From NCBI GenBank assembly GCA_028874365.1, contig JAPPJZ010000062.1, positions 52,611-116,610 on the forward strand: a stretch of DNA of 64,000 bases, read 5' to 3'. The notes under the pieces are model-generated. The model saw nothing but the letters and a program-made list of their open reading frames with translations, had not been told where the DNA came from and did no database searches. The stretch comes from Chloroflexota bacterium (lineage in GTDB: Bacteria; Chloroflexota; Dehalococcoidia; Bin125). A program made the translations under genes and the position numbers. Positions 1 through 64,000 of this stretch are shown piece after piece (positions within the stretch are counted from its first letter, which is position 1; each line of letters opens with the position of its first letter).

Positions 1-871
1 CGTTCAGATTCAACCCTGGCGGCAACTCCGAGACCATCGCCGCCTCCGCCTGCCAGCCGGCTCGAGCCCGGTCCAGCAATCCCGACACCTCCGCGATGGC
101 CGCCGCCGTCCTCACTCCCCACCAGGTCAGATTCTGACCGTCGCAGAGGTACACGTGCCCCTCGCGCGCGGCAGACAGCCGCTGCTGGGCCAGCAGCTCC
201 TCGGCGTGACGTTCGCGAAATCGATACGGCTCCGACGGCAGCAGGATCACGTCGGGATCCAGCTCGATCAACTCGGTGAGCTGTAGCCGCGGGTAGCGCC
301 CGCGGGTCGATTCCTCGCAAACGTTGATCGCCCCGCATACGCGGAGCAGGTCGCCGATGTATGTGTCGCCCGACGCGGCCATGTACGGGTTGCGCCAGAT
401 CAACGCCGCCGCTCGAACCCGAGGTCGCAGCCGCTGGATGTGACGCTGCTCTTCGAGCGCTTCCTCCAGCCCATCGCTGATCTTCAGAGTGATGCCGCCG
501 ACCAGGCGAGCCACATTCTCAATCTCGGCCTTCGCCTCCTCGGCAGTCCGCACGTCCCCGACATAGACGTTCAGCCCGGCCTTGCGCAGCGCGACGACAT
601 CCTCCTCGTTGTTCTCCTCGCGATTAGCGAGCACCAGCTGTGGGTTGAGCCCAATGATTCGCTCGACGTCGGGATTCTTCGTTCCCCCGACCTTGCGGAT
701 CGCATTCGTGACCTCTGCCGGCTCGACGCAGAACCTCGTCACCCCGACCAGCCGATTGCCGAGCCGCATCGAGCAGATCAGCTCGGTGAACGACGGCACG
801 AGCGAAACGATCTCGCGCGCCGGACGCTCCAGATCGAGCTCGGTGTCGGTCGCATCAACTACGCTTGGCAT
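1..871 (-). CDS. BtuF/FhuD-type (Peripla_BP_2-like) substrate-binding protein, C-terminus runs off window; no signal peptide
   Basis: Minus-strand frame translated by hand: MPSVVDATDTELDLERPAREIVSLVPSFTELI...RYPRLQLTELIELDPDVILLPSEPY...VYLCDGQNLTWWG. These are the classic helical-backbone binding-protein motifs. ATG at 871 is bounded by an in-frame stop at 902-904. Not in the ORF track because the 3' end is cut by the window edge. Confidence 0.6.
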   Translation of the reverse strand, partial: MPSVVDATDTELDLERPAREIVSLVPSFTELICSMRLGNRLVGVTRFCVEPAEVTNAIRKVGGTKNPDVERIIGLNPQLVLANREENNEEDVVALRKAGLNVYVGDVRTAEEAKAEIENVARLVGGITLKISDGLEEALEEQRHIQRLRPRVRAAALIWRNPYMAASGDTYIGDLLRVCGAINVCEESTRGRYPRLQLTELIELDPDVILLPSEPYRFRERHAEELLAQQRLSAAREGHVYLCDGQNLTWWGVRTAAAIAEVSGLLDRARAGWQAEAAMVSELPPGLNLN

Positions 872-929
872 ACTGCTGAGGCTATCAGCGCGCCGTGCTC
901 GTCAGCGGCGCTCCTGGTCGGGAATTCAA

Positions 930-1829
930 ATGACGATCGCACCGGTCTCCGGCGCCGAAGTCGCGCTCCGCGATGTGACCGTCGGCTACGGCGGGCATCG
1001 AGTCTTCGAACACCTCACCCTGAACATCCCCGGCGGCGTCTTCACCGGCATCATCGGAGGCAACGGCTCGGGCAAGAGCACGCTGCTCAAGACCATCGCC
1101 GGACTGCTGTCCCCGTCCCAGGGCGACGTAACGGTTGGCGGCGATTCGCCCACCGCCGCGCGCGCATACCTCGGCTACATGCCCCAGGTCAGCAACGTCG
1201 ACTGGCGGTTCCCGCTGACGGTTCGTGAACTCGTCGCGATGGGGCGCTACCAGTTCAGCTGGAAGCGCCGCATCGGCCGACTCATCCGTTCCCAGGAGGA
1301 TCGCATCGCCGTTGATCGCGCGATGGCGATGATGGACGTCCAGGATCTGCACGATCGCCAGATCAACGAACTCTCCGGCGGCCAACGCAAGCGCGCGCTG
1401 ATCGCGAGGGCGCTGGCCAGGCAGCCGCGAATCCTGTTGCTCGACGAGCCCTCCGCCGCGCTCGACGCAGTCTCCGACGATCAGCTCTTCGATGTGCTCT
1501 GCGAGCTGACCGACCTCGGCACCTCTGTGATCATGACCACCCACGATCTGTCGACCGTGATTGAGCACTACGCCGAGGTGATCTGCGTGAACGCGACCGG
1601 AGGCGGTATCGTTGCCCAGGGCCCGCCCACGGAGGTCCTCACGGAGGAAGTCCTGCGCCGCACCTTCGGGCGCGAACTGGCGATCTTCTCCCGTGGTGAC
1701 ATGCACCTGGACGAATCAGAGCCTCGCGAACATCACACATTGCGCCTCGCCGACGAGCTGCAGCTTCACATGGACGAGCACGAGCATCGCGCCGGCCATG
1801 TCCACGGCGCATCACGTGAGCGTGATTAA
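930..1829 (+). CDS. ABC transporter ATP-binding protein, ZnuC/MntB-like metal-type, His-rich C-terminal tail
   Basis: Walker A GGNGSGKST, signature LSGGQRKR, Walker B LLLDEPSAALD, H-loop TTHDL, EVICVN motif like ZnuC EVLCLN. Tail HMDEHEHRAGHVHG. Real start is MTIAPVSG at 930; the track ORF 582.. is an upstream in-frame extension. Confidence 0.85.
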   Translation: MTIAPVSGAEVALRDVTVGYGGHRVFEHLTLNIPGGVFTGIIGGNGSGKSTLLKTIAGLLSPSQGDVTVGGDSPTAARAYLGYMPQVSNVDWRFPLTVRELVAMGRYQFSWKRRIGRLIRSQEDRIAVDRAMAMMDVQDLHDRQINELSGGQRKRALIARALARQPRILLLDEPSAALDAVSDDQLFDVLCELTDLGTSVIMTTHDLSTVIEHYAEVICVNATGGGIVAQGPPTEVLTEEVLRRTFGRELAIFSRGDMHLDESEPREHHTLRLADELQLHMDEHEHRAGHVHGASRERD

Positions 1830-2608
1830 GCGACGTCACCACCGTTGCGACTCAGCAGGGCGACCACTCTCCGTACCGACATCGTGAACTGACCCTCCGA
1901 CTCCGCGTGCTGAAGCTCGCGACGCCAGTCGTCGAACCGCCGCGCCCGGATCTGAGCCGATTCCAGCACCAGATAGCGCCGAATCGATTCCAGGGTGTCC
2001 CAGGCCAGGGAGCCGGGCTGGAGCGTGTCGGTACTGATCGTCACGTTCGAAATCGCGTCGACCGAGAGACCAGCCTCAGCGCCGCGTGATCGAATCCTGC
2101 GGCGCAAGTTCTCAGGCGCGCCCTTCGTATAGGCGCTCACCAGGTCGCGGCCATGCTCAGCCTCGTCCACCTGGAACCAGAGCCCTTCCCAATCGGTCTG
2201 AACCAGCAGGATCGGACCGCTGTTCACCCGCGCAATCTCGGCCAGTGTCACGGTCGGATGCCGCAACCATTCGAAGACGTCGACCAACAACGCCGAATTG
2301 AAGCTCTGATCGGCGAACGGCAACCGTTGCGCGTCGGCGCGGACGACGCCCCAATCCGCCGGCCCCAACCAGTGCCCTGGTGAGGCCGCGTCGATCGCGA
2401 CGCCATGTAGCGGCGTGCCCATCGTGATCGCCGCCAACGCGAGTCCATCGCCCGTTCCGACATCCAGGACCGGCCGGGCGTCGCGCGGCGCACGCCCATT
2501 CAGCAGCAGGTCGTAGAGCGAGTCGTAGTGTCGCTGCAACTCCTGGTGAATGACCGGGAGTTCGCCGCCCGGGCGCAACGGCGGCGCCAGCGTTCGATGG
2601 TGCGGCAC
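1826..2608 (-). CDS. class I SAM-dependent methyltransferase
   Basis: LDVGTGDG glycine-rich SAM motif, methyltransferase-11-like layout. 4-nt convergent overlap with ABC ATPase stop. Confidence 0.7.
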   Translation of the reverse strand: MPHHRTLAPPLRPGGELPVIHQELQRHYDSLYDLLLNGRAPRDARPVLDVGTGDGLALAAITMGTPLHGVAIDAASPGHWLGPADWGVVRADAQRLPFADQSFNSALLVDVFEWLRHPTVTLAEIARVNSGPILLVQTDWEGLWFQVDEAEHGRDLVSAYTKGAPENLRRRIRSRGAEAGLSVDAISNVTISTDTLQPGSLAWDTLESIRRYLVLESAQIRARRFDDWRRELQHAESEGQFTMSVRRVVALLSRNGGDVA

Positions 2609-2618
2609 GACCGGCGCC

Positions 2619-3029
2619 TCAGGCCCACTCGGACGCGATGATCGGCTGCCGCCCCGCGAACCCGTCGGCCAACTCGTGCCACCAGCTCACCGTCCGCTCG
2701 CCGTATTGCCAGCACAGGTAGACCTCGCGTCCGTCCCGCTCCGCGCGCCAGTCGATCAGGCCCCGTCTGATGTCCTTGACCTCCACCCCCTGCCGCTGAA
2801 TGTGCTCGATCAGCTCTGCGATCTGCCCTTCAAGTTTGGCGATTTCCGCCCGGATCGCAGAGTCCTCGTTGACGACCGGATCGCCGTCCGCGCTCATCGT
2901 GCGGCTCATCGACGATGAGAGCGCCGAGAGTTCGTCGAGTCGGAGCGCTCGTTTGCGCATCACGGTCACCACCGCGGCGATCTCCGGCAGGGACCGCCGA
3001 GCCTGCGAAAGCGTGAACAGCCGCGCCAT
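2619..3029 (-). CDS. hypothetical protein (DUF2203-like, YLCWQYGE motif)
   Basis: 136-aa ORF with coding-like GC3, coiled-coil centre; family assignment from memory only. Confidence 0.45.
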   Translation of the reverse strand: MARLFTLSQARRSLPEIAAVVTVMRKRALRLDELSALSSSMSRTMSADGDPVVNEDSAIRAEIAKLEGQIAELIEHIQRQGVEVKDIRRGLIDWRAERDGREVYLCWQYGERTVSWWHELADGFAGRQPIIASEWA

Positions 3030-3079
3030 GCCACGGATTCTAGGCTGCCCGCTGATTCGCGCTCACCGGAGGTCGATGC

Positions 3080-5179
3080 TCAACGCTGCGACTCGTCGTT
3101 GGGCGACGGAGGAGCGTGCGGCAAGAACCACCAATTGTTCCGCGATTGCGCGGAGTGGTTGATGAACAGCGACCGCACGGTCGCCTCCTCAGGCGGCACC
3201 GACAGCACGATCGCCAGGTCATTCGCCAGCAGTTTCACGTTCCCTCGCGGGATTACGATTTCGCCACGCCGGTGAATCGCCGTGATCACCGATGCCTCGG
3301 GCAGCGGCAGTTGCGAGACCATGCTCGACTCGGCCTGGGAACCCGGCTCCACCCGCGCCTCGATTTCGATCGCACCGACCAATCGCCGCACTGGCGCCGG
3401 CGCCGCCCGCTGACCCGAGTCACGGTCGCTCGGCTGGGCAACCTCTCGCAGGACGTCGCGCTGCGTCAGCATGCCCATCAAGCGTGACTCGTCCTCGCGG
3501 GCGACGACCGGCAACTGGCGCACATCGTGATCGACCAGCACCGACAGCGCGTAGCGCAGGTTGTCGTCGGGGTGAACGAAGACCGGCGCGACGACCGCCA
3601 GGTCAAACGCCCGTCGATCCATCTCGCCGCGCTCAACCGCCGATGCCACGTCGGTCGCCGTCACCAGGCCGATGAAGCGGTTCTGCTGGTCGGCCACCGC
3701 CACCACGTTCCCGCGCGATTGGCTCATCGCGTTGGCCAGGTCCGCGATTGTTGCCATTCTCGACACGATTGGCGTGTCAGTGCGCATCGTCGCCGCCACC
3801 GTGAGATCGTCGAGCGGAGACGGTGCGGACTCCTCCTGGACGTCCAGGCCGGCTCGGCGCAGGCGGACGTTGTAAATCGTGTCCCGGGTCAGCAGCTGGG
3901 CCAGCGCCGCGGCCAGCGCCACCGCGGTCATCAACGGCAGGATCAGCGAGTATCCGCTGAGCTCGAACACGATGAACAGCGACGTCAACGGCGCCCGCGC
4001 CGCCGCGGCAAAGACCGCCGCCATGCCCACCACGACATACGTGCCGGTCGGCCCCACGATGCTCGGCAGCGCCGACTCGAATCCCGCACCCATCAAGGCG
4101 CCCAACGTCGCGCCCACGAACAGCAACGGCGCAAACGCCCCGCCCGAAGCGCCCGAGCCAATCGTCAGCGACGCCGCGATCAGCTTGAGCACCATCAAGA
4201 TCGCCAGCGTTGAGACGGCCGTCCCACCCTCGGCGAAGATTCTGATCTGATCCAGCCCGGACCCGAGAATGTTCGATTCGATCAGCGCCAGCACACCGAC
4301 GCCGAACAGACCCAGAATCGGTCGAACCGACATCGACACGCCGAGGAACTCGAACACGTCCTCGGTGAAGAAGCGCGTTCGGACGAAGAGAATCCCGGCA
4401 ATCGCCGCCGAGATGCCGACGATCGCATGCAGGAACAACTCCCAGCTGCTGTTGATGTCGAAGTCGGGCAGGTCGAGCCCCGCCGAGTCGCCGTAGAAAG
4501 CCACGGCGACGATGTTCGCGACCACCGCAGCCACGACCACGATCGTGAAGTTGCGCACGTTGAATCGACGCAGCACCACCTCGAGCGCGAAGAACGTGCC
4601 GGCGATTGGCGTGTTGAACGTGGCCGAGATGCCGCCCGCCGCAGCCGCCGCCACCGTCAGGACCAGCATGTCGGACGGTTGCTTCGTCACGCGGCCAATC
4701 GTCGAGGCCAGCGACGCGGCGATCAGGACGATCGGACCCTCACGTCCGGCCGCGCCGCCGCCGCCCAGCGTGAATCCGGTCGCGACCAGCTTGGCCGGCG
4801 CAATGATCGGTCGCACGAATCCGCCGGCGCGTTCGACCGCGACCATCACGTACGGCACGCCCGCGCCCTGCGATTCGGACGCGACCCGCGAGACGACGAA
4901 CGCAACCGGAATCGCCGCGATCGCCGGAACCAGCATCAGGGTCCAGCCGCCCGCGAGACCATCGAGCAGCGACGTGAGCTCGTCGAAGACCATGGTCAGA
5001 CCGTCGACCAGGGCGCTCAGCGCCACGGCCGCGAATCCCGCTGCCAGACCGACCGCCACCGCAAGCAACAGCGGCGCGAGGTTGCGCGGGACGCGAACCC
5101 GGCCGACCAGCGGCAGGCGCCAGAAGAGATGCGCCGACCGGGTGCCGAATCGCCTGGACGGACGGCTGACGAGGGACAT
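3080..5179 (-). CDS. ClC-family chloride channel with C-terminal CBS pair and TrkA-C-like domain
   Basis: GREGP selectivity motif and GSGASGG in N-terminal ~450-aa membrane domain; two CBS repeats and an RCK-C-like tail. Confidence 0.9.
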   Translation of the reverse strand: MSLVSRPSRRFGTRSAHLFWRLPLVGRVRVPRNLAPLLLAVAVGLAAGFAAVALSALVDGLTMVFDELTSLLDGLAGGWTLMLVPAIAAIPVAFVVSRVASESQGAGVPYVMVAVERAGGFVRPIIAPAKLVATGFTLGGGGAAGREGPIVLIAASLASTIGRVTKQPSDMLVLTVAAAAAGGISATFNTPIAGTFFALEVVLRRFNVRNFTIVVVAAVVANIVAVAFYGDSAGLDLPDFDINSSWELFLHAIVGISAAIAGILFVRTRFFTEDVFEFLGVSMSVRPILGLFGVGVLALIESNILGSGLDQIRIFAEGGTAVSTLAILMVLKLIAASLTIGSGASGGAFAPLLFVGATLGALMGAGFESALPSIVGPTGTYVVVGMAAVFAAAARAPLTSLFIVFELSGYSLILPLMTAVALAAALAQLLTRDTIYNVRLRRAGLDVQEESAPSPLDDLTVAATMRTDTPIVSRMATIADLANAMSQSRGNVVAVADQQNRFIGLVTATDVASAVERGEMDRRAFDLAVVAPVFVHPDDNLRYALSVLVDHDVRQLPVVAREDESRLMGMLTQRDVLREVAQPSDRDSGQRAAPAPVRRLVGAIEIEARVEPGSQAESSMVSQLPLPEASVITAIHRRGEIVIPRGNVKLLANDLAIVLSVPPEEATVRSLFINHSAQSRNNWWFLPHAPPSPNDESQR

Positions 5180-5322
5180 CGACTACATCACCCGCTCGAC
5201 GCAGCCGGCCAACACGACTCGAACCATGCTCGGGCTGCGGGAGCTACCCGTCTGAGGCTATGCCTCCCGATGGCAGCGGGCAATCAGCCTCTGCGAACCC
5301 CGCGGATCGCCGCAGGTTGCGC

Positions 5323-6717
5323 CTACTCCTCCTCCAGCGCGTCTTCTTCCTGTTCGTCGGCATCCGCGGCGTCGCCCGAATTCGCATCGTTCCCTGAACC
5401 GCCGTCCAGCGAGATCCTCAGCGCCTCCACTAGGCTGTCGCCCTGGACCGTGAACACGAACGTGTAACGCGAGGCCACCGACTCATCCATCGCCAGACCG
5501 TTGACCACGATGTCGGGCACCCCATCGCCGGTGCGATCCAGGATCTCAATCCCTGAAACGGCGCCGACCTGCGCAGCCGTGCTCGTCACCGTCCGGTAGC
5601 CGTCACCCGTCGACGAGAGCACATAGAAGCTGCTCACGCAGCCCGACTCGTCGCACGTGATCTCGCGGAACGCAAGGTCGCGGACAGCGTCACCGGTGAG
5701 ATCGACATCGACGAGCTGCTGCAAGCCCTGAACTTCCCGTGCGTAGCTCAACGCGTGGTCGTACGCGATCCGATACTTCGACGGATTGCCGGGTACCGGG
5801 TCATAGACGACCAGGTTCGAATACGGCACGGCAGCGCCGAACGAGTTCGGGTCCGTGTAGATGATCGAGGCGGAGAACTGGCCGTCGTCGGTGGTGTCGA
5901 CCAGCACGATGCGATCGTGCCCGACGGCCAGCGGAGGCATCGGCCAGGCCTTGAACAGCTCGATGATCGGCTCCACCTCGTTGATCCCGTGCAACCAGGG
6001 CAATGCCGCTGCTCCGTACTGCAGGAAGTTGGCCGGCGGATCTGGAATCGTGTCGGTCGTCTGATCGGGCCCCGGCTGCGGGAACTGCGTGTACGAGACC
6101 TGTGTTGGCGTGGCTGCCGGAACCGCAACCGTCGGCAGCTCGACGCTCGGCGGCTCGATCTGCTCATCCTCTCCCTCTTGCTGCTCATCTTCAGCCGCCT
6201 GATCCTCTTCCCCATCGTCCGATTCAGTGCTGGCCGGTTCCTGGCCCGGAATCCTCAGCTCCTGCCCCACATGCAGAACGTCGGGGTCCTGAATGCCATT
6301 CAATGTGATCAAATCATCGATACGCACGTTGAACCGATTTGCGATCTGGGCCAGCGTGTCGCCCGGCTGCACGATGTAGATGCTGGGGTCGGTCTCTGGC
6401 TCCTCGACCTCAGCAGCCGTCTGTTCCCGCTGCGCGGCATCGTCCTGCGACGACGAGGTCGTCACCCGCACGGTCTCGGTCGGTTGAGCGGTCTGTTGCT
6501 CCTGGGCCTCGGACTGTGTCGTCGCCGCCGCGGCCGTGGGCTCGCTTGTTTGCGTCGTCTCGGCTGCCGTGTCGGGACGCTCGACGACATCGGGCTGCTC
6601 GTCGTCGCCGCCGAACAATCCACACGCAGAAAGGATGAATGAGCAAATCAGCAAGATGGCAAAGAGAGCGACGAACCCGACGCCACGCCGTCGAGTATGC
6701 GTACGTGTTTGGGACAT
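5323..6717 (-). CDS. LysM-domain lipoprotein with acidic low-complexity linker and FG-GAP/VCBS-like C-terminal region
   Basis: Signal peptide plus lipobox LSAC (start MSQTRTH at 6717); LysM YIVQPGDTLAQIANRFNV...LNGI; C-terminal DGxxD repeats; E/D/Q-rich linkers. Confidence 0.7.
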   Translation of the reverse strand: MSQTRTHTRRRGVGFVALFAILLICSFILSACGLFGGDDEQPDVVERPDTAAETTQTSEPTAAAATTQSEAQEQQTAQPTETVRVTTSSSQDDAAQREQTAAEVEEPETDPSIYIVQPGDTLAQIANRFNVRIDDLITLNGIQDPDVLHVGQELRIPGQEPASTESDDGEEDQAAEDEQQEGEDEQIEPPSVELPTVAVPAATPTQVSYTQFPQPGPDQTTDTIPDPPANFLQYGAAALPWLHGINEVEPIIELFKAWPMPPLAVGHDRIVLVDTTDDGQFSASIIYTDPNSFGAAVPYSNLVVYDPVPGNPSKYRIAYDHALSYAREVQGLQQLVDVDLTGDAVRDLAFREITCDESGCVSSFYVLSSTGDGYRTVTSTAAQVGAVSGIEILDRTGDGVPDIVVNGLAMDESVASRYTFVFTVQGDSLVEALRISLDGGSGNDANSGDAADADEQEEDALEEE

Positions 6718-6811
6718 CAGTGGCACAACCGCCCCGTCGCCTGTAGCCACTCTATACACATTCCCAACTTGGGGGCGAAGCGCGAAACCGCGTCTAAGCT
6801 ACGTGTCGAAG

Positions 6812-7183
6812 CTACAAGCGCGCGAGCTGTTGACCCAGCCACGCGGCCGCCAATCCGCCGACCGCGGACACGAGCAGATTGGTCAACGCCCAGACCCAGC
6901 GGCCGCCGTTGAGCAGATGCAGCGTGTCCAACCAGACGGTCGAAAACGTGGTGAATCCGCCCAGCAATCCCACCGTGATCGCCAGGCGCATGTTGTCCGA
7001 GACGCCGAGTCGCTCCAGGAACAGCGTCGCCACGAGTCCCAGCACCAGCGTCCCGCTGAGGTTGACCACCAGGATGCCCAGCGGCAAGCCGTCGGGCTGA
7101 CCAACCCAGCGATTGAGGAGGTAGCGCAGCACGGAGCCGGCCGCGCCGCCGAGCGCAATCGAAGCGATCGCCGCAACCGTCAT
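6812..7183 (-). CDS. crcB: fluoride exporter CrcB/FluC
   Basis: 123 aa, four TM, conserved GGFTTFSTF motif. Confidence 0.85.
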   Translation of the reverse strand: MTVAAIASIALGGAAGSVLRYLLNRWVGQPDGLPLGILVVNLSGTLVLGLVATLFLERLGVSDNMRLAITVGLLGGFTTFSTVWLDTLHLLNGGRWVWALTNLLVSAVGGLAAAWLGQQLARL

Positions 7184-7186
7184 CGA

Positions 7187-8071
7187 TCAGCGGCCCGTCG
7201 ATCCGAACCCGCCGGAGCCGCGCGCCGTGTCGTCGAGGTCGTCAACCTCTTCCACCGCAGTCAGCGCCACCGGCGCCACGACGAGCTGCGCAATCCGATC
7301 ACCGTGATTGACGCGGTAGCCACGACCCGACGGCCCGCGCAGCGACATCGACACCAACAGCTCACCGCGATAGTCCGCATCGACCGTGCCCCAGCCGATC
7401 TCCACGCCCCGCCGCGTCAGTCCCGAACGCGGTCGAATCTGTATCTCATAGCCCGGCGGTGGCGCGCAGGCAATGCCGGTCGGTACCGGTTGCGGCATCT
7501 GCGAGAGGTTGAGCCAACCGCCCAACTCCGAAAGGTCGGCGTACAGATCGAGGCCGGAAGACAGCTCGGAGCCGCGCGTGGGCAACTGCGCCGCCGCGCG
7601 CAATCGCCGCACGCGCAGGGCTCCGAGCCTGCCGCCCTCCGTCACAGCCCAACGGAACGGCGGGAAGTTGTCCAGCGGTGTGTCCGCCAACACGGCTGGA
7701 TCGTCGGGCGCCTGACGCAGCAGAGCCGCCGCGTCGCCGACCGTCGTCGACACGTCCACTCCCAGGTACGACGGCGCATACGGCGCCAGGCGTTCAATTC
7801 CGGACGACAGTTTGATTCGCACCCCGCGAGGCCGGTGCGTGCCGGTCCAGTGATGCAGGCCGGCTGCCAGCAGGATCAGGCCCTGGTAGAAGCTGCGGAT
7901 TGGTCGACGCTCGACCTGCCAGATCTCTTCCCACGTCTCATGCGCATCAAAGAACTGCTTCGCGTCCCACTCCGCTGCGCCCTTCGCGAGTTCGGCGCGA
8001 TGCGCTGTCGACACTGTCGGTTCAAGCGCGAGTTGTTCCGCTCGGGACGGGATCTCACGAACTCGGGCCAT
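7187..8071 (-). CDS. dut: DUF309 domain fused to dUTP diphosphatase
   Basis: N-terminus FFDAHETWEEIW...GLILLAAGLHH (DUF309-like). C-terminal dUTPase motifs SSGLDLYA, RSGLTRRG, GTVDADYRGEL, GDRIAQLVV, RGSGGFGSTG. Stop 3 nt from crcB start, so likely an operon. Confidence 0.85.
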   Translation of the reverse strand: MARVREIPSRAEQLALEPTVSTAHRAELAKGAAEWDAKQFFDAHETWEEIWQVERRPIRSFYQGLILLAAGLHHWTGTHRPRGVRIKLSSGIERLAPYAPSYLGVDVSTTVGDAAALLRQAPDDPAVLADTPLDNFPPFRWAVTEGGRLGALRVRRLRAAAQLPTRGSELSSGLDLYADLSELGGWLNLSQMPQPVPTGIACAPPPGYEIQIRPRSGLTRRGVEIGWGTVDADYRGELLVSMSLRGPSGRGYRVNHGDRIAQLVVAPVALTAVEEVDDLDDTARGSGGFGSTGR

Positions 8072-8102
8072 CAGGCCGGCCGCCTTCTGCGTTCGCTGAG
8101 CA

Positions 8103-8657
8103 GTGAGTTGTCCCGCCGCCGTCGTTCATCGACACTGTGCGCGACGCCCCACGCGTTGGATACAGGTTGAGGTAAACATCATCGCTGATTCTGTAAACGT
8201 CCAGGCAGCGCTCGCCCAGAACTTCGAAGAACTGCGATCGTTGCTCGACGCCTGCGCCGATGACCGCCTCGACGAACGCCTCGGGCCCGTCGAGTGGTCC
8301 GTTCGCGAAATCCTGCTGCACGTCGTCCACTCCGAGCGTTGGCTGCATCCTCAGCTCATGCTGCTGCGCCGCGAGGTCGCGCCGCAACTCCCGATCCCGC
8401 CCGTCGGCGGCGTCAACCTGCCCGACACGGAGTCCGAGGCATCGCTGCCGGAACTGCGATGGGCACTGACCAGCGTGCGCGAAGACACCGAGCGTCTGCT
8501 CTCCGACCTGTCATCCGATCAGCTCCGCGAACCGGCCAACATCGAACTCGACGGCGATGTGCTCGATATGTCCCTGCGAACCATCGCGCTCACCGCCGCC
8601 GATCACCAGCTCTTCCATGTCCGCCAGATTCAACGGACGCTCGGCATCGCACCCTGA
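8103..8657 (+). CDS. DinB/YfiT-like (DinB_2 family) protein
   Basis: ILLHVVHSERW and HxxxH-type four-helix-bundle motifs; start codon uncertain (probably an internal GTG/TTG near 8160). Confidence 0.6.
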   Translation: MSCPAAVVHRHCARRPTRWIQVEVNIIADSVNVQAALAQNFEELRSLLDACADDRLDERLGPVEWSVREILLHVVHSERWLHPQLMLLRREVAPQLPIPPVGGVNLPDTESEASLPELRWALTSVREDTERLLSDLSSDQLREPANIELDGDVLDMSLRTIALTAADHQLFHVRQIQRTLGIAP

Positions 8658-8738
8658 TCGCCATCCGCCCACGCTTGCCATAATCGATAGCCTGCGCGCA
8701 CCGGCCCCGCGCACTCCGCTCATTCAGGGAGCTTCGCA

Positions 8739-9308
8739 ATGCAACGCACCGCCGACGAGTACCCGGCCCGTCTCGACATCGAGTACCCGCAATCGCTCGA
8801 TCGCATCTCGACCCTGCTCCGACCGATCCTCGCAATCCCCGTCGTCGTCCTGCTCTGGTTCATCCCGCCGATGCTCTGTACGCCGGTCGCCCTGGTGCTC
8901 GTGGTGCGTCGCAAGTATCCGCGCTGGTGGTTCGACTTCAATCTCGAAGCCACCCGCTTCCACAACCGCGTCTATGCCTATCTCAATCTGATGACCGACC
9001 GGTATCCATCGACGGACGAAGAACAGTCGGTGCGGCTTGACCTCGACTACCCCGACGCCGCCCAGCTCAACCGATGGCTGCCGTTGTTCAAGTGGTTCCT
9101 GGCGATTCCGCACTACATCATCATCTGGGTGCTGGTCGGCATCCAGAACATCGTCGTGTTGATCGCCTGGTTCGCGATCCTGTTCAGCGGAACCTATCCG
9201 CGACCGCTGTTCACCTTCATGCTCAACGTCGAGCGCTGGGTCCTCCGCGTCGAGGCCTACGCCTTCCTCCTGATCACCGACCGCTACCCACCCTTCCGCC
9301 TCGGCTAG
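8739..9308 (+). CDS. DUF4389 domain membrane protein
   Basis: KYPRWWFDFNLE motif and two hydrophobic segments typical of DUF4389. Confidence 0.7.
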   Translation: MQRTADEYPARLDIEYPQSLDRISTLLRPILAIPVVVLLWFIPPMLCTPVALVLVVRRKYPRWWFDFNLEATRFHNRVYAYLNLMTDRYPSTDEEQSVRLDLDYPDAAQLNRWLPLFKWFLAIPHYIIIWVLVGIQNIVVLIAWFAILFSGTYPRPLFTFMLNVERWVLRVEAYAFLLITDRYPPFRLG

Positions 9309-9311
9309 CAG

Positions 9312-12300
9312 CTACGCCGCCAGTCTGAGCGCACCGTGCAGCTCGATCCGCCGCAGGAACCACAGGAACGCGCCCAGATTGAGCGCAAACAGCGCTGACA
9401 ACGCGCCAAACAGGATGCCAACCCCCGGCCAGTCGATGATGAACTGCAGCGCCGGCACCACATCCCGACCATCCGGCGTGAGCGCGAAGAAGTCCAACAG
9501 CACCGCGCCCGCCTGCGTCCCCACGATCAGTCCCGCTCCCAGTCCAATCGCGATGATGATCAGTTGCTCCAGCGCGATCAATCCCAGAATCTGGCGCATG
9601 CTCATCCCGACGCTCTGACACACGGCAAACTCCACCCGTCGCGCCTGCGCTGTCACTGCGGTCAGCACCACCAGACCGAACGCCGACGCGATCGCCACCG
9701 CCGCCAGCGCGCCGATGAAGACCCCATTCCACGAAGCGACGATCAGCGGGTCGGCCGCCAGTTCCTCCCGGGCGCTCTCGATCGTGGCGATGCCATCGCT
9801 CTCGATCGGCAGCTCGTACCTGGCCAATAGACCGCCCCAGCGCTGCAGCGACGCCGACGCCCACAGTTCGTTGCTCACGGCCAGCGCCACGCCGGCCGCG
9901 GCGCTGCCATACAGCCGATCGATGAATGCCGCGCGATCGATCAACACGAGCGGATCATCGCGCTGCGGGTCGTAGCTCGGGAACGTCTCAAACTGCCCGC
10001 CGACGAGGAACGTCATCGAGGATGGCCCGATCCGCAGTTTGACCGTCTCGCCGATGTTGAGCCGTCCCTGTGCGATGGCCTCCGCCGAAAACAACGCCGG
10101 CAACGGGCCCCGATCCGCGATGTAGCGCACCCCGCGCAGCGACGATGGGATCGCATTCCAGCGATAGCGCGCCTCTGTTTCGGTGACGACGAAGAAGTCG
10201 AGCGGCTCCTCGCCGACCTCCAGGGGCGTCGCCTCCCAGCGTCCTGAGCTGAAATCGGCCAACAGGTAGCTCTCGCCACGCCGGGCGTAGCTCAGATCGC
10301 CAAGCAAGATTTCTCCCCCGGCGCGTGTGAGCGCCAGGTCAAGCGACACCAGTGTCAGTGGCGCGACTGGACGCTCAGCCACCGTGGGGCTGAACCTGCT
10401 TTGCCCCTGGATCAGCCGAGCGCCCTCCAGAGGCAGATAGGCCGCCGGTTCCTCCGTTAAGCGGTTCGAGATCGTGATCCACTCCGGATCTTCTTGAACC
10501 TGAGTGGGACTGAGCGTGTCAATCGCATACCACCAGTAACGTCCGATCGCGTCCAGCACCTTGATGCCGATCACGGTCTCCTGCTCGAGCTGCACAACCG
10601 CAATCCGTAGCTCCAGCAGGCCCCCAAAATCGTCGATCACCGCTCCCTGGACTTCGTTAAGCGGTACCGCAATCTGCTGCAGGTCCGCCGGCGGCAACGC
10701 CCAGTCAGCCCCTTGTTCGGCCAGCTGATCGGCAACCACCTCGGAGTCCAACGCAGCGATCTGCAGATGACCCGAGTCTTCATCCCCTTCGAACGCCCCC
10801 ACGATCCGCTTGATCTGTGCCACCGATGCACCGCTGGCGTCCTCAATCGCCTCATATTGAACAATGTCCGAGACCGGCTCGGTCAGCCGTACCGACGCGC
10901 CCACCGCGTGCAGCGAACGATCGTTGTAAGACGTGTCGAGCGTCGTCCGGAACGAGGCCGCAAACACCGCCAGCGCACCCGCGATCGTCAGCAACAGCAC
11001 CGTCCGCGCGTAGTGCGTCGGTGTGCGACCCAGATACCAGGCGCCCATCAGCAGCGTCAGCGAGCGCCAGGGCGACGCAAGCCGGGCCAGCAGCCGCATC
11101 GTCGGTGGGAACAAGCGCAGCACGATTAGCCCAACCACGAACAGCAACACGGTCGGCGTCGCGACCGCCAGCCAGTCCAGCCGCGTCTCACCGACCAACG
11201 GCGAATCGATCGGATCGCCGGCCCATTGCAGTTCGAAGATCAGCAGAGCGCCCAGCGCTGCTACAGCCGCGTCGATCAGGGCGCGCTGCGTCCATGATGC
11301 GGGCGGCCGACCGCGCTCCCGGCGGGTCGTGACCATCGTCTGGCGAGTCGCCCGGTACGTCGGCACTGCCTGAGCCAGCAGCGCCAGCACCCCTGCGCCC
11401 ACGGCCAGGTACCACGACTCGACCGGCAGCGAGACCGGCAGGAACGGACCCGCGCCGGTAGCGGCCAGCGCCTCATCGAAGGGCGGCACGAACCCCAACA
11501 GACTGACCAGCCCCATGCCGATCAGCGGCCCCAGCAATATCGCCGGAGCGGTCAGAATCGCAGCCTCGACGATGTGCATCACGGCGACATCGCGCTGCCG
11601 GGCGCCTCGCGAACGTAGCCAGGCCGTGTCCTCGGTGCGTTGCTCGGCGAGCATCGCCGATGCCACCACCGCATAGACCAACACCGCGCCCACGAGCTGC
11701 AGCACGATCATCAATAGCGTCGACTGGGCAAACTGGAAGCGTTGGCTGAACCCGACCAGCGTGTCGACCAGTTCCGTCTCCTGCTGGATACCGTCCACGG
11801 ACTGCGAGATTCGCCGAGTCATCTGCTCCAGCGAATCGGCCGCCGCAGACGCTTCCGCCGCCGACGCGCCGTGCAAGTCGGTCCGGAACCGCTGCAGCAA
11901 CGACAGACGCAACGTGGGCGACTGCTCGGCCAGAATGCCGAGAATCCCCTCCCGCGTGGTCCAGAACCGCAGTTCCGTGTCCAGCGCCGCGATCGGCAGG
12001 AACAGCGGATCGAGCGTTGACCAACGCCGCTCGTCGGTCGACGGCTCGATGATCCCGACAATCCGCACGCGAGTCTCATGCTCGGTGCCCAGCCAAAACG
12101 GTTGCGCCAGTCGTTCGTCTCCAACGTCGAGTCCAAAGTCCTGCGCCTGCCTCCGCTCGACCATCACCTCCAACAGATCAGTCGTTGCCTCCGGTCTACG
12201 GCCGGCCACGACTTCTGAGAGGTCCGCCACATCGCTCTGCGCAACGAACGTGGCGTGATCGGCGTCCGGCGGATCGAACGGCTGCTCCTCGGTTCGCAGG

Positions 12301-12659
12301 ATGTATCCACCGGTACGGAGCGCCGTCATTCGGCCAACCGTGAGCGACGAGGCCGCCGCCGAGACTTCGTCATGGATCAGCGACTCAACGTCGTCAACTG
12401 ACGCTGAGTCCGCGGTCACGTTGGTCTGATTGAATCGCAGGTCCAGCGTTGCCGGATCGGCATCCGCGAGCGTCTGCCGCAGTCCCAGATCACGCACCGC
12501 TTCGATGAAGATCGGCGCGCTGCTCGCCAGGCCCACCGCCAGCAGCGCCCCGATCAGCAGCACCGTCGAGAGCCTGGGCGCCGAAGCGATACGCCGCAGC
12601 GCCAGTCTGCCGAGCTCTCGGGCCGTTTCACCGCGTCGAGTCGGAATCTGCTGCGACAT
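9312..12659 (-). CDS. ABC-transporter permease, FtsX-like double-domain (YbbP/MacB-type), 1115 aa
   Basis: Two FtsX modules, each with a large extracytoplasmic loop; C-terminal FtsX signature ...SVGMSMRQILGLIALEQL.... Confidence 0.8.
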   Translation of the reverse strand: MSQQIPTRRGETARELGRLALRRIASAPRLSTVLLIGALLAVGLASSAPIFIEAVRDLGLRQTLADADPATLDLRFNQTNVTADSASVDDVESLIHDEVSAAASSLTVGRMTALRTGGYILRTEEQPFDPPDADHATFVAQSDVADLSEVVAGRRPEATTDLLEVMVERRQAQDFGLDVGDERLAQPFWLGTEHETRVRIVGIIEPSTDERRWSTLDPLFLPIAALDTELRFWTTREGILGILAEQSPTLRLSLLQRFRTDLHGASAAEASAAADSLEQMTRRISQSVDGIQQETELVDTLVGFSQRFQFAQSTLLMIVLQLVGAVLVYAVVASAMLAEQRTEDTAWLRSRGARQRDVAVMHIVEAAILTAPAILLGPLIGMGLVSLLGFVPPFDEALAATGAGPFLPVSLPVESWYLAVGAGVLALLAQAVPTYRATRQTMVTTRRERGRPPASWTQRALIDAAVAALGALLIFELQWAGDPIDSPLVGETRLDWLAVATPTVLLFVVGLIVLRLFPPTMRLLARLASPWRSLTLLMGAWYLGRTPTHYARTVLLLTIAGALAVFAASFRTTLDTSYNDRSLHAVGASVRLTEPVSDIVQYEAIEDASGASVAQIKRIVGAFEGDEDSGHLQIAALDSEVVADQLAEQGADWALPPADLQQIAVPLNEVQGAVIDDFGGLLELRIAVVQLEQETVIGIKVLDAIGRYWWYAIDTLSPTQVQEDPEWITISNRLTEEPAAYLPLEGARLIQGQSRFSPTVAERPVAPLTLVSLDLALTRAGGEILLGDLSYARRGESYLLADFSSGRWEATPLEVGEEPLDFFVVTETEARYRWNAIPSSLRGVRYIADRGPLPALFSAEAIAQGRLNIGETVKLRIGPSSMTFLVGGQFETFPSYDPQRDDPLVLIDRAAFIDRLYGSAAAGVALAVSNELWASASLQRWGGLLARYELPIESDGIATIESAREELAADPLIVASWNGVFIGALAAVAIASAFGLVVLTAVTAQARRVEFAVCQSVGMSMRQILGLIALEQLIIIAIGLGAGLIVGTQAGAVLLDFFALTPDGRDVVPALQFIIDWPGVGILFGALSALFALNLGAFLWFLRRIELHGALRLAA

Positions 12660-15600
12660 CAGTCGGCGCCCTCCCGCAGCAGAGGAGCCGCTTCACGGCC
12701 CGTCGCCCAGCGTGAGATCGCGGTCGTGCCCAGCACCGCACATAACACGATCACCCCGACACCGATACCGGCCAGGACCCAGTCGATCGACAGCACCGTC
12801 GGCGGCGCAGCCGCCACCCCTTCAGCCGTGACGTCGAGGAACGCCAACAGCGCGCCCGCCACTGCCCGCCCCAGGCCGAACCCCAGCGCCACACCGGCCG
12901 CCAACACGAGGCCGACTTCCACCGCGGCTTGCGCGGTCAACCCGGCCCGACCTGAGCCGACGGTCCGCATCAGCGCAAACTCGCGAGCCCGCTCGCCGCC
13001 GGCCGCCGCGAGTGTGAAGATCAGCGCCGCCGATCCCACGATCAAGAGTCCGATGAACCCGACCACGAACAACGCCGCCGCCCCGCCCGAGCGAAACGGA
13101 TCCTCCTCCGCCGCCACGATCTTCGCCTCCGCGTCGAACACTGTGCTGGACAGATACACATCGTCCAGCAGCTCGGCGGCAATCAGGCGTCCCGCATTGC
13201 TTTCTGTCGCAGTCCACACCTCCGTGATCGGCAGCACCGCCTGAACCGCCGCGACCAGCGCCGCCCCCCGCAGCGCTAGGAGATCCACGATCAGGAACCC
13301 GCCCTGCGCCGGATTGAGCGTGGGAAAGTAGTCAACGGCCGACTGAATCCGGACCGGGATGGTCGCATTGCTGACACCGATCGGGACGATGTCGCCGACA
13401 CTGAGGTTGGCGGTCTCCATCGACGTTCGATCCATCGCCGCATTGACCGGCAGGTTCGGCGATTCGCGCACGATGATTCGCTCATCGCTGGCCGCAAGCT
13501 GCGACCAGTGGTAGCGCAGACCTCCGCCCTCGAACGAAATCCGGTCTTCGCCCGCGCCGCCTGAGGCCGGCAGCCACGGTCCAGCCTCGTCAAACGCATC
13601 CACCGCGACGGATTGCTCCCCGACCTGCGCGTTCAAGTCGTCCATGTACAACGTCCCGGTCGGCGCTCGAACCACCCGCGCCTGCGGACGCAGAATGATC
13701 GCCGCGATCCGCAGTGGTTGCTCGAGCCCGCCCAGAGGCGCGCGAAACGTGTTCCAGTCCCCGTCAACCACGGAAGCCGTATTCGTCCGAAACGGGCGCA
13801 TGTGCACCTGTCCACGGGCGTCGAGCACCCGCGCCGCCAGTTCAAGATTGCTGTTCCCCGGATTGCTGCGCACGCGAACCGTCAACGCCTCCGCCCCGTC
13901 CGGCAACTCCTGCCCGGCTCGCCCCGGCTCACGCTCGATCGCCGCCAACAGCTCGTCCGGCGGCGTGCCCAGCAAGTCCTCGTCCAGCGCCACGATCTCG
14001 GACAGCCGACTCGTCTGCAGCCCCAGCAGCACGACGCGGCTGCCTTCCCGATCGCCGCCGATCGCGCCGATCCCGCGATACGCCGCTGCCGCGCTGATTC
14101 CCTGACGGCTCTGCAGCGGCTCCGTCACCCGGCCCACCGTCGAGTTCGACAGGTTGCCGCCGATTGACACCCCGCGCAGGTCCGAACCGACCTCATATTC
14201 AATCCGCGACCGCTCGACGGTCCGAATCGTCGACGCATACGTCGCCGAGATCAGTCCCACGGCCGTGATGAACGCAACCAGGGCCGTCAGCAACATCGGG
14301 CCCGTCGGATTCCGAGCCACGCTGAGCACCCCGAGGTACAACCACGACGGAATCGGTGATCTCGAGAGCAGTGCCGCCGCGAAGCCCCACACCCGCGGGG
14401 CGACCCGCATGATCGTCAGTGCCGCGCCCAGCAGAAGCAGTCCGGGGCTCAGCATCAGCACCGGATTGATCCCGCCCGACTCAAACGCGGCCAGCGCCCC
14501 GCCCGACGCTTCGGTCTCGAACTGAAGAAACAGCACCGTTGCCAGCGCCAGCAATGCCACGTCGAGCCACGCCCGTTGCACCAACGACTGCCGCTGCGGG
14601 CGCCCCTGCGCCACGCGCTCGTTCGTCCGCTGCCGCGCATCGAACCAGGCCGGCGCCGCAAACGCGATCCAGGCGATCACCGCGCCCGCAACTGCCAGCC
14701 CCCACGCCTCCGCCGTCAGCCGCGTATCGAACGGCTCGCCGCCCGAGACCCGAGCCACTGCCTCCAATCGACCGGCATGACTCAACGCAAAAGCCGCCAG
14801 CGGCGCGCCGAGAATCGCCGCCGGTAGAGCCGCGACCCCGCCGAGCATCGCCTGCGCCCCGGCCTGCTGCCATGGTTTCGCTCCGCGAGCCGCGAGCCGT
14901 TCGCGATCGACCCGAGTCCGCTGCGCCATCACGCGTCCGACCAGCGCCACGCCGAACATCGCCACCGCGGCGATCTGCAAACCGGCCAACAGCGACTGCC
15001 CTGCCGAAAACTGCGCCTGGCGTACGAACGTCTGCAGCGTGCCCACCAGGAGCGTGCCCGCCGAGCCACCCTCCAGGCGACTCAGCTGTTGTTGCCACGC
15101 GCCCAGCGACTCGATCACGGCCTCAACCTGGTCGGAGTTAATCGCTCCGGTGTCCAGTTCCGTCCGCATCCGATGCGTCACCGGAGCTCCGAGTCGCTCC
15201 AGCGCGTCGGGCTCGGCGAACATGCCGAAATACGGCACCTCCGCGCCGCCCAGCGTGATATCGAACTGCAACTCGAACCAGACGTCCGTGTAGTGGAACG
15301 CCAGCACCCGCGTGACATCGTCCACGACCGGTTCGATGATCCCGCTGATTTCGAACTGCATCGCCTCGCTGAAACTGACCACGCTGCCGACATCGATGCT
15401 GAGCTGCTCGGCGAGCCGCGCGCCGATCACCACCTCGTCCGCCGAACCGGCCCAATCGCCCCGCACCAGCCGCGCGTTCGTCCGCAGTTGCTCGAACGAC
15501 ATCAGATACGCCAGCAGGGACTCGTTCAGACCGTTGTCGAGGCGCGTAAACCCGGCGAACGTCTCGGGAGTCTCCATGATCCGCCGTGTGTCGCTGGCCA

Positions 15601-15901
15601 GACCTGGGAACCGCTCCAGATGCCGCTCGCGGGCTTCCGCCGCTTCTCGCTCGATGCGATCGAAGTCCTCAGCGCTCGCCGGACGGAAGGCCCGCGAATG
15701 GTCCGCGAACGTGGTCCCCCGCGGCGATTGCTCGATCAACTCGCGAAGCGCGAGGTCGGCCGACGCCGCTCGAAAGACGAGCGGCAACGCCACGAGCGCG
15801 GCGGCGATGATCAGCAGCGACGCAGCCCCGAACATCAATAGCCAACCGCCCCGCAGTTCGCGTAGGGCGGCGAGCCTGAGTAGGCGGAAAAGTCCAAGCA
15901 T
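12659..15901 (-). CDS. ABC-transporter permease, FtsX-like double-domain, 1080 aa
   Basis: Same architecture as neighbour; C-terminal FtsX ...MRTVGSGRAGLTAQAAVE...; start overlaps the stop of the downstream gene (translational coupling). Confidence 0.8.
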   Translation of the reverse strand: MLGLFRLLRLAALRELRGGWLLMFGAASLLIIAAALVALPLVFRAASADLALRELIEQSPRGTTFADHSRAFRPASAEDFDRIEREAAEARERHLERFPGLASDTRRIMETPETFAGFTRLDNGLNESLLAYLMSFEQLRTNARLVRGDWAGSADEVVIGARLAEQLSIDVGSVVSFSEAMQFEISGIIEPVVDDVTRVLAFHYTDVWFELQFDITLGGAEVPYFGMFAEPDALERLGAPVTHRMRTELDTGAINSDQVEAVIESLGAWQQQLSRLEGGSAGTLLVGTLQTFVRQAQFSAGQSLLAGLQIAAVAMFGVALVGRVMAQRTRVDRERLAARGAKPWQQAGAQAMLGGVAALPAAILGAPLAAFALSHAGRLEAVARVSGGEPFDTRLTAEAWGLAVAGAVIAWIAFAAPAWFDARQRTNERVAQGRPQRQSLVQRAWLDVALLALATVLFLQFETEASGGALAAFESGGINPVLMLSPGLLLLGAALTIMRVAPRVWGFAAALLSRSPIPSWLYLGVLSVARNPTGPMLLTALVAFITAVGLISATYASTIRTVERSRIEYEVGSDLRGVSIGGNLSNSTVGRVTEPLQSRQGISAAAAYRGIGAIGGDREGSRVVLLGLQTSRLSEIVALDEDLLGTPPDELLAAIEREPGRAGQELPDGAEALTVRVRSNPGNSNLELAARVLDARGQVHMRPFRTNTASVVDGDWNTFRAPLGGLEQPLRIAAIILRPQARVVRAPTGTLYMDDLNAQVGEQSVAVDAFDEAGPWLPASGGAGEDRISFEGGGLRYHWSQLAASDERIIVRESPNLPVNAAMDRTSMETANLSVGDIVPIGVSNATIPVRIQSAVDYFPTLNPAQGGFLIVDLLALRGAALVAAVQAVLPITEVWTATESNAGRLIAAELLDDVYLSSTVFDAEAKIVAAEEDPFRSGGAAALFVVGFIGLLIVGSAALIFTLAAAGGERAREFALMRTVGSGRAGLTAQAAVEVGLVLAAGVALGFGLGRAVAGALLAFLDVTAEGVAAAPPTVLSIDWVLAGIGVGVIVLCAVLGTTAISRWATGREAAPLLREGAD

Positions 15902-16093
15902 GATGCTGCAATGCTACGACTGGCCGTACTGTTGAACGCCTCCGGCTCCTCGGTCTGCCCTTCGGTTGCCGCTGAGCCGATGGGCGCTTAGCCTGCACCT
16001 AACTAGTTCGTCCGCTCGGTCGTTGGGCGGAACGCCCGCACACCCCTTCCGAGCCGAATCAACATCGCCGGAACCACCGTCAGGAGCACGTGT

Positions 16094-16882
16094 ATGACGA
16101 CACAGACAGAAACGCACTCACAGATCGCCGTCGAGGTCTCCGGCCTCAAGGTCAACGCGCTCCAGGACGGCAGCGGACCCAACATCGTCGTCCTGCACCA
16201 CTCCACCGGCCCCGGCTGGATCCCGTTCTACGACCTCCTGGCCCAGAATCACACCGTCACCGCTATCGACATGCCCGGCTACGGGCAGTCCGAGCGCCCG
16301 GTCTGGGCTCGTCACCCGCGCGACATCGCCATCATGCTGCACAGCGCCATCCACAAGATGGGCATCGACACTGACGCCAACCTCGTCGGCATGGGCTTCG
16401 GCGGCTGGGTCGCGGCCGAGCTCGCCTGCATGCATCTGCATGGTCTCGACAGCCTCACCCTGATTGGCGCAGCCGGCGTCCAACCCGACGAGGGCGAAAT
16501 CGCCGACGTGATCTTCTACGAGTTCGAGGAGTACGTGAAGCTCGGCTTCTCCTCCGACGAGGCCTACGCCGACATCTTCGGCGACGAGGCCGCCCCCGAA
16601 CTGAAGGAGCTCTGGGACTTCTCGCGCGAGATGACCGCGCGTCTGACCTGGAAGCCCTGGATGTTCAACCGCCAGCTCCCGCATCTGCTCACCGAGCTCG
16701 AGACGCCGACCCTGCTGCTCTGGGGTGAAAACGACCGAGTCGTCCCACACGGTGTCGCCGAGGTCTACGACGCCAGCCTGCCCAACAGCAGGCTCCAGGT
16801 GCTCGAAGGGCTCGGCCATCTCGTCGAACTCGAAGACGCCCAGGCCACGGCCGACGCCGTGATCGCGCACATCAGCTCGTAG
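16094..16882 (+). CDS. alpha/beta-fold hydrolase
   Basis: HG-type oxyanion region VVLHHSTGPG, nucleophile elbow GMGFGG, SD GGAG 8 nt upstream. Confidence 0.8.
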   Translation: MTTQTETHSQIAVEVSGLKVNALQDGSGPNIVVLHHSTGPGWIPFYDLLAQNHTVTAIDMPGYGQSERPVWARHPRDIAIMLHSAIHKMGIDTDANLVGMGFGGWVAAELACMHLHGLDSLTLIGAAGVQPDEGEIADVIFYEFEEYVKLGFSSDEAYADIFGDEAAPELKELWDFSREMTARLTWKPWMFNRQLPHLLTELETPTLLLWGENDRVVPHGVAEVYDASLPNSRLQVLEGLGHLVELEDAQATADAVIAHISS

Positions 16883-16990
16883 CGAGGCAGACGATAGAGG
16901 CGTGACGCTTCGCCGTCACGTATCATCTTGAGGAACGTACAACCGGCTCGCGCAACCGCACCCTGAGCCGGAGGAACAGGAACCGAAACC

Positions 16991-18286
16991 ATGTTCATTG
17001 GCTACTTCACGGAACGTCCCTACCAGGACTTCGAATCGGGCTGGGTCGGAGCGACCGGCCGCGAAATCGAGGACCTCGGGATGACCAATGGGGATTACGA
17101 CCCCCGGATCGGCGCCGAGCTCTACAACCGCTACCTCGACGAGAAGGTCTACGCCGAGGAGATGGGCTTTGACGGCCTGATGCTCAACGAGCATCACTCC
17201 ACCCCGTTCTGCATGGGCGGCGTGATGAACGTCGAAGCCGCGATCCTCGCCCGGATCACCAAGCGCGCCAAGATCGTGCTGCTCGGCAACGTCCTCCCGA
17301 TCTGGGAAGACCCTCTGTGGCTGGCCGAGGAACTGGCCGAGATCGACATGATCTCCCGGGGCCGCCTGGTTACGGGTTGGGTCCGCGGCACCGGCCGCGA
17401 ATCGGTTGCCCACAACTCGCAGGCGCCCTTCAACTGGGAGCGCTTCCAGGAAGCCCACGACTTCGTCGTCAAGGCCTGGTCGACCCCCGGCCCCTTCCGC
17501 TGGGAAGGCGAGCACTACCAGTACCGCTACGTCAACCCCTGGGCGCGCCCCTACCAGGAGCCGCACCCCCAGATCTGGATCCCTGGCGTGATGTCGCGTA
17601 ACACGGTCAAGTGGTGCGCCGAGCATCGCTACCCCTACGTCATGCTCGCCACCGAGATCGAGCCGACCAAGAAGTCGTTCGACTACTACGATGAGGTCGC
17701 GCAGGAAAACGGCTACGAGGCCTCGACCGAGCACCACGGCTACCTCTTCAAGGTCCACGTCGACGAGACCGAAGAACTGGCCGAGGAAGCCGGCCGCAAG
17801 TACATCTCCGGACCGGCCAACCCGTTCCTCGAGGGCAACCAGGGCACCGTCCGCAGCAACCTGCAGAACCTGCCCGGTCTGACTTCGCGCACCCAGCTCC
17901 TGCCGACCGTCAGCACCTTCGCTGCCGCCGCGCGTGGACGCCAGGAGGAACAGAAGGCGGCCCTCGCAGAGAAGGAAGCCGAAACCGACAAGCGCGACGC
18001 CGACGCCTTCGGCACCTACGAGGAACAGGTCAACAAGTACTCCATCATCACGGGTACCCCCAAGACCGTGATCCCCAAGATCCGCCACGTCCTTGAAGAG
18101 CTGCGCCCCGGCAACATCTTCTTCTGGGACGGCGACGGCGCCATGAACCACGACGACGCGATGCGCTCCCTCCGCCTCTTCGGCGAGGAAGTCATCCCCG
18201 CCGTCCGCGAAATGGGCAAGGAACTCGATCTCAAGGGAGCCTTCGAGGTCAACACCCTCACCGGAGACCCAATGTCCGGCGACTAA
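16991..18286 (+). CDS. LLM-class flavin-dependent oxidoreductase (luciferase-like monooxygenase)
   Basis: TIM-barrel LLM signature GFDGLMLNEHH, 431 aa. Confidence 0.85.
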   Translation: MFIGYFTERPYQDFESGWVGATGREIEDLGMTNGDYDPRIGAELYNRYLDEKVYAEEMGFDGLMLNEHHSTPFCMGGVMNVEAAILARITKRAKIVLLGNVLPIWEDPLWLAEELAEIDMISRGRLVTGWVRGTGRESVAHNSQAPFNWERFQEAHDFVVKAWSTPGPFRWEGEHYQYRYVNPWARPYQEPHPQIWIPGVMSRNTVKWCAEHRYPYVMLATEIEPTKKSFDYYDEVAQENGYEASTEHHGYLFKVHVDETEELAEEAGRKYISGPANPFLEGNQGTVRSNLQNLPGLTSRTQLLPTVSTFAAAARGRQEEQKAALAEKEAETDKRDADAFGTYEEQVNKYSIITGTPKTVIPKIRHVLEELRPGNIFFWDGDGAMNHDDAMRSLRLFGEEVIPAVREMGKELDLKGAFEVNTLTGDPMSGD

Positions 18287-18311
18287 TCTCGCACCCGGTT
18301 CGACCAACAGA

Positions 18312-18350
18312 GACCCGCGCCCCCTGCACTGGGGCGCGGGTCTTCTGCGT
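18312..18350 (+). terminator. rho-independent terminator after LLM gene
   Basis: GACCCGCGCCCC-tgcact-GGGGCGCGGGTC followed by TTCTGCGTT, 25 nt after stop. Confidence 0.6.
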
Positions 18351-18355
18351 TAACC

Positions 18356-18525
18356 CCTCCGTCATTCCCCCCTTCTCCCGTCACTCCCGCCTTCTCCTCT
18401 TCATTCCCGCCCTCTCCCCGTCATTCCCGCGAAAGCGGGAACCCATACCGCCGCAGCGAACGGCACCTCCCACCAGAGCCCAATCCCATCCCTCAGTCAT
18501 TCCCGCGCTTGCCGCGGGAATCTCG
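18356..18525. repeat. family-C repeat cluster: 3.5 degenerate ~20-bp tandem units (GTCATTCCCnCC-TTCTCC) followed by two GTCATTCCCGCG hairpin units
   Basis: GTCATTCCCGCG-aaa-GCGGGAAC at 18420-18443 and GTCATTCCCGCG-cttg-CCGCGGGAATCTCG at 18496-18525; a third copy lies at 34777-34808. Confidence 0.7.
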
Positions 18526-18564
18526 CCTTGGTCCGCACCGACCTTCATTCAACTCCCTTTCGGG

Positions 18565-18600
18565 CTCCCTCTCCCTCTGGGAGAGGGTTGGGGTGAGGGC
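18565..18600. repeat. family-B hairpin repeat (CTCCCTCTCCC-tctg-GGAGAGGGttGGGGTGAGGGC)
   Basis: Recurs at 19430, 33176, 50281 and, in reverse orientation, at 51914 and 52003. Confidence 0.7.
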
Positions 18601-18691
18601 CGCCCCTTCCGACAACCACGATACACCAACCACGAACACCCTTTCTGTATAGTGACCAGAACGTACGTTCACGCTCAGAGAGGGTCCGACC

Positions 18692-19387
18692 ATGCACATC
18701 CCACCCAACCAACGTCGACGCGCCATCCAGGGCCACTACCTCCGCCAACGCGGCCACTCGCTGCGCCAGATCGCCGAACAGCAGAACCTCTGCCCCGACA
18801 TCGTCCGCTCCGACCTCAAGCTCGTCGAAACCCATTGGAGCTCGATCGCCGCCGCGGCTGCCGACGACCTTCTGCTCGAATCGCTGCAGCTCCTCAGGAT
18901 CAGGCTCTCGCTCGCCATCAAGAACGACGATGTCTCCAACAACGCCGAACGCCTCACCCCGGTCGAGTACCTCCGTGCACGCGATGCCCAGGAAACCGGG
19001 CTCAACAACCTCGCCCGCGAAATCCGCCGCACCGCCCAGGACGTCCACCGACGAGCCGCACAGCGCGCCGACCAACCCGACCTCTACGACGATGTACCGC
19101 AAGAACCAGGCGAAAACACTCCAGAACTAGTCAAAACTGACCACCCCGATCGCACGATCTCCAGTCCAGAGCAGAAGATCGTCGAATCTAAGCCCCAGCA
19201 AGAAAAAATTCCCGCGGAAACCGCCCACCTGCCCGATCAGCCCGAGTATGACCCTCTGATCGAGGAGGTCTTCAACGAATTCCCCCACCTCAGAGGCCAG
19301 TCAACCGAGCAAATCCTCGCCTTCCTCGACCAACTCACTGATCCCGAAGCATCGGAGCCCGCTGTCTACGCCGAGGCCGCCGGCTAG
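18692..19387 (+). CDS. hypothetical protein with N-terminal HTH; C-terminal half compositionally atypical (lower GC, E/P/Q-rich)
   Basis: RRRAIQGHYLRQRGHSLRQIAEQQNL resembles sigma-70 region 4 or terminase small-subunit HTH; gene is bracketed by repeat clusters. Confidence 0.5.
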   Translation: MHIPPNQRRRAIQGHYLRQRGHSLRQIAEQQNLCPDIVRSDLKLVETHWSSIAAAAADDLLLESLQLLRIRLSLAIKNDDVSNNAERLTPVEYLRARDAQETGLNNLAREIRRTAQDVHRRAAQRADQPDLYDDVPQEPGENTPELVKTDHPDRTISSPEQKIVESKPQQEKIPAETAHLPDQPEYDPLIEEVFNEFPHLRGQSTEQILAFLDQLTDPEASEPAVYAEAAG

Positions 19388-19429
19388 GCCCCCAAAGGCC
19401 CCTCTCTTCTGGTTCCCGCTCCTTCCGGT

Positions 19430-19508
19430 CCCCTCTCCCTCTGGGAGAGGGTTAGAGCCTGCCCCCGCGAAGGCGGGGGGTGAGGGTCCCGCGAAGCCCG
19501 CCCCGCAC
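19430..19508. repeat. composite B+A hairpin repeat
   Basis: CCCTCTCCCTCTGGGAGAGGG + CCCCCGCgaagGCGGGGGG + GGGTCCCGCgaagCCCGCCCC. Confidence 0.65.
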
Positions 19509-19627
19509 CTGATTCCCGATGCCCCGCACTCGATGCGGGGCCCAGACCTCGATGTTCGAGCGCAGCGTCGGCGTCCCGCTCGCCCCTACGCTCTGCCGCA
19601 GGAGCCATCACCATCTACGATCCCACC

Positions 19628-21292
19628 ATGACCCAGCGGATCATCGTCATCGGTGGCGGACCCGGGGGCTCCACCGCCGCCACCCTCCTCGCCCGACAGG
19701 GCTTCGATGTCACCCTCTTCGAGCGCGAAGTCTTCCCCCGCGAACACGTCGGTGAGTCACTCCTGCCCGCCTCGATCCCCATCCTCGAAACCCTCGGCGT
19801 CATCGACGAGATCGAGGCCGCCGGTTTCACTCCCAAGTACGGAGCGACGATGGTCTGGGGGCGAGAACCGGAGCCCTGGTCCTGGCATTTCGCCGAGACC
19901 AACGCCAGCTATCCCCACGCCTACCAGGTCTGGCGCCCGACCTTCGACCAGATGCTCCTCCGCAATGCCGAGCGCAACGGCGTATCGGTCCACGAGGGTT
20001 GCCGAGTCGTCGATGTCAGCCTCGATGAGACCGACCCCTCATCGGTGACGGTGGAATCAGCAAACGGAGAGACTCAAGCCCACGAAGCCGAATGGATCGT
20101 CGACGCCAGCGGCCAGAACGGCTTCCTCGCTCGCCGACTCGACCTACGCGTCAACGACGAGTTCTTTCGCAACCTGGCCGTCTACAGCTACTTCCGCGGC
20201 GCCGATCGCCTCCCTGAACCCGACACGGGCAACATCTTCATCGAGGCCTACGAACACGGCTGGTCCTGGGCCATCCCCCTGCCCGACGACGTCATGTCCG
20301 TCGGAGTCGTCGTCGACGCGGCCTGGGGAGGCTCCAAACTCAACGAAGCGCCGACCGAGGAGTTCTACCGCCGGCAGCTCTCGATGACCCAGCGCACCGC
20401 CGCGATGCTCAGGCCGTCCCGGATGATCGACGACCCGCGCGTCATCCGCGACTGGTCGTACACCTCGCAACGCCTCGTCGGCGACGGCTACATCCTCGTC
20501 GGCGACGCCGCCTGCTTTATCGACCCGCTCTTCTCCTCCGGCGTCCACCTGGCGCTGTCTTCGGCGGTCCTCGCCTCGGCCTACGTGACGTCGGCCCTGA
20601 GAGATCCCGAAATGCGCGAGCCCGCCGCCGAGGTCTACACCCAGCTCTACATGCAGCAGTACCACCAGTTCCGCGAGATGGCCGCCCTCTTCTACGCGTC
20701 CAATCGCACCTCCGACTCCTACTTCTGGGAGGCCCGGCGCATCACGCAAAGCGCGGACGATGTCTCACCGCGCGAAGCCTTTATCGCCGCCGTCGCCGGA
20801 CAACCGCCCCAAGGCTACGAGCGCGTCGTCCTCGAACGAGGCGAAGCGCCCCCCGACTTCGTCGAAGGGGTCGCCGCCGTCGAAACCGAGCGCGCCGAGC
20901 GCGACGCCGAAATGACCAAATTAATCGATTCTGCCTGGCCCGATCGCAGCCCAATGCTCGACGCCGTCCCCGCGCTCGCTCCGGGCGTCACGCTGGCCCG
21001 CAAGCCCGTCGTCGGCGATGGACAGTTCGAGTGGGGAGCCGTGATCTCCTCGTCGACGCGCCCCCAGGGAGCCCCAATCTCGACGCTGATCGCCGCCCTC
21101 GCCACCCGAATCGACGGCCAGCGGCCGGTCCGTGTTCTCCTCGACGACCTCCTCGAAGGAGTCGAACCCCGCCAGCGAGCCCAACTCCTCCCCGGCCTCC
21201 TCACCGCCCTCCGCGTCCTCTACGTCGACGGAATGATCGCACGTTGGACTCCTGCGCAAGACCCTCAAGTACCTTCCTCCCCCCGAGAGTGA
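19628..21292 (+). CDS. FAD-dependent halogenase (tryptophan-halogenase family) with ~140-aa C-terminal extension
   Basis: GGGPGGS dinucleotide motif, halogenase signature GWSWAIPL (WxWxIP), GDAACFIDPLFSSGVH; 554 aa. Confidence 0.8.
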   Translation: MTQRIIVIGGGPGGSTAATLLARQGFDVTLFEREVFPREHVGESLLPASIPILETLGVIDEIEAAGFTPKYGATMVWGREPEPWSWHFAETNASYPHAYQVWRPTFDQMLLRNAERNGVSVHEGCRVVDVSLDETDPSSVTVESANGETQAHEAEWIVDASGQNGFLARRLDLRVNDEFFRNLAVYSYFRGADRLPEPDTGNIFIEAYEHGWSWAIPLPDDVMSVGVVVDAAWGGSKLNEAPTEEFYRRQLSMTQRTAAMLRPSRMIDDPRVIRDWSYTSQRLVGDGYILVGDAACFIDPLFSSGVHLALSSAVLASAYVTSALRDPEMREPAAEVYTQLYMQQYHQFREMAALFYASNRTSDSYFWEARRITQSADDVSPREAFIAAVAGQPPQGYERVVLERGEAPPDFVEGVAAVETERAERDAEMTKLIDSAWPDRSPMLDAVPALAPGVTLARKPVVGDGQFEWGAVISSSTRPQGAPISTLIAALATRIDGQRPVRVLLDDLLEGVEPRQRAQLLPGLLTALRVLYVDGMIARWTPAQDPQVPSSPRE

Positions 21293-21300
21293 GGGCCAAT

Positions 21301-21356
21301 CCCCTCTCCCCCCGCCGCAGGCGGGGGGAGATGTCCCGTAGGGACAGAGGGGGGCA
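21301..21356. repeat. family-A nested-hairpin repeat
   Basis: CCCCTCTCCCCCCGC-cgcag-GCGGGGGGAGATG-tcccgtaggga-CAGAGGGGGGCAC. Confidence 0.75.
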
Positions 21357-21412
21357 CGCCGCGCGCCAACCCTTAGAATCGTGCCAACCTCGGTTGTAAG
21401 GCGGGCAGCGAC

Positions 21413-21964
21413 ATGACCACAGCCAAATCCCGGACTTCGGGCCGAATCGAACAACTCAACGTCTCACCTGGCGGCGTGCCCAAGCGTGCCGTCCCCGAAG
21501 CCGTCGTCAACGAGTACGGCCTCACCCAGGACCGACAGCGCGACCGCCGCCACCACGGCGGCACCGAGCGCGCCGTCTGCCTGTTCTCTGCCGAAATCCT
21601 CGACAGTCTCCGCGCCGACGGCCATCAGATCGGCCCCGGCACAACCGGCGAGAATGTGACCATACGCGGCATCGACTGGAAAAAGCTCGTCCCCGGCTCG
21701 CGCGTTCACCTCGGCGAACAGGTCATCGTGGAGGTCACCTCCTACGCCGCCCCCTGCCGGATCATCGCCCACTGCTTCCGCGACGGCGACTTCAACCGCA
21801 TCAACCAGGCCACGCATCCAGGACGTTCCCGCCTCTACGCACGCGTCGTCCGGCAGGGGACCATGTACCCGGGCGACGACGTCACAATCGAGGCTGACTC
21901 GGCCGCCGACCGAGGCGCTCGACTACAACCCAAAACCACACGTTGGCGTCCGCCCTCGAGCTGA
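21413..21964 (+). CDS. MOSC-domain protein (YiiM-like)
   Basis: GENVTIRGID and surrounding beta-barrel pattern; 183 aa. Confidence 0.7.
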   Translation: MTTAKSRTSGRIEQLNVSPGGVPKRAVPEAVVNEYGLTQDRQRDRRHHGGTERAVCLFSAEILDSLRADGHQIGPGTTGENVTIRGIDWKKLVPGSRVHLGEQVIVEVTSYAAPCRIIAHCFRDGDFNRINQATHPGRSRLYARVVRQGTMYPGDDVTIEADSAADRGARLQPKTTRWRPPSS

Positions 21965-22096
21965 TTTCCTCCCCCCGGAATCCGTAGCGCCGTTGCAATC
22001 AATGGCGCCTGCGCAGTGATACTCTGCGCGCACGCGAATACGAATGTCCAATCGAGAGAACGCGACTCGCCAGGTCTTTGGAACGGGAGCAGAACG

Positions 22097-22702
22097 ATGA
22101 CCACCGAAGCATCCGCCCGCCAGGCCGCCCTGATCGCACGGCGATACCCCAGTCGCGCCACCCTACGCGGCGGCCGCGAGATCGACATGCGCCTGATGGC
22201 CCCCGCCGACAAGGCCCGCTTCCTCGCCTTCGCCCGCTCGCTCTCACGCGACGACTTGCTCTACCTGCCCTGGGACATCACCGACGAAGGCGTGGTTGAC
22301 CGCTGGCTGGAGAACATCGCCGAACATCGCACCACTACCGTCCTTGCCGTGGACTCCGGAGACATCGTCGGCGAGGCGTCGTTGGTCCACAACGAAGCGG
22401 GCTGGACCGACCACATCGGAGAAATCCGCGTCACCGTCAACTCCCAGATCCGCGGCCAGGGTCTCGGCCGATTCCTGGCCGAGGAGATCTTCGCCATCGC
22501 CGACTCCATCGGCCTCGAGCGCATCTCCGCCCGCATGACCCACGATCAGCTCAGCGCGCAGGCCGTGTTCGAGTCTCTCGGCTTCCAGGCCGTCGCGACC
22601 CTGCCCGGCTGGGTCATGGACCGCAGCGGCCGTCTCCGCGACCTCGTCGTCATGGCCTACGACCTCCGCGCCCGAGGCGCTCCCACCTCCGCCCAACGCT
22701 GA
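22097..22702 (+). CDS. GNAT-family N-acetyltransferase
   Basis: Acetyl-CoA pocket IRGQGLGRFL; start MTTEAS at 22097 with GGGAGC SD. Confidence 0.75.
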   Translation: MTTEASARQAALIARRYPSRATLRGGREIDMRLMAPADKARFLAFARSLSRDDLLYLPWDITDEGVVDRWLENIAEHRTTTVLAVDSGDIVGEASLVHNEAGWTDHIGEIRVTVNSQIRGQGLGRFLAEEIFAIADSIGLERISARMTHDQLSAQAVFESLGFQAVATLPGWVMDRSGRLRDLVVMAYDLRARGAPTSAQR

Positions 22703-22756
22703 AGCTTGTCGCTGCCGCTCTCCCTGCGCAGCGGGCGTTTCGCCGACCTCCCCGTT

Positions 22757-22807
22757 CCCCTCTCCCCCCGCGCAGCGGGGGGAGATGCCGAAGGCAGAGG
22801 GGGGCAC
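22757..22807. repeat. family-A nested-hairpin repeat (identical to copy at 38691)
   Basis: cccctctccccccgcgcagcggggggagatgccgaaggcagaggggggcac, 51/51 identical to 38691-38741. Confidence 0.8.
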
Positions 22808-22915
22808 ACCAACACGCGCTGATGCTGCGCTGTCCTCACAGGCGCCCGCCCGCCCCCACGCTTCCGCCATTGCACCTATCCTGTCGGGACAACCCATGGC
22901 ACGACAGGACCTCCG

Positions 22916-24283
22916 ATGACCACCCCGACCCAGGAAGCGCTACGCAAGCAATCGCTGGAACACCTCTGGATCCCCACCCAGTCGCACGCCGACCTCGCGG
23001 CCGACGATGGATTGCTGGTCATCCGTAAAGGCGAAGGAATCTTCCTGCACGACGACCAGGGACGCGAGTACATGGACGCCATGTCCGGTCTCTGGCTCAA
23101 CGCGGTCGGACACGGTCGCACCGAACTCGCCGACATCGCACATGAGCAGATGTCGCAACTCGCTTACCAGAACACCTTCGCCTACGCCTCCGAGCCGGCC
23201 GTCAACCTGGCCACCAAGCTCGCCGAACTGACGCCCTCAAACATTCGCAAGGCCGTCTTCGTCAACGGCGGATCTGAAGCCGTCGAAACCGCTCTCAAGA
23301 TCGCCAAGCAGTACCACCGCATCCGAGGCAACGCCGCCAAGTTCAAGGTGATCTCGCGGATCGGTTCCTACCACGGCCAGACCGCCGGCGCGCTCTCGGT
23401 CAACGCCGCAACCTACTCAATGCGCGCCCCCTACGAGCCGCTGGTGCCGGGCTCGATCCACGTGCCCGGCGTCAACTGCGACCGTTGCCCCTACGAAAAG
23501 ACCTTCCCCGAGTGCGACGTCTTCTGCGCGCGCACCATCGAGGATGTCGTGACGGCGGCCGGCCCCGACACGGTCGCGGCGATCATCGCCGAGCCGATCT
23601 CCACTGCCAACGGCAGCTACGTCCCCGACCGGAAGTACTGGCAGACGCTGCGCGAGATCTGCGACAAACATGACATCGTGCTGATCGCCGACGAGGTGAT
23701 CAATGGCTTCGGCCGCACCGGCAAGTGGTTCGGCATGGACCACTTCGGCGTCCAGCCCGACATCATGACCACAGCCAAGCAAATCTCATCCGGCTACTCG
23801 CCCATTGCCGCCACGCTCGTCAGCGATGAAATCGCCAAGACCTTCGAAGAGGCCGGCAAGGACGGCACGATCGGCGGGATCACCTGGGGCGCAAACCCCG
23901 TCTCCTGCGCCGTCGCGCTCGGCAACCTCAACATCATCGAACGCGAGGGTCTCGTCGAGAATTCCGCCCGCGTCGGCGAGCACGTACGCTCCCGACTCGT
24001 GCAACTGCGCGAGGAGCATCGCACGATTCACCACACTCGCGGGATCGGCATGATGCACGTCGTCGAGCTAAAGAAGGATCCGCTGACCGGCGAGGACTTC
24101 GACGAAGCCGACAACGTGCAGGCGCGGATGACCCAGTACATGAGGGACGAAGGCGTCCTCGCACGGGCCGGTACCTCGGTTCCGTTCGCCCCGCCGCTGA
24201 CCACCAACCTCGAAGAGGCCGACGAGTTGGTCAACCGCATTTCCCGCTCAATCGCGAGGCTCGAATCCGAGTTGGGTCTGTAG
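22916..24283 (+). CDS. class-III (omega-type) PLP-dependent aminotransferase
   Basis: VNGGSEAVE, DEVINGFGRTG, K-containing TTAKQISSGY; 455 aa. Confidence 0.85.
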   Translation: MTTPTQEALRKQSLEHLWIPTQSHADLAADDGLLVIRKGEGIFLHDDQGREYMDAMSGLWLNAVGHGRTELADIAHEQMSQLAYQNTFAYASEPAVNLATKLAELTPSNIRKAVFVNGGSEAVETALKIAKQYHRIRGNAAKFKVISRIGSYHGQTAGALSVNAATYSMRAPYEPLVPGSIHVPGVNCDRCPYEKTFPECDVFCARTIEDVVTAAGPDTVAAIIAEPISTANGSYVPDRKYWQTLREICDKHDIVLIADEVINGFGRTGKWFGMDHFGVQPDIMTTAKQISSGYSPIAATLVSDEIAKTFEEAGKDGTIGGITWGANPVSCAVALGNLNIIEREGLVENSARVGEHVRSRLVQLREEHRTIHHTRGIGMMHVVELKKDPLTGEDFDEADNVQARMTQYMRDEGVLARAGTSVPFAPPLTTNLEEADELVNRISRSIARLESELGL

Positions 24284-24379
24284 GGAGAACTGAAAACCCG
24301 CAAGCCGCCTGAGCGCAGCGCCCGCCGGTCGAGAGCACAGCGGGCCGCGGTCAGGCGGCGTGTCTGTGGTCGGGAAGCG

Positions 24380-24715
24380 CTAGAACGTACTCAGCGCGCC
24401 GGGGCGGTCGTCGTGGATCGGAATAATCTCCGCGAAACCGGAGAACTTGAACACTTCCTGGATGTGATCCTGCACCGCACAAAGCGCAAGTTGGCCGGCC
24501 GACTGACTGGTTCGCTTGGCGGCCATCAAGAGGACCCTGAGCCCGGCCGAGGAGATGTAGTTGATCCCCTCGAAATTCATCAAGATCTGATTGTCCCCCG
24601 CGTCGATTCGGCCGAGTAGCGCCTCTTCGAACGCCTTCGCATTGGTCCCGTCGATTCGTCCGAGCGGGTTCAGCACCAGCACGCTGTCGTCGTATTCCGG
24701 GTAAAGGTCAACCAT
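24380..24715 (-). CDS. STAS-domain anti-sigma-factor antagonist (SpoIIAA/RsbV-like)
   Basis: 111 aa; phospho-acceptor region INYISSAGLRVLL. Confidence 0.8.
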   Translation of the reverse strand: MVDLYPEYDDSVLVLNPLGRIDGTNAKAFEEALLGRIDAGDNQILMNFEGINYISSAGLRVLLMAAKRTSQSAGQLALCAVQDHIQEVFKFSGFAEIIPIHDDRPGALSTF

Positions 24716-24754
24716 CAGTCGTCTCCTCTATCGGCCTGAAGCGGCGTGACTAGC

Positions 24755-26803
24755 TTATTCCGAATCATCCTCAGACGTCGCCCGCGTTTGTCTCAACGTC
24801 GTGACATTGCGGTCATCAATCCGCTCGTAGTTTACCGCATCGAATGTCGATGCAATCAGCTGCAGGCCGAGTCCACCGATCGGCCGCTCGAGCAGGTCCA
24901 ACTCCGTGTCCTGCCCCGTCGCCTCCAGCGGATTGAATGCGGGGCCGTTGTCCTCGTAGCGAACCACGATCGTCTCGCCTTCCCGGCGCATCGCGATCGA
25001 GATGTCCGCTTCGTTCTCTCGACCCGGGAACCCATGCTCGATCGTGTTCGTGAACAGCTCGTCCAGCGCCAGGTTGATCCGATACAGCTCCATCGGATCG
25101 AACCCCTCTGTTTCGGCGAACCGCTCAACGAAGGCGGCTACCCGCGGGAGCGACGTCTCCAGAGTCGGCTGTACCACCATGCGCCGCCATCCCGACGCCA
25201 GGTGCGTCTCACCGCGCCCTGGGATGAACGGCTCTTCAAGCGCCCCGCCGACGAACTGAACCGCCATACACGTAATGTCGTCGAACTGCTTGGCGTCGCC
25301 CGAGAACGTGCGCAGGTCGGTCAGCACCGACTCCATCAGCTCCTGCGGGCCCTCACCGTTGAGCCCGGCGAGCTTCTCTTCCAGCCGCTCCCGACCGAAC
25401 TGCTGCCCGGCAACGTCCTCCGCCTCCGTGATTCCATCGGTGTAGAGGAACATCGACGCCCCTTCATCGAGCGGAATCGTCGTCTCCGTGTAGTTGAGCT
25501 CCGGCAGCACGCCGAGCGCGATCCCGCCGGTCATCGGGATCATCTCCGGCCCCTCATTCGGGCGCATCAGGTACGGCGGATCGTGGCCCGCATTCACATA
25601 GGTCAGCGTGCCCAGCTCCAGATCAATCACACCGAAGAACGCCGTGATGAAGAGTTCCTTCGGATTCATCGAGCAGAGCTGGTCGTTCGTCTCGGCAACG
25701 GCCATGCTCGGGTCGGCATGCTGATTCGCCGCGCTCCGCAACAGCGCGCGTCCAACCGCCATCATCAACGCCGAGGCCACGCCCTTGCCCGACACGTCCG
25801 CGATCGCGAACGCCAGGTGCCCGTGATCGGTGATGAACGCGTCGTAGAAGTCGCCGCCCACATCCAGCGCAGGCGTCATGAACGCGGCTACGCCGGCGCG
25901 CGGATCTTCCGGCAGGTCCGACGGCACCAGCGCCGCCTGCACCGAGTGCGCCATCTCCAGGTCGTTGCGAATCTCGCGCTGCGCATCCTCAAGCGCCTGG
26001 TTCTTCTCCGACAACTCAACCGTGCGCTCCTCGACGATCGCATTCAGTCTGATCTCACGTGCGCCGACCTCGCGAGCCATGTCCAGGAACACGCCCGCCA
26101 GCTCCCCGTACTCGTCGCGCGTCAACGATGTGTTCCGCAGCGATGCAGCGACCGACGGTTCCGGTTGCTGCCCGTCTTCGACCGCCCGCGCGGCGCGAAC
26201 CATCAATCCAATCGGGCGCGCCAGCCGCTTGGCCAGGAACCAACTGGCCAGCACCAGCAGCAGCAGCAGGGCGATCACCCCGATCAGGTACTCGAGCCGG
26301 TACAGATCGAAGTGATTGCCGATGTGATTGCTCGTGAACTCGACCCTGACCGCACCGAGAGGACTACCGTCCTCGGCGCGGATCGCCGCCGTCCCGGCGT
26401 AGCGACCGTCGGTCAGCGCCTCGACGACCGCTCCGTCGCCGCCCTCCATCGCCTGGCGCGCACTTGCCACCTCAGTCCGACTGATCGGTCGCGAGCCGTC
26501 CGAGGACGCCGCAAGCCGCGCCTGCACATTGAACACCCAGATGTTGTCCAGGTCGACGGCTTCCCCCTCGACGTCAGCCGCGGAAGCCGCGTTCAAACGA
26601 ATCAGTGCGTTGACTTCATCTTCGCTCAGCGACGCCAGGTCGGCTTCCAGCAGCGAACGCGCAATCGCCTCGGCAAAGACCTCTGCCGACTTGCGTCCCG
26701 TGTCACCCTCTGAATCCAGCGCAAGCAGCAGCAGCACGACTGCCGAAGCGATCACCCCGGCGAGCGTCAGGACGGAGATCATGCCGACGATGCGCCCAGC
26801 CAT
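24755..26803 (-). CDS. membrane sensor PP2C (SpoIIE-type) phosphatase fused to C-terminal GHKL/RsbW-like serine kinase domain
   Basis: TM1, ~150-aa outside loop, TM2+HAMP, PP2C (DVSGKGVASALMM...YVNAGH...LYTDGITEA), then HATPase_c (LALDELFTNTIEHG). Confidence 0.8.
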   Translation of the reverse strand: MAGRIVGMISVLTLAGVIASAVVLLLLALDSEGDTGRKSAEVFAEAIARSLLEADLASLSEDEVNALIRLNAASAADVEGEAVDLDNIWVFNVQARLAASSDGSRPISRTEVASARQAMEGGDGAVVEALTDGRYAGTAAIRAEDGSPLGAVRVEFTSNHIGNHFDLYRLEYLIGVIALLLLLVLASWFLAKRLARPIGLMVRAARAVEDGQQPEPSVAASLRNTSLTRDEYGELAGVFLDMAREVGAREIRLNAIVEERTVELSEKNQALEDAQREIRNDLEMAHSVQAALVPSDLPEDPRAGVAAFMTPALDVGGDFYDAFITDHGHLAFAIADVSGKGVASALMMAVGRALLRSAANQHADPSMAVAETNDQLCSMNPKELFITAFFGVIDLELGTLTYVNAGHDPPYLMRPNEGPEMIPMTGGIALGVLPELNYTETTIPLDEGASMFLYTDGITEAEDVAGQQFGRERLEEKLAGLNGEGPQELMESVLTDLRTFSGDAKQFDDITCMAVQFVGGALEEPFIPGRGETHLASGWRRMVVQPTLETSLPRVAAFVERFAETEGFDPMELYRINLALDELFTNTIEHGFPGRENEADISIAMRREGETIVVRYEDNGPAFNPLEATGQDTELDLLERPIGGLGLQLIASTFDAVNYERIDDRNVTTLRQTRATSEDDSE

Positions 26804-26863
26804 GCACAGATATTAACGATTCTGATACTCAGGTGCTATCGAGAGCCGAGCAGGGCTCCAGTC

Positions 26864-27682
26864 TCAGATGTTTATCAGGCTCGATGCCGAGCAAGCGCCG
26901 TACGCGCCGCTTCTGTCTCCCAACACCGCCTGCGCCGTCGCCACGCCGTCAGCCGCTCCGCGCGAGACGACGCGCAGGTAGTGCCAATCACCGACCGGCG
27001 GACGTTGCAGATGCAGAGTGATATCGGCGTTCACATAGCCGCTGCGGCCCGGCTGCATGTTGGCAAAGGGCGAGACGAAATCGGCGATGCTCGCCGCCTG
27101 GACTGCCGGCGTCAACGACGCTTCGGCGAGCACCTGCGCATCGGCCCGTATCCAGACAACGGGCGGCTCCGTGCCGCCGGGTGCAACTACATGTCGCATC
27201 TCAAGCGTGCCCGGGTACGACACCCAGCGGTTGCCCACCCGGTCGACCCTTGCCGGTATTGCATCCTCGGGTCGAGGGGGCGCCTCATGAGCATGCTGCG
27301 CGCCAACCGCACCGAAGCTGACATCTCCGCGCAGACATAGTGTTGTGGCCTGCGTGAGCGGTGTCCCGTCGCAACTCACTCGTGTCTGGTAGACCGCAAC
27401 CCGACGGCCTTCACGGATCGACTCGACATCAAGGTTCAGCCGCCCGAACGGCACCGGACGGAAGAGATCAATCGTCTGCCTGGCAATGCGCAGCTCGCCG
27501 GTTACGCCCGATTCGCCCCGCGTCGAACGAAGCAACTCCAGCTCAACGCAATGGGCGATCAGCGCCGCAACCGGGCTCCCATGCAACGCATCGCGCGACC
27601 AGGGCCCGCGCGCCCGGTCGGTCGGTACGTAACACTCCCCGTCGCGCGCAAACAATGCCCCATCGAGCGCACGCTCAGTCAC
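26864..27682 (-). CDS. thioesterase-superfamily protein (double hot-dog, TesB-like)
   Basis: 272 aa, two hot-dog halves; assignment by overall pattern. Confidence 0.5.
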   Translation of the reverse strand: MTERALDGALFARDGECYVPTDRARGPWSRDALHGSPVAALIAHCVELELLRSTRGESGVTGELRIARQTIDLFRPVPFGRLNLDVESIREGRRVAVYQTRVSCDGTPLTQATTLCLRGDVSFGAVGAQHAHEAPPRPEDAIPARVDRVGNRWVSYPGTLEMRHVVAPGGTEPPVVWIRADAQVLAEASLTPAVQAASIADFVSPFANMQPGRSGYVNADITLHLQRPPVGDWHYLRVVSRGAADGVATAQAVLGDRSGAYGACSASSLINI

Positions 27683-27731
27683 AGCGCCGCCGGGCGCATC
27701 CGGCTGGCTCGTTGCGAGCGGACGGGCGTCA

Positions 27732-28052
27732 CTACTGGATCGGAGAGCGAGGCGTCGCTTCCAGACGCTGGACCGAGATACTGTCGCGGCTCATCATCTC
27801 CGAGACGTGCGGCGCAATCTCGTCCCGCCAGTAGTCCGAGCCATACACGTCTTCGTAGAGTCGCTCCCGCTCCTCCTCCGAGTGGAAGCGGCGAATCCAG
27901 ATGTACGTGTTGTCATCCTCTTCCGAGGTGAACGACCCCAGAATCGTCATACCCTTCGACACCTGGAAGGGAATGATCTGCTCTTCCATCAAGCGGACGA
28001 AATCTTCGCGGCGTCCCTCATTGATCGTGTACTGACGAAGTTCAAACAACAT
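27732..28052 (-). CDS. NIPSNAP-family protein
   Basis: MLFELRQYTINEGRREDFVRLMEEQ...WIRRFHSEEERERLYE. Confidence 0.7.
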   Translation of the reverse strand: MLFELRQYTINEGRREDFVRLMEEQIIPFQVSKGMTILGSFTSEEDDNTYIWIRRFHSEEERERLYEDVYGSDYWRDEIAPHVSEMMSRDSISVQRLEATPRSPIQ

Positions 28053-28154
28053 GACCTGACTGCCCTCCAGGCTGCGTAGACGCCCCGCCGCTCAGTGCCA
28101 ACACATTGACAGCGGGGCCAATGACTGTGCGTATGCTACCGCGCTAGGCTCCCG

Positions 28155-28664
28155 CTATTGGCTGGTTGCCGGACGAGTACCGAACGTCGTCGTCGAGGTG
28201 ACCACCGGCGGCGCGTCGGATCGGGAAGCCGGAGCCGAACCCGATCCGCCCCCGCTCGCGAGCAGCGACCAACGGTTGCGTCCGTTGTTCTCGATCTCGC
28301 CCATTTCCTTCATCCGCTGCAGCGTCGACTGCAACGTCGGCATCGGCTTGGCGGACTGCGGAGCAGCATCCTGCTTCTCGAGGAACGCGAGGATCTCCGT
28401 CGCGTGTACCGGCCCGCTCTGCTGACCGAGGAACTCACGCACCTTGCCGGTAATCAGGCCTCGCGGTCGGCGCGTGCGCTTGGCGCCGCCCGCGGTCCGT
28501 CGAGCGGCTCGACGCCGCGCCGGCCGAGGCGCGCTGGGAGTACCGCCCGACGATTCGTTACTCAGTAACTCCTGAATCAGGCGCCGCTTGTTCTCCAGGC
28601 GGTCAATCTCTGTCTGGATTGCCGCAAGTTCGGACTGCAGTTGCCCAGTAAACGTGTCGGCCAT
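28155..28664 (-). CDS. hypothetical protein, N-terminal coiled coil, basic linker, C-terminal winged-helix-like region
   Basis: Start MADTFTG at 28664 with GGAGGG SD; AT-rich promoter-like region upstream (TTGACG...TATACT). Confidence 0.5.
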   Translation of the reverse strand: MADTFTGQLQSELAAIQTEIDRLENKRRLIQELLSNESSGGTPSAPRPARRRAARRTAGGAKRTRRPRGLITGKVREFLGQQSGPVHATEILAFLEKQDAAPQSAKPMPTLQSTLQRMKEMGEIENNGRNRWSLLASGGGSGSAPASRSDAPPVVTSTTTFGTRPATSQ

Positions 28665-28782
28665 GTCTGCTGTTCCTCTCCCTCCGACACAATGCCAAAC
28701 CACCGTATGTGATTTGACTTCGTGACGGCATCATGTGTATTCCAACTGTTGTCTCAGTATATGCACCTGTCAGGCGCATCCG

Positions 28783-29742
28783 TCAAATGTCACCCGAACC
28801 GAGCGTGAGCATATGATCGAGTCGCCTGATCAATCGATCCTCGATCAAAGAACGTTCTGATAAGAGAACGCGGGACTGCTTGACTCCGGCCTGGCGGGCG
28901 ACATGTTCAATGACTGATGAACGCGTTAACGGCCCGTCCGACGCTCTCAACAGTGAAAGGATCATCCCGCGTAGCTCGCGTTGGGAGCCCGCGAACCGAC
29001 CCTGAGCCCGGCCCGCTGCTGGCCGCTGCCCGGCCCGGAACTTCGCTTCCGCTACACAAAGTGTTGCTAGCGGACAGAGATCACACTTAGGAGTCGGTGT
29101 ACAGATTGATGCGCCAAAGTCCATCAACGCAGGATTCCAGCGAGTTGCTTGACTATCTGGTAACAGCCGCTCCGCTGCCCAACCGATGTGAGCGCTCGGC
29201 GTGTCATTCGCAGGTTGTAGATCGCCAAACAACAAGCGTCCGAGGACTCGAACGATGTTGGTGTCGACAGCCGGCGCATCGATGCCGTGTCCAAAGTTGA
29301 GTACAATCGCCGCCGTGAATGGACCGACGCCCGGCAACGATTCCAGTAGCGTCCGCTCGCTCGGCATCCGGCCGTCGTAATGTTCACAAACGATCGTCGC
29401 GGTGCGGTGGAGGTACACCGCTCGCCGTGGATAGCCCGCTCGACCCCAGACCCGAATCGCGTCGGCGTCCGAGGCCTCGGCAAGATCCCGGATCGTCGGA
29501 AACGCTGCCATCCAGCGTTCGTAGATCTGCAGGACGCGCGACATCTGTGTCTGCTGTGCCGCCACCGCTGCCACGAGCGCCGCGTATGGGTCGCGAGCGT
29601 TCCGCCAAGGGAACGGTTGCTCATGCTCGGCGTACCACGCCAGTAGACGCTTGCGTATCGCCCCCAACCGCTGCGGCGAGAGCGGACGAGGCAGTTCCGG
29701 TTCGGCGCTCCTCCCGGGCATGCTGCTCAGGTCAAACCGCAC
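28783..29742 (-). CDS. mutY: A/G-specific adenine DNA glycosylase
   Basis: HhH-GPD motif LPGVGPFTAAIV, 4Fe-4S loop CTPTPKCDLCPLATLC, C-terminal NUDIX-like domain. Confidence 0.85.
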   Translation of the reverse strand: MRFDLSSMPGRSAEPELPRPLSPQRLGAIRKRLLAWYAEHEQPFPWRNARDPYAALVAAVAAQQTQMSRVLQIYERWMAAFPTIRDLAEASDADAIRVWGRAGYPRRAVYLHRTATIVCEHYDGRMPSERTLLESLPGVGPFTAAIVLNFGHGIDAPAVDTNIVRVLGRLLFGDLQPANDTPSAHIGWAAERLLPDSQATRWNPALMDFGASICTPTPKCDLCPLATLCVAEAKFRAGQRPAAGRAQGRFAGSQRELRGMILSLLRASDGPLTRSSVIEHVARQAGVKQSRVLLSERSLIEDRLIRRLDHMLTLGSGDI

Positions 29743-30020
29743 ATGTCGTCAAAGCAGTCCCGGCCGACCGGCGTGACGTACACCCGGTACGACGACTCAC
29801 CTATATGGGTCAAATCAACGAGTCCGTGTTCCGCCAGCTTGGCCAGCACGCCCGGGTGATAGCCCTGGTGCTGCAGGGCCGGTCGAAACACCAGCCCCTC
29901 CTCCCCGACCGCGTCATCCACCACGATCGCCGTCGGATCCGGCGGATCTTGCAACGCCATCAGATCCGCCAGCAGGGCGCAGTGGTACTCGTTCAGTCGG
30001 ACATGACGAAACTGGATCAC
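29727..30020 (-). CDS. hypothetical 97-aa protein, overlaps mutY start and HEPN stop
   Basis: High GC3 (coding-like); 16-nt overlap with mutY, 4-nt overlap with HEPN gene. Confidence 0.4.
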   Translation of the reverse strand: MIQFRHVRLNEYHCALLADLMALQDPPDPTAIVVDDAVGEEGLVFRPALQHQGYHPGVLAKLAEHGLVDLTHIGESSYRVYVTPVGRDCFDDMCGLT

Positions 30021-30427
30021 GATTCGAGCGAGCTGAGTTTGGTCGAGACGAACTCAACAACGTCCTGGGCGATCTCAACCGCGCGTGCCGAGTCGACCTG
30101 ATCGTAGACTTCGTGAGGCACGCCGCCCGGCAGCCCGGTCGGATAGCGCGTCGGATGGTGATACTTGTCCAGCAGCATCGCCACCGTTTTGATCACGTCG
30201 AACGACGTATCGAACTGCATCGCGTCCTCGCACAGGTCGGAGAGCGCGTGTCCCCAGACATGATCGGCGCCGCGAGCGAACAGGTAGCCGGCCACCGCCT
30301 TCTCGCCTGCCTGCTGACACAGAAAGCACGCCAGCGCGTGGAAGCCGCCCGACGCTGCGTGCTCGGCCGCCTCCAGATCGTGTCGTGCCTGCGCCAGCCA
30401 ACGCTCCGACTCCGCTCGCCCGCTCAC
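30017..30427 (-). CDS. HEPN-domain protein (toxin of HEPN/MNT pair)
   Basis: ARHDLEAAE...ACFLCQQAGEKAVAGYL typical HEPN helices. Confidence 0.8.
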   Translation of the reverse strand: MSGRAESERWLAQARHDLEAAEHAASGGFHALACFLCQQAGEKAVAGYLFARGADHVWGHALSDLCEDAMQFDTSFDVIKTVAMLLDKYHHPTRYPTGLPGGVPHEVYDQVDSARAVEIAQDVVEFVSTKLSSLES

Positions 30428-30762
30428 ACGATCACCGCATCACTGAGCCGCGTCGCTTCGACGATCACGCGATCCGTTTCGCAGAGTTCCGCGAACTCGT
30501 CCGGCGTGTAGACGATGAACGATGTGCCGACCTGGGGTCTCAAATGCGTCTGGAAGAAATCCGACCGGTGATGAAACGGCCGCTCGGTCTCGTGCACGAT
30601 CAGCAATTCGAGCTCGGACTCCGGTCCAACCGTGTTGCGTGCCAGATCCCCCGCTAGCCAGAACCGTTCAGCGCCAAGCTGGCGCATGGCCCCGGCGATA
30701 CGCAGGAACTCGGCCTCAAGTTGCTGACGGCGATGCGTGGCGAAACCGAACACCATCGGCAT
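30424..30762 (-). CDS. minimal nucleotidyltransferase (MNT, antitoxin partner)
   Basis: GDLARNTVGPESELELLIV NTase core; 4-nt overlap with HEPN gene. Confidence 0.8.
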   Translation of the reverse strand: MPMVFGFATHRRQQLEAEFLRIAGAMRQLGAERFWLAGDLARNTVGPESELELLIVHETERPFHHRSDFFQTHLRPQVGTSFIVYTPDEFAELCETDRVIVEATRLSDAVIV

Positions 30763-30791
30763 CGGTTCCGCCCGATCCGTTGATGTCCGAG

Positions 30792-31814
30792 CTACGTCGT
30801 CGACAGCGTCGGGGCGCGCAGCTCGGCCATGATCTGATTCTCGGACAGCGCTTCCGCGTCCTTCTTGAAGATCTGCACGCGGTGGCTGCCGAAGTCACAA
30901 ACGTACAGCCGACCCTCGTGATAGCGCACGCCCTGCGGGAAGCGCAGCAGTTTCTGCTCTTCCAACGATGTCATCTCGCGCAGGCGCAGCGTCTTCTGGT
31001 TGGCGCGAATGTACTCGCGACCCATCCGACCTAGCGTCGCCGCGCCGTAGAACGACTCCACGTAGCGGCCCCGATGGTCGTACATCACTACGCGATGTTT
31101 GTTCCGTTCCGCGACATACAGGTCGCCATGTTCGTCGACCGCCACGCCGCACGGCCGAACCACTTCGTAGCCCGGTCGCGTGCCGAAATCCATGATGTGC
31201 TCGCCCGACGCCGTCAGTTTCTGCACCCGGTCGTTACGCCAATCCGAGATGTAGACGCTGCCTTCCGCGTCGAAGGTGATTCCCCACGGCATGTTGAACT
31301 GCCCCGGAGCGTCGCCGAACTCCCCGAATCCGCCGATGTATTCGCCCGCGGACGAGAACTGCTGAATCCGGTGGTTCTGCGTGTCCACCACCCAGACGTT
31401 GCCCTCGGTGTCGAAGGCGAACCCGGACGGACGGTCGAGTTGACCTGGATCCGAACCGTGCTCGCCCCACTGGTTCAGCTTCTCGCCCTCCGGCGAGTAC
31501 GTCGTGATGTTGTGGTTGCCCTCATCGAGGACGTGCAGATTCCCGTCCTCGGTGCGTAGCAGTCCGACCGGCCACAGGTGACCCGTGTCGGCCATCGTGC
31601 CCAGGTCGCCGTGCGTCAGGTCGTCGCCCAGCTCGTCGTCGTACTTCAACGAGACCATCCGGATGTTCCCGCCGACGCCCAATTCGGTCCGGCCGACCAC
31701 ATAGATGCGATCGTCGCCGACCGCGATGTCGACAGGGAACGTGGTCACTCGGCGCATGCCGAGCACGCGCTCATAGGGGTAGCCGCAGCGCAGCATCGCA
31801 TGTGGAAATGCCAT
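30792..31814 (-). CDS. NHL-repeat beta-propeller protein
   Basis: Six repeats of the (F/Y)xxPxGxAxDxxGxxYVxDxxNxRV type. Confidence 0.75.
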   Translation of the reverse strand: MAFPHAMLRCGYPYERVLGMRRVTTFPVDIAVGDDRIYVVGRTELGVGGNIRMVSLKYDDELGDDLTHGDLGTMADTGHLWPVGLLRTEDGNLHVLDEGNHNITTYSPEGEKLNQWGEHGSDPGQLDRPSGFAFDTEGNVWVVDTQNHRIQQFSSAGEYIGGFGEFGDAPGQFNMPWGITFDAEGSVYISDWRNDRVQKLTASGEHIMDFGTRPGYEVVRPCGVAVDEHGDLYVAERNKHRVVMYDHRGRYVESFYGAATLGRMGREYIRANQKTLRLREMTSLEEQKLLRFPQGVRYHEGRLYVCDFGSHRVQIFKKDAEALSENQIMAELRAPTLSTT

Positions 31815-31841
31815 TGTGGTAGCTCCAATCGCGTCTCGCTT

Positions 31842-31893
31842 CCTCCCCTCGCGTCAGCGGGGGGAGGTGTCCCGTAGGGACGGAGGGGGGCAC
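31842..31893. repeat. family-A nested-hairpin repeat
   Basis: cctcccctcgcgtcagcggggggaggtgtcccgtagggacggaggggggcac. Confidence 0.7.
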
Positions 31894-31977
31894 TGCCCGT
31901 GGACTTGTTGGCGTCGCGCCGCTCCTCGGCCGTCCCCCTCTGTCTTCTGCATCGCCCCGTACGGGCAGAATCCGAAC

Positions 31978-33141
31978 CTAGTTCGACAGCATCGTCTGCT
32001 TGAACGGGCGAACCTGCTCAAAATCGCCGACCACGATCTCTTCCGGCTCGACGCCCATCCACTGCTCGAGCATCGTGCCGTAGATCCCGCGGAAGTCGAC
32101 TGTGTGCTTCAAGTCCTCGCCGTTCAACCAGTCCTTCGGATCGATCGACGGGTACTCCGCGTAGAGACCGCCCTCGACGTGCTCGCCGATGATGAACGCG
32201 CCGCCCCCGGATCCGTGGTCGGTGCCCGAGCCGTTGTCCTTCATCCGTCGACCAAACTCCGTGAACACCAGGACGGCAACCTCTTCGGCCGCGTCGTGCT
32301 CGCGCAGGTCGGTCAGGAAGTCGTCAAGCGCGCCGGTCATGTCGCGCAGCAGCCCGGGGTGAACGGGCGGCTGATGGGAGTGTGTGTCGTAACCGATGTG
32401 GTTCGTATAGAAGACCCGAGCCCCCAGCCCCGCCGTGTGAATCCGAGCCACGTCGCGCAGCGCCTGCGCGATCGGGTTCGAGCCGTACTCGACTGACGAC
32501 TCGTACATGCCCGGAGCCGGGGCCAGCATGTCCGCGCCGGCCAACGAGTCGATCCCCGTCTGACGCAGGTAGTCCATGACCATCCCCGCGCCGATTGCCG
32601 GCGTGTACATCCGCTTGAAGATCTCGAGGTCGCGGTTACGGTCTTCTTCGGCCTGGATATCAGGCATCAGACCGTAGTTGTCGAGGTCGCCGACCGAGGT
32701 GGCCGTCACGCCCGCGGCGACCATCGCCCGCGGCAGACCTCGGCCGATGTTGATCCCGGTCAACGGGTTCTCCGACTGCGGGTCGAGCCGCTGGATCAGC
32801 TTCGCCACCCAACCTTCGGTCGAGATCCGGTCCGGCTCGCACGTGTGCAGGATGTCCATGCCGCGGAAGTGCGAGCGTGACGAGTTCGGATAGCCAATGC
32901 CCTGGATCACGGCGACGTCGCCGTTGTCGTACATCTTCTTCATCCGCTCGGCGGCCGGATTGAAGCCCAACTCATCGTTGATCGGCATGACCTCGTCCTG
33001 AGGAACGCCAACCAGCGGTCGCGCATCGTAGTAATGGCCCTGGTTGTACGGCACCAGGGTGTTCATGAAGTCGTTCCCGCCCGAAAGCTGGACGATGACC
33101 AGGACGGGATCCTTCTTTTCGCTGTGTCCGTTGCCGCTCAT
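31978..33141 (-). CDS. DUF1501 (sulfatase-like) protein
   Basis: VLVIVQLSGGNDFMNTLVPY and C-terminal GTDHGSGG motif; 387 aa. Confidence 0.85.
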   Translation of the reverse strand: MSGNGHSEKKDPVLVIVQLSGGNDFMNTLVPYNQGHYYDARPLVGVPQDEVMPINDELGFNPAAERMKKMYDNGDVAVIQGIGYPNSSRSHFRGMDILHTCEPDRISTEGWVAKLIQRLDPQSENPLTGINIGRGLPRAMVAAGVTATSVGDLDNYGLMPDIQAEEDRNRDLEIFKRMYTPAIGAGMVMDYLRQTGIDSLAGADMLAPAPGMYESSVEYGSNPIAQALRDVARIHTAGLGARVFYTNHIGYDTHSHQPPVHPGLLRDMTGALDDFLTDLREHDAAEEVAVLVFTEFGRRMKDNGSGTDHGSGGGAFIIGEHVEGGLYAEYPSIDPKDWLNGEDLKHTVDFRGIYGTMLEQWMGVEPEEIVVGDFEQVRPFKQTMLSN

Positions 33142-33175
33142 TAGCTTGTTCCGTTCCGTTGCTTGCGTTGGTCCG

Positions 33176-33210
33176 CTCTCCCCCTGGGAGAGGGATGGGG
33201 TGAGGGTTCC
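33176..33210. repeat. family-B hairpin repeat
   Basis: ctctccccctgggagagggatggggtgagggttccc. Confidence 0.65.
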
Positions 33211-34608
33211 CTATGCGAACTGGTACTCAGGTGACGCGATCACCAGCCGCAGCGCCTGGGCAGCGCGCTGGCCCGCTTCCTCGACCGCGTCGTCGCCGTC
33301 GAACGACAACTCGCCGCCCGCCGACGCCGCCTCGAGCAGCGCCGCTCGGGTGTTGTCCGAGACCTCCAGCGGTCCAGCGAAATCGAGTGTTGCGTTGACG
33401 AGCTCTTCGGGACTGCTCGCCCCGATCTCCTGCAGCCGACTGACCAGCTCCTGTACGCCTGGCGCAGACGTGTCGGAGACGAGCTTCGAGGCGAAGTTGA
33501 TCCGCTCCATCAGCGTGCCGCCGTCGATCCATTCCTTGCCCGTGTGCCAGCCTTCGACCGACGGTGGGTCCATCAGGCTCTGGCCCATCGCGCCCATCGT
33601 CATGTGCAGATTCCACATCTCGGCTTGCGGCACTCCGAGCTTGCCCGACAGCTTGTATGCGCCGGCCACCCATTCGGCCGGACACTTGACGCGCTCGTAA
33701 CGAGCCTCTTTGAACCACTCCGCGTTGAACAGCACGCGCATCACTGCGCGCAGGTCGCCGTTCGACTCCGCGAAGGCGGACGCAAGCTCGGCCACAGCCT
33801 CGGGATTGCCCGGGTCGGTCACCGACCAGGCCGACACGCCCGGCTCGTCCTTGACGAAGAAGTTGTACAGGTGTCGCCCGATGAAGCGGCCTGTCGCCGG
33901 CTGCTGGACGATGATGTCGATGATGTCCTCGCCGTTGAAATTGCCCGTGTGGCCGAGGAACTCCTTCTCCGAGTGATCGTGCAAATCGTCGCGATACACG
34001 AAGCGCGCCGGGTATCCGCCGTGCGGGTAGAGCGGAATCGGCTGCTCGAACGTCCAGCCGGTGAAGCTGTACGCCGCCGCCTTGATGTCGTCCTCGGTGT
34101 AGTTGCCCACACCCATCGAGAACAGCTCAAGCAGTTCGCGACCGTAGTTCTCGTTCGGGGCGCCGACAACCGACTCGCTGTTGTCCAACCAGAAGATCAT
34201 CAACGGGTCGCGCGACAGTTCCGTCAACAGCACGCGCATGTTGGCCAGACCGTGCTCGCGGAACATCTGGATATGCACCGGCATGGACGGTCCGTGCTCC
34301 GACTTGAACCAGGCCGTGGCGAAAACGTGGTGCCAGAACAGTGCCATCTTCTCGCGCAGCGGCGACTCCGAGTTGACCATCCAGTAGATCCAGCGGCCGC
34401 TCCACGGCCACGGTGTATCCGAATTGGCCAACGCCGGGAAGTAGCGGAAGACCAGGTCGTCGTCGTCCTCGGCCATCGTCGGATTGATCAGGTCCTCGAC
34501 AATGTCGGCGTATGGTCGCTTCGCTAGCTCGTCCAGTTCAGCGGGTGTCACGCCCGCCCCGGCGCGACGCATCAGGTGGGCGACCAGCGCTCGTTGGTCG
34601 TCTGACAT
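33211..34608 (-). CDS. DUF1800 protein (partner of DUF1501)
   Basis: Conserved FWHHVFATA... region; preferred start MSDDQRA at 34608 (GGAGAGG SD); alternative ATG at 34659. Confidence 0.75.
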   Translation of the reverse strand: MSDDQRALVAHLMRRAGAGVTPAELDELAKRPYADIVEDLINPTMAEDDDDLVFRYFPALANSDTPWPWSGRWIYWMVNSESPLREKMALFWHHVFATAWFKSEHGPSMPVHIQMFREHGLANMRVLLTELSRDPLMIFWLDNSESVVGAPNENYGRELLELFSMGVGNYTEDDIKAAAYSFTGWTFEQPIPLYPHGGYPARFVYRDDLHDHSEKEFLGHTGNFNGEDIIDIIVQQPATGRFIGRHLYNFFVKDEPGVSAWSVTDPGNPEAVAELASAFAESNGDLRAVMRVLFNAEWFKEARYERVKCPAEWVAGAYKLSGKLGVPQAEMWNLHMTMGAMGQSLMDPPSVEGWHTGKEWIDGGTLMERINFASKLVSDTSAPGVQELVSRLQEIGASSPEELVNATLDFAGPLEVSDNTRAALLEAASAGGELSFDGDDAVEEAGQRAAQALRLVIASPEYQFA

Positions 34609-34776
34609 ATGTGGCACCTCTCCAGAAACGTCCGTGCGCGGGTACGAAAAGTCGGTCAAGCCCGCGCGATTGCTCTACAAGCGCAATATAGGACATGAGA
34701 GGCTTCCAATTGAGTACGTGTGCGTACCATTTCGATTGACTTTGCGGCGCGTGTTGGTTCAGCGAGCCAGGAATTC

Positions 34777-34808
34777 GTCATGCCCGCTCTTGCCGCGGGT
34801 ATCTCGAC
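34777..34808. repeat. family-C hairpin repeat
   Basis: gtcatgcccgctcttgccgcgggtatctcg, 26/30 match to 18496-18525. Confidence 0.6.
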
Positions 34809-34961
34809 CAAATGGGCACGGACTTCAATCACACCGTGGCGAGATTGCTGCGACGGAACGCGGCAATGACGAGGTGACAGTCGACTGGTTTGGGCAGCCC
34901 AACCCGTCGCTATACTGCGCAGCAACTTCAGCAATTCCGTACTCAGTGCCTGGAGCGCTCT

Positions 34962-36716
34962 ATGGGCCTGCACAAGACATCCGGTACCGGCGACAGCGGT
35001 TCGTCCCCCGACTACATGGACCGCAAGACCGCAGCCGCCTACGACCGCTACCGCGAGACCGTCGTCGGACGCGACAACGCCTCTGCGCTCCACCAGGCTT
35101 TTGACCTGATCAAGGACGGCCGACCGACCACCGAGATCCTCTCCGAGACGATTCGCGCGCACGCTCCCTACACCCACGTGCCATACCACCAGCGAATCGA
35201 CTCCGGAATCGTCCGCTTCGTCAACAACGACCACTGCCTGCTCTCCTCACGCGCAACGCTCGGTCTGCAGAACATGGTCTCCGAGGAGATGCGCCACCTG
35301 CCGCTCAGCCAGACCGCCTGGTACGTGCCCACCGGCCTCGATATCTGGAACCAGCTGAAGGGCCGCATGCCAGGTCATTACTCGCGCCGCACTTACGACC
35401 CCGCCAAGTACCCCGACGGCCCGGCCCCGCCCGCCGCTCACTGGGACGACCAGGAACCGGCCGACTACGACGGCTCGCTCGAGGAGGGCCTCAACGACTG
35501 GCTCACCCTCGTCCAGTACGGACACGTCAACGAGGAGTACTCACTCTTCCTCGGTCTTTGGGAGCAGTTCCCCGAGCGCCGCGAAGAAATCCTCGGCCAG
35601 ATGATGTTCGCCGGCCTGATCGACGTCCAGGACCGGATGTTCTGGAACCGCTCTTACACCACCGGCCACAAGTCCTTCCGCGCCCGCAGCACCATCCAGC
35701 TCGGACGCGCGATCGGCTGGGACAACGCCCACCACGTGCTCTACGCCGGCGTGCCCGACATCGCCGTCGGCCCGCGCTGGTACTCGCTCTTCGAGTCCGC
35801 CTGTCAGATCATGATGTACCACCTCGAGGAAGAGCCGCCCGCCTCGTCGCTCAACGCGACCCAGACCTCAACCCGAGACCAGCAACTCTTCAAGAACCAG
35901 ATCCCGCTCTCGCCGCCCGAGGCCGAAGGCCTGATCCGCTCCATCATCCGCGAGCCTGAGGAATCCTACATCGAAGACATCGTCGCGCTGCTCAAGGCCG
36001 GCCGCTCGCCCAAGTCAATCCTCGACGCCATCCAGATCGCCGCCGCCCGCGTCGTGCTCGAATGCGGCCTGCCCGCCAACTTCTCGATGCCCCAGCACGG
36101 CTACGAGTACACCAACATGCTCGGCTGGTTCTACGAGAACTTCGACCACCCGCACAAGACCAAGCTGCTCTTCATCGCCGCCAACTTCATCAACCAATGC
36201 GCGCATTGGGTGACCAACTCCAAGGGCAACAAGACCCGTGGCGCCGCCACCTACTTCGCCGGCTACTCGATGGACGAGGACGCACCGCCGATGACGCAGG
36301 GCAAGCTCCTCGGCGAACTCAACGAGGCCATGCTCGCCCTCGACACCGAGCAATCCGTCTTCTGGGTCGAGAACTATCTCAAGCAGGGCTACGACGACGG
36401 TCCGCTCGTCGAGACCCTCGCCGACGGCATCGCCAAACAAGGCAACGATCCGCACAACCAGGAAATCGGCCTCTGCATGCTCGAGGACTACCGGCGCACC
36501 ACCTCCGAGATGCGCAACACCCTGTTGCTCTCGGCTGCCCATCACACGGCCGGTCACATGAAGTACGGCGACCAGTACGAGTCCTATCGCTACTTCGCCG
36601 ACGCGTTCGACATGCAGGTTGAGGACGGCTGCCTCGGCGAGACTCCCGTCATCGAGAACCTCGCCGACGACGTCGAGGCCGAACTGCTGGTCTCGGATCC
36701 CGCGAGGGCGACATAG
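34962..36716 (+). CDS. hypothetical soluble protein (~584 aa), no recognisable domain
   Basis: Long ORF with strong GC3 bias; start at MGLHKTS (track ORF begins 34890); no TM segments. Confidence 0.5.
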   Translation: MGLHKTSGTGDSGSSPDYMDRKTAAAYDRYRETVVGRDNASALHQAFDLIKDGRPTTEILSETIRAHAPYTHVPYHQRIDSGIVRFVNNDHCLLSSRATLGLQNMVSEEMRHLPLSQTAWYVPTGLDIWNQLKGRMPGHYSRRTYDPAKYPDGPAPPAAHWDDQEPADYDGSLEEGLNDWLTLVQYGHVNEEYSLFLGLWEQFPERREEILGQMMFAGLIDVQDRMFWNRSYTTGHKSFRARSTIQLGRAIGWDNAHHVLYAGVPDIAVGPRWYSLFESACQIMMYHLEEEPPASSLNATQTSTRDQQLFKNQIPLSPPEAEGLIRSIIREPEESYIEDIVALLKAGRSPKSILDAIQIAAARVVLECGLPANFSMPQHGYEYTNMLGWFYENFDHPHKTKLLFIAANFINQCAHWVTNSKGNKTRGAATYFAGYSMDEDAPPMTQGKLLGELNEAMLALDTEQSVFWVENYLKQGYDDGPLVETLADGIAKQGNDPHNQEIGLCMLEDYRRTTSEMRNTLLLSAAHHTAGHMKYGDQYESYRYFADAFDMQVEDGCLGETPVIENLADDVEAELLVSDPARAT

Positions 36717-36772
36717 CTGGGCGTCATCTCGGCCTCACAGATCGCCCGTTATGAGTGGTACGATCTGCTGAC

Positions 36773-37795
36773 ATGACAACCGCCGAGCTCTCCAGCCGCG
36801 CTACCGACGACGAACCGGAACCACCACATAGTCTGGTCCGGCTGTCCGACGGTCGAGCCCTGAGCTGGACCGAGTATGGCGATCCCACAGGCGAGCCGAT
36901 CTTCTTCCACCACGGACTGCCCTCGTCCCGTGTTGCGGCGGCCGTCATGGCCGACGGCGCCGCACAGTCGGGCGTCCGCCTGATCGCACCGGAGCGGCCC
37001 GGATTCGGTTACTCCGACCCGCTGCCCGGGCGCACAATCTTCGATTGGCCCTCCGACCTGCGCCAGCTCGCTGACTACCTGGAACTCGAAAAGTTCTCCG
37101 TCGCTGGCATCTCCGCCGGCCTGCCCTACACCCTGGCCTGTGCCCTGCTCATGCCCGAGCGCCTCCACCGGGTCGCCTCGATCTCCGGGCTCGGAGTCAT
37201 CGACTCCGGTGAAGTTCTCGAAGGCATGTCCTATGAGTGGCGTCTGATCTACACGCTCTTCCTCAAGTCGCAGCGTCTCGCTTCACTCTGGATGCGCGGT
37301 TACGGCCGTTCCGTGCAGAAGCGCCCGGATCGCGTCGTCGCCGAGCAGATCAAGCGCATGCCGCCGGTCGACGGAGCAGTCCTCGGCTCCGAGCCCACCA
37401 GGACGAACCGAATCACCGACCTCCGCGAGGCCTTCCGCCAGGGTCCGGCCGCCGCCGGCGACGAAGCCCGCCATCACCTCGAGCCCTGGGGCTTCGAGCT
37501 GCGCGACATCGATTTCCCCGTCATGCTCTGGCACGGCATGCTCGACGAGTCGCACCCAATCCAGATGGGCGAGCGCATCGCCTCAGAACTCCCGCAGTGC
37601 CGCCCGATCTACGTCGAGGGCGTCGGTTCCCTCGGCTTCATCGAACACGCCGAGTCAATCTTCAACGAACTCTTCAGCCCACGTCCACGAGTCCGACACA
37701 GCGTCAGCCCGGTCGAGGCCGCCGCCGTCGACGAGGAAGCCGACATCTTCGCCGGCCTCCTCGAAGTCCTCCCAGAACCCCTCGCGGGCGAATAG
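36773..37795 (+). CDS. alpha/beta-fold hydrolase
   Basis: HGLPSSR oxyanion, GISAGLPY nucleophile elbow. Confidence 0.75.
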   Translation: MTTAELSSRATDDEPEPPHSLVRLSDGRALSWTEYGDPTGEPIFFHHGLPSSRVAAAVMADGAAQSGVRLIAPERPGFGYSDPLPGRTIFDWPSDLRQLADYLELEKFSVAGISAGLPYTLACALLMPERLHRVASISGLGVIDSGEVLEGMSYEWRLIYTLFLKSQRLASLWMRGYGRSVQKRPDRVVAEQIKRMPPVDGAVLGSEPTRTNRITDLREAFRQGPAAAGDEARHHLEPWGFELRDIDFPVMLWHGMLDESHPIQMGERIASELPQCRPIYVEGVGSLGFIEHAESIFNELFSPRPRVRHSVSPVEAAAVDEEADIFAGLLEVLPEPLAGE

Positions 37796-37799
37796 CCGA

Positions 37800-38615
37800 T
37801 CAGCCCCTCGCCCAGTTCAGGCTGTTCTTCAGCAGCCGACCGTACTCCTCGGTCTCCCACGTGAACCGCAACGTGCGCGGCATCTCGCCGTCTGCGTCGC
37901 GCGCGTTCTCTTCGACAAACGGCTGTGAGTTCGTCAGCGGCGAGTGACAGTGACCCAGCGCGATGTAGCAGACCCCGCCTTCTCCGATCCCGCGCGTGTA
38001 GCCGAAGACCCGCGTGATGCCGTCAGCTTCAAGCGCCGTGTCTTCCTCGTAGTCGAAGCCGAAGTCGGGATAGTTGTCCGGACCGATCGGCGCCGTTAAC
38101 AGGATGTCGGTGTTCGGCCGATCCGTGATCTCAATCATGTACGGCTCGTCGATTACATCGAACTGCTCCGGGAGCCCTTCGAGAATCGGCGAGTCCACGC
38201 TCTTCACGTCGACCGTGAATCGCTTGATCGGCGGGTGATTGATGAAGAAGCCGCCCAGCGTCTCGTGGTGCTCCATCTTCACCATCGCCCGCTTGCCCTC
38301 GCCGATTCGTGCGGCCTTGCCGCCCGACGTCCCATGCAACCCGACCCAGTGTCCGCCGTTGCCAATCCAGTCGCGCAGGATCTCGTTCTGCGGGTCGTCT
38401 GCGTATGGACCGGCCGTGTAGGTGATCAGCACGTCGGTCACCGGCAACCACTTCCACATATCAGTGAAGTCGTTACCGGTCGTCGCCCGCACGTTGCCAT
38501 CCGAGTACAGCATGTCGAGCAGTCGCAGGCGGGCAAAGTCCATGTCATGACCACCGTGCTGTCCCGGCGGAAAGCCACCCGTCACCACATGTACGCGAGT
38601 CGGTGCGCTGGCCAT
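37800..38615 (-). CDS. ThuA-like (class-I glutamine-amidotransferase-fold) protein
   Basis: ThuA pattern ...GGHWVGLHGTSGG... and GYTRGIGEGGVCYIALGH. Confidence 0.75.
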   Translation of the reverse strand: MASAPTRVHVVTGGFPPGQHGGHDMDFARLRLLDMLYSDGNVRATTGNDFTDMWKWLPVTDVLITYTAGPYADDPQNEILRDWIGNGGHWVGLHGTSGGKAARIGEGKRAMVKMEHHETLGGFFINHPPIKRFTVDVKSVDSPILEGLPEQFDVIDEPYMIEITDRPNTDILLTAPIGPDNYPDFGFDYEEDTALEADGITRVFGYTRGIGEGGVCYIALGHCHSPLTNSQPFVEENARDADGEMPRTLRFTWETEEYGRLLKNSLNWARG

Positions 38616-38690
38616 CTTGACCTCATTTCAGGTTCAGCATCGAGCGATGGCCAAATGATAGGCGAACCACGAATCGGCCGAATCTCCACT

Positions 38691-38742
38691 CCCCTCTCCC
38701 CCCGCGCAGCGGGGGGAGATGCCGAAGGCAGAGGGGGGCACT
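38691..38742. repeat. family-A nested-hairpin repeat (identical to 22757 copy)
   Basis: See 22757-22807. Confidence 0.8.
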
Positions 38743-38861
38743 CCAAGCCGTCGCTCTCCCGACCCGGGAACTATATCCCGCTTTACATCGTCTAGCTCCC
38801 TAACGGGGCGGCAGCCGGTCGTCAATCTGGCGCCCCGAGAACAGTCGGTCAGGAGGACCAC

Positions 38862-40721
38862 GTGTACGAGAACCCCACCCGAGCCAGAGTCCCGAGATGG
38901 ATTCGCATCCTCGCCCCGCCAATGATCATCTTGGCGGTGCTCGCGGCGGCAACGCTCTCCATTGCCTGCAGCGACGACGAACAGGCTGAGAGCGAACAGC
39001 CGGTTCGACAGTCCGTCGCTCAGGTCGAGGAGCAGCAACAGCAGGAGATGCAACAGGCGGCGCAGCAGCAGGAGGTTCAGCAGCAGGCTGTGTCCTACGA
39101 GCAAGAAGCGCAGGAGCAGTCATACGACTACCAGGAGCAACAACAGGCAGAGCAGCAAGAGCAAGCCGCCGCACAGGAAGCGATGCAGGAACAGGAGGAG
39201 GCCGAGCAGGCCGCCTCCGACAGCTCCCGCTCTCGTCGCCAGCAGCGCGAGCAGCGTTCGAGCGAGGAACAACGCACGCCGCGACGATCGCTGCCCGGTT
39301 CAACCAACTTCGAGGACTACGCCACCACCGGATGGCGTGACACCGTCGACGACGACACCTCCACCTTCTCGCTCGATGTCGATCGCACTTCTTACTTCCT
39401 CGCCCTCAACTGGGTCGAGGCGGGCTACGCAATCGAACCGGCCTCCGTCCGCGCCGAGGAATGGATCAACGCCTTCAACTACAACTACGAACTGCCCGAC
39501 GGCACGAACAGCTTCGCGGTCACCACTGACATCGTTGAGCACCCGCTGCACGACGACCTGCACCTCGTCCGAATTGCGACCCAGGCGCCCGAGTTCGTCG
39601 ACAACACGCCGCTCAACGTGACGCTCGTGCTGGATTCGTCCGGTTCGATGGGCACGGGCAATCGCGTGGAAATCGCCCGCGCCGCTGCCGACTCCATCCG
39701 CCGCGGACTGAGCAGGGACGACCGGATCGCCGTCGTGCTGTTCTCCGACTACATCGTCGACTACGAGGAACACCAGCGTCCCGGCGATCGCGACATCGAG
39801 CGGATTATCGGCCGGCTCACGCCGCAAAGCTCCACCAACGTGCAGGCCGGCCTGAACCTCGGTGTCGAGTTGGCCGACGACGCGAGGCGCGATCGACCTG
39901 ATGCCTACAACTACGTGATCCTCATGTCCGACGGCGTCGCGAACGTCGACGCCACCGACCCCTTTGCCATCTTGCGCACGGCCGAGGACCGCGACGACTC
40001 CAACCCGCTTCGTCTGATCACCGTCGGCGTCGGCATCGAGAACTACAACGACGTGCTGCTGGAACAGCTCGCCCAGCATGGCAACGGCTGGTACCGCTAC
40101 CTGCAGGATGTTGCTCAGGCCCGGTCGACCTTCAGTCGCGACAACTGGCTGGCCCTCTCGATCCCCTTCGCCGACCAGGCCCGCGCACAGGTCCGCTGGG
40201 ATCTCGATGCTGTCGCGGCCTGGCGTCTGGTCGGCTACGAGAACCGGGTCACTGCCGACCGCAACTTCGATGAGGCCCGCAAGGAGTTCGCAGAAATCCC
40301 GATGGGCTCGGCCACGACGATGTTCTTCGAGGTTGAACTGACGAACGACGCGATCCGTAGGGACGTCATTGACCTCGGCGAAATCGAACTCAAATGGCTG
40401 GTTCCCATGTCCGATGAGTCGAGAAGCCAGCAGGTCGGGATGGTGTCCGACATTGTCGGATTCGGCGACGATGACATGCTGGACCTGGGATCAGTCGTCG
40501 CTCTCGCCGCCGACCGCTACAGCTGGTTCGGCCAGGACGGCCTCAGCAGCGAGACCATCAGCCTCGCTGCCGAGCACCTCGATGAGATTGCCTGGTGGTT
40601 CGAGGAACTGCCGGCCGGCATCCTCAGCTCCCAGGCCGGCCAGGACTTGTCCCGACTCCTCGTCGCCATGGGAGCCATCGCCGACCAGCACGACACCGAG
40701 GACCCCGGCTACTCCCGCTAA
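38862..40721 (+). CDS. von Willebrand factor A-domain lipoprotein (YfbK-like) with Q/E-rich linker
   Basis: GTG start with GGAGGA SD; lipobox LSIAC; MIDAS motif DSSGSMG; ~100-aa Q/E low-complexity region. Confidence 0.8.
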   Translation: MYENPTRARVPRWIRILAPPMIILAVLAAATLSIACSDDEQAESEQPVRQSVAQVEEQQQQEMQQAAQQQEVQQQAVSYEQEAQEQSYDYQEQQQAEQQEQAAAQEAMQEQEEAEQAASDSSRSRRQQREQRSSEEQRTPRRSLPGSTNFEDYATTGWRDTVDDDTSTFSLDVDRTSYFLALNWVEAGYAIEPASVRAEEWINAFNYNYELPDGTNSFAVTTDIVEHPLHDDLHLVRIATQAPEFVDNTPLNVTLVLDSSGSMGTGNRVEIARAAADSIRRGLSRDDRIAVVLFSDYIVDYEEHQRPGDRDIERIIGRLTPQSSTNVQAGLNLGVELADDARRDRPDAYNYVILMSDGVANVDATDPFAILRTAEDRDDSNPLRLITVGVGIENYNDVLLEQLAQHGNGWYRYLQDVAQARSTFSRDNWLALSIPFADQARAQVRWDLDAVAAWRLVGYENRVTADRNFDEARKEFAEIPMGSATTMFFEVELTNDAIRRDVIDLGEIELKWLVPMSDESRSQQVGMVSDIVGFGDDDMLDLGSVVALAADRYSWFGQDGLSSETISLAAEHLDEIAWWFEELPAGILSSQAGQDLSRLLVAMGAIADQHDTEDPGYSR

Positions 40722-40750
40722 CACCCTCACTACCGCCATTCCCTTTCTAC

Positions 40751-40797
40751 CCCCGCCGGCAGGCGGGGGGAGATGTCACGAAGTGACAGAGGGGGCG
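40751..40797. repeat. family-A nested-hairpin repeat
   Basis: cccccgccggcaggcggggggagatgtcacgaagtgacagagggggcgc. Confidence 0.7.
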
Positions 40798-40885
40798 CAT
40801 CCCACACACCAAGGGACTCCCCACCCTCCCAAGATTCGATACAATCAGAACATACGTACACCTACGACCCAGGGAGCCTCCCAAC

Positions 40886-41212
40886 ATGCCCAACCCCTAC
40901 CACTTCCGAGCACGGATCGACCGAATCTGCCGGCGCGCCTTCGGCAACGGACCCGGCTACCTCCGCCTCAAGGCCCTCAACACTCTCGTCCGCGAACTCC
41001 ACGCCCCCAACGACCGAGCCCGGGCCAACCACCAGATGTATCTCGCCACCGACCCCTACGACGTCGCCCGCCACCAGCTCCGCTACCTCCACGACTCCGC
41101 CTCTCTTTCCTCTCTCCCCCCGCCGTCAGGCGGGGGGAGATGTCTCGTAGAGACAGAGGGGGGCCTCCCACAGGACCAACAACGACCCGACGAAGACGAC
41201 GACCCCTTGTAG
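40886..41212 (+). CDS. small conserved hypothetical protein (MPNPYHFR... family), paralog of 49854..50159; contains an in-frame family-A repeat
   Basis: About 45% identical over the first 73 aa to the minus-strand ORF at 50159; shared MPNP(Y/F)H(F/Y)R N-terminus and ...EDDDPL C-terminus; GGGAGC SD. Confidence 0.45.
   Translation: MPNPYHFRARIDRICRRAFGNGPGYLRLKALNTLVRELHAPNDRARANHQMYLATDPYDVARHQLRYLHDSASLSSLPPPSGGGRCLVETEGGLPQDQQRPDEDDDPL
41110..41166. repeat. family-A repeat embedded in frame in ORF 40886..41212
   Basis: cctctctccccccgccgtcaggcggggggagatgtctcgtagagacagaggggggcc, translated as SLSSLPPPSGGGRCLVETEGG. Confidence 0.7.
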
Positions 41213-41372
41213 TCCCCAAGCGCCATCTCTTTTTTCCCGCGCGTTTTTTTTCGAGCAGGCCGCCAACCGACCCCCCGGCCCCGCCGTGCCCGATCGACAT
41301 CAACTCCGCGATAGCCACGCCCATGCGATGATGAATGTAGCCCCCTGACACTCACCGAATGCGAGGACGCGA

Positions 41373-42545
41373 ATGTTCGACTCCACCATCGTCGACCTGC
41401 GCTACTACCTGGTCCATCCCACCCCGCCGGACACTGGCCAGCCCGACCGCTACATCGCCGGCAAGAACCTCTGCTTCGTCCGACTCGAAACCGCCGACGG
41501 CCTCCACGGTTGGGGCGAGTGCTACACACAGTCCGACCGCGACATCCAGATCACGGCCCACCTCGAGGCCATGCGGCGCTACATCGTCGGCTGGGACGCG
41601 GCACGGATAAAGCCCTGGACCGACGCGATCCACAACGACTTCGGCAACCGACGCGGCGCCATGGACCTCTACTCCGCCATCTCCGGCGTCGAGCAAGCCA
41701 TGTGGGACCTCGCCGGCAAGCGAGCCAATATGCCCGTCCATCAGCTACTCGGCGGTGCCGTCCGCGACCGCCTGCGCGTCTACGCCAACGGCTGGGCCAA
41801 GATGGACGACCTCGAGGAGCTCCAGTCCCGCGCTCGCGCCATGGTCGACCGAGGCTTCAACGCGCTCAAGTTCGACCCCGTCCCGGGCAAATGGCGCAGC
41901 TACGTCGGCATGAGCCAACTCCGCCTCGCCACCGAACGCGTCCGAGCCGTGCGGGAGGCCGTCGGCCCCGACGTCGACGTCCTGCTCGAGATCCACCGCC
42001 GCCTCAGTCCTTCCAACGCCGTCCGACTCTCGAAGATGGTCGAAGAGTACGAACCCTTCTGGTTCGAGGAGCCGGTCTGGGCCGAGAACATGACCGCCCT
42101 CGCAGCCGCCACCGCGCAGATCAACATCCCCACCGTCACCGGCGAGGAGCTCTACACCAAGTTCGAGTTCCGCGAGGCCTTCGAGCAGCGCGCCGCCGAC
42201 ATCATCAACCCCGACGTCGCCAACGTCGGCGGGATCAAGGAGCTGACCGAGATCGCGGCGATGGCCGAGATCTACTTCGTGGCCGTCGCGCCGCACAACT
42301 ACAACTCGACCACCATGGCGCTCGCCTCAACCCTCAACGCCGCCGCCACGATGCCCAACTTCATCATCACCGAGTACTTCGTCAACTTCGAACCTTGGGG
42401 CCAGCAAGCCGCCGCCCCACCCTTCGAGGTCGAAGACAGCCACATCGCCCTCCCCACCGCCCCAGGCCTCGGCCTAGATCTCGACGAAGAAGTGCTCAAG
42501 GCACACCCAGCCAAAGACTTCCCCACCCGCACGATTGGAGGCTGA
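41373..42545 (+). CDS. enolase-superfamily enzyme (mandelate racemase / muconate-lactonizing / sugar-acid dehydratase type)
   Basis: Capping domain plus TIM-barrel pattern with conserved metal-binding D/E region ...KFDP...EEP...; 390 aa. Confidence 0.8.
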   Translation: MFDSTIVDLRYYLVHPTPPDTGQPDRYIAGKNLCFVRLETADGLHGWGECYTQSDRDIQITAHLEAMRRYIVGWDAARIKPWTDAIHNDFGNRRGAMDLYSAISGVEQAMWDLAGKRANMPVHQLLGGAVRDRLRVYANGWAKMDDLEELQSRARAMVDRGFNALKFDPVPGKWRSYVGMSQLRLATERVRAVREAVGPDVDVLLEIHRRLSPSNAVRLSKMVEEYEPFWFEEPVWAENMTALAAATAQINIPTVTGEELYTKFEFREAFEQRAADIINPDVANVGGIKELTEIAAMAEIYFVAVAPHNYNSTTMALASTLNAAATMPNFIITEYFVNFEPWGQQAAAPPFEVEDSHIALPTAPGLGLDLDEEVLKAHPAKDFPTRTIGG

Positions 42546-42549
42546 CTCG

Positions 42550-42999
42550 ATGCGCCAGCTCAGCGCCATCCTGCCGGAAGACGCCTGCACCTACCGCGGC
42601 GACCGCTGGGTGTCGATCTTCATCGTGCTGCTCACTATCGTTGCGACCCTGCGCAGCGTGATCCATATCGCCCGGCACGACGGCGGCGCCGCATCTATCG
42701 CGGGCATCGACATCGAGGTCGAGGGCGGGCAGAACATCGTCGCGATCTTCGCTCAGTGGGGCTTGGTGCAACTCCTGCAGGCCTCGCTCGGCTGGGTCGT
42801 CGTGTGCCGCTACCGAGGATTGATTCCACTGATCCTGCTGATCAGCCTGCTCGAGAACGTCGGGCGAATTGTCATTGGCCGCTCAAAGCCGCTCAAGGTG
42901 GCGAAACCGCCGCCGGGCGCATACGGCTCCCTGATCATCTCGCCGATCCTGCTCATCGCCTTCTGGCGCTCACTGCCTCAGAGTGAACGCTCGCCGTGA
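42550..42999 (+). CDS. hypothetical membrane protein (4 TM)
   Basis: Start overlaps enolase stop (GGAGGCTGA ctcg ATG); hydrophobic segments. Confidence 0.45.
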   Translation: MRQLSAILPEDACTYRGDRWVSIFIVLLTIVATLRSVIHIARHDGGAASIAGIDIEVEGGQNIVAIFAQWGLVQLLQASLGWVVVCRYRGLIPLILLISLLENVGRIVIGRSKPLKVAKPPPGAYGSLIISPILLIAFWRSLPQSERSP

Positions 43000-43883
43000 T
43001 CGGCATGCCGACTCATGAAGTCCCGCAACGCAGCGATGACCCGCTCCGGCGCCTCCTCGGCGACGAAGTGACCAACGTCGTCGTAGTCGTAGACCTCGGT
43101 GTAGTCCAATGCCGACCGCCAGCGATCCAACTCCTTCCGGCGAAACGCGATGTCCCGCAGACCCCAAAAGATCAGCGTCGGCTTGTCGACGAATCGCGCC
43201 CGGTCCTCCCAGATATCACCCAGCCACTGGCTCGCCCGGATGATGTGACCAGGCAGCGCAGCACAGGCCGAGCGATCGCGCGGCGATGGCTGGGCACTGC
43301 GGTAGTGCGCCATCATCTCGGCTGTAATCGCCGACCTGGCAGCGATCGCTCTCGGCATCACCCCATTGACGAAGAAGTTGCGACGTTTGATCAGGTACTG
43401 TCCCAGCGGACACCACATCATCAGGCTGAACATCAGGAAGTGCGGGTCGCGGTTGACCGGCCAGCACCACGTGTTGGCCAGTACCATCCGCGAAACACGC
43501 CCCGGCCGACGACGAGCAAAGTCGAGACCAATCGGCCCGCCCCAGTCCGTCATCAACAACGTGATCTCACTGACGTGCAGCTCGTCCAACAGCGCCGCCA
43601 GCCGCCGAGCATGTGCATGCGGGTGGTGGTCGTCCTTGTTGTCGCTGCGAGACGACAATCCGAATCCCACATGATCGGCAGCGATGCAGCGATAGTCGGA
43701 CCGCAGGTCGGCGATCAGGTGGCGAAACTCGAACGACCAGGACGGATTGCCATGTACGAAGACGATGGCCGGGCCTTCGCCCTCATCGACATAGTGCATC
43801 CGCTGTCCGTCGGGCGTCTCGAAGTACCGGCTCTCGAACGGGTACATCTCGTCGGAGACCCATCCGGGCCTCACACCGTTCAT
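42978..43883 (-). CDS. alpha/beta-fold hydrolase, haloalkane-dehalogenase-like
   Basis: FVHGNPSWSFEFRHLI (compare HGNPTSSYLWR), nucleophile-elbow region DWGGPIG. Confidence 0.75.
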   Translation of the reverse strand: MNGVRPGWVSDEMYPFESRYFETPDGQRMHYVDEGEGPAIVFVHGNPSWSFEFRHLIADLRSDYRCIAADHVGFGLSSRSDNKDDHHPHAHARRLAALLDELHVSEITLLMTDWGGPIGLDFARRRPGRVSRMVLANTWCWPVNRDPHFLMFSLMMWCPLGQYLIKRRNFFVNGVMPRAIAARSAITAEMMAHYRSAQPSPRDRSACAALPGHIIRASQWLGDIWEDRARFVDKPTLIFWGLRDIAFRRKELDRWRSALDYTEVYDYDDVGHFVAEEAPERVIAALRDFMSRHADHGERSL

Positions 43884-43922
43884 GACGCAGACTCCCGACG
43901 AGACGTCCCGTCTGGAGCCCCA

Positions 43923-45215
43923 CTACAACAACGCTTCGTAGACGCCCTTCTCGAAGTCGGTCTCCAGGTACGCGACGGGGTTGAACTGGTACATGAACAC
44001 GTGGGTGAAGAACAGTCCGGCGAGGTTCTCGGCCGGGTCAACGAAGAACCACGTGCCCGCGGCGCCGCCCCATCCGTATGTGCCGACACTGCCGGGATAC
44101 GCCGTGCCGGCGATCCGGTCGCGCACCGCGTATCCGAACCCGAATCCAAATCCGGGGCCGGCCAAATCGATCTCCGTTCCGCAGATCGCGCCGAGGTGGT
44201 TCGCGGTCATCAGCTCAATCGTCTTCCGACCGAGTACACGCACCCCGTCCAGTTCTCCGCCGTTGAGCAGCATCGCGGCGAAGCGCGTGTACGCCGCCGG
44301 CGTCATCAGCACGCCACCGTACAGTCCGTTGCCGGATATCTGCTGGCCCAGCGACTCGCGCACCTTGTGCGAGGTCTCGGGCCGCTCGACCGGATTGAGC
44401 GCGCCCTCCTCGGACCAGTGGTGATTGGTGACCAGTCGAGCGGCATCGCCAGGCGGACAGTAGAAGCCACAGCCCTCGACCCCCAGCGGTCCAAAGATCC
44501 GCTCCTGGAAGAGCTCGTCGAGGTTCTGCCCGGTCGCTCGTTCGAGCAGCAGGGTCAGGACATCGAAATCCGCCGCATACTCCCACGCCGCGCCGGGCTG
44601 CCGCGCGTTGGGGAGCTGCGCCATCTGCAGCACGCGTGTCTCCGCCGACACCGACGTATCGACAACGCCCGGGTTGGTGATCCCGAATTCGGTACCGCTC
44701 CAGGCCGGTTCGAGCAGCGGAAACATCCCCGACGGAATGTTGCCGAACGATGGCAAGCCCGATGTCATCGTCAGCAGATCGCGAATCGTGATCTGCCTGA
44801 CCATCGGCACCGTCTGGCCCATCAGCAAGCCCTGTCCACGGACCTTGTTGGGTGGATCGAACGGGGCCAAGACCTGGCGGTTCTCGAACTCCGGCAGCCA
44901 CTTCGTGATGGGCTCGTCAACGTAGAAGACGCCCTCCTCCTGCAGTTGCATCGTCAGCGCGGCCGTGACCGGCTTGGTCTGCGAGTACATACGGAACAGC
45001 GCGTCGATCGGCAGCGGATTCTTGCGTTCCGAATCCAGGTACCCGTGCGACGAGACGTGCGCGAGATGACCATGCCGAAGCAGAACCGTCACCACGCCGG
45101 GGACCTCGTCGTTCTCAACAGCTTGCGCCATGCGAGCGTCAACACGTGCCAGCCGCTCGGCGTCGATACCGAGCGAGGCAGGATCGGCGGCAGGAAGATT
45201 GGCAAAGTCGGACAT
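43923..45215 (-). CDS. beta-lactamase-family (class-C-like) serine hydrolase
   Basis: SQTK (SxxK) motif; start MSDFANLP at 45215 (track ORF extends to 45458). Confidence 0.75.
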   Translation of the reverse strand: MSDFANLPAADPASLGIDAERLARVDARMAQAVENDEVPGVVTVLLRHGHLAHVSSHGYLDSERKNPLPIDALFRMYSQTKPVTAALTMQLQEEGVFYVDEPITKWLPEFENRQVLAPFDPPNKVRGQGLLMGQTVPMVRQITIRDLLTMTSGLPSFGNIPSGMFPLLEPAWSGTEFGITNPGVVDTSVSAETRVLQMAQLPNARQPGAAWEYAADFDVLTLLLERATGQNLDELFQERIFGPLGVEGCGFYCPPGDAARLVTNHHWSEEGALNPVERPETSHKVRESLGQQISGNGLYGGVLMTPAAYTRFAAMLLNGGELDGVRVLGRKTIELMTANHLGAICGTEIDLAGPGFGFGFGYAVRDRIAGTAYPGSVGTYGWGGAAGTWFFVDPAENLAGLFFTHVFMYQFNPVAYLETDFEKGVYEALL

Positions 45216-45297
45216 GATCGGCTCCTTGCTGAAAGACTGGCCTGTCGAGGATAGGCGCTGGGATCGCGTAGTCTCGGCATGATCAAGGGAGGTCGGC

Positions 45298-46509
45298 ATG
45301 GCGTACGAGTATGACCGCAACATCCGCGACAGGGTGGCGGTGATCGGTGTCGGCGAGACGGAGTACACGAAGCACGGACGCATCGGGCGTCCGGAGTTCC
45401 GCCTCGCCCTCGAGGCCATCCTCGCCGCCTGCGCCGACGCAGGACTCGAACCACGCATGTTGGATGGCTTCTCCTCCTACTCCGCCGATCGCAACGATCC
45501 CAACCGGCTCTCGACGGCGCTCGATCTGCCCCACTACGCCTTCGCCTCGATGGTCTACGGCGGAGGTGGTGGAGGCGTCTGCGCGGCGATCGGCAACGCA
45601 GCCGCCGGCATCGTCGCCGGCTATGCCAACTTCGTCGTGGTCTACAGAGCCCTGGCGCAGGGCGAGTTCGGTCGCTTCGGCCAGTCACGCCGGGGCGGCC
45701 GGCTGCGAGGTCAGTACGCCTTCAATGTGCCCCAGGGCCTGATGTCGCCGGCACAGTTCCTGGCAATGAAGATGCAACGCCATATGTACGAGTACGGAAC
45801 TACGTCCGAACATCTGGGACACATCGCTGTCGCCGCGAACAAGCATGCGCAGAACAATCCCCGCGCGGTGATGAACGGACGGCCGATCACGCTGGAAGAT
45901 CATCAGAACTCCCGCATGATCGCCGACCCATATCGGCTCTACGACTGCTGCCTCGAGACCGATGGCGCAGCGGCAATGATCCTCACCACCGCGGAGATCG
46001 CCCGCGACTTCACCGACAAGCCGGTCTACCTGGCGGCTTCTGTGCAGGGCTCCGGCCATCGACAGGGCAACGTGGTGGATGGCTTCTGGCACGACGACTT
46101 CATGAGTTCCAACTACACGACGATGGTCGACCGGCTGTATTCGGCCGCAGGCATGGGCCCGGACGAGATCGACTGCGGTCAATTCTACGAGAACTTCACC
46201 GGCCAGGTGCTGACCTCGTTTGAGGACCACAAGTTCTGCGAGGTCGGCGAGGGCGGCCCCTTCTGCGAAGGCGGACGACTTGAGACGAAGCAGGTCGCCG
46301 AGCCCGGCGCACCGTACGCGGGCGAGTTCCCGATCAACACCTCCGGCGGCAATCTGTCCGAGGCATACACCCACGGATTCAATCTCGCCGTCGAAGCAAT
46401 CCGTCAGCTGCGAGGCGACTCGTCCAATCCGGTCGAAGGCGCGAGAACCTGCATTGTCGCGGCCGGTCCGGCGTCCGCGCCAATCTCGTCGGCGATCTTC
46501 CGCAACTGA
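45298..46509 (+). CDS. thiolase-like protein, SCP-x / lipid-transfer (Ltp) type
   Basis: Thiolase fold without the classic active-site Cys motif; GGGGGG loop; usual partner DUF35 lies nearby. Confidence 0.75.
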   Translation: MAYEYDRNIRDRVAVIGVGETEYTKHGRIGRPEFRLALEAILAACADAGLEPRMLDGFSSYSADRNDPNRLSTALDLPHYAFASMVYGGGGGGVCAAIGNAAAGIVAGYANFVVVYRALAQGEFGRFGQSRRGGRLRGQYAFNVPQGLMSPAQFLAMKMQRHMYEYGTTSEHLGHIAVAANKHAQNNPRAVMNGRPITLEDHQNSRMIADPYRLYDCCLETDGAAAMILTTAEIARDFTDKPVYLAASVQGSGHRQGNVVDGFWHDDFMSSNYTTMVDRLYSAAGMGPDEIDCGQFYENFTGQVLTSFEDHKFCEVGEGGPFCEGGRLETKQVAEPGAPYAGEFPINTSGGNLSEAYTHGFNLAVEAIRQLRGDSSNPVEGARTCIVAAGPASAPISSAIFRN

Positions 46510-46516
46510 GCCCGCG

Positions 46517-47551
46517 CTAGGAGAGCGCCCGCTTGATGCAGTGACTGGTCGGTAGCGAATGCTCTCCAGCCTCTCGCTGGGCGATCGCCTGCCCGAGCAT
46601 CTGCCCGATCTGATTCTGCAACTTGCGGGAACGCGTCCAGCCGATGAAGCTCTCCTGCATGATCGTCACCACATAGCGGGGTTGCGATCCGAGCCAGGGC
46701 GGAGCCAACCAGATGGCGGCGCTGTTCATCCGCACGAGGGCGCGCACCCTGCTCGCCTGTGACCGGAGCGGCGAGTCGCCGACTTCCTCTGCTTCTGCCT
46801 CGTCTTCGGCCCGCTGGAGGTCGCGTATGAGCAAGGCCGCGTCCTCGTAGTCGCGCGGGTTGATCTTTGCGATGGGATCGTCGTCCTCGGATTCGGGGAT
46901 CGTGAAGTTGCCGGTCTTGATCAGCGACTCCCAGCCGGGAAGCATGGGTTCGGGGATCGTTGCGCCCCAGCGGTGGTTGTCGACTACCTCGCGGAGCAGG
47001 TCGAAGCCATCGGCCCGCGCGTCGTGCGGGACGGACTCGGATCGCGCCAGCGCGGCGAAGAGCCGGGCCAGATGGATCGGCTCGGCCCGGCTGGCGCCCC
47101 AGCGGCTGCGATGGGTGAGTTCGATCAGTTCCGGAACGCCCCAGCGTTCGTAGTACTCGGTCAGTCCGGCCAGGCCGCCGATCATCGACAGCAAGGTGGT
47201 CACGTCGGGATTCTGCGACCAGGCGACCATGTAGAACAGGGCGTCACGTTGCAGCTTGGTCAGCTCCCTCCCCTCGTCGTACGCATCGCTGAGGATGGCC
47301 CAGGCGATGGGCGGCTTGATCACGCTATGCAGGGCGTATGGTCCCGAGTGGCCGCCGGTCCAGATCGTCTCGGTTTCCAGGTCATAGACCGCAGCGCCGA
47401 TCACGGCGTCAACGCTCAGCACTTGACGTTCGAATTCGTTCGAGAGGGCGCACAGCGGGGCGTCGGCCGAGGCCGGTCGGGGGACCGCGATCAAGATCAG
47501 GGCAGGGAGCATCAAGGCGGGCAACAGGGCGAGGGCGGGCAGTCGGCGCAT
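46517..47551 (-). CDS. secreted class-A-beta-lactamase-fold serine hydrolase
   Basis: Signal peptide; all three class-A motifs present: SVIK (SxxK), SQN (SDN-loop variant), KTG. Confidence 0.6.
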   Translation of the reverse strand: MRRLPALALLPALMLPALILIAVPRPASADAPLCALSNEFERQVLSVDAVIGAAVYDLETETIWTGGHSGPYALHSVIKPPIAWAILSDAYDEGRELTKLQRDALFYMVAWSQNPDVTTLLSMIGGLAGLTEYYERWGVPELIELTHRSRWGASRAEPIHLARLFAALARSESVPHDARADGFDLLREVVDNHRWGATIPEPMLPGWESLIKTGNFTIPESEDDDPIAKINPRDYEDAALLIRDLQRAEDEAEAEEVGDSPLRSQASRVRALVRMNSAAIWLAPPWLGSQPRYVVTIMQESFIGWTRSRKLQNQIGQMLGQAIAQREAGEHSLPTSHCIKRALS

Positions 47552-47594
47552 GCCGCGTCAGCGTACTAGGCAGACAACGCGTTACTCTCGCGCT

Positions 47595-48056
47595 ATGACG
47601 AGTTCGAGCCAGCCTGCGGAGTTCCTGGATGCCCCATACTTCCCGGACGGGATGAGCGTTCCGGACCCGGACGATGCGATCAACGGCGGTTACTTCGCCG
47701 CGGCCGCCGACAGGCGGCTCGTGGTTCAGCGCTGCGCCGACTGTGGCACTCGACAGTATCCGCCGGAGTTGAACTGCCATGCGTGCTACGGCTTCAACAT
47801 GGAGTGGGAAGAGTCGGTCGGGACCGGGACGGTCTGGTCGTGGGTCGAGGTCGTGCACCCTGCCCATCCGGCGTTGCGCGAGTTCGGGCCATACATGGTG
47901 GCGTTGGTCGAATTGGACGATATGCCCGAGATCAAGCTGATGGGCGCGGTGGTTGATGCTCCGCTGGGCGGGACGATGAAGATCGGCGCGCGGGTGCGTG
48001 TGGTCTTCGAGCGGACGGCGGACGACCTCGCACAACCACGCTGGCACATGGCATGA
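47595..48056 (+). CDS. DUF35 zinc-ribbon / OB-fold protein (thiolase partner)
   Basis: CADCGTRQYPPELNCHAC rubredoxin-like zinc ribbon followed by OB fold; start MTSSSQP. Confidence 0.75.
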   Translation: MTSSSQPAEFLDAPYFPDGMSVPDPDDAINGGYFAAAADRRLVVQRCADCGTRQYPPELNCHACYGFNMEWEESVGTGTVWSWVEVVHPAHPALREFGPYMVALVELDDMPEIKLMGAVVDAPLGGTMKIGARVRVVFERTADDLAQPRWHMA

Positions 48057-49753
48057 CGGCTCAGGTGCCCGCTGCTTCGACGGCGGCATCGACTTCTCGT
48101 CGGCGCTGGGTGATCCTGCTGGTTCTGGCCGGGTCGCAGATGCTCGTCCAGCTTGACGCCACGATCATCAACACGGCGCTGCCGGCGATCAAGCGGGCCT
48201 TCGAGATGTCGGAGGCGCAGTCGCTCTGGGTGGCCGACGCCTACATGGTGATATTCGGCGGCTTGCTGCTGCTCGCGGGGGCGCTCGGCGACCGTTTCGG
48301 CCGGCGCAAGATGCTGATCGCTGGCATGGCGATCTTCGTCGTGGCGTCGATCGCGGTGGCGTTCTCGCCAGACGCCAACTTCATGATTGTCGGACGCGGA
48401 TTGCAGGGGCTGGGCGGGGCGCTGGTGATCCCGCAGACACTGTCGATCCTGACCGCGGTGTTCCCGCGTGAAGAGCGCGGCCGTGCGATCGGCATCTGGG
48501 CGGGAGCGATGGGCTTCGGGATGGCGTTTGGACCGCTGGTGGGCGGCGTCCTGGTCGACCTTATTGGTTGGGCGGGCGTGTTCTGGGTTCCGGCGCCGAT
48601 CGCCGCGCTCTGCATGGCGGGTATGGCCGCCGTACCAGAGTCGCGTTCGCAGATGCATACCAAGCTTGATGTGCCGGGCGCGATCACCGGAACGATCGCG
48701 ATGGTTGCGATCGTCTTTGCGATCATCGAGGGCATTCAGAAGGGTTGGAGTGATCCGCTGATCGTGGGTTCGTTCGCGGTGGCGATCGTCTCGGCCGTGA
48801 TGTTCATCGTGATCGAGCGGCGCACCGACCAACCGTTGCTGCCGATGGCCTTCTTCAAGCAGCGAGACTTCACCGGCTCGATGGTTGGCATGTTCTTCAT
48901 CATGTTTGCCCTGATGGGCGTGATGTTCTACATGCCGCAGTTCTTCCAACTCGTGCAGGGCATGTCTGCCTCGGAGAGCGGCGCGCGGCTGATGCCGCTG
49001 GCGCTTGCGATGATGATCTTCGCACCGATCATGGCCAAGTTGCTGCCCAAGCTTGGACCACGATTCATGTTGTTCTGGGCGCCCGCCGTACACGGCGGCG
49101 GCGCACTGTTGTTGTTCAGCTTCATTCTCGACATCGACACGCCGTACTGGATGATTGGCCTGGGGATGGCGTTCCTGGGGATGGGCGGGGCGATGCATAT
49201 GCCGGCCACGACGGACACGGCGATGGCGTCGGTGCCGGTCGACCTGGCCGGGAAGGCGTCGGCGGTGAACAACGCCGGTCGGCAGTTGGGCGGGACGCTG
49301 GCGATCGCGATCCTCGGTTCGTTTGCGGCGGCGGTGTACTCCTCCGGGGTGACGTCTGGGCTGACGCCGCTTGGTATCGCCGAAGGATCGGTCGAGATCT
49401 TGGCGACCGGGATCGGCGCGGCGCAGCAGGTGTTTCCGACGCTTGATCAGAGTGTGCTCGGTCCGGCGCAACTCGTCCTGCGGGAGTCGTTCGTCGAGGC
49501 GATCCGGGACACGATGCGGTTCGGGATCGTGTTTGCGTTGATCTCGGGCATTGTGGGGTGGTTGCTGGTGCCGAAGCGTCAGCGTCAGACACAGATGCAG
49601 TGGGAGGGCGGCCAGCCTGTCGAGCAAGGGTCCGCGGCGGCCGCGATGCCAGCCGGTACCTCGAACGGGGCGGCCGCCAACGGGGCGCGTGAGTTCGCGC
49701 CCAGTGGCAGATCGGTCGTCCTGCAGCGGCCGCAGAAGTCGGGGTTTGGCTGA
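48053..49753 (+). CDS. MFS transporter, DHA2 (EmrB/QacA, 14-TM) family
   Basis: 14 hydrophobic segments; MFS motif A GxLxDRxGRR. Confidence 0.85.
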   Translation: MTAQVPAASTAASTSRRRWVILLVLAGSQMLVQLDATIINTALPAIKRAFEMSEAQSLWVADAYMVIFGGLLLLAGALGDRFGRRKMLIAGMAIFVVASIAVAFSPDANFMIVGRGLQGLGGALVIPQTLSILTAVFPREERGRAIGIWAGAMGFGMAFGPLVGGVLVDLIGWAGVFWVPAPIAALCMAGMAAVPESRSQMHTKLDVPGAITGTIAMVAIVFAIIEGIQKGWSDPLIVGSFAVAIVSAVMFIVIERRTDQPLLPMAFFKQRDFTGSMVGMFFIMFALMGVMFYMPQFFQLVQGMSASESGARLMPLALAMMIFAPIMAKLLPKLGPRFMLFWAPAVHGGGALLLFSFILDIDTPYWMIGLGMAFLGMGGAMHMPATTDTAMASVPVDLAGKASAVNNAGRQLGGTLAIAILGSFAAAVYSSGVTSGLTPLGIAEGSVEILATGIGAAQQVFPTLDQSVLGPAQLVLRESFVEAIRDTMRFGIVFALISGIVGWLLVPKRQRQTQMQWEGGQPVEQGSAAAAMPAGTSNGAAANGAREFAPSGRSVVLQRPQKSGFG

Positions 49754-49853
49754 GTTGATCATCCTTAGTCGATGGGGGAGGGCACGGCAGAGCCAAGGGT
49801 CGGCGTTCGGCGCTCCCTGAAAGAAAGAGCTGGCGAAAAAGAGAGGCGGCGGA

Positions 49854-50159
49854 CTACAAGGGGTCGTCGTCCTCCGCGGGTGGTTGTTCTTCCTGCAGGG
49901 TGGCCCCGGCATGCGCGGGGGCGACTTCAACTAGCGCGGGGGAGGCGCGGTCGTAGAGGTCGCGGAGGAGGTGGCGGGCGTACTCGTAGGCGTCGACAGC
50001 GTTGAGCATTTGCTGGGCAATGGCGTAGCGGGGCCGGCCGGGGATGAGATCGCGAGCGAGCGCGTCAAGCGCCCGGAGTCGGATGTATGCAGGCTTGGGT
50101 CCATTGACGGTTCGCCAGAGCTGATTGACGTGGGTTCGGTAGTGGAATGGGTTGGGCAT
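49854..50159 (-). CDS. small conserved hypothetical protein (MPNPFHYR... family), paralog of 40886..41212
   Basis: See 40886..41212; GGAGGA SD. Confidence 0.45.
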   Translation of the reverse strand: MPNPFHYRTHVNQLWRTVNGPKPAYIRLRALDALARDLIPGRPRYAIAQQMLNAVDAYEYARHLLRDLYDRASPALVEVAPAHAGATLQEEQPPAEDDDPL

Positions 50160-50224
50160 GATCGGCTCCTCCGGAGACGATGGTATCAGAACGGGCGTGC
50201 GGTATAAGTATCGTGGTTGGCGGA

Positions 50225-50312
50225 GGCCCCCGCCTTCGCGGGGCCAGCACTCAATGGTTGGCGGAGGGGCAGGCTCTAGCCCTCTCTCCCTCGGAGAGGG
50301 GATCAGAGGGGC
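50225..50312. repeat. GGCCCCCGC-cttc-GCGGGGCC hairpin plus family-B repeat
   Basis: cctctctccctcggagaggggatcagagggg at 50281-50312. Confidence 0.6.
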
Positions 50313-51854
50313 TTAGTCCTCCATGAGTGATTCGGCGACGCGTTCGCCGATCATGATTGCGGTGAGGTTGGTGTTGCAGCTGACGATGTCGGGCATGATT
50401 GAGGCGTCAGCGACCCGGAGGTTGTCGACCTGGTGGACTCGACCTCGTTGATCGGTGACGGCGAGGGGGTCGGTCGCGGGGCCCATCCTGGCGGTTCCGC
50501 AGATGTGCCAGGTAGTCGAAGTGGTGCGGCGGATGTAGTCGGCGAGGGCGCTGTCGGATTCCATCACGGTGGCGCGCGGAGCGATGACGCGGTCAACGAA
50601 GGGCATGATCTCGTCGGAGTGCATGATCTGCCAGCAGAGACGGGCGCCGTCCATGAGGCGGCGCAGGTCCTCGGGATGGGACGCGTAGTTCATGTCGAGT
50701 TGGGGCTGCTCGGCCGGGTCGGTCGAGCGGAGGGTGACCGAGCCGCGCGAGTGGGGCCGCTGGATGACTGCGCCGATGCCGAAGGAGGGATGCTGGCGCG
50801 GCGCTTCGGTGAGGCCGCGTACCTGGTCCTCGTCCCAGATGGTTGAGATCGCGATCTGCATGTCGTTGAACTGGTCGGAGCCGGGCGCGGTGTAGCGCAC
50901 GCCGATCTCGGTGACGACATCGGGATCGTGGATCACCTCCGGCTTAGGGAATGCCTGCACGCCGGTGCCGAAGTGGTCGATCAGGTTCTCGCCGACGCCG
51001 GGCAGGGGTACGCGCTGGGTAATGCCGTGGGGCGAAAGCTTCTCGGCCGGGCCAATGCCGCTGCGCAGCAGGATTGCGGGCGAGACGGCCGACCCTGCCG
51101 ACACGCAAACCCGATCGCTTCGGATTGCTTCGCCATCGCTCAGCACGACGCCGTTGACGCGAGCGCCGGATTCGCCGTCGAAGTTAAGGCGGTCAACGAG
51201 CACGTCGTGACGGATGGTCAAGTTGTCGCGGTCGCGGATGGCGAGCAGGTAGGCGATGTTGGTAGATATGCGATTGCCGTTGCGGCGATTTCGCGGCCAG
51301 GGTCCGACCCCCGTGGCGTCGGGCAGGTTGTGATCCCAGACATCATCGAAGCCGCTGACTCGACAGGCGTCATAGAAGGCGCGTTGGAGGGGCTGCCAGT
51401 TGGCTTCGGGCTCGCGCTCGATCGGGATGGGACCTGACTGTCCGTGGAAGTCGCCGCCCTCGGGATCGGACTCGAGGCGTCGATACCAGGGGAGCACATC
51501 CTCGAAGGCCCAGTCGTCGCAGCCGAGGGCGACCCAGGACTCGAAGTCTCCGGGTACGCCGCGAAGCGCGATGGTGCCGTTGACGGCGGAGGAGCCGCCC
51601 ATGACCTTGCCGCGGTGCAGGGGGAACTCGCGGCCGTGGCGAGCGTTGGCCTTGAAGCCCCAGTCGTGATCGCGCCAGGAGACCCAGGGCTTGAGCAGGT
51701 CGCGGGGCATCTCTTCGACGCGGGTGTAGTCGGGTCCTGCTTCGAGCAGCAGCACGCGGCGGTTGGGGTCTTCGGAGAGTCGGGCGGCGATCACGGCTCC
51801 GGCGGATCCGGCGCCGATGATGATGTCGTCGTAGGTCGGCATGTCATCCTCCAC
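50313..51854 (-). CDS. GMC-family FAD oxidoreductase (choline-dehydrogenase-like)
   Basis: IIIGAGSAGAVIAARLSE N-terminus, GMC signatures. Confidence 0.85.
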   Translation of the reverse strand: MEDDMPTYDDIIIGAGSAGAVIAARLSEDPNRRVLLLEAGPDYTRVEEMPRDLLKPWVSWRDHDWGFKANARHGREFPLHRGKVMGGSSAVNGTIALRGVPGDFESWVALGCDDWAFEDVLPWYRRLESDPEGGDFHGQSGPIPIEREPEANWQPLQRAFYDACRVSGFDDVWDHNLPDATGVGPWPRNRRNGNRISTNIAYLLAIRDRDNLTIRHDVLVDRLNFDGESGARVNGVVLSDGEAIRSDRVCVSAGSAVSPAILLRSGIGPAEKLSPHGITQRVPLPGVGENLIDHFGTGVQAFPKPEVIHDPDVVTEIGVRYTAPGSDQFNDMQIAISTIWDEDQVRGLTEAPRQHPSFGIGAVIQRPHSRGSVTLRSTDPAEQPQLDMNYASHPEDLRRLMDGARLCWQIMHSDEIMPFVDRVIAPRATVMESDSALADYIRRTTSTTWHICGTARMGPATDPLAVTDQRGRVHQVDNLRVADASIMPDIVSCNTNLTAIMIGERVAESLMED

Positions 51855-51913
51855 CTGTCGGCAGAGGATAGGTCAGGGTTTGGAGTTCATCCGATAATGT
51901 GACGCAGAGCGGG

Positions 51914-52050
51914 ACCCTCACCCTAACCCTCTCCCACGGGGAGAGGGGATCTGGCGGGGGCTCACTCACACCTTCTCCCAATGAGAGCGGGTTCGCAGGG
52001 AGACCCTCACCCTAGCCCTCTCCCAGGGGAGAGGGGACCAGAGGGGAGCA
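51914..52050. repeat. two tandem family-B repeats in reverse orientation
   Basis: ccctcaccctaaccctctcccacggggagagggg and ccctcaccctagccctctcccaggggagagggg. Confidence 0.7.
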
Positions 52051-52072
52051 CGAAGAGCGTAGTGAGATTGAC

Positions 52073-54511
52073 ATGAGCGACAGTCTGCTGGCCGCCTATG
52101 AGGGTCTTGTTGTCTTGGACATGTCGAGGCGGATGTCGGGGGCGTTCGCGGCGCGGCTGTTTGGCGATCATGGCGCCGATGTTGTGATGCTGGAACCGCC
52201 GGAAGGTCATCCGGTGCGGCACGAGGCGCCGTTCCTGGAGGACGTTCCGGGGGCTGAGCGTTCGGCGTTGCACGCGTACGTCAACTGGAACAAGCGATCG
52301 GTGGTGATCGGCAGGCCGGCGGAGGCGGAAGCGTGGATTGTCCGTGCGGATGTGGTGATCACGACTGACGGGCGCGAAGAATTGCAGGCTTGGCCGCTCT
52401 CGGCGATGCAAATGGACGCGGTGCATCTATCGGTGACGCCGTATGGCCTTGAGGGTCCCTTGGCCGATACGCCGGGCGGCAATCTGACGCTAAACGCGCG
52501 CTGCGGTTGGGCGTACGTGAATGCCCTGCGCGACGAATCGCCATTGGCGCTGCCTTCGCGTCAGTTTGGCTACATGGGTGGACTGGCCGGATTCGTCGCG
52601 GGCGCCGCGGCGCTGCACCGCCGGTCCGAATCCGAGTCACCCGAGCTGGTCGATGTGCGCGAGCTGGAGGCGATGACGCACACCATCTATCCGTGGTCGA
52701 TTGGCGCGATCTATCAGGGCACGGGTTGGTCGCGGGGGGCGACGGGCGGGCGGCCTCGCGGGGAGCCCGGCCCGCTCTGGGAAGCGGCGGACGGTCGGAT
52801 GAACTTCGGATTCGGCGACTGGCATAACTGGGCTGAGGCGATGGCGCTGTTCAACCTGCCAGATCAGGGCGCGCGCGAGGATCTGCAGGCGCGTAACGCG
52901 CGGTACTCGAAGGATCTGTCGGCCGTGATGGCCGGGGTAGCGCGTGAGTTGCCGACGATGGAGAAGTGGCCGCTGTTTCACCGACTGGCGGAGTTGCGCT
53001 GCATTTCGGGTGTGATGCAGACGATTCCCGAGCTTGTTGAGAATGAGCAGTTTGCGGCACGGGGGTTCATTGTCGAGACCGAGCTGGCGGGCGAGAGGGT
53101 TCGGGCGTCGGGTGATCCGCATCCGATGAGTCCGCCGAGCTGGTCGGTGCGGTCGGCGGCGCCCGTGCTTGGATCGGACGATCGTGAGCCCCGGAGATCA
53201 GAACTGGATCGGCCGGTCAGCGTCCCGACGACGAAGGGGCCGCTTGATGGGGTGCGGGTTCTGACGTTTACCCAGGCGTGGAGCGGGACGTTTGGGACGG
53301 AGTTGCTGGGATTTCTGGGAGCGGACGTGGTTCAGATTGAGGCGCTTCGGCGGGTAGATATCTGGCGGCTGCTGCGGCCGTGGGTGCCGGACGCGATTCG
53401 GGACGACTCGAAGACGCAGCATCCGGTCAACCTGCAGGGGGTGTACAACGCGGTCAACCTGAACAAACGGGGGATCACTCTGGATCTGGGCACCGACGAA
53501 GGCAAGGAGATCTTCTGGCGGATGATGCCGAAGTTCGATGTGGTCTGCGAGAACTTCCGGCCAGGGGTGCTCGAGGGCTGGGGGATCACGCTGGAATCGT
53601 TAGCCGAGCAGCGCTCGGATGTGATCCTGGCGTCGATCTCGGGCTATGGCGCGACGGGGCCATTTTCGGCCTATCCGGCGAACGGCGCGACGACGGAGCC
53701 GATGTCCGGGCTGTCATCGATTCACGGATACGAGGGCGATCCGGGAATGAACACGGGCGGTCTGTATCCGGATTCGATCTCCGGTTACTCGATGGCCGGA
53801 GCGATCATCGCGGCGCTCGCGCGGCGCGAGCGGGTGACGGGGCCGCAGCGAATCGACGTGGCGATGCTTGAGGCGATGGGCGTGGTCGTCGGGGATGCGG
53901 TGCTCGAGTACGACGCGACCTCGCGGATGCCGGCGCCGATGGGCAACTTCGACAGACAGCGAGCTCCACATAACATCTACCCGTGCGCAGGGGACGACGA
54001 GTGGGTCGCGATCTCGGTCCATTCGGAGTCGGAGTGGCAGGCGCTTTGCGGGGAGATTGGCCAGGAACGACTGTCGGAGGATCCGCGATTCGATAATGCT
54101 GCGTCGCGTAAGGCGAACGAAGAGCGGTTGGACGAGATCATCACGAGCTGGACCGCCGATCGCGAATCGATCGAGGCCGAACAACGGTTAGTGGCTGTCG
54201 GGGTTGATGCGGCTCGGGTCGCGCGACCGTACGAGCAGTTCTCGGAGCCGGATCCGAACTACCTGGCGAGCGGGTTCATCCAGTCGGTACACCATCCCGA
54301 GGTCGGACCGTCGTGGCTGCCAGGTGCGCCCTGGCGATTGAGTGGGGCGGAGGATCGAGCGCTGAGGCCATCACCTTGCGTGGGCGAGCACTCGTTCGAG
54401 GTGTTCGCGCAGGAGTTGGGAATGACGGAGGCCGAGTACCGAGAGCTCGTGGAGCGGGGGATCAGCGGCACGATGGACGACGTGGCGGCCAGGAAGGCGC
54501 AAGCCCGCTGA
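52073..54511 (+). CDS. tandem-duplicated family-III CoA-transferase (CaiB/BaiF-like), two domains in one 812-aa protein
   Basis: Both halves start with the GxLxGxRVLD-type motif (LAAYEGLVVLDMSRRMSGAFAARLFGDHGADVV and GPLDGVRVLTFTQAWSGTFGTELLGFLGADVV). Confidence 0.8.
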   Translation: MSDSLLAAYEGLVVLDMSRRMSGAFAARLFGDHGADVVMLEPPEGHPVRHEAPFLEDVPGAERSALHAYVNWNKRSVVIGRPAEAEAWIVRADVVITTDGREELQAWPLSAMQMDAVHLSVTPYGLEGPLADTPGGNLTLNARCGWAYVNALRDESPLALPSRQFGYMGGLAGFVAGAAALHRRSESESPELVDVRELEAMTHTIYPWSIGAIYQGTGWSRGATGGRPRGEPGPLWEAADGRMNFGFGDWHNWAEAMALFNLPDQGAREDLQARNARYSKDLSAVMAGVARELPTMEKWPLFHRLAELRCISGVMQTIPELVENEQFAARGFIVETELAGERVRASGDPHPMSPPSWSVRSAAPVLGSDDREPRRSELDRPVSVPTTKGPLDGVRVLTFTQAWSGTFGTELLGFLGADVVQIEALRRVDIWRLLRPWVPDAIRDDSKTQHPVNLQGVYNAVNLNKRGITLDLGTDEGKEIFWRMMPKFDVVCENFRPGVLEGWGITLESLAEQRSDVILASISGYGATGPFSAYPANGATTEPMSGLSSIHGYEGDPGMNTGGLYPDSISGYSMAGAIIAALARRERVTGPQRIDVAMLEAMGVVVGDAVLEYDATSRMPAPMGNFDRQRAPHNIYPCAGDDEWVAISVHSESEWQALCGEIGQERLSEDPRFDNAASRKANEERLDEIITSWTADRESIEAEQRLVAVGVDAARVARPYEQFSEPDPNYLASGFIQSVHHPEVGPSWLPGAPWRLSGAEDRALRPSPCVGEHSFEVFAQELGMTEAEYRELVERGISGTMDDVAARKAQAR

Positions 54512-54570
54512 TATCGTTGCGACAGTTGAAGAGACTGTTGAATTTGTCCCGACTGAAGTTGGAGTGACGT

Positions 54571-57500
54571 ATGGCTGTGAGTGTTTCCGTGTCTCCCGTT
54601 TCGAAGCTGCTGATCACCAATCGCGCGGAGATCGCGATCCGGGTTGCGCGCGCGGCTTCGGACCTTGGAATCGAAACGGTCGCCGTCTACTCGACGGACG
54701 ACGCGAAGTCGCTTCACGTTCACTCGGCCGATGAGGCGGTGGAACTCGATGGATTGGGCGTGCCGGCTTACCTGAACATCGATGGACTGATCGAGGCAGC
54801 TCGGTCGACCGGTTGCGACGCGGTGCATCCGGGCTACGGATTCCTGGCGGAGTCGGCGGAGTTCGCTCGCGCCTGCCGCGATGCGGGGATCACGTTCGTG
54901 GGTCCGACGCCGCATCTGTTGGATCTGTTCGGCGACAAGGTCCGGGCGCGGCAGGCGGCTCGGGAGGCCGGGGTTGCGGTGATCGAAGGCTCGGACGAGG
55001 CGGTGACGTTGGCGGAGGCGTTGGAGTTCTTCGAGTCGCTGGGAGACGATGCGGCGATCATGGTCAAGGCCGTTGCGGGCGGCGGCGGCAGGGGTTCGCG
55101 GGCGGTGACGCAGATCGAGGACCTGGAGGCAGCCTGGGAGCGATGCGTCTCGGAGGCGCAGATGTCGTTCGGATCCGGCGCGCTGTACGTGGAGCAACTG
55201 ATTCCTCGCGCGCGGCACATCGAGGTGCAGGTGATCGGCGATTTGCACGGTGGGGTTGGACATCTCTGGGAGCGGGAGTGTTCTGTGCAGCGACGATTTC
55301 AGAAGATCGTCGAGATTGCTCCGGCGCCGCATCTGGCTTCATCGACGCGAGAGGAGATCGTCGAGGCGGCGGTGCGGATTGCTCGCGATGTGGGTTATTC
55401 GTCGCTGGGCACGTTCGAGTTCCTGCTCGATGCCTCCGAGGGTTCCAATGATCGGTTCTACTTCCTTGAGGCCAACGCGCGTTTGCAGGTCGAGCACACG
55501 GTGACCGAGCAGGTCACCGGCGTTGACCTGGTTCAGTCGCAGCTTCGCGCGGCGCGGGGAGCGACGATTGCCGAGCTGGGACTGGACGACGCATCGTGGC
55601 TGCGACCGCGCGGATTTGCGATTCAGACGCGGGTGAACATGGAGACGCTGACCGCTGACGGGTCGGTGCGTCCGGCGTCGGGGACGCTCAAGGCGTATGA
55701 GGCGCCATCCGGGCCCGGGGTTCGGACCGACGGGTTTGGCTATGTCGGTTATCAGACGTCGACGGCATTCGATTCGCTGCTGGCCAAGGTGATCGCGCAT
55801 TCGCCGACGCCGAAGCTCGAGGATGCGTTGACGCGCTCGTTGCGGGCGCTGTCGGAGTTCCGGATTGAGGGGGTGGCTTCCAACATTCCGTTCCTGACGA
55901 ACGTGCTGGAGCATGCCGACCTGGCGGAGGGTCGGGTTCACACGCGCTGGGTGGACGAGCAGATGGCCGAGCTCGCGGCGAGCAACGGCGCTCAGCGGGT
56001 CCGATATCTCTCGACCGAAGCGCCCGCGGCCGACACGGGCTTCGCAGGCGCTCGGGTCGACTCGCGCGATCCACTGGCGTTGTTCGAGCACGACCAACGC
56101 GTGAAGCAGGAGCAGTCGATCCAGGTGGTCGAGGAAGACGCGCCGGATCTGACTGGTCCGGAAGGATCGATCGGTCTGCCGGCGCCGATCCAGGGGACGA
56201 TCGTGTCGATCATGGTGGAGGAAGGCCAGGAGGTGCGGAGGGGTCAGGACCTGGTGGCGATGGAAGCGATGAAGATGGAGCACGTGATCCAGGCGGATCG
56301 CGACGGGATCGTGAAGGGGATCGCCTGCTCGGTCGGCGACGTGATTCGCGAGGGGTTCCCGCTGGTGTTCATTCTCGAGGCGGAGGTGTCGGTCGAGGCG
56401 CTTGGCGGCGGCGAGCTGATCGACCCGGACTTCATTCGCCCGGACCTGCAGGAGAACTACGATCGGCACGCGTACACGCTGGACGAGAATCGGCCGGTGG
56501 CGGTGGGCAAACGGCGCGGTCGCGGGTATCGGATGCCGCGGGAGAACATCGAGCAGCTTGTTGATCCCGGTTCGTTCCAGGAGTATTGGCCGCTGATCGT
56601 GGCGCGTCAGCACCAGCGCAACACCGACGAGCAATTGCGCGAGAACACTCCGGCGGACGGCCTGCTGGCGGGGACGGCGACGATCAACGGAGATCTGTTT
56701 GACGACGAGCGCGATGCGCGGGCGATTGTCGTGCATTACGACTACACGGTGCTGGCGGGCACTCAGGGCGGTCGCAACCACTACAAGCAGGACCGCATGT
56801 TTGAGATGGCGCGGCGGTTCAACTTCCCGATTGTGTTCTACACCGAGGGCGGCGGCGGTCGACCGGGTGACGACCGGACTGGTCCCGGCGTCGCGTTCGA
56901 TACGTACACGTTCACGCAGTTCTCGAAGCTGTCGGGCCTGGTGCCGCTGGTCGGAGTGACCAATGGTCGCTGCTTCGCCGGCAATACGGCGCTGTTGGCC
57001 TGTTGCGATGTGATCATTGCGACGGAGGGCTCGACCGTTGCGATGGGTGGTCCGGCAATGATCGAAGGCGGCGGACTTGGCATCTACACGCCTGAGGAGG
57101 TCGGGCCGATGTCGTTCCAGGTGCCGAACGGCGTGGTGGACATTTTGTGCAGGGACGAGGAAGAGGCGACCGAGGTCGCGAAGCAGTATCTGAGCTACTT
57201 CCAGGGTCCGACTAAGGAGTGGACCGCGCCGGACCAGCGGCGGTTGCGCCACATCGTGCCGGAGAATCGGCTGCGTCTGTATGACATGAAGGAGATCATC
57301 GAGACGATCGCCGACGAAGGCTCGGTGCTTGAGATCCGGGAGAAGTTTGGGATTGGGATCATCACGGCGTTGATCCGAGTCGAGGGTTATCCGATTGGAG
57401 TGATCGCTAACAATCCGCATCACCTGGCGGGTGCGATCGACTCGGATGGCTCGGACAAAGGGGCGCGATTCCTGCAGCTCTGCGACGCGTTCGACATCCC

Positions 57501-57993
57501 GGTGCTGAGCCTGATGGACTGCCCGGGGATGATGGTCGGGCCGGACGTAGAGGCGACGGCGCTCGTGCGGCACTGCGCGAGAATGTTCAACACCGGGGCC
57601 AACCTTAGCGTGCCGTTGTTCGGCGTGGTCGTGCGCAAGGCCTACGGACTCGGGGTGCAGGCGATGTGCGGCGCGAGCGCACTGGTCGGATTCTTCACCG
57701 TGGCCTGGCCGACGGCGGAGTTCGCCGGGATGAACCTTGAAGGCTCGGTCAAGTTGGGCTACCGCAAGGAGCTGATCGCGATCGAGGACCCCGACGAGCG
57801 GATTGAGACCTACGAGAACATGGTCAACCGGGCCTACGAGAACGCCAAGGCGGTCAACGCAGCGGCGGGCGGCGGCCTGGACGATGTTATCGATCCGGCG
57901 GAGACGAGAACGTGGGTTGTCAACGGTCTCAAGCGTCTACCACCGACGCCTGAGCGACGGGGGAAGAAGCGGCCGTATATCGATACGTGGTAG
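54571..57993 (+). CDS. single-chain biotin-dependent acyl-CoA carboxylase (biotin carboxylase + BCCP + carboxyltransferase)
   Basis: N-terminal ATP-grasp BC; biotinyl-Lys motif EAMKMEH; C-terminal crotonase-fold CT domain; 1140 aa. Confidence 0.85.
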   Translation: MAVSVSVSPVSKLLITNRAEIAIRVARAASDLGIETVAVYSTDDAKSLHVHSADEAVELDGLGVPAYLNIDGLIEAARSTGCDAVHPGYGFLAESAEFARACRDAGITFVGPTPHLLDLFGDKVRARQAAREAGVAVIEGSDEAVTLAEALEFFESLGDDAAIMVKAVAGGGGRGSRAVTQIEDLEAAWERCVSEAQMSFGSGALYVEQLIPRARHIEVQVIGDLHGGVGHLWERECSVQRRFQKIVEIAPAPHLASSTREEIVEAAVRIARDVGYSSLGTFEFLLDASEGSNDRFYFLEANARLQVEHTVTEQVTGVDLVQSQLRAARGATIAELGLDDASWLRPRGFAIQTRVNMETLTADGSVRPASGTLKAYEAPSGPGVRTDGFGYVGYQTSTAFDSLLAKVIAHSPTPKLEDALTRSLRALSEFRIEGVASNIPFLTNVLEHADLAEGRVHTRWVDEQMAELAASNGAQRVRYLSTEAPAADTGFAGARVDSRDPLALFEHDQRVKQEQSIQVVEEDAPDLTGPEGSIGLPAPIQGTIVSIMVEEGQEVRRGQDLVAMEAMKMEHVIQADRDGIVKGIACSVGDVIREGFPLVFILEAEVSVEALGGGELIDPDFIRPDLQENYDRHAYTLDENRPVAVGKRRGRGYRMPRENIEQLVDPGSFQEYWPLIVARQHQRNTDEQLRENTPADGLLAGTATINGDLFDDERDARAIVVHYDYTVLAGTQGGRNHYKQDRMFEMARRFNFPIVFYTEGGGGRPGDDRTGPGVAFDTYTFTQFSKLSGLVPLVGVTNGRCFAGNTALLACCDVIIATEGSTVAMGGPAMIEGGGLGIYTPEEVGPMSFQVPNGVVDILCRDEEEATEVAKQYLSYFQGPTKEWTAPDQRRLRHIVPENRLRLYDMKEIIETIADEGSVLEIREKFGIGIITALIRVEGYPIGVIANNPHHLAGAIDSDGSDKGARFLQLCDAFDIPVLSLMDCPGMMVGPDVEATALVRHCARMFNTGANLSVPLFGVVVRKAYGLGVQAMCGASALVGFFTVAWPTAEFAGMNLEGSVKLGYRKELIAIEDPDERIETYENMVNRAYENAKAVNAAAGGGLDDVIDPAETRTWVVNGLKRLPPTPERRGKKRPYIDTW

Positions 57994-58019
57994 GTCGAGT
58001 GTCGAAGCAAGGGTTTGGG

Positions 58020-58096
58020 TGGCGACCCCGAGCGGATTCGAACCGCCGATCTCCACCTTGACAGGGTGGCGTGTTAGGCCGCTACACCACGGGGCC
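58020..58096 (-). tRNA. tRNA-Asp (anticodon GTC), CCA encoded
   Basis: Hand-folded cloverleaf: acceptor GGCCCCG/CGGGGTC, anticodon stem CCACC/GGTGG with loop CTGTCAA, T-loop TTCGAAT. Confidence 0.85.
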
Positions 58097-58171
58097 GTTG
58101 GGCTAGCTTACGCGGACTGGTGATGATCGGCAACAGCGCGTAACGTGTAAGCGGAGCGTCGGAGATTGCAG

Positions 58172-58549
58172 ATGGCACGCGGTTCACGACGAGGACGGGG
58201 TGGCTCGAACCGGGCTCAGCGAGCGGCGCGGCCGCAAGGTCGGCGCGGACAACGGGGTCGCGAGGACCGGCTGCCGACGGCCCAGGCGGGGGCCGCGAAT
58301 GCGCCCGCAGGCGCGTCGATCAGCGGCAACATCCAACAACCGACGCGGATGGGTCCACGAGGCGGACGGGCGCCCGGAGGCCCACGGGGCGGGGCGGGGG
58401 GAGCGGTCGAACGTCGAGACCGCCGGGCCCGTGCGGCGGCGGCGATGCACGACTTCCACTACGTGCCCGGCGACCTTCGCTGGGTTGCCATCACGACGGT
58501 GGCGAGCGTTGTGCTGGTGCTCGCGCTGTGGGCGGCGATCACGCTGTAG
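58172..58549 (+). CDS. hypothetical Arg/Gly-rich protein with C-terminal TM helix
   Basis: GGAG SD; high GC3; could be spurious. Confidence 0.3.
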   Translation: MARGSRRGRGGSNRAQRAARPQGRRGQRGREDRLPTAQAGAANAPAGASISGNIQQPTRMGPRGGRAPGGPRGGAGGAVERRDRRARAAAAMHDFHYVPGDLRWVAITTVASVVLVLALWAAITL

Positions 58550-58602
58550 CGGCGAGCAGGCTCGCTTCTCTGAGCAGACCCGTGTCTGCATGCTGGTCGA
58601 GA

Positions 58603-58646
58603 TGCCCCCCTCTGCCTGCGGCATCTCCCCCCGCGGAGCGGGGGGA
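58603..58646. repeat. family-A repeat, inverted orientation, partial
   Basis: gcccccctctgcctgcggcatctccccccgcggagcggggggag. Confidence 0.6.
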
Positions 58647-58700
58647 GAAAAAATCCGAAGAGCTTAGGCTGAGGCCCCCACGAGGGTGTCGGCGGCCTAT

Positions 58701-59159
58701 CTATGCCTCGGTGGGTGGATCGACGAGGGCGAACGTTAAGCGGCCCTCGGCGGCGGTTTGGCCTTCGATGGTTGCGGTTGCGGCGGCTCGGCCGATGCCC
58801 CGGCGGAGGCGTTCCATTTCGACTTCGAGCCTGAGTTGATCGCCGGGGACGACCTGGCGACGAAAGCGGACGCCGTCGATGCCAGCGAACAGTCCGAGTT
58901 TGCCTGCGAACTCGTCCGCCGACAGTGCTGCGACTGCGCCGGTTTGAGCGAGGGCCTCGACGATCAATACGCCGGGCATGATTGGATTGCCGGGGAAGTG
59001 TCCCTCGAAGAACCACTCGTTAGTTGAGACGTTTTTCACTCCTACGGCGCGTCGGCCGGGCTCGAGTTCGACGATGCGGTCGACCAGCAGGATGGGGAAT
59101 CGGTGGGGGATGATTCGTTGGATCGCTCGCACGTCAAGCGGAAGTTGCAGGTCGGTCAT
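58701..59159 (-). CDS. fabZ: 3-hydroxyacyl-ACP dehydratase
   Basis: Hot-dog fold with [12 protein letters not shown] catalytic motif. Confidence 0.85.
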
Positions 59160-59992
59160 GGGGAGAGGTCTTTCAGGATCTGCATGATTCGCGTGGCCTG
59201 ATGCTCGGGCATGGGAACCGTACCGGGACCAAGTTCCGACGGATGCAGGCCGTGGAAGTCTGAGCCGACGGTCGCCACGAGACCGAGCCGCTGAGCGAGT
59301 TGTTCACCGTTGGCGATTTCGTCGGGCGTGTCGTTGCGATAGAAGATCTCCAGGCCCCGGCCACCGGCTGCGGCGAATGCCTGGGTCGCGCCGACGGGGT
59401 CGTCGTAGCGGGTGGGGTGAGCGAGCGATGAGAAGCCGCCTGTCCGGTGAATCATGTCGAGCGAATCGGAGAGGCTGAGCAGGGTCCTAGGCACGTAGGC
59501 GGGGCCTCCGTTGTGGAGATAGCGGTCGAAGGCCTCCTGCACAGATTCGACGTGGCCGGCTTCGACCATGGCGCGAGCGACGTGTGGGCGCCCGATGGAG
59601 GCCCGGCCGGCAATGTCCATCACAGATTCGTACTCAACGGGCATTCCCAGCGCATGCAAGCGCTTGACCGTGCGGCGTGCCCTGGACTTGCGTTCCTCCC
59701 GATAGCGGGTGAGCTGTCGCTCGAGTTCGTCGAGCTGCGCAGATGGCGCGAAGTAGCCGAGCACGTGCAGTTCGCCGAGATCGGGATCGCTGACGCTGAT
59801 TTCGACGCCGGCGATGAGGTCGATTCCGGTTTGTCGGGCTGCACCTCGGGCCGCTTTGACGCCTGCCAGGGTGTCGTGGTCGGTCAATGCGATGAGCTCG
59901 ACACCGTTGTCGGCGGCCTGTTGGACGACCCACTCCGGCGGCCTGGTGCCGTCGGAGCACGTGCTGTGCGTGTGCAGGTCGAGGCGGGCCAT
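59156..59992 (-). CDS. PHP-domain phosphoesterase (TrpH/YciV-like)
   Basis: [10 protein letters not shown] and PHP His/Asp clusters; 4-nt overlap with fabZ. Confidence 0.8.
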
Positions 59993-60007
59993 CGGCCGCG
60001 TCTGGTT

Positions 60008-61498
60008 CTAGCGCGCGTACTCGGCGGCGCGGGTCTCGCGCAGAACGGTGACACGAATCTGGCCGGGGTACTGCAGCGATTCCTCGATCTGCTTGGAGAT
60101 GTCTCGCGCCAGCCTCATCGCGCCGAGATCGTCGATTTCACGCGGGTCGACGACGACCCGCACCTCACGCCCGGCCTGGATGGCATATGCCTGGCCGACC
60201 CCCTCGAAGGACGTCGCGATCTCTTCCAGCGAGCGCAGCCGTTCGATGTAGCGTTCAACCGACTCACGGCGCGCGCCGGGTCGTCCGCCGGAGATGGCGT
60301 CGGCCATCTGGACGATGATCGCCTCGACGGTGCGCAGTTCGACCTCGTCGTGGTGCGCCTCGATGCAGTGGGCGATTTCCTCGGACATCTTGAAGCGGCG
60401 AGCGAGTTCGCCGCCGATGATCGCGTGGGTGCCCTCGACCTCGTGATCGATGGCTTTGCCGACGTCGTGCAGCAGTGATCCGCGCCGCGTGATCTCGACG
60501 TCGGCGTGGATTTCCTGGGCGATCATCGCGCCGATGTGAGCGGTCTCGACCGCGTGTCGGAGCTGGTTCTGGCCGTAGCTGGTGCGGAAGCGGAGGCGAC
60601 CGAAGATGTCCAGCATCTCGCGTGGCAGTCCGCTGCAGTGCGCTTCGATCGCGGCTTCGTCGCCCGATTCGCGAATGATGCGGTCGACATCCCGCTGGGC
60701 CTTTGCGACCGTTTCTTCGATGCGCGTGGGATGAATTCGGCCGTCGGCGACGAGGCGGCTGAGCGACAGTCGACCGACCTCGCGGCGCACCGGGTCGAAT
60801 CCGGAGACGGTCACGACATCGGGCGTGTCGTCAATGATCAGGTCGCAGCCGAGGGCCGATTCGAGGGCGCGGATGTTGCGGCCCTCGCGGCCGATGATGC
60901 GGCCCTTCATCTCGTCGGAGGGGATCTGCACCACGGAGACGGTGGATTCGGTGGTGACCTCGGACGCGACTCGCTGGATTGCGGTGGCGACGATCTTGCG
61001 GGCTCGGGCCTCGCCCTCGTCCTTGGCCTTTTGCTCGGCTTCGCGCACGAGGCGGCCGGCTTCGTCCGAGACTTCCTGTTCGACCTGTTCGAAGATGACT
61101 GTGCGAGCCTCATCCCTGGTCAGGTTGGAGATTTCCTCGAGGCGGCGGTCATGTTCGGCGGCGCGCTCGTCGAGCTCGGAGCTGCGCCGGTCAAGCTGTT
61201 GGCGCTCGCGGTTCAGCTTGGAATCACGCTGGTCGAGAGACTTGAGCCGCTCGTCCAGCGACGCTTCGCGTCGGTCGAGTCTGTCTACCGCCCGCTGCAG
61301 GTCGTCGCGCGCTCCGCGCACGTCGGCCAGGATCTGGTCTCGTTCGGCTTGCGCCTGCTCCCGCGCTTCCTGTAGCCGCTCACGCGCCTCCTGATCGGCC
61401 CCGTCTCGGGCCTGTTGGATGATGCGTTCGGCTTCTAGCGTGGCCTCGTCGCGTGGATCGGGCCCGCCGCGCAGGAGCCGCATCAGGGCTCCCCACAT
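60008..61498 (-). CDS. rny: ribonuclease Y
   Basis: Coiled coil, KH domain (GREGRNIRALE), HD domain (LLHDVGKAIDHE). Confidence 0.9.
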   Translation of the reverse strand: MWGALMRLLRGGPDPRDEATLEAERIIQQARDGADQEARERLQEAREQAQAERDQILADVRGARDDLQRAVDRLDRREASLDERLKSLDQRDSKLNRERQQLDRRSSELDERAAEHDRRLEEISNLTRDEARTVIFEQVEQEVSDEAGRLVREAEQKAKDEGEARARKIVATAIQRVASEVTTESTVSVVQIPSDEMKGRIIGREGRNIRALESALGCDLIIDDTPDVVTVSGFDPVRREVGRLSLSRLVADGRIHPTRIEETVAKAQRDVDRIIRESGDEAAIEAHCSGLPREMLDIFGRLRFRTSYGQNQLRHAVETAHIGAMIAQEIHADVEITRRGSLLHDVGKAIDHEVEGTHAIIGGELARRFKMSEEIAHCIEAHHDEVELRTVEAIIVQMADAISGGRPGARRESVERYIERLRSLEEIATSFEGVGQAYAIQAGREVRVVVDPREIDDLGAMRLARDISKQIEESLQYPGQIRVTVLRETRAAEYAR

Positions 61499-61655
61499 AG
61501 TGTCCTCGACTCATTGGGACTGGCATCGCGTTGGCTCTGCCTCTGGTCACGGTCGTAATCGCTCTGTTGGCTGGCCGGTTCGGGACCGGGATGAACCGAA
61601 CCGGGTATCTCCTCCACGTAGGGTACGCGCGTTGACAACGCGGCGCCACTGGACG

Positions 61656-62159
61656 TTACGCCAACTCGGACCAGGCGAGGCGTACGGCCTGCTTGGCAGC
61701 ACCCGCGTGGAAACCTCGCATTGTTAGGCGTCGCGCTTGCGCGGGTCCGAATTCGCTCCAGGTCAAGGCAGCGTTGCGACTTTGGGCCAGGCGCAACTTC
61801 TGTCGCGCAATATGCAGAGCGACCGCGAGATCATCCAACTCACCTCGTCGTTCGAGGAGTCCCAGCGTCTCCCTGATGACATCGGAGGCGAGTCCAGCGA
61901 CATTGAGTTTGGCGGCGATCTCGTTGCGGCTGTAGCGCTGCCGGCGGATGAGGCGGCGTGCTTCATGCGTGGCCAGGTCGAACGAAGCCGATTCGCGCAG
62001 CCGATCGACGAAAACGGGATCGATCTCCTGTCCGCGAGAGAAATGCGAGCGGGCGGCGAAATCGCGAGTACAGCGCAGCGACGTGCCGTCGTCGAAGTCA
62101 ACGGTGGAGAGTGCACCGCTGGCGTGGATTGACAGCACCTCGGTCATCGACCGGTCCAA
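61656..62159 (-). CDS. recX: RecA regulator RecX
   Basis: Three-helix repeats; position immediately downstream of recA. Confidence 0.7.
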   Translation of the reverse strand: MDRSMTEVLSIHASGALSTVDFDDGTSLRCTRDFAARSHFSRGQEIDPVFVDRLRESASFDLATHEARRLIRRQRYSRNEIAAKLNVAGLASDVIRETLGLLERRGELDDLAVALHIARQKLRLAQSRNAALTWSEFGPAQARRLTMRGFHAGAAKQAVRLAWSELA

Positions 62160-62177
62160 TCATGCCGCGCGATTGGC

Positions 62178-63392
62178 TCAGCCAGCGCGAGCGCGACCCT
62201 TTTTCTTGGGGGGTGGCTTGGCGATCGGGGTGGCGTCGGGCGTGCCTTCGGCGGGCATCAGTTCAGGGGCCTGGGGCAGCCCGCGTTCCTCGCGGATGCG
62301 GGCTTCGATCTCTTCGGCCACGTCGGAGTGCTCGCGGAGGAAGGCCTTGGTTCGTTCTCGACCCTGACCGAGCCGCGTGTCGCCGTAGGAATAGAAGGTG
62401 CCCTGTTTCTTGATCACCGAAGGGCTGCCTGTGGGCAGGTCGGGCGCGGGCTCGACGCCGAGGTCGATCAGACAGCCGGTCTTGGAGATGCCGTATTCGG
62501 CGGCGGTGAACATGAGATCGAACTCGGCGGTGCGGAAGGGCGGCGCGACCTTGTTCTTGACCACCTTGGCCTTGACGCGCGAACCGATGACCATCTGGCC
62601 ATCTTTGAGGGTTTCGGCGCGGCGCAGCTCGATGCGTACGGAGGAATAGAACTTGAGGGCGCGGCCGCCGGGCGTGGTCTCGGGGTTGCCGAAGACGATG
62701 CCGACCTTCTCGCGCAACTGGTTGATGAAGATCAGGACGGTCCTGGAGCGGGAGACGACGGCGGTGAGCTTGCGCAGCGCCTGGGACATGAGTCGGGCTT
62801 GCGCCCCGACCTGAACGTCTCCCATTTCCCCCTCGATCTCGGCTCGCGGGACAAGCGCAGCGACGGAGTCGACGACGACGACATCGATGGCGTTGCTGCG
62901 CACGAGGGCTTCGGCGATTTCGAGGGCCTGCTCTCCGGTGTCGGGCTGGGCGATGAGCAGCTGAGACGTGTCGATGCCCAGGCGCGAGGCGAACTCGGGG
63001 TCGAGCGCGTGCTCGACATCGACGTAGGCGGCCTGGCCGCCGAGGCGCTGCGCCTCGGCGATGACGTGCTGGGCGACGGTCGACTTGCCGGCGGATTCGG
63101 GACCGTACACCTCGACGATGCGGCCGCGGGGCAGGCCGCCAATCCCGAGGGCGACATCGAGCGAGAGTGCGCCGGTGGGAATTCCGTCGACCGACATTCG
63201 CCCACTCGCGTCGCCAAGGCGCATGAGCGCGCCTTCGCCGAAGCGGCGTTCCATGTCGCCGAGCAGTTCCGTGACCGCGGGAGGAGGTTCGTTGCTGGTG
63301 GTCATGGGCAGAGGTTCTTGTGCGTTGTCGGTGAGCGGGATGGGTTCGAGCAGGTCTGCGCCGTCGGTGGTGTTCGTCGGGTTAGATGTCAT
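62178..63392 (-). CDS. recA: recombinase RecA
   Basis: Walker [11 protein letters not shown]1/L2 loops; start MTSNPT at 63392 (track ORF extends to 63485). Confidence 0.9.
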
Positions 63393-63456
63393 AATATGCG
63401 CTGCCTTTCTGACGTTCGCGATGCGATGCAGAGGGGTGCGAACGTGTGTGCTGCGC

Positions 63457-63485
63457 ACACTACCAACGAATGCGGTCAATGTCAA
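63457..63485 (-). promoter_or_regulatory. sigma-70-type recA promoter (TTGACA-17 nt-TAGTGT) with overlapping 15-bp inverted repeat GTGTGC-N3-GCACAC
   Basis: On minus strand: gcTTGACAttgaccgcattcgttggTAGTGTgcgcagcacac; the -10 overlaps the inverted repeat at 63446-63460. Confidence 0.45.
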
Positions 63486-63515
63486 GCAAACGTTCTAGGA
63501 AAGGGTGGAACAGGA

Positions 63516-63782
63516 TCAGCGAGCACTGAGCAGGGCATTGCCGATGATCTGCAGTCCAATCAGCGCGACCAGGGGGGAGAGGTCCATCATTCCGATGACG
63601 AGGTAGCGGCGGAGCGGGGAGAGGATGGGTTCGGTGATGTCGAGCAAGAACTTGACGATCGGGTTGTAGGGGTCGAGCGGGCGGTTGGTGAACATCGGCA
63701 CCCAGCTCATCAGCACGCGGGCGAGCAGGATGAACGAGTAGATGTGGATCACGGTTCCGATGATCGTCAGGACTTCGCTCAT
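63516..63782 (-). CDS. YggT-family membrane protein
   Basis: 88 aa, two TM, YggT pattern. Confidence 0.7.
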   Translation of the reverse strand: MSEVLTIIGTVIHIYSFILLARVLMSWVPMFTNRPLDPYNPIVKFLLDITEPILSPLRRYLVIGMMDLSPLVALIGLQIIGNALLSAR

Positions 63783-64000
63783 TGTCGCCCCAGTTCCTCA
63801 GCACGTTGGTGGGCCGCGGCGACGGCTTCGATGATGGCGCCGCGTACGCCGTGTTGCTCGAGCACCCGCAGGCCGGCCGCCGTGGTGCCGCCCGGCGAGG
63901 TGACCATGTCCTTCAAGACGGCCGGATGCATTCCCGATTGCGAGGTGAACTCTGTGGAGCCGATGATGGTCTGGAGGACCATCGTCCGAGCTTCGTCGGG
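63779..64000 (-). CDS. proC: pyrroline-5-carboxylate reductase, C-terminal part (N-terminus outside window)
   Basis: C-terminal P5CR dimerisation-domain motif VTSPGGTTAAGL. Confidence 0.7.
   Translation of the reverse strand, partial: PDEARTMVLQTIIGSTEFTSQSGMHPAVLKDMVTSPGGTTAAGLRVLEQHGVRGAIIEAVAAAHQRAEELGRQ

Follow-up and report, generated by a model that had tools for sequence, protein, structure and literature searches.

We consider it reasonably likely that the crcB gene characterized here belongs to a housekeeping operon of a Dehalococcoidia (Chloroflexota) bacterium, in which it would be expressed constitutively by riding on a dut gene, and that the ClC gene found nearby is separate and not part of a fluoride system. 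The locus looks like a case of ordinary constitutive expression, not a dedicated or new fluoride-resistance system.

Results

Gene content of the locus

The window (the whole 64-kb stretch of DNA that was analyzed) carries genes for a DUF309–dUTPase fusion, CrcB, a LysM-domain protein and a ClC protein, all on the minus strand, and a divergent DinB_2 family gene (Table 1). The open reading frame list and the sequence agree in gene content and coordinates with an earlier, sequence-only reading of this DNA. The 3-nt interval that it gave between dut and crcB is also correct: on the minus strand, the dut stop codon TGA (7189–7187) is followed by TCG and then by the crcB ATG at 7183. No second crcB, dut, or ClC gene was found within the window by tblastn and HMM searches. 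The entire neighborhood is syntenic across the clade loci, with DinB_2 divergent from dut in every relative. Start-codon analysis indicates that DinB_2 probably starts at ATC 8178 or 8181, and not at GTG 8103. The LysM protein has a hydrophobic N-terminal segment and an acidic low-complexity region. Its gene may be part of the dut–crcB transcript; a consensus scan found no terminator-like site between crcB and the LysM gene, and some relatives (L006, L011, L040, and L045) have insertions between the two.

Table 1. Features of the dut–crcB locus and its surroundings, in window coordinates.
Feature	Position	Strand	Size and basis
ClC with CBS pair and TrkA_C tail	3080–5179	-	699 aa; Pfam, PDB sequence matches
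Promoter-like motif TTGCCC-N17-TAGCCT, upstream of ClC gene	5255–5283	-	Conservation and motif scan; putative function
LysM-domain protein gene	5323–6759	-	Pfam LysM, 5.6e-16
crcB (Fluc family)	6812–7183	-	123 aa; Pfam, TIGR00494, alignment to 5a43
Spacer, dut stop TGA to crcB ATG	7184–7186	-	3 nt; read from sequence
DUF309–dUTPase fusion gene	7187–8071	-	294 aa; Pfam, NCBIfam, AF2, Foldseek
dut/DinB_2 divergent intergenic region	8072–8180	.	Alignment of about 45 loci; motif scan
DinB_2 family gene	8181–8657	+	Pfam DinB_2, 2.5e-11

A clade-restricted DUF309–dUTPase fusion

The dut product matched two Pfam families, DUF309 at residues 29–77 (PF03745; E = 1.6e-16; 60.2 bits vs. a cut-off of 27) and dUTPase at residues 161–293 (E = 5.5e-21), and it exceeded the cut-offs of both TIGR00576 (dut; 116 vs. 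102.55 bits; the dUTPase Pfam family is PF00692) and NF001862 (113.9 vs. 103). Domain boundaries were placed at about residues 10–130 for the helical DUF309 domain (nt 7682–8044), about residues 141–151 for a flexible linker, and residues 152–294 for the dUTPase domain (nt 7190–7618). The AF2 model (mean pLDDT 88.6) consists of two domains with a low-confidence linker at 145–148; within the dUTPase domain (residues 152–280), most 10-residue blocks average 86–95, and the C-terminal tail is disordered. Foldseek matched the model to the jelly-roll fold of dUTPases (E = 6e-13; target-normalized TM up to 0.91); these matches dominated the search with the full model, which returned nothing on the DUF309 domain. 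All five dUTPase motifs (GLDL, RPRSG, GTVDADYRGE, GDRIAQ, and RGxGGFGSTG) are kept unchanged or almost unchanged in 43 family members. The dUTPase of the fusion is probably catalytically intact and of the homotrimer type. It shares the five motifs and the predicted fold with E. coli Dut, human DUT, and M. tuberculosis Dut, and is 36–41% identical to solved dUTPases in structural alignments. Unlike these three homotrimeric enzymes, it carries a 150-residue N-terminal extension composed of the DUF309 helical domain and the linker.

PDB sequence matches of the fusion were dUTPases and the DUF309 structures 2cwy (TTHA0068; E = 0.0013) and 2ijq. With these two DUF309 proteins the fusion has in common PF03745, the signature H-E-x-x-E-x-x-W, and a downstream Q-G, and its model is helical in this part. 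The signature residues H44, E45, E48, and W51 do not vary among the 43 family members of the clade, and they correspond to the positions that show little or no variation in 39 DUF309 relatives from outside it. Most DUF309 proteins are stand-alone proteins of 110–170 aa, whereas the DUF309 of the window is fused to dUTPase.

The fusion occurs in about 60 protein clusters and 38 species genomes, all within one Dehalococcoidia clade. This clade is partly sponge-derived, some members being sponge MAGs; one relative, bin125 (MPNM), is a MAG from the sponge Aplysina aerophoba (PMC5649159). Among long DUF309 relatives outside the clade, 0 of 39 had a dUTPase domain, a count taken on the long representatives, beyond which lie roughly 1,950 weaker DUF309 matches. 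From the dUTPase side, the 120 best matches outside the clade included no independent DUF309–dUTPase fusion. The architecture is rare and clade-restricted, and a single fusion event in the clade ancestor would have given the dUTPase its N-terminal helical domain. The earlier suggestion that it may be new stands in part: no description of a DUF309–dUTPase fusion, and nothing relevant on DUF309, was found in the literature searched, but the fusion is already present in databases, where its NCBI product name is 'dUTP diphosphatase.'

CrcB and the loss of Phe83

The crcB product scored well above the cut-offs of Pfam CRCB (PF02537; E = 2e-27; 96.0 vs. 32.9 bits) and TIGR00494 (95 vs. 80.45 bits), and it aligned over its full length to Fluc-Ec2 (PDB 5a43; E = 1.4e-17). 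It resembles Fluc-Ec2 and Fluc-Bpe in its size of about 123 aa, its family, and its retention of Arg19, Asn41, and Phe80 (Ec2 numbering) and of the TM3 break GGxTTFST, which reads GGFTTFST in the window. All 120 of 120 homologue clusters keep the three residues; their invariance and that of the break indicate that CrcB is under purifying selection. Its substrate is presumably fluoride.

CrcB departs from Fluc-Ec2 at F83, the second phenylalanine of the pore. This position is Val in the window, followed by Trp at residue 84, and Val, Ile, or Leu in all 84 of 84 clade clusters, vs. Phe in 16 of the 17 nearest outgroup sequences and in most of 80 diverse loci. Two further differences, H106 to Ser and T114 to Ala, are both frequent in outgroup proteins with an intact F83. 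Transport by Fluc-Ec2 is lost on substitution of F83 (F83A/L/I/M and others; PMC5636608), so activity of CrcB as a homodimeric fluoride channel is not assured. CrcB could conceivably be one half of a heterodimer whose partner is encoded elsewhere, or its function could have drifted or weakened; in keeping with the former, a non-aromatic residue at 83 is typical of one member of a tandem pair (STL + STF at locus L119). We nevertheless regard such a loss of self-sufficiency as rather unlikely. Unlike tandem Fluc pairs, crcB has no adjoining partner gene, and an HMM scan of about 45 orthologous loci gave no second crcB, as in the window itself. No crcB paralogue from the same genomes was seen among the 120 best crcB homologues, a set in which distant paralogues would not be listed. 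CrcB is a single gene with a near-zero K+R bias, like dual-topology homodimers: its bias of +1 equals that of homodimeric Ec2 by the same calculation, vs. +4/-4 for the L119 pair. Other Fluc proteins also deviate. The CrcB of locus L074 has Leu at 83 and lies under a fluoride riboswitch, with no second crcB seen in its 3.9-kb locus, which extends about 500 nt past crcB, and M. tuberculosis Fluc, which lacks both second-position phenylalanines, is a natural exception noted in the eLife study (PMC5636608). The invariance of R19, N41, F80, and the TM3 break weighs against a loss of self-sufficiency as well.

Absence of a fluoride riboswitch and of a structured leader

An Rfam/Infernal search gave no RF01734 match at the gathering score in the whole window, and none at E ≤ 10 in positions 2500–9500 on either strand. 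The same scan found RF01734 (56 bits) directly upstream of the unrelated crcB of L074, and with this positive control working, a fluoride riboswitch is ruled out. The sequence-only reading, which had detected no riboswitch and proposed an Infernal run, was thereby borne out for both leaders that it had scanned. Nor was RF01734 found in any of 10 orthologous loci spanning 52–89% identity, and in a diverse set of 20 crcB loci it was missing from 19. Most crcB genes thus lack this riboswitch, and the window is no anomaly in that respect. Nothing relevant on fluoride riboswitches in Chloroflexi was found in the literature searched. The window encodes the same exporter family as RF01734-controlled crcB operons such as that of L074. 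Unlike them, it and the 10 orthologous loci have no aptamer, and crcB comes second, after dut.

The dut leader had been taken to span 8072–8160. Most of this segment proved to belong to the divergent DinB_2 gene, as its putative promoter and 5′ region, and only about 30 nt are left for dut. The dut/DinB_2 intergenic region contains two conserved blocks, GGGACAACTCAC (8102–8113) and CACAGTGTC, which are near-invariant in about 40 species with variable bases next to them. The dut leader, measured from the first block to the ATG, is about 30 nt in the window and as short as 8 nt in L042 and L043, which is too short for an aptamer given that the Rfam fluoride model has 64 positions.

Near-invariance of this kind could mark an operator, and the operon might then be regulated by a protein, or by an unrecognized RNA element, acting at the blocks. 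Such regulation seems improbable to us, since a sigma-70-like -35/-10 pair of DinB_2 (TTGTCC-N17-GACACT; 8108–8136, plus strand, by motif scan) falls on the blocks, and its form is that of the conserved promoter-like motif of the ClC gene. Moreover, the stretch from the block to the dut ATG differs among loci in sequence and, from 8 to about 75 nt, in length. RNA folding of the intergenic region was no better than that of shuffles (z = +0.63 and +0.46), and Rfam at E ≤ 10 yielded no family fitting this position, its three matches (E 6–10) lying far below their gathering scores. No structured leader precedes dut, ClC, or LysM, with folding z-scores of +0.63 to -0.49. A motif scan found no dut promoter motif on the minus strand. 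Consensus scans were uninformative: they gave no promoter sites, and their only two terminator-like sites both fell within coding regions and were fewer than shuffled sequence yields. Since there is no fluoride riboswitch, regulation is independent of one or constitutive, much as the sequence-only reading had put it ("different or constitutive"). Since a structured leader is also absent, we favor constitutive expression, with crcB riding on dut.

Pairing of dut and crcB

In 35 orthologous loci, scored from crcB residue 1, the dut–crcB spacer is 3 nt in 24 and ranges from -4 to 45 nt in the rest, and wherever a clade locus has crcB, dut adjoins it at no more than 45 nt. A consensus scan found no terminator-like site between the two genes. 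This arrangement makes co-transcription of dut and crcB almost certain, as had been proposed earlier, and with crcB starting 3 nt after the dut stop they would probably be translationally coupled too.

Hydrolysis of dUTP requires Mg2+ and releases pyrophosphate, and fluoride poisons Mg-dependent phosphoryl-transfer enzymes. On this basis the two genes might be coupled in function, the exporter being co-expressed with a fluoride-sensitive nucleotide-sanitizing enzyme that DUF309 may modulate. The constancy of the pairing would fit, as would its survival in the four relatives with insertions between crcB and the genes beyond it; the outgroup L052, where crcB follows an unfused dut in a different neighborhood, could also hint at a functional link. 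Common descent, however, explains conservation inside one syntenic clade, and 0 of 80 diverse crcB loci have a dUTPase within 3 kb. The three outgroup dut loci are divided, with crcB present in L052 and absent in L053 and L054; in another outgroup (L137), crcB lies behind a CoA-transferase gene with a 4-nt overlap. In L005, which carries the most divergent fusion, the LysM gene comes next and there is no crcB. No functional link between crcB and dUTPase was found in the literature searched. In view of these observations, we judge functional coupling to be quite improbable. The pairing is conserved but lineage-restricted and reflects no general link; crcB located tightly behind other genes in outgroups (L052 and L137) indicates that crcB recurs as a passenger in operons, in agreement with constitutive expression on dut.

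The ClC gene

The ClC protein matched Pfam Voltage_CLC (3.4e-80), CBS (5.9e-18), and TrkA_C, the last only just above its cut-off (27.3 vs. 27 bits). The description in the sequence-only reading of a chloride-type channel with GREGP and a CBS plus RCK-C tail is consistent with these domains and with its nearest PDB sequences, StCLC (1kpl) and ClC-ec1. Orthologues keep GREGP, GAGVP, a Val in place of Glu_in, and the central Tyr. The protein shares the CLC superfamily fold with CLC-F antiporters (6d0j). Unlike them, it has the GREGP motif and a cytoplasmic CBS pair with TrkA_C tail, and together with scores of 48.3 bits against CLC-F and 148.6 against StCLC, this rules out its being a CLC-F. CLC-F proteins are not known to have such cytoplasmic domains. 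The promoter-like motif upstream of the gene is kept in about 35 orthologous loci, in which the flanking spacer ranges from 72 to 890 nt. The ClC gene is probably a separate transcription unit. The implication that the nearby ClC makes this a fluoride-resistance locus was not supported; the protein is of the canonical chloride type with a conserved promoter-like motif of its own.

Discussion

In the arrangement that we favor, crcB would be expressed constitutively with dut, without a riboswitch or structured leader, and the ordinary chloride-type ClC two genes downstream would be transcribed from its own promoter outside any fluoride system. Placing a passive channel on a housekeeping gene would be a cheap arrangement for an organism that, were it marine, would meet steady fluoride. 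It is very improbable that the clade package of DUF309–dUTPase, a coupled single crcB, and loss of Phe83 is a functional innovation in which the homodimer conducts an anion and DUF309 ties in dUTP sanitation; were it so, CrcB would be a dual-topology homodimer for fluoride or another anion with a pore chemistry 'dead' by Fluc-Ec2 mutagenesis, and the His/Glu signature of DUF309 would link dUTP sanitation to transport or to metal or fluoride status.

The locus is useful for calibration. A riboswitch-less crcB behind a housekeeping gene is normal and no sign of new regulation, and a ClC gene nearby does not define a fluoride locus. DUF309 is widespread, and few contextual hints to its role are available. 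Its fusion to dUTPase, stable and under selection across about 40 species, is such a hint, and the role may lie in nucleotide metabolism or in acting on a metal-dependent hydrolase. Finally, a clade of apparently single-copy CrcB proteins without Phe83 provides a natural test of the 'Phe box' rule derived from Fluc-Ec2.

Results

The gene arrangement described by the sequence-only reading, in which a dut gene with an N-terminal DUF309 domain is followed 3 nt later by crcB, with a ClC channel gene two genes on, was present as claimed in the sequence and in the Pfam assignments. The dut/crcB junction reads ...GGC CGC TGA TCG ATG ACG... on the minus strand, which places the crcB start directly after the TGA TCG, and the curated NCBIfam cut-offs for 'fluoride efflux transporter CrcB' and 'dUTP diphosphatase' were exceeded. 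Upstream of dut lie DinB_2 and DUF4389 genes, both on the opposite strand, and two large FtsX-type permease genes; DUF2203 and methyltransferase genes lie downstream of the ClC gene.

Features of the crcB locus and of the surrounding window
Feature	Position	Strand	Description
ClC ORF	3080-5179	-	699 aa; Pfam Voltage_CLC 3.4e-80, CBS 5.9e-18, TrkA_C 27.3 bits (barely over the Pfam cut-off of 27)
Motif upstream of ClC gene	5255-5283	-	TTGCCC-N17-TAGCCT, strongly conserved
LysM ORF	5323-6759	-	478 aa; Pfam LysM
crcB ORF	6812-7183	-	123 aa; Pfam CRCB 2e-27
DUF309-dUTPase ORF (dut)	7187-8071	-	294 aa; Pfam DUF309 E 1.6e-16, dUTPase E 5.5e-21
Conserved block	8102-8113		GGGACAACTCAC, near-invariant, 30 nt from dut ATG
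DinB_2 upstream region	8103-8200	+	GAGGTAAACATCATCGCTGAT, near-invariant: Shine-Dalgarno, 4-7 nt, then ATC ATC
Motif upstream of DinB_2	8108-8136	+	TTGTCC-N17-GACACT; GGGACAACTCAC plus CACAGTGTC, other strand
DinB_2 start	8178 or 8181	+	Probably non-canonical ATC
Two tandem FtsX-domain permease genes	9312-15436	-	~1100 aa each, mutual identity roughly 24%
tRNA gene	58023-58096	-	Sole Rfam match at gathering score in the 64-kb window

Full-length relatives of the fusion formed about 60 clusters (90% identity clustering), down to 52% identity, all with both PF03745 and PF00692. They occur in 38 species-representative genomes, all of them MAGs that carry the label Dehalococcoidia, Chloroflexota or Chloroflexi; chromosome sizes span 2.3-3.7 Mb. 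One of these MAGs, bin125 (MPNM), was recovered from the sponge Aplysina aerophoba (PMC5649159), and the isolate names of several others suggest a sponge origin too. Across the clade the gene order is FtsX-FtsX, DUF4389 and DinB_2 (opposite strand), then DUF309-dut, crcB, LysM, ClC, DUF2203 and methyltransferase; the FtsX pair adjoins the locus in every relative. Among the 35 cleanly scorable loci, 24 separate dut from crcB by 3 nt and the others by -4 to 45 nt, and this gap was free of insertions in every clade locus compared. Insertions do occur between crcB and LysM in four relatives (L006, L011, L040, L045), and a 3.8 kb insertion separates LysM from ClC in another (L037 8685-12536). The arrangement is real and conserved, and is very probably an operon.

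Among 43 aligned family members, the five dUTPase motifs and the DUF309 signature (H44, E45, E48, W51, G64) were all invariant or nearly so, and the signature residues are also those invariant or nearly so in DUF309 proteins outside the family. Purifying selection acts on both domains. An AlphaFold2 model built from the same 43-member alignment (mean pLDDT 88.6) comprised a helical domain at residues 10-130 (10-residue block means 84-98), a linker of low confidence (pLDDT <50 at residues 145-148) and a beta domain at residues 152-290; with a pTM of 0.53, the model does not define how the two domains lie relative to each other. By Foldseek the beta domain matched human, plant, mycobacterial and other dUTPases (E about 1e-12, target-normalised TM ≤0.91), and the N-terminal part matched the DUF309 structures 2cwy and 2ijq in sequence. 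The fusion is very probably an active dUTPase.

On the dUTPase side, DUF309-bearing matches were all clade members, and the 120 best matches outside the clade lacked the domain. An exhaustive HMMER search with fusion residues 1-150 against 1.84 billion representatives gave 2107 hits, of which the five better than 1e-30 were all clade members or fragments of them; the next match had 36% identity. DUF309 proteins are mostly stand-alone (110-170 aa), and a Pfam scan of 39 long relatives found no dUTPase domain but a second DUF309, alpha/beta-hydrolase, AP_endonuc_2, TPR and others. Since neither the best dUTPase-side matches nor the 39 long relatives gave a dUTPase fusion outside the clade, DUF309-dUTPase appears to be a single-origin, lineage-restricted fusion. 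The earlier suggestion of a new architecture is borne out in that the fusion is uncommon, being confined to one Dehalococcoidia clade, and that our literature search found no paper on it, but the protein is already in public databases, where its NCBI name is 'dUTP diphosphatase'. In one relative, represented by two contigs that may come from the same sample or data (L055 1360-2041; L056), DUF309 (153 aa) and dUTPase are encoded in separate reading frames with an 8-nt overlap, which is either a natural split form or a sequencing frameshift. A further set of proteins of 400-500 aa (P0063-P0078), with dUTPase domains, no DUF309 and 209-265 bits against the fusion, probably carry tandem dUTPase repeats and come from unrelated organisms.

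The reported absence of a fluoride riboswitch also held. Infernal with all Rfam models at gathering thresholds found no RF01734 in the 64-kb window, nothing resembling it at 2500-9500 even at E≤10, and none in 10 orthologous loci (fusion protein identity 52-89%). As a positive control we scanned 20 unrelated metagenomic crcB loci; one of these, L074, gave a 56-bit RF01734 match whose end lies 21 nt upstream of crcB, and therefore the scan works. The other 19 had none, so that a crcB without a riboswitch is the common case within this sample. The view of the region as a noteworthy site of fluoride resistance under atypical control is not borne out. Candidate leaders folded no better than dinucleotide shuffles (z +0.63 to -0.49). 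In two relatives (L042, L043) just 8 nt separate the conserved block from the dut ATG, leaving little room for a leader.

The motifs upstream of DinB_2 and ClC share the form TTGyCC-N17-nAnnCT, which is kept in about 35 species within spacers that vary. Both are read here as putative sigma-70-like promoters, and the shared form may represent a local promoter consensus of the lineage. A minus-strand motif scan found no matching motif for dut. The observation on the DinB_2 start covers, besides the window, L011, L014, L024, L026, L030, L031, L033, L038 and L039. In many relatives the upstream frame has a stop, or no ATG/GTG/TTG ahead of the conserved EVNIIADF, and two (L003, L044) have ATG at the position aligned with the ATC.

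Discussion

The window CrcB departs from Fluc-Ec2 at the second pore phenylalanine. On Fluc-Ec2 (5a43) numbering, R19, N41 and F80 are invariant, and the window CrcB has Val at position 83 followed by Trp84. The clade motif is GGFTTFST-V-W, with no partner gene adjacent (P0268-P0351): position 83 is V, I or L in all 84 clusters at least 59% identical to the window CrcB, which correspond to the fusion clade, and Phe in 16 of the 17 nearest outgroup sequences and in most of 80 diverse loci. Unlike Fluc-Ec2, the window protein also carries H106S and T114A, both common in outgroups that retain F83. Replacing F83 of Fluc-Ec2 by A, L, I, Y, W, S, H or M abolished transport in every case, to <1e-4 of wild type (PMC5636608). 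Either a partner subunit is encoded elsewhere in the genome, or the Phe83 rule from Fluc-Ec2 is not universal. A non-aromatic residue 83 typically marks one of the two subunits in a tandem heterodimer, such as the STL plus STF pair of L119, whose K+R biases are +4 and -4. However, neither the 64-kb window nor any of about 45 orthologous loci contains a second crcB, and the window CrcB has a bias of +1, equal to that of homodimeric Ec2 by the same calculation. Moreover, the riboswitch-controlled crcB of L074 has Leu83 in a short locus where no second crcB is visible, and M. tuberculosis Fluc, which lacks both second-position phenylalanines, is a natural exception (PMC5636608).

A functional link between dut and crcB finds no positive support, and evidence from outside the clade is mostly negative. 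No dUTPase, ClC or other window gene was found near crcB in 80 diverse loci (34-51% identity, 3-kb flanks), our literature search found no paper tying crcB to dUTPase, and in the most distant family member (L005, 52% identity) LysM comes immediately after the fusion gene, with no crcB. Of three outgroup loci with un-fused dUTPase, one has the order Fer4-dut-crcB, with crcB 80 nt after dut, and then MIP on the opposite strand (L052 4001-4962); crcB is absent from L054, of related context, and from L053. In L137 (2817-4369), crcB is an outgroup gene of L052 type and overlaps the preceding CoA-transferase gene by 4 nt. Such tight placement behind unrelated genes in outgroup Dehalococcoidia suggests a habitual operon passenger; on the simplest reading, these bacteria tend to keep crcB, a small passenger gene, tucked behind whichever gene precedes it, and dut and crcB are paired through inheritance of a gene order that may predate the fusion.

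Membership of the ClC gene in a fluoride system was rejected on its canonical-type scores (149 bits against Salmonella CLC, 1kpl, and about 123 against ClC-ec1, compared with 48 against the CLC-F antiporter 6d0j) and its own promoter-like motif. Together with a LysM-ClC spacer varying from 72 to 890 nt (e.g., L001 10697-11234; L026; L045), this conserved motif makes the gene look independent. The protein carries a CBS pair and the TrkA_C tail, and retains the external gating Glu of GREGP and the central Tyr; the central Ser is Ala (GAGVP) and the internal proton-transfer Glu is Val, a pattern conserved in 34-37 of 37 orthologues.

The explanation that we prefer, and consider rather probable, is that the fluoride channel gene would be expressed constitutively, coupled to a housekeeping dUTPase gene that happens to bear a clade-specific DUF309 domain. 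What is new here is a pair of variations on known themes, namely the fusion of DUF309 to dUTPase and a single CrcB without Phe83; any functional effect of either is putative.

Follow-up and report, generated by a model that had tools for sequence, protein, structure and literature searches.

Tandem YbbP-like double-FtsX permeases without an adjacent ATPase gene in a Dehalococcoidia clade

It is the partners that define a type VII ABC system, and the genes encoding them are normally linked. In published structures, BceB, the permease of the BceAB-type systems, shows a single large extracytoplasmic domain (TM7-8), and it operates together with the BceRS two-component system; these antimicrobial-peptide resistance transporters combine a 10-TM FtsX-fold permease with two ATPase copies. 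To our knowledge, the TIGRFAMs definition of the acidobacterial duplicated orphan permeases (ADOPs, TIGR03434) describes them as essentially never adjacent to ABC ATPase genes. The ADOP name, the paralogous clusters that these permeases form and their MacB-type periplasmic domains are already described (PMC3914696). The 10-TM YbbP architecture is defined by helices arranged 4+2+4, TM1 and TM7 each being followed by a large extracytoplasmic domain (PMC12646458). YbbP is a single permease whose gene adjoins the ATPase gene ybbA, with the periplasmic hydrolase gene tesA co-located.

In the window (the whole 64-kb stretch of DNA that was analysed), two large minus-strand ORFs stand in tandem: ORF B (12659..15901, 1080 aa) upstream and ORF A (9312..12659, 1115 aa) downstream. 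They are collinear paralogues (24% identity over 958 aa, E 3e-28), and each matches Pfam FtsX (PF02687) in two stretches, scoring 62.9 bits in A and 35.6 bits in B against a gathering score of 25.5 bits. Hydropathy, together with an AlphaFold model of A, gives each protein 10 TM helices arranged 4+2+4, TM1-2 and TM7-8 each enclosing a large extracytoplasmic domain; the four-helix TM module with a Porter/Sabre-type extracytoplasmic domain between its first two helices is present. A Foldseek search with the A model returned E. coli YbbP (9ge6_A) as the best full-length structural match, and the BceAB-type structures 7tcg, 8g3a and 8s5g were also among the matches. A and B are both YbbP-like permeases, paralogous to each other, within the type VII (MacB/FtsX-fold) ABC superfamily. 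An earlier note on this DNA had described them as tandem YbbP/MacB-like double-FtsX permeases, and the FtsX scores, topology and fold uphold that description. The note's further suggestion, that the two form a heterodimer, is not needed, since each 10-TM protein makes up a pseudo-dimer by itself, as YbbP does (PMC12646458).

Mapping the A model onto the minus strand placed extracytoplasmic domain 1, a Porter/Sabre-type alpha/beta fold between TM1 and TM2, at 11739..12503 (~residues 53-307) and extracytoplasmic domain 2, between TM7 and TM8, at 9744..10943 (~residues 573-972). The latter contains a jelly-roll-like beta-sandwich insertion at 10104..10667 (residues 665-852), an extra element relative to YbbP, than which A and B are ~300 aa longer. 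On the cytoplasmic side, the TM2-TM3 loop of A (11586..11645, residues 339-358) and its TM8-TM9 loop (9588..9644, residues 1006-1024, with a modelled helix at 1008-1016) occupy the positions of coupling helices 1 and 2 in YbbP, and are predicted to be the coupling helices expected of a type VII permease; the TM5-6 linker is likewise YbbP-like. The protein ends in a cytoplasmic C-terminal tail (9315..9356, residues 1102-1115) that closes with ...RRIELHGALRLAA. In B, also on the minus strand, the TM2-TM3 loop at coupling helix position 1 lies at 14858..14923 (residues 327-348).

Shared architecture notwithstanding, A and B are only 12-13% identical to YbbP, and there are two paralogous permeases here as opposed to one. 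The NCBIfam YbbP equivalog model NF041854 (cut-off 999) gave 15.1 bits over 46 residues of B and no match to A. The pair also differs from BceB in having two large extracytoplasmic domains per protein, and no BceRS-like histidine kinase or response regulator was found in its flanks. In gene layout it resembles the ADOPs, since A and B are internally duplicated FtsX permeases without an adjacent ABC ATPase; the likeness is one of layout only, with no match of either protein to TIGR03434 among NCBIfam models at E 1 or better. Moreover, ADOPs form large paralogous families within a genome, whereas the clade described here belongs to a different phylum and carries a single conserved B-A pair per genome.

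The two genes meet at a TGATG junction (12657..12661, minus strand), in which one base is common to the TGA stop of B and the ATG start of A, with a GGAGG-like motif ~10 nt upstream. This overlap represents translational coupling of the two permeases, as the earlier note had proposed. Upstream of B, a 192-bp divergent intergenic region (15902..16093), the presumed promoter region, separates the pair from a divergently transcribed alpha/beta hydrolase gene (16094-16882), the neighbour that the note had named; no sigma-70 consensus, terminator or Rfam match was found around the operon. By analogy with TesA, this hydrolase could be taken for an extracytoplasmic partner of the permeases. We rejected this analogy because the hydrolase has no signal peptide; it is also not orthologous to the hydrolase adjacent to the related locus L059 (27% identity over 122 aa), and it is not conserved beside pairs of 37% identity.

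We then asked how far this arrangement extends. A genome scan with a clade-only alignment recovered the B-A pair from the MAGs of at least 47 Dehalococcoidia species, with identities of 37-94% and with the B orthologue directly upstream of A in all 47 loci. The junction is a 1-nt overlap in 37 of these (TGATG or TAATG, and TAGTG in one locus) and a 1-nt gap in eight (TGAGATG or TGAAGTG); L051 and L053 were left unscored. No MacB/LolD-type ATPase is encoded within 10 kb of the pair in any of the 47 genomes. Because the same layout recurs in so many genomes, many of them closed chromosomes (OZ244861.1, OZ241982.1 and OZ253456.1 are closed chromosomes of this clade), the missing neighbour is not an assembly artefact, and the flanking cognate ATPase that a better assembly might have revealed is not there. 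That the unlinked state persists even in pairs at 37% identity is unusual for a type VII system. The two genes move together between differing neighbourhoods without gaining an ATPase. A related single permease, L004, is likewise unlinked.

Within the window itself, a six-frame scan for Walker A and LSGGQ motifs found a single ABC ATPase, at 930-1829, and Pfam scans of the other large ORFs added none; there is no cognate MacB/LolD/FtsE-type ATPase, fused or adjacent, in the 64 kb. The earlier note was therefore correct that the pair has no adjacent cognate ATPase and that the ATPase at 930-1829 belongs to another system, and its label of ZnuC-type is roughly right: the best scores of this ATPase are against MntA, AztA, corrinoid, FecE and heme importer ATPases, with ZnuC lower, making metal/siderophore/corrinoid importer type the more accurate label. 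As the only ABC ATPase of the window, with no recognisable FecCD-type permease beside it and an orthologue in the same syntenic block as the pair at most loci (7-10 kb beyond the end of A), it might be thought to power B and A. We consider this very improbable: the protein is of the importer class, its gene is paired divergently with a Peripla_BP_2 binding-protein gene, and it is only 28-30% identical to the type VII ATPases of the permeases' relatives. Furthermore, its orthologue is missing from the flanks of two 37%-identity loci, L003 and L054, both of which keep the pair. General synteny explains the linkage seen elsewhere.

Outside the clade, the closest sequence relatives of A and B belong to uncharacterised cassettes, four of them from Actinobacteria and Anaerolineae with the order permease-permease-ATPase-ATPase (L005, L006, L055 and L059) and one with the order adaptor-permease-ATPase-ATPase (L060). 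The relatives' cassettes include tandem double-FtsX permeases of ~1100 and ~900 aa whose genes often overlap; where the context is known, two MacB/LolD-type ATPases, separate or fused, follow directly downstream, the first of which (A1) bears a C-terminal AbrB/MraZ-like extension and is further marked by the motifs GFVWQQ and RNLLPYL. Distant relatives linked to ATPases occur in Actinobacteria, Anaerolineae and other groups, at only 23-29% identity to A and B, and the broader family numbers ~3,670 cluster representatives when matches of E 1e-30 or better are counted. The cassettes place the long, A-like permease first, whereas in the window A follows the more divergent B. Cross-comparisons are all at ~25% identity, and it is the cassette's first permease that gives the higher score with A as well as with B. 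A profile search with the relatives' A1 ATPase returned no clade chromosome among its best 120 matches, which were mostly fused double ATPases and Micromonospora sequences, and a search with the A1 extension returned no clade member among its best 120, mostly fragments of 80-140 aa.

Conservation within the pair bears on whether it still engages a motor. The C-terminal tail is the most conserved stretch of A (entropy 0.15, in the lowest 0.6% of windows), with R1104 invariant and A1110 and R1112 nearly so, ATPase-linked relatives included. The TM2-TM3 loop of A has a mean entropy of 0.25, compared with 0.97 for the protein overall (lowest 2.7% of equal-length windows); L348, R351, G352, A353 and E365 are invariant even among the ATPase-linked relatives. 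The TM8-TM9 loop (entropy 0.38) has R1007, G1018 and E1031 invariant family-wide, and extracytoplasmic domain 2 is the most variable region (entropy 1.39). In B, the TM2-TM3 loop is again conserved (0.32 versus 0.85 overall, lowest 2.7% of windows), whereas the second coupling loop and the C-terminal tail, at the 34th and 41st percentiles, show no special conservation. The putative docking elements of A, which by analogy match ATPase-contacting positions of YbbP or MacB, are thus strongly constrained, although the TM2-3 loop could also be highly conserved for structural reasons inside the FtsX fold itself. Both permease genes are under strong purifying selection (dN/dS 0.06-0.09, within an overall range of 0.055-0.14). 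Loss of the ATPase genes could in principle be the first step in the decay of a former four-gene cassette, of which the pair would be a functionless remnant, and two loci, L053 and L058, do hold interrupted or truncated copies of A. However, ORFs are intact and of constant length in nearly all 47 species and the overlapping junction is conserved; together with the purifying selection, this refutes a pseudogene reading, to which we give practically no weight.

The earlier note had left two options for the motor: an ATPase encoded elsewhere, or an ATP-independent scaffold. We favour the former, and consider it probable that the ATPase of the B-A pair is encoded elsewhere in the genome, for several reasons: firstly, the nearest relatives of known context all carry two MacB/LolD-type ATPases downstream, a remote guide given that A and B are only ~25% identical to them; secondly, A shows some of its strongest conservation in the first coupling-helix loop and the C-terminal tail; thirdly, both genes are under purifying selection. 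The competing view is that the pair permanently lacks an ABC ATPase and either serves as a passive conduit or scaffold that needs no ATP or is powered by a cytoplasmic partner that is not an ABC protein. The deep divergence over which 47 species lack a type VII ATPase within 10 kb, the movement of the two genes into new neighbourhoods without acquiring one, the unlinked state of L004 and the stable orphan state of the ADOPs (PMC3914696) are all compatible with such a view. The ADOP precedent also makes the unlinked state less surprising than the note implied in stating that FtsX permeases normally have an adjacent ATPase. Nevertheless, all structural matches that are characterised FtsX-fold proteins operate with an ABC ATPase, and the residues conserved in the loop and tail of A are the same ones that are invariant in ATPase-linked relatives. 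We know of no precedent for an ATP-independent FtsX-fold protein. An ATPase-free pair is therefore unlikely in our estimation, and nothing we found positively supports the scaffold option; it is similarly doubtful that a non-ABC partner docks on the conserved TM2-3 loops and C-terminal tail.

In our preferred reading, one coupled transcript would yield B and A in roughly equal amounts, and each protein is a pseudo-dimer that carries a pair of extracytoplasmic domains and, on the cytoplasmic side, a pair of coupling helices. Two MacB/LolD-type nucleotide-binding domains produced from another site in the chromosome would most likely dock on each permease; judging by the relatives, they probably come either from a fused protein or from separate long and short ATPases (A1 and A2). 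By binding and hydrolysing ATP, these would set the extracytoplasmic domains in motion through mechanotransmission. The motion may do work on the outer face of the membrane, whether its target is a hydrophobic or amphiphilic molecule to be extracted or expelled, or a partner in the envelope. Our results establish the fold and topology, the conserved pair and junction, the clade-wide lack of a linked ATPase, its linkage in distant relatives and the strong constraint on the cytoplasmic docking elements, whereas we infer the existence of the distant ATPase, its type, the stoichiometry and the substrate.

The layout is mildly unusual and does not amount to a new kind of machine; the motor most likely lies elsewhere. 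Neither outcome touches a long-standing open question, and the value of the locus is mainly for specialists, as a clean, clade-wide example of two tandem 10-TM permeases whose genes remain side by side although the ATPase genes are not linked to them. Should no ATPase exist, it could no longer be assumed that an FtsX fold always requires one, and this pair would be the first machine of that fold to be uncoupled from an ATP-binding cassette. If the ATPase does lie elsewhere, the pair would provide a useful case of an unlinked or shared ATPase for operon-based ABC annotation in Chloroflexota. The pair also points to a large, uncharacterised family of YbbP-like permeases of ~1100 aa; its canonical form relies on two different ATPases, one of which bears an AbrB/MraZ-like tail.

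The two permeases that the earlier note had placed in tandem on the minus strand were recovered as translated open reading frames, the upstream B (12659-15901; 1080 aa) and the downstream A (9312-12659; 1115 aa), each with two stretches scoring above the Pfam gathering threshold for FtsX. The translational coupling proposed for them is borne out by a TGATG junction, in which the TGA stop of B and the ATG start of A have one base in common, with a GGAGG-like motif ~10 nt 5' of it; the sequence around the operon matched no RNA family and showed neither a sigma-70 consensus nor a terminator. The two proteins align collinearly as paralogues (24% identity across 958 residues, E 3e-28). Compared with the closest genomes, dN/dS was 0.084-0.085 for A and 0.055-0.066 for B; these low ratios indicate that both are functional genes, and leave next to no credence for the idea that they are decaying.

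Topology prediction upheld the FtsX-type assignment: hydropathy gave 10 membrane helices per protein, arranged 4+2+4, with extracytoplasmic domains of ~250 aa after TM1 and ~400 aa after TM7 in both A and B. We modelled A with AlphaFold2 from 48 homologues (mean pLDDT 83, pTM 0.73) and searched the PDB with Foldseek, which ranked E. coli YbbP (9ge6_A) first, in a full-length alignment (E 3e-16), followed by MacB, BceB, LolC/E, HrtB and YtrF; a profile search of PDB sequences found only YtrF, LolC/E/F, BceB, PsdB and MacB. The helix layout of the model agrees with that published for YbbP, which has 10 TM helices, Porter/Sabre domains between TM1-2 and TM7-8, a TM5-6 linker and coupling helices between TM2-3 and TM8-9, and binds its ATPase YbbA at two per one YbbP (PMC12646458). 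As judged from modelled fold and predicted topology, A and B are YbbP-like permeases of type VII, the MacB/FtsX-fold ABC class. By the NCBIfam equivalog model they lie outside YbbP orthology, with far sub-threshold matches only (A to LolCE, B to YbbP).

Homologues of A at 37-93% identity were confined to Chloroflexota MAGs. Scanning one genome per species, we found 47 loci. All belong to Dehalococcoidia MAGs, among which are many closed chromosomes (2.3-3.7 Mb), and several record names hint at an origin in sponge microbiomes. All 47 have an orthologue of B immediately upstream of A; the stop and start codons at the junction overlap by 1 nt in 37 loci and are 1 nt apart in 8 (2/47 unscored). 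Because the three pairs of 37% identity (L003, L054 and L058) retain both the pair and its junction among other neighbouring genes, the two-gene unit itself is the conserved entity. A is interrupted or truncated at two loci, L053 (about 10000-13300) and L058 (10001-12277; a 758-aa product reading directly into a BPD_transp_1 fragment), possibly through faulty assembly, possibly through genuine disruption of the gene. Convergent with A is a DUF4389 gene (8739-9308, plus strand), whose end is 3 bp from the A stop codon; this arrangement recurs in L001, L002, L056 and L057, and is absent beside the pair of L003.

The lack of an adjacent cognate ATPase held across the clade: in none of the 47 loci was an ATPase of the MacB/LolD type present within 10 kb of the pair. 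A search of all six frames for the Walker A and LSGGQ motifs detected one ABC ATPase in the 64 kb, at 930-1829 (plus strand), in agreement with the earlier note, and Pfam scans revealed no other among the remaining large ORFs, which include catabolic enzymes, an MFS transporter and a SpoIIE phosphatase. Its orthologue, within a syntenic block, is the sole ATPase seen near the pair in the 47 loci. That this nearby ATPase drives the pair is nonetheless highly improbable, since its best scores are to the importer ATPases MntA, AztA, corrinoid, FecE and heme, a different transporter class. Its gene is divergently oriented to one for a Peripla_BP_2 binding protein (1-870, minus strand), and in L056, a contig encoding an identical ATPase (8116-8934), no FecCD/ABC-3 permease for this Peripla_BP_2 protein and FecE/BtuD/MntA-type ATPase was found within 10 kb; this lineage thus seems to accommodate ABC components whose genes are unlinked. 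The gene just past that of the Peripla_BP_2 protein encodes a hydrophobic, polytopic protein of 272 aa that has no Pfam match, possibly an unrecognised membrane partner.

Outside the clade, relatives share only 23-29% identity, and five had informative gene context: firstly, L005 encodes permease(1109)-permease(951)-ATPase(335)-ATPase(246); secondly, L006 (Micromonospora), permease(1060)-permease(902)-ATPase(331)-ATPase(246); thirdly, L055 (Ardenticatenales), an ECF sigma and anti-sigma followed by permease(1117)-permease(901)-fused double ATPase(558); fourthly, L059 (Chloroflexota), hydrolase-permease(1101)-permease(902)-fused ATPase(536); and lastly, L060, adaptor-permease(974)-ATPase(362)-ATPase(235). 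In L004 a permease stands alone, without an ATPase in the vicinity. The ATPases of L005 and L006 have their best scores against LolD, MacB or YbbA, the type VII class. The first or longer ATPase carries a conserved, AbrB/MraZ-like C-terminal extension of ~45 aa (EE.VVLDR.GRLQLP...RVRL.LE.DH..VWP), database fragments of which are annotated AbrB/MazE/SpoVT or MraZ-like, and an unusual GFVWQQ..RNLLPYL motif within its ATPase domain (L005 16189-17196, L006 15890-16885, L060 10581-11669); in Chloroflexota the extension serves as the linker inside the fused double ATPase (L055 10001-11677, L059 9818-11428). Two different ATPase domains appear to serve each pseudo-dimeric permease in the ATPase-linked form. 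In a full HMMER scan, 3,670 cluster representatives reached E 1e-30 or better, and most measured either about 1100 or about 950 aa. They make up a large, uncharacterised family of YbbP-like proteins that is usually linked to ATPases.

Is the ATPase of A and B encoded elsewhere, or is there none? Mean entropy across 46 A orthologues was 0.97 overall and 1.14 and 1.39 in the extracytoplasmic domains, falling to 0.25 in the TM2-3 loop, 0.38 in the TM8-9 loop and 0.15 in the C-terminal tail (lowest 2.7%, 13% and 0.6% of equal-length windows); for 45 B orthologues the values in the corresponding two loops and tail were 0.32 (lowest 2.7%), 0.61 (34th percentile) and 0.68 (41st percentile). The two loops house the coupling helices in YbbP, and in MacB a C-terminal helix also contacts the ATPase. 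The key residues of these elements in A (L348, R351, G352, A353, E365, R1007, G1018, E1031 and R1104) are invariant even in ATPase-linked relatives. A docking surface that had lost its partner should accumulate changes, as the N-terminal tail has done (entropy 1.39); conservation of these elements, most marked in A, makes ATP independence or a non-ABC partner unlikely. Together with the tolerated unlinked ABC components, it suggests that a type VII ATPase for the pair is, fairly probably, encoded elsewhere.

The divergent hydrolase noted upstream is indeed present, an alpha/beta hydrolase gene (16094-16882) 192 bp from B, with a luciferase-like monooxygenase next beyond. An analogy with YbbAP-TesA was rejected: the hydrolase lacks a signal peptide, is not orthologous to that of the L059 cassette and is not retained beside the 37%-identity pairs. 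Hydrolases without signal peptides also occur in L059 (2647-3465, adjacent and co-directional) and L003 (19505-20284, 6 kb off); the recurring hydrolases share 27% over 122 aa and are not orthologous. Pfam detects three further alpha/beta hydrolases in the window, and since the genome is rich in them the recurrence is probably coincidental. No Bce-type kinase/regulator pair was found in the flanks.

Elsewhere in the window, a CLC channel with CBS and TrkA_C domains (3080-5179, minus) lies ~1.6 kb from a small ORF (6812-7183, minus) that is a putative CrcB by position, matching the CrcB gene in syntenic L001 and L056; a LysM protein lies between them, followed by a DUF309-dUTPase fusion gene, and the region possibly serves the export of halide or fluoride. 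We also observed a 682-aa protein (24755-26803, minus) joining a SpoIIE-type PP2C phosphatase to a C-terminal, anti-sigma-factor kinase-like HATPase_c_2, and an adjacent DUF1501-DUF1800 pair (31978-34659, minus) followed by an NHL-repeat beta-propeller protein (30792-31814). GC skew turns from negative to positive at about 44000-48000 (cumulative minimum near 46 kb), which could mark an origin of replication or a switch in strand bias of another kind; no cluster of DnaA boxes turned up there, and the genes are beta-lactamase-family and thiolase-like.

Duplicated FtsX permeases without a neighbouring ATPase gene are already known under the name ADOP (TIGR03434), orphan permeases that are duplicated, occur in clusters and carry MacB periplasmic domains (PMC3914696); neither A nor B matches the NCBIfam model for ADOP. 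What is new is a phylum-distinct family with a strictly conserved tandem of two duplicated FtsX permeases and an overlapping junction, and an unlinked state that is clade-wide, in contrast to the ATPase-linked relatives. The pair would be remarkable only if the genome proves to hold no ATPase for A and B.

Follow-up and report, generated by a model that had tools for sequence, protein, structure and literature searches.

The compound repeat block in the spacer between a luciferase-like monooxygenase gene and a 231-aa gene of the 64-kb window (the whole stretch of DNA analyzed) is very probably a small cluster of hairpin repeats of the Neisseria Transformation Sequence (NTS)/Ssn-related motif (SRM) type. 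A fuller reading is also likely, in which the hairpins would be nicked as single-stranded DNA (ssDNA) by an SsnA-like nuclease of the lineage, and the ladder of short units in front of them would stem from duplication of the hairpin left half. It is a known kind of element in a host lineage that is not discussed in the main text of the founding paper, where Chloroflexota are not mentioned (PMC11893778). The assignment extends the Ssn/SRM system to Chloroflexota genomes whose sample names are of sponge type, explains for genome annotation a class of intergenic “mystery” repeats, and removes a false CRISPR lead. SRM-type repeats probably generate spurious small ORFs.

As reported in the preliminary description, the block of structured repeats is bounded by a hairpin downstream of the preceding gene and by the next gene's start, and it begins with a short tandem array of ~20-bp units. 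Tandem Repeats Finder (TRF) placed this array at 18359–18430, with a period of 20, 3.7 copies, 83% matches and a score of 98. Three degenerate units start at 18361, 18380 and 18400; each is 19–20 nt long and consists of a GTCATTCCCGC-like stretch followed by a C/T-rich linker. The last “copy” of the TRF array is the left half of the first complete hairpin (unit 1), which is in effect the last unit of the tandem array. The array had been described as running directly into two hairpins; both are present and fold, but only the first follows directly, the second lying 76 nt further on. A 48-nt segment separates the two complete units, which lie on the same strand.

The stem of unit 1 is formed by TTCCCGC (18424–18430) and GCGGGAA (18435–18441), giving 7 bp around a GAAA loop, with a C directly after the palindrome; its predicted ssDNA fold has a free energy of -8.5 kcal/mol (z = -4.1 vs. 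shuffles). Unit 2 pairs ATTCCCGCG (18499–18507) with CGCGGGAAT (18513–18521) in a 9-bp stem around the 5-nt loop CTTGC, with a fold of -10.7 kcal/mol (z = -3.9 vs. shuffles). The 11-mer GTCATTCCCGC, allowing ≤1 mismatch, occurred nine times in the window compared to 2.34 ± 1.41 times in shuffled sequences, none of 100 shuffles reaching nine, and five of the nine sites fell within 18361–18506, all on the + strand. A looser search of the window with a 12-mer and two mismatches was not above chance (16 sites, 13.9 expected). A second, independent assembly, made from another sample (L002), has exactly the same spacer sequence, which is therefore not an assembly artefact. The TRF array, the 11-mer excess, the folds and the identity with L002 together confirm the observation.

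Table 1. Features of the repeat block, its flanking genes and other repeats of the window.
Feature	Position	Strand	Basis
Luciferase-like monooxygenase gene, upstream of the spacer	16991–18286	+	PF00296 match
G+C-rich hairpin, 13-bp arms, 7-nt loop	18311–18343	+	Inverted repeat I3, 100% complementary
Orphan left half 1, GTCATTCCCCC + linker CTTCTCCC, without right arm	18361–18379	+	TRF; 1 mismatch to GTCATTCCCGC
Orphan left half 2, GTCACTCCCGC + linker CTTCTCCTC	18380–18399	+	TRF and 11-mer search
Orphan left half 3, TTCATTCCCGC + linker CCTCTCCCC	18400–18419	+	TRF and 11-mer search
Complete SRM/NTS-like unit 1, CGTCATTCCCGCGAAAGCGGGAACCCAT	18419–18446	+	SRM pattern match, DNA fold
Complete SRM-like unit 2, AGTCATTCCCGCGCTTGCCGCGGGAATCTCG	18495–18525	+	Inverted repeat I8, DNA fold
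Palindrome of another repeat family, CCCTCTCCC-TCT-GGGAGAGGG + TTGGGGTGAGGGC	18567–18600	+	Inverted repeat I9
231-aa gene, downstream of the spacer	18692–19387	+	No Pfam or NCBIfam match
Decayed composite, two inverted SRM-like units, ~95 nt	34776–34871	.	Both arms ≤1 mismatch to the 11-mer
Second repeat family, copies	21297–21353, 22749–22812, 31833–31889, 38683–38746, 40739–40795, 41106–41162, 58603–58648		
Third repeat family, copies	18567–18600, 19429–19455, 33181–33207, 50276–50311, 51923–51958, 52003–52029		

The G+C-rich hairpin at 18311–18343 lies 25 nt 3′ of the monooxygenase stop codon and is terminator-like, without a proper T-run; it fails a strict terminator scan. In orphan left half 3 (18400–18419) the arm TTCCCGC is intact and GTC is changed to TTC. 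Unit 2 is followed by a conserved 3′ tail, TCGCCTTGGTCCGCACCGACC, so that unit and tail together occupy 18495–18543. The palindrome at 18567–18600 adjoins the SRM cluster and falls outside the SRM family. Elements of two families, A and B, had been described immediately downstream of the hairpins; one family was recovered, at 18567–18600, but a separate “family B” was not identified in the spacer.

The paper of Chenal et al. (2025) was reached via a full-text literature search for GTCATTCCCGC. It defines the NTS as CGTCATTCCCGCGMAVGCGGGAATCYRG, together with a related form, NTSvar, and a degenerate search pattern for the SRM, HGTCWYN(0-2)YYVSBRHN(0-5)WNVSBRGN(0-2)RNCYNB (PMC11893778). SsnA is a 94-aa single-domain GIY-YIG protein that binds the hairpin only as ssDNA and on one strand only, and cuts a few nt upstream of it; cutting and binding depend most on the GTC that precedes the palindrome and on the C that follows it (PMC11893778). 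The enzyme remains active on stems split between two strands and on substrates with additional DNA at the loop position, the biochemistry being that of the Neisseria and Wolbachia enzymes only (PMC11893778).

Unit 1 is the sole match to the SRM pattern in the window and agrees with the 28-nt NTS consensus at 26 of 28 positions, with two substitutions, which places it in the SRM family by both consensus and pattern; it carries GGGAAC, not GGGAAT, resulting in a shorter stem. Unit 2 misses the pattern, by manual parse, at a single loop position (W), and combines NTS arms with NTSvar geometry (GTCAT, 7-nt arm, 5-nt loop, 7-nt arm, ATC). The GTC before the palindrome and the C directly after it are kept in both units, and the form is that of a semi-palindromic hairpin with an oriented 5′ GTC flank and a trailing C, as in the SRM family. 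The resemblance to NTS/SRM elements extends over the oriented core (CGTCAT, the TTCCCGCG arm, a short loop, the complementary arm and C) and over the setting: the repeats are intergenic, single or paired, belong to a family that is multi-copy in Chloroflexota/Dehalococcoidia MAGs, and in the lineage flank a ~95-aa single-domain GIY-YIG gene. They differ from the published elements in their host, which is of Chloroflexota/Dehalococcoidia type, in the 9-bp stem, 5-nt loop and conserved TCG... 3′ tail of unit 2, and in the fixed synteny of the ssnA-like gene of the lineage, between a carboxyl-transferase and a BNR-Sortilin gene. The density of SRMs in the source scaffold (78 kb) is low, at one cluster plus one decayed composite.

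The motif recurs elsewhere, as had been proposed, both in other copies in the window and in loci of the genome collection. The general pattern GTCATTCCCGCG-N(2-6)-GCGGGAA recurs in the viral-contig collection among the matches listed; the unit-2 pattern had no match in that collection. In the genome collection the unit-2 pattern was found in at least 119 stretches, which among the matches listed belong mostly to rumen Treponema-type MAGs and to Chloroflexota/Dehalococcoidia MAGs with 61–70% G+C, and chromosome OZ242034 carries at least nine loci with it. Among the matches listed, the 27-mer, extended by TCG and by a ~20-nt 3′ tail of similar sequence, is common to 62 copies in Chloroflexota loci, and the loop CTTGC of unit 2 is the commonest in Chloroflexota copies. 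Unit 2 is identical in its 27-mer and TCG to the commonest Chloroflexota/Dehalococcoidia copy among the matches listed, with a similar tail, and the same type of copy flanks the ssnA-like genes of relatives. Paired stem positions show covariation between variant arms (T:A/A:T, C:G/G:C, C:G/A:T). The strand of the units relative to local GC skew was split 33 vs. 18 in Chloroflexota loci, a weak bias (p = 0.049), and 16 vs. 19 elsewhere.

The RecA encoded in the window had its best named matches in Chloroflexi/Dehalococcoidia MAGs and in a protein labelled Geodia barretti, and was 84% identical to P0131. These matches, together with the recurrence of the window's other two repeat families in Dehalococcoidia loci and an ortholog of the 231-aa gene in L191, support placement of the window in the Chloroflexota/Dehalococcoidia lineage. 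From the sample and the MAG names, we infer that the source is a sponge symbiont.

A comparison of orthologous spacers had been proposed in the preliminary description, and one such spacer was compared, that of Chloroflexota IRC3_bin_11 (L191). This genome encodes an ortholog of the downstream 231-aa gene (78% nt and 61% aa identity), upstream of which, and in the same orientation, are an SRM (loop TATGC), a similar 3′ tail and degenerate left halves. The SRM of L191 sits at the place equivalent to unit 2; unit 1, a clean ladder and the neighboring palindrome family are absent from its spacer, so that unit 2, on this comparison, appears older than the rest of the block. The ~80 nt before the start of the 231-aa gene (18612–18691; CAACCACGAyACACCAAC...AGTGACCAGAACGTmCGTTC) are strongly conserved relative to L191 7580–7496 (- strand), the remaining spacer not, and are likely the promoter or 5′ leader of a lineage-specific gene. 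Scans of metagenomes with the downstream protein, as a single protein and as an alignment, found no relatives. Its N-terminus is helix-turn-helix-like by eye, and the gene is neighbored by genes for a halogenase-like flavoprotein and for MOSC, GNAT and aminotransferase proteins. A prophage boundary, with the 231-aa gene taken by eye for a small terminase subunit, was rejected, given the lack of a Pfam or NCBIfam match and the metabolic neighbors.

In relatives, the hairpins accompany a gene for an SsnA-like nuclease. In L140, a 96-aa gene (1277–1567) with a PF01541 match (E = 1e-16) is bracketed by SRMs at 1175 and 1585 that share one strand, both with an inverted partner after them; three orphan left halves with a 26-nt period lead up to the SRM at 1175. 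In a first set of 12 Chloroflexota-type ssnA-like loci, from MAGs and metagenomes, every locus had between one and eleven hairpins ≤500 nt from the gene. Nine further loci (L256–L264) carry the same 95–96-aa GIY-YIG gene, and in the six whose flanks were read (L256–L261) hairpins and orphan halves were present on both sides of the gene. The ssnA-like genes are found at L140 1277–1567 and L167 4041–4331, in L242–L251 and in L256–L264. The Chloroflexota SsnA-like protein matches PF01541, and its nearest solved structures are UPF0213 proteins (E = 8.5e-7); the protein family is large, with 1616 matches at E ≤ 1e-10 that bear no annotation beyond GIY-YIG nuclease family. A homolog (51–54% identity) is further encoded on four high-G+C contigs recovered by the general NTS scan, and on three of the four a hairpin lies ≤500 nt from it.

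In most of the longer loci the ssnA-like gene occupies one conserved place, between genes for a 520-aa carboxyl-transferase and a 326-aa BNR-Sortilin protein, which suggests that it is resident or domesticated rather than mobile. The arms of the flanking hairpins vary with the protein clade (CCCGCG, CCTGC, CCAGCG, CCAGGC and GCCGCG), and both sides change together. Such clade-specific arms, changed on both sides, are as expected from selection on the hairpin with co-evolving specificity, and suggest that enzyme and site form co-evolving pairs. These putative Chloroflexota enzyme/site pairs would be natural material for Ssn-based ssDNA tools.

A GIY-YIG gene was not found in the window, by regular expression or tblastn, or in 78 kb of the source scaffold, and no contig from the source sample ERZ23495530 was found among the Chloroflexota SsnA-like protein look-ups. 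Given this negative result for the 78 kb, use of the motif by a cognate nuclease in the source genome can only be argued by analogy, and is judged somewhat more probable than its non-use.

The following mechanism is proposed. Exposure of the + strand as ssDNA, e.g., in replication, repair or DNA uptake, would let every complete unit fold into a hairpin. By analogy with the SsnA of Neisseria and Wolbachia, the SsnA-like nuclease of the lineage would bind the folded unit and nick a few nt 5′ of CGTCAT, and the complementary strand and duplex DNA would stay uncut. The ladder would arise by repeated local duplication of the short 5′ linker, GTCAT and the left arm; judging from the repeat sequences, its likeliest cause would be replication slippage at the hairpin with subsequent decay of the copies, and the Ssn nick just upstream may be linked to the left-half duplication. 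More speculatively, orphan half 3 could pair with a lone right arm and create an alternative register, which is conceivable because its arm is intact and because SsnA cuts split stems and tolerates loop extensions.

Read by their sequence, the 20-bp units are orphan left halves of the hairpin and not a separate repeat. Their distribution was counted around 306 complete units with flanks in all loci collected, orphans being sought within ≤90 nt. Orphan left halves occurred upstream of 35 of these units (~11%) and downstream of five, the nearest orphan mostly lying 18–26 nt from the complete unit, while orphan right halves were not enriched (eight upstream and 12 downstream of the 306). This polar ladder is present in Chloroflexota (e.g., L140, L197, and L206), Treponema-type (L152) and other contigs, including one of Lachnospiraceae (L171). 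Each rung comprises GTCAT and the left arm, in some instances also the loop, plus a 7–15-nt linker; rungs recur every 18–26 nt, almost always on the 5′ side of the complete hairpin. In the clearer examples these elements are retained up to the point at which a right arm would start. In L010 (~10720–10830, - strand), four perfect 20-nt orphan-half units GTCATTCCCGCTTCCCATCC precede a complete NTS-like hairpin, and the perfection of the units suggests a very recent duplication. On one 13.5-kb contig of the viral collection (L019), there are 13 NTS-type matches at 89–1184.

The ladder goes unmentioned in the main text of PMC11893778, where the word “tandem” occurs zero times, and the polar half-site ladder may be undescribed so far. 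We infer that it comes from local duplication of the 5′ linker and left arm. It is possible, though doubtful, that the ladder is a general signature of Ssn repeats, either as the footprint of duplication provoked by the hairpin or the Ssn nick, or as a working part with alternative registers. If the first of these were true, the ladder would show the birth and growth of Ssn-type repeats; if the second, several left arms sharing one right arm would offer alternative cleavage registers. The block had been called a repeat nursery, which holds in the narrow sense only that the array resembles local duplication of the hairpin left half; under either reading of the ladder, if true, it would be a literal “repeat nursery”. 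As a clue to the multiplication of such repeats, the half-site ladder is cheap and testable.

The distant copy near 34.8 kb, previously presented as a third unit with a 26/30 match, is real and matches unit 2 at 27 of 30 positions, not 26, but it is the left arm of an inverted pair. This composite consists of a left unit at 34777–34806 (+) and a right unit at 34840–34870 (-), with ~33 nt between them, and its arms fold more weakly (z = -2.6 and -2.8). It is 78% identical over 102 nt to a better-preserved composite in L233, and its layout is as in the pairs beside the ssnA-like genes of L140 and L245. The composite and its relatives in L233, L140 and L245 resemble MITE-like inverted pairs in carrying SRMs as terminal inverted repeats; unlike MITE-like elements, they have no recognized target-site duplication and no evidence of transposition.

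Among the alternatives, the one that survives best is that the hairpins act at the level of transcription, as terminators, attenuators or mRNA-stabilizing stem-loops for the flanking genes, and it is improbable. The units do lie between two co-oriented genes, on the coding strand, and in L191 the orthologous gene has likewise retained an SRM upstream. Nevertheless, neither unit is followed by a T-run, the tails being CCCATACC and TCTCGCCTT, so that neither has the form of an intrinsic terminator, and terminator- and promoter-like sites were not found at 18200–18750. Downstream of the monooxygenase stop codon there is already another G+C-rich hairpin, and the unit is found in unrelated contexts, in both orientations, in many genomes. 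An Rfam search of the whole window returned only a tRNA and nothing on the repeats.

Slightly less probable is an origin as REP/BIME-type palindromes, maintained by a RAYT (Y1, IS200/IS605-like) transposase and not by a GIY-YIG protein. The two kinds of repeat look similar, both being short, clustered intergenic palindromes in both orientations, and inverted pairs such as the 34.8-kb composite also occur, an analogy between Ssn repeats and REP that was noted by the Ssn paper (PMC11893778). They share with REP/BIME the character of short extragenic palindromes, sometimes in inverted pairs, and presumed maintenance by a domesticated enzyme that recognizes single-stranded hairpins. They differ in the conserved flank and in the enzyme, which is of GIY-YIG type instead of a Y1 transposase. 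A GTAG 5′ feature is typical of RAYT-linked REPs. The conserved 5′ motif of the present repeats is CGTCAT, not GTAG, and in all loci of the lineage that were examined the neighboring gene encodes a GIY-YIG protein and no Y1 transposase, so that the repeats lack the GTAG-type 5′ end and, in those loci, the flanked Y1 gene of REP/RAYT systems. It is this flank motif and the GIY-YIG gene next to the repeats that disfavor REP/RAYT; the motif, moreover, matches the published NTS/SRM directly.

The repeats might also be attachment or target sites for a mobile element, or scars of its insertion or excision, which is rated a little lower again. A precedent exists in Neisseria, where dRS3 elements are integration sites of a neisserial filamentous phage (PMC1797815), and the orphan halves can be read as insertion scars. 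However, no integrase, transposase or phage genes were present among the neighbors tested, and orphan right halves are not enriched, as insertion into a hairpin would require, which disfavors the insertion-scar model. The dRS3 element itself is defined as a 20-bp ATTCCC-N8-GGGAAT sequence flanking RS elements of 50–150 bp in NIME arrays (PMC1797815), whereas unit 1 reads ATTCCC-N8-GGGAAC and unit 2 ATTCCC-N11-GGGAAT, so that neither is a dRS3. Common to both systems are clustered intergenic ATTCCC...GGGAAT palindromes with short intervening segments (Bentley et al., 2007; PMC1797815); the present block differs in having no 50–150-bp RS families and no long arrays, and in belonging to another phylum.

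A degenerate CRISPR remnant, suggested by the superficial look of short direct repeats only, was rejected on anatomy and is highly improbable, since the units have a period of 19–20 nt, run head-to-tail without spacers and are half-palindromes of a known, different family, and since, in agreement with the preliminary description, neither regular 23–50-nt repeats with unique spacers nor cas domains in the neighboring genes tested were found.

Other repeat families are also present in the window. The second family, TCTCCCCCCGCnnAGCGGGGGGAGATG(C/T)C..GAAGG..CAGAGGGGGG, consists of two adjacent hairpins and has seven copies, several of them directly after stop codons; it had no Rfam match, and copies that are 93–98% identical occur in the Dehalococcoidia MAG loci L128, L149, and L163. 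The third family, CCCTCTCCC-N3-GGGAGAGGG followed by TTGGGGTGAGGG, occurs in both orientations in the window and also in Dehalococcoidia loci, e.g., in L173 at 93%. Read as the reverse complement, its tail is ~75% similar to the orphan-half units, maybe by chance, given the C/T-rich composition.

The GC skew of the + strand turns from negative to positive at ~45000–47000, with a cumulative minimum at ~46 kb, independent of gene strand. The ORFs tested at ~45000–47000 (beta-lactamase-like, thiolase-like, MFS) included neither dnaA nor another replication gene, and the switch could be a replication origin, a terminus or a rearrangement point. Upstream of the block, a pair of neighboring FtsX-type permease genes of great length (1115 and 1080 aa) occupies 9312–15901 (- strand); in the second assembly (L002) one of them appears as two ORFs, suggesting a frameshift or an assembly difference.

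Follow-up and report, generated by a model that had tools for sequence, protein, structure and literature searches.

BoxC, also named PIT or TMECO, is a roughly 35-base motif able to fold into a three-stranded DNA structure (PMC4666352). The E. coli element is covered under these names by Bachellier et al., Hoyne/Maher 2000 and Holder et al. 2015 (PMC4666352). Its published TMECO pattern is CCCTCNCCC-N3-6-GGGNGAGGG-N3-GGGNGAGGG, with one stem mismatch permitted (Holder et al. 2015, PMC4666352). CD and NMR have demonstrated that the E. coli sequence forms the triplex in vitro (PMC4666352); Holder et al. did not observe it in double-stranded DNA, nor did DMS footprinting in vivo reveal it, and they reported the elements as not linked to mobile elements (PMC4666352). 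By CD, Kaplan et al. obtained evidence that the E. coli elements, as their groups HPG1 and HPG2, adopt both a hairpin and a quadruplex form (PMC5100583). According to work cited in PMC4666352, the E. coli element was tested for promoter and terminator activity and none was found. So far, BoxC/PIT/TMECO has been reported from proteobacteria; it has been known since the 1990s.

We analyzed a 64,000-nt stretch of DNA, hereafter the window, from an uncultured Dehalococcoidia (Chloroflexota), i.e., from a host beyond this proteobacterial range. It contains a repeat of about 33-37 nt, family B, which is built of three blocks, namely a C-rich 9-mer (C block), G1 as the Watson-Crick complement of that 9-mer, and G2, a G-rich 9-mer in mirror image. 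A preliminary description had listed six copies, and all were found where it had placed them: an nhmmer profile built from the copies recovered exactly these six in the window, with E-values of 1e-14 to 2e-12 for the four full copies B1, B3, B5 and B6, and partial matches for B2 and B4. Both orientations are present, as described, with plus-strand copies at 18-33 kb and minus-strand copies at 50-52 kb.

18567-18599, plus strand: B1, full copy, CCCTCTCCC-TCT-GGGAGAGGG-TTG-GGGTGAGGG, exact TMECO pattern (nhmmer E = 3e-13); between a luciferase-like gene (16991-18286, plus) and a 231-aa ORF (18692-19387, plus), with family-C repeats in the same spacer
19431-19486, plus strand: B2, long form ("B-long"), with C block, G1, TTAGAGCCT, small hairpin GCCCCCGC-GAAG-GCGGGGG and third block GGGTGAGGG (19478-19486); between the 231-aa ORF and a halogenase gene (19628-21292, plus)
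33174-33206, plus strand: B3, full copy with one C-block mismatch (CGCTCTCCC); in the 69-nt spacer between DUF1800 (33211-34608, minus) and DUF1501 (31978-33141, minus), antisense to both
about 50225-50311, minus strand: B4, a decayed long form, with hairpin CCCTCTCC-GA-GGGAGAGAGGG (50280-50300), CTAGAGCCTGCCCC, a 22-nt insertion and a small hairpin (50225-50245), lacking GGGTGAGGG
51915-51947, minus strand: B5, full copy, CCCTCTCCC-CGT-GGGAGAGGG-TTA-GGGTGAGGG, exact pattern (nhmmer E = 1e-14)
51962-51993, minus strand: B', putative decayed middle copy, read from the sequence as CCGCTCTC-ATT-GGGAGAAGG-T-GTGAGTGAG
52004-52035, minus strand: B6, full copy, CCCTCTCCC-CT-GGGAGAGGG-CTA-GGGTGAGGG, loop 1 of 2 nt; ends 37 nt short of the CoA-transferase start codon (ATG at 52073)

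We count B' as a seventh copy only tentatively, because its profile match is weak (E = 1.7) and its predicted fold is poor. Every B copy is intergenic relative to the called genes. The full three-block pattern was observed three times against 0.00 expected from 100 dinucleotide-preserving shuffles, and for GGAGAGGG 14 occurrences were counted where 3.7 were expected. The proposal of the preliminary description that this is a genuine family of non-coding repeats is upheld, and comparison of relatives' loci showed it to be conserved in related genomes, orthologous spacers included; what had been missed is its identity with the known BoxC/PIT/TMECO. The block scheme given earlier also had to be corrected, as the GGGTGAGGG block is missing from the 50281 copy (B4), and in the 19430 copy (B2) about 22 additional bases lie between blocks 2 and 3.

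When compared with the TMECO pattern, B1 and B5 fit exactly, B3 has one mismatch and B6 deviates only by its 2-nt loop 1, whereas B2, whose loop 2 measures about 25 nt, and B4, without a third block, do not fit. Loop 2 of B5 is TTA, as in the E. coli 'type A'. B5 as blastn query matched in 5409 of the 5426 complete E. coli genomes, at a median of 19 places per genome, and a copy in a relative (L004:8162-8194) is identical to E. coli copy no. 17 in 33/33 bases. As in BoxC, the copies are multiple, on either strand, intergenic and without conserved flanks; among 289 environmental copies, conservation was lost within about 2 nt of the core. Judged by their sequence, family B elements are copies of E. 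coli BoxC (= PIT = TMECO) in a distant phylum.

The copy at 19430 had been called a hybrid of family B and a sister family, A. As a description of the sequence this is fair, because the inserted hairpin stem of B2 (CCCCCGC/GCGGGGG) equals the stem of the family A main hairpin. It is not a one-off recombinant: the 56-nt form recurs in relative L005 with a single change, GAAG to GTAG in the small-hairpin loop, and a copy with diverged stems is present in L004. A long-form copy orthologous to B4 lies directly after the GMC stop codon of L004. B2 belongs to a subfamily that recurs and carries an inserted small hairpin within loop 2, and B4 is a decayed version of it. As DNA, B2 is predicted to fold into two hairpins (-21.8 kcal/mol, z = -2.9). 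B4 begins 1 nt past the GMC stop codon and is 100% identical in strain L002. The window contains the following family A copies.

22749-22812, plus strand: representative copy, TCTCCCCCCGC-GCA-GCGGGGGGAGA, small hairpin TGCC-GAAG-GGCA, mirror block AGAGGGGGG
21297-21353, 31833-31889, 38683-38746, 40739-40795 and 41106-41162, all plus strand: further copies
58603-58648, minus strand: further copy

The arm said to be common to families A and B is real but short, i.e., CCCTCTCC at 21302, 22758 and 38692, with weak profile matches to positions 4-19 only. Sister-family copies were also found inserted in frame inside genes, and this sister family can be translated within real proteins. The modular system of interchangeable hairpins suggested in the preliminary description was not borne out in the sense of free exchange; instead, family A, family B and the long form share a single layout, in which a C-rich block is joined by a block that is its Watson-Crick complement and by a mirror G-rich block. 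This common architecture is that of the known intrastrand triplex, with room for a small hairpin in loop 2.

The array at 51915-52035 lies in the 230-nt spacer of the divergent genes for a GMC oxidoreductase (50313-51842, minus) and a CoA-transferase (52073-54511, plus). The tandem pair described here earlier is correctly located; since the weak decayed copy B' sits in register between B6 and B5, we rather regard the spacer as holding three direct copies about 44 nt apart. Between species, the content of the orthologous spacer varies: family B may be present in three, two, one or no copies, and a copy of the long form or members of families A or C occur in others. Next to the array we noted one conserved element.

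51843-51905, no strand assigned: conserved spacer segment, …CCTCCACCTGTCGGCAGAGGATAGGTCAG…CATCCGATAAYGTGACGC, kept in nearly all relatives (18 orthologous spacers compared)

This segment is probably the true regulatory and ribosome-binding region, with the repeats just to its right. Elements were gained, lost and swapped between relatives at orthologous spacers. Strains with about 98% DNA identity differ completely in the spacer after DUF1501, which has been replaced as a whole, and B3 was retained in three other strains with a sole change in the loop. Judged from the repeat-bearing spacers themselves, orthologous loci appear hypervariable, like BoxC loci, with 0-3 copies or other families in the spacer between the GMC oxidoreductase and CoA-transferase genes. 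The elements would be self-propagating or tolerated structural repeats that destabilize spacers, and apparently not dedicated regulators of adjacent operons.

Over 80 kb of the contig, families A and B together number 16 copies, and every one of them has its G-rich strand on the strand that is locally richer in C (16/16, p = 3e-5). A first count over the window and the loci of Dehalococcoidia relatives gave 29 copies against the skew and three with it, and three sets of viral contigs gave 76 versus 27, 37 versus 10 and 42 versus 8. G-rich 9-mers outside the elements go the opposite way (254 with versus 59 against the skew, 66 versus 29 and 85 versus 6). The bias was weak in a metagenome set (28 versus 21, p = 0.39), and no clear bias appeared in E. 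coli K-12, where our tally of the published Table 1 gave 8 versus 5 single copies in the opposite sense. One orthologous site in the linker of the same plus-strand CoA-transferase gene holds a minus-strand family A copy in L005, at a skew of +0.18, and plus-strand copies in L008, L012 and L018, at skews of -0.07 to -0.14. Almost always, the G-rich strand sits on the genome strand that is locally C-rich; this follows GC skew rather than the direction of transcription.

This orientation, not seen in ordinary G-rich words, ties the elements to replication; replication direction is here read from skew by inference only, because no DnaA boxes were found at the skew sign change (about 46 kb). The elements may persist or insert only when the leading-strand template carries their G-rich strand, the one prone to structure. 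This could be due to selection against structures that block the fork on the exposed template of the lagging strand, or else to a copying step at the fork that is strand-specific.

In public contigs, the center of G2 changes together with the stem. Stems with the centers TCT/AGA had [A/T]GA in G2 in 132 of 142 copies, stems with TCC/GGA had [A/T]GG in 115 of 148, never the direct repeat GGA, and stems with CCT/AGG had GG[A/T] in 54 of 85, plus 23 register-shifted equivalents. For the three stem variants against the G2 center, chi-square was 509 with 66-118 contigs per class, where the counts are of sequences rather than independent events and each stem variant may be one expanded subfamily. 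In family A, the copy at 31833 and copies in L009 and L012 likewise changed G1 from AGA to AGG together with G2 from AGA to GGA, in mirror fashion. An antiparallel third strand of the purine motif (T-A*A/T and C-G*G triads) demands such mirror co-change of G2 with the duplex. The co-change argues that triplex-forming potential, beyond mere G-richness, is conserved. The three-way co-variation is indirect support that the G-rich strand may fold as a purine-motif intrastrand triplex. The relevant molecule would be single-stranded DNA rather than RNA, and the hairpin and third-strand fold would form only transiently, during replication or repair.

Separately, we note that a retained folding potential is hard to square with the structure being harmful.

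Several other explanations were weighed against this reading. The preliminary description had suggested that the array could affect both flanking operons, i.e., act as an operator or promoter module controlling the divergent GMC oxidoreductase and CoA-transferase operons. Its position would suit this, in a divergent spacer and ending 37 nt before the CoA-transferase start codon, as would its 100% identity in a strain with 98.4% overall DNA identity. The same element, however, stands beside unrelated genes in every arrangement, and relatives with the same gene pair carry no, one or two copies or another family, while the conserved 63-nt segment adjoins the repeats rather than including them. 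In addition, no sigma-70-type promoter or terminator was predicted in the spacer (0 terminator-like sites in 51700-52200), and the published E. coli tests cited in PMC4666352 were negative. We found no support for the suggested effect and consider such a control module extremely improbable. A function at the RNA level, be it a transcribed hairpin that serves, like REP elements, as mRNA stabilizer, attenuator or terminator, or a small ncRNA related to Rfam whalefall-1, is also very unlikely. The 9-bp GC hairpin is strong, and in our tally 8 of 10 family A and B copies of the window in co-directional or intragenic contexts are sense-oriented. Moreover, whalefall-1, judged a genuine RNA by Weinberg et al. 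2010 (PMC2864571), has a consensus (UCUCUCC..GGAGAGA, a 24-nt hairpin, AGGGUGAGG) with the layout of the long form and gave the only Rfam matches. Yet these matches (RF01762) scored 21.8 bits for B6, 17.0 for B1 and 12.4 for B2, far under the gathering threshold of 37, which nothing in the whole window reached. No copy is followed by a T-run, as an intrinsic terminator would be, two copies (B3 and, in family A, the one at 31833) lie antisense to their operon, and in the CoA-transferase linker the orientation goes with skew, not with the gene. Purine-motif third strands are also reported not to form in RNA, and PIT elements to be without terminator or promoter activity (both cited in PMC4666352).

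At the DNA level, the G-rich strand (GGG-AGA-GGG-TTA-GGG-TGA-GGG) might instead adopt a quadruplex fold, in competition with both the C/G1 hairpin and the duplex, and serve as a regulatory or polymerase-blocking switch. By sequence, B1, B3, B5 and B6 fit the canonical motif (G3+N1-7, four tracts) as perfect G3N3G3N3G3N3G3 with 3-nt loops, whereas B2 and B4 do not. Such a switch has been proposed for the same E. coli elements, for which Kaplan et al. give CD evidence of both forms (PMC5100583), and a quadruplex would also agree with the G-rich strand being avoided where single strands are exposed. In a quadruplex, however, the block centers are loops without need to co-vary, and yet they co-vary with the duplex in mirror fashion; the long form would have a loop of about 25 nt, and family A, with two G6 runs split by a hairpin, makes a poor quadruplex but a perfect mirror repeat. 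We therefore regard the quadruplex switch as unlikely, although quadruplex and triplex structures are not mutually exclusive. Similarly low is the probability we give to a non-autonomous mobile element, REP/RAYT-like or MITE-like, that is moved in trans and whose orientation is set by single-stranded DNA at the fork, as in IS200/IS605-like transposition. Presence, absence and family swaps at orthologous sites, multiple copies per genome and in-frame sister-family insertions within genes would all agree with mobility. Single-strand transposons show a replication-linked orientation bias, which the bias seen here resembles. On the other hand, no terminal inverted repeats or target-site duplications, as expected for MITEs, flank the copies, and no flank is conserved beyond about 2 nt. 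No Y1 transposase (RAYT, as in the REPIN system), other transposase or transposase Pfam domain was found among the gene calls over about 78 of the 80 kb of contig. The copies show no REP-type GTAG head, and a very widely shared enzyme would have to be assumed for cores that are nearly identical in E. coli and Chloroflexota.

We conclude that family B is probably the Chloroflexota counterpart of BoxC/PIT/TMECO, a stand-alone intergenic repeat of triplex design that would form its structure transiently on single-stranded DNA and be tolerated or self-propagating, not an operon regulator. The locus extends BoxC/PIT/TMECO to Chloroflexota, at high density, and adds mirror co-variation, orientation against skew, and gain, loss and swap at orthologous spacers to what has been described. 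In annotation, these repeats should be masked and not be read as regulators of adjacent genes. It is a more doubtful proposition that B, long-B and A, perhaps with whalefall-1, form one structure-defined class across phyla, whose single-stranded triplex fold would be part of copying or retention at the fork with no dedicated transposase. If true, such a class would account for the near-identical cores of E. coli and Chloroflexota, the orientation against skew, the cassette-like spacer swaps and the in-frame insertions in protein linkers.

Among known systems, REP/BIME elements (REPINs) resemble family B as short, GC-rich, intergenic palindromic repeats that form mosaics with other families and vary in presence between strains. 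Family B differs by lacking the GTAG head and the inverted doublet structure; the available sequence contains no RAYT gene, and nothing in REPs corresponds to the third, mirror block. Whalefall-1 (RF01762, PMC2864571) is like B2 in its UCUCUCC/GGAGAGA stem, followed by a second hairpin of about 24 nt and then AGGGUGAGG, but it was described as an ncRNA from one whale-fall metagenome only, the sequence of its second hairpin is different, and the scores amount to 12-22 bits versus 37. HPG1/HPG2 (Kaplan et al. 2016, PMC5100583) coincide with E. coli BoxC in locus and sequence, with a G3N3G3N3G3N3G3 strand after its C-rich complement; their quadruplex interpretation does not predict the mirror co-variation and leaves the long form and family A uncovered.

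BoxC/PIT/TMECO itself shares with family B the same three blocks and spacing, near-identical or identical cores, variable loops and the TTA loop-2 type. Both are strictly intergenic, present in many copies and both orientations, linked to hypervariable spacers and without transposon link. In contrast to the E. coli element, the host is a member of the Chloroflexota (Dehalococcoidia) rather than of the Proteobacteria, and copies are dense, with about 8 in 80 kb compared with 23 in the 4.6-Mb K-12 genome. The triple found here is a direct tandem, whereas E. coli and environmental pairs are mostly inverted (23 inverted versus 2 direct), and the orientation against skew on this contig is unreported for E. 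coli. The Chloroflexota lineage, moreover, has its own 5' flank, CTGATC, and a long form whose loop 2 contains a hairpin.

We searched the 64-kb window with a profile made from the family B copies, i.e., from repeats composed of a C-rich block, a complementary G-rich block (G1) and a third, mirror-like G-rich block (G2). The profile matched exactly six copies, four full-length and two partial, and all copies of the preliminary description were present where it had placed them.

Family B and family C repeats in the window
18567–18599, plus strand: B1, full-length profile match
19431–19486, plus strand: B2, partial profile match
33174–33206, plus strand: B3, full-length profile match
~50225–50311, minus strand: B4, partial profile match
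51915–51947, minus strand: B5, full-length profile match
51962–51993, minus strand: decayed copy in register between B6 and B5, weak profile match
52004–52035, minus strand: B6, full-length profile match
18420–18443, 18496–18522 and 34777–34803: family C repeats

B5 and B6 had been described as a tandem pair. The array is indeed tandem, yet the weak copy, in register between them, makes it a direct triple that repeats every ~44 nt. The three-block pattern occurred three times against 0.00 expected in shuffles, which rules out chance or low complexity as its source. Fragments of a coding gene family, the origin against which the preliminary description had wanted the copies checked, are likewise ruled out, as every family B copy lies between called genes (the sister family A is translated in some genes). 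The recorded GMC oxidoreductase and DUF1800 genes have start codons that differ from the ORF versions called here. The 405-nt spacer that contains B1 and the first two family C repeats is a mosaic of three or more repeat types: upstream of these copies lie degenerate C-rich units of ~17 nt, arrayed at 18345–18420 (CGTCATTCCCC CCTTCTCC-like). Family C repeats are of the form GTCATTCCCGCG-N4-6-CGCGGGAAT(C) and resemble the dRS3-type repeats of Neisseria (ATTCCC-N8-GGGAAT).

A full-text literature search with the two G-rich blocks of family B led to Holder et al. 2015 (PMC4666352). Judged by its sequence, family B is the repeat known from E. coli as BoxC, subsequently as PIT element and then as TMECO, and defined as CCCTCNCCC-N3-6-GGGNGAGGG-N3-GGGNGAGGG (PMC4666352). 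B1 and B5 fit this pattern exactly, B3 fits with one stem mismatch, and B6 has a first loop of 2 nt instead of N3-6. Of 5426 complete E. coli genomes, 5409 contain matches to the B5 copy (median 19 sites each), and in L004, a relative's locus, the copy at 8162–8194 agrees with E. coli copy no. 17 in 33/33 bases.

B2 is built from the C block and G1, followed by TTAGAGCCT, the small hairpin GCCCCCGC-GAAG-GCGGGGG and, as its last element, GGGTGAGGG. The preliminary description had called it a B+A hybrid; the inserted hairpin is real, but the form is a recurrent subfamily and not a one-off hybrid, since it reappears in two relatives and, decayed, in B4. This 56-nt form is also present in locus L005, in its GMC/CoA-transferase spacer, and differs there at a single position in the loop of the small hairpin; L004 has a long-form copy with diverged stems directly after the GMC stop codon, orthologous in position to B4, which itself has a 22-nt insertion and lacks the third block. 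Family A follows the plan of the long form, with TCTCCCCCCGC, GCGGGGGGAGA, a small hairpin and the mirror block AGAGGGGGG.

Some family A copies are read in frame as protein. The copy at 41106–41162 encodes ...LSSLPPPSGGGRCLVETEGG... close to the C-terminus of a 108-aa ORF (40886–41212, plus strand), and the fused CoA-transferase of the relatives L005, L012 and L015 has one or two copies in the linker between its domains (~11100–11220), with the ORFs remaining open (818, 837 and 847 aa); the linker in the window is free of repeats. The 108-aa ORF has a 101-aa paralogue (49854–50159, minus strand; 40% identical, both ending in ...EDDDPL). Family A or B repeats flank both of them, and an orthologue adjoins B copies in L004 and L005. 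Nothing supported these small ORFs as mobilizing genes, and a Pfam search gave no match.

We then considered the structure of the repeat. Among 18 aligned copies of this lineage the stems were near-invariant, with zero compensatory changes, hence pair counting says nothing either way on the hairpin. Stem variants were therefore sought in the viral collection, with the third-block centre left free; copies were counted as direct repeats if their third block had the same sense as G1 instead of mirroring it.

Third-block centres by centres of C block and G1, viral collection
TCT/AGA: [A/T]GA in 132/142; direct repeat uninformative, since AGA reads the same when mirrored
TCC/GGA: [A/T]GG in 115/148; direct repeat GGA in 0
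CCT/AGG: GG[A/T] in 54/85, plus 23 register-shifted equivalents; direct repeat AGG in 3

Stem and third-block centre were associated with a chi-square of 509, where counts are sequences and not independent events, and in family A an AGG in G1 goes with GGA in G2. From the three variants we conclude that the third block mirrors G1, with either A or T facing A; in sequence it neither repeats G1 directly nor complements the C block a second time. Such mirror co-variation is exactly what an antiparallel purine-motif third strand predicts. An alternative Watson–Crick hairpin does not predict it. Single-strand folding recovered the hairpin alone (modest z-scores of B copies, from +0.4 to −2.9, by a method that cannot model triplexes or quadruplexes). 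A quadruplex does not predict the co-variation either, because the positions in question are loops there; the same E. coli loci have been reported as a G-quadruplex/hairpin switch (PMC5100583). For the E. coli element, no triplex was found in duplex DNA, and none in vivo (PMC4666352). A DNA-level, structure-prone repeat with a conserved triplex design is the best-supported reading of family B.

In 80.3 kb of the contig (window plus flanks), families A and B total 16 copies, and every one has its G-rich strand on the locally C-rich genome strand, i.e., against the skew (p = 3e-5). Left of ~46 kb, where skew is negative, copies are on the plus strand; where it is positive they are on the minus strand, and skew on the contig is independent of gene orientation.

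Orientation of the G-rich strand relative to GC skew
Window and loci of Dehalococcoidia relatives (first count): 29 against, 3 with
Viral contigs, canonical motif, among the matches listed: 76 against, 27 with
Viral contigs, TCC variant: 37 against, 10 with
Viral contigs, CCT variant: 42 against, 8 with
Metagenome contigs, among the matches listed: 28 against, 21 with
Control, G-rich 9-mers outside elements, viral: 59 against, 254 with
Control, same, metagenome: 29 against, 66 with
Control, same, Dehalococcoidia: 6 against, 85 with

The family A copies within the plus-strand CoA-transferase gene provide a natural experiment that separates replication from transcription as the correlate of orientation: the copy is on the minus strand in L005 (skew +0.18) and on the plus strand in L008, L012 and L018 (skew −0.07 to −0.14). 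The low-skew genomes L014 and L015 contain family A copies in both orientations. Our own tally of the published E. coli K-12 table (PMC4666352) gave no such bias. No DnaA boxes were found near the skew switch and no dnaA gene is present, so skew is an inferred proxy for replication direction. The sign changes at ~44500–47000 (from ~−0.15 to ~+0.2, independent of gene orientation), and L004, L005 and L009 show the same switch at their syntenic positions; it may be a replication origin.

The family is present at orthologous spacers of relatives, the comparison the preliminary description had called for. In the spacer between the divergent GMC oxidoreductase and CoA-transferase genes, repeat content differs widely between species. 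The window and a strain with 98.4% DNA identity have three B copies, identical between the two, L004 has two, L006 and L007 one each, L005 a long-form copy and L009 a remnant; family A occupies this spacer in L012, L015, L016 and L019, family C in L010 and L021 (as an inverted pair at ~9750–9950), and five other relatives have no repeat. The 63 nt by the GMC start codon (51843–51905, GGATAGGTCAG ... CATCCGATAAYGTGACGC), likely the operator or promoter region of the divergent pair, are conserved in nearly all Dehalococcoidia relatives, and repeats are always inserted just beyond them. B3 was retained with one loop change in strains with an identical DUF1501 protein (~98% DNA identity). The next spacer (31815–31977), with a family A copy and an apparent second, decayed copy in opposite orientation, is wholly replaced in strains L541 (8876–8961), L542 and L543 by one with a degenerate B copy, the flanking DNA being ~98% identical. 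The upstream gene's stop codon also differs across this spacer (TAG vs TAA). Some copies are older, as those at L006:2792 and L008:548 are orthologous.

The suggestion that the array controls both flanking operons found no support. Promoter and terminator scans of the divergent spacer gave none, the sole promoter-like match lying inside the GMC gene; spacer content varies among relatives with the same gene pair, and the element adjoins unrelated genes in every arrangement. Published tests of the E. coli element (cited in PMC4666352) detected neither promoter nor terminator activity. No transposase was present among gene calls spanning ~78 of 80 kb, and we found no target duplications or conserved termini around copies. 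In the best-supported reading, replication also polarizes the retention or insertion of family B repeats, which destabilize spacers.

The window lies within a 149-kb metagenomic scaffold, and RNase Y is encoded close by. The nearest genomes are uncultured Dehalococcoidia (Chloroflexota; CoA-transferase protein identity 70–89%), several of which appear from their names to be sponge-derived MAGs. As the motif was reported from 262 proteobacterial genomes (Holder et al. 2015, PMC4666352), its host range is extended here. The strict motif is very widespread, with at least 120 matches in viral and at least 120 in metagenome contigs (contig G+C 38–75%). Among the matches listed, conservation in 289 distinct environmental copies stops ~2 nt beyond the core, which makes the core itself the unit, as opposed to a longer element whose ends are defined.

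At gathering thresholds, Rfam found a tRNA alone in the whole window. A permissive search gave sub-threshold matches to whalefall-1 (RF01762, cutoff 37 bits) and otherwise obvious noise (microRNA and snoRNA models).

Sub-threshold whalefall-1 matches
52003–52037, minus strand: on B6, 21.8 bits
18565–18600, plus strand: on B1, 17.0 bits
19429–19487, plus strand: on B2, 12.4 bits

The find itself is ordinary in kind; worth pursuing are the co-variation and the orientation against skew. Family B adds a member from a new phylum to a known repeat family; it has a variant with a long loop, and a sister family shares its design. The whalefall-1 consensus, with three blocks and a hairpin in loop 2, has the layout of the family B long form, and whalefall-1 may itself be a BoxC-type DNA repeat instead of a non-coding RNA.
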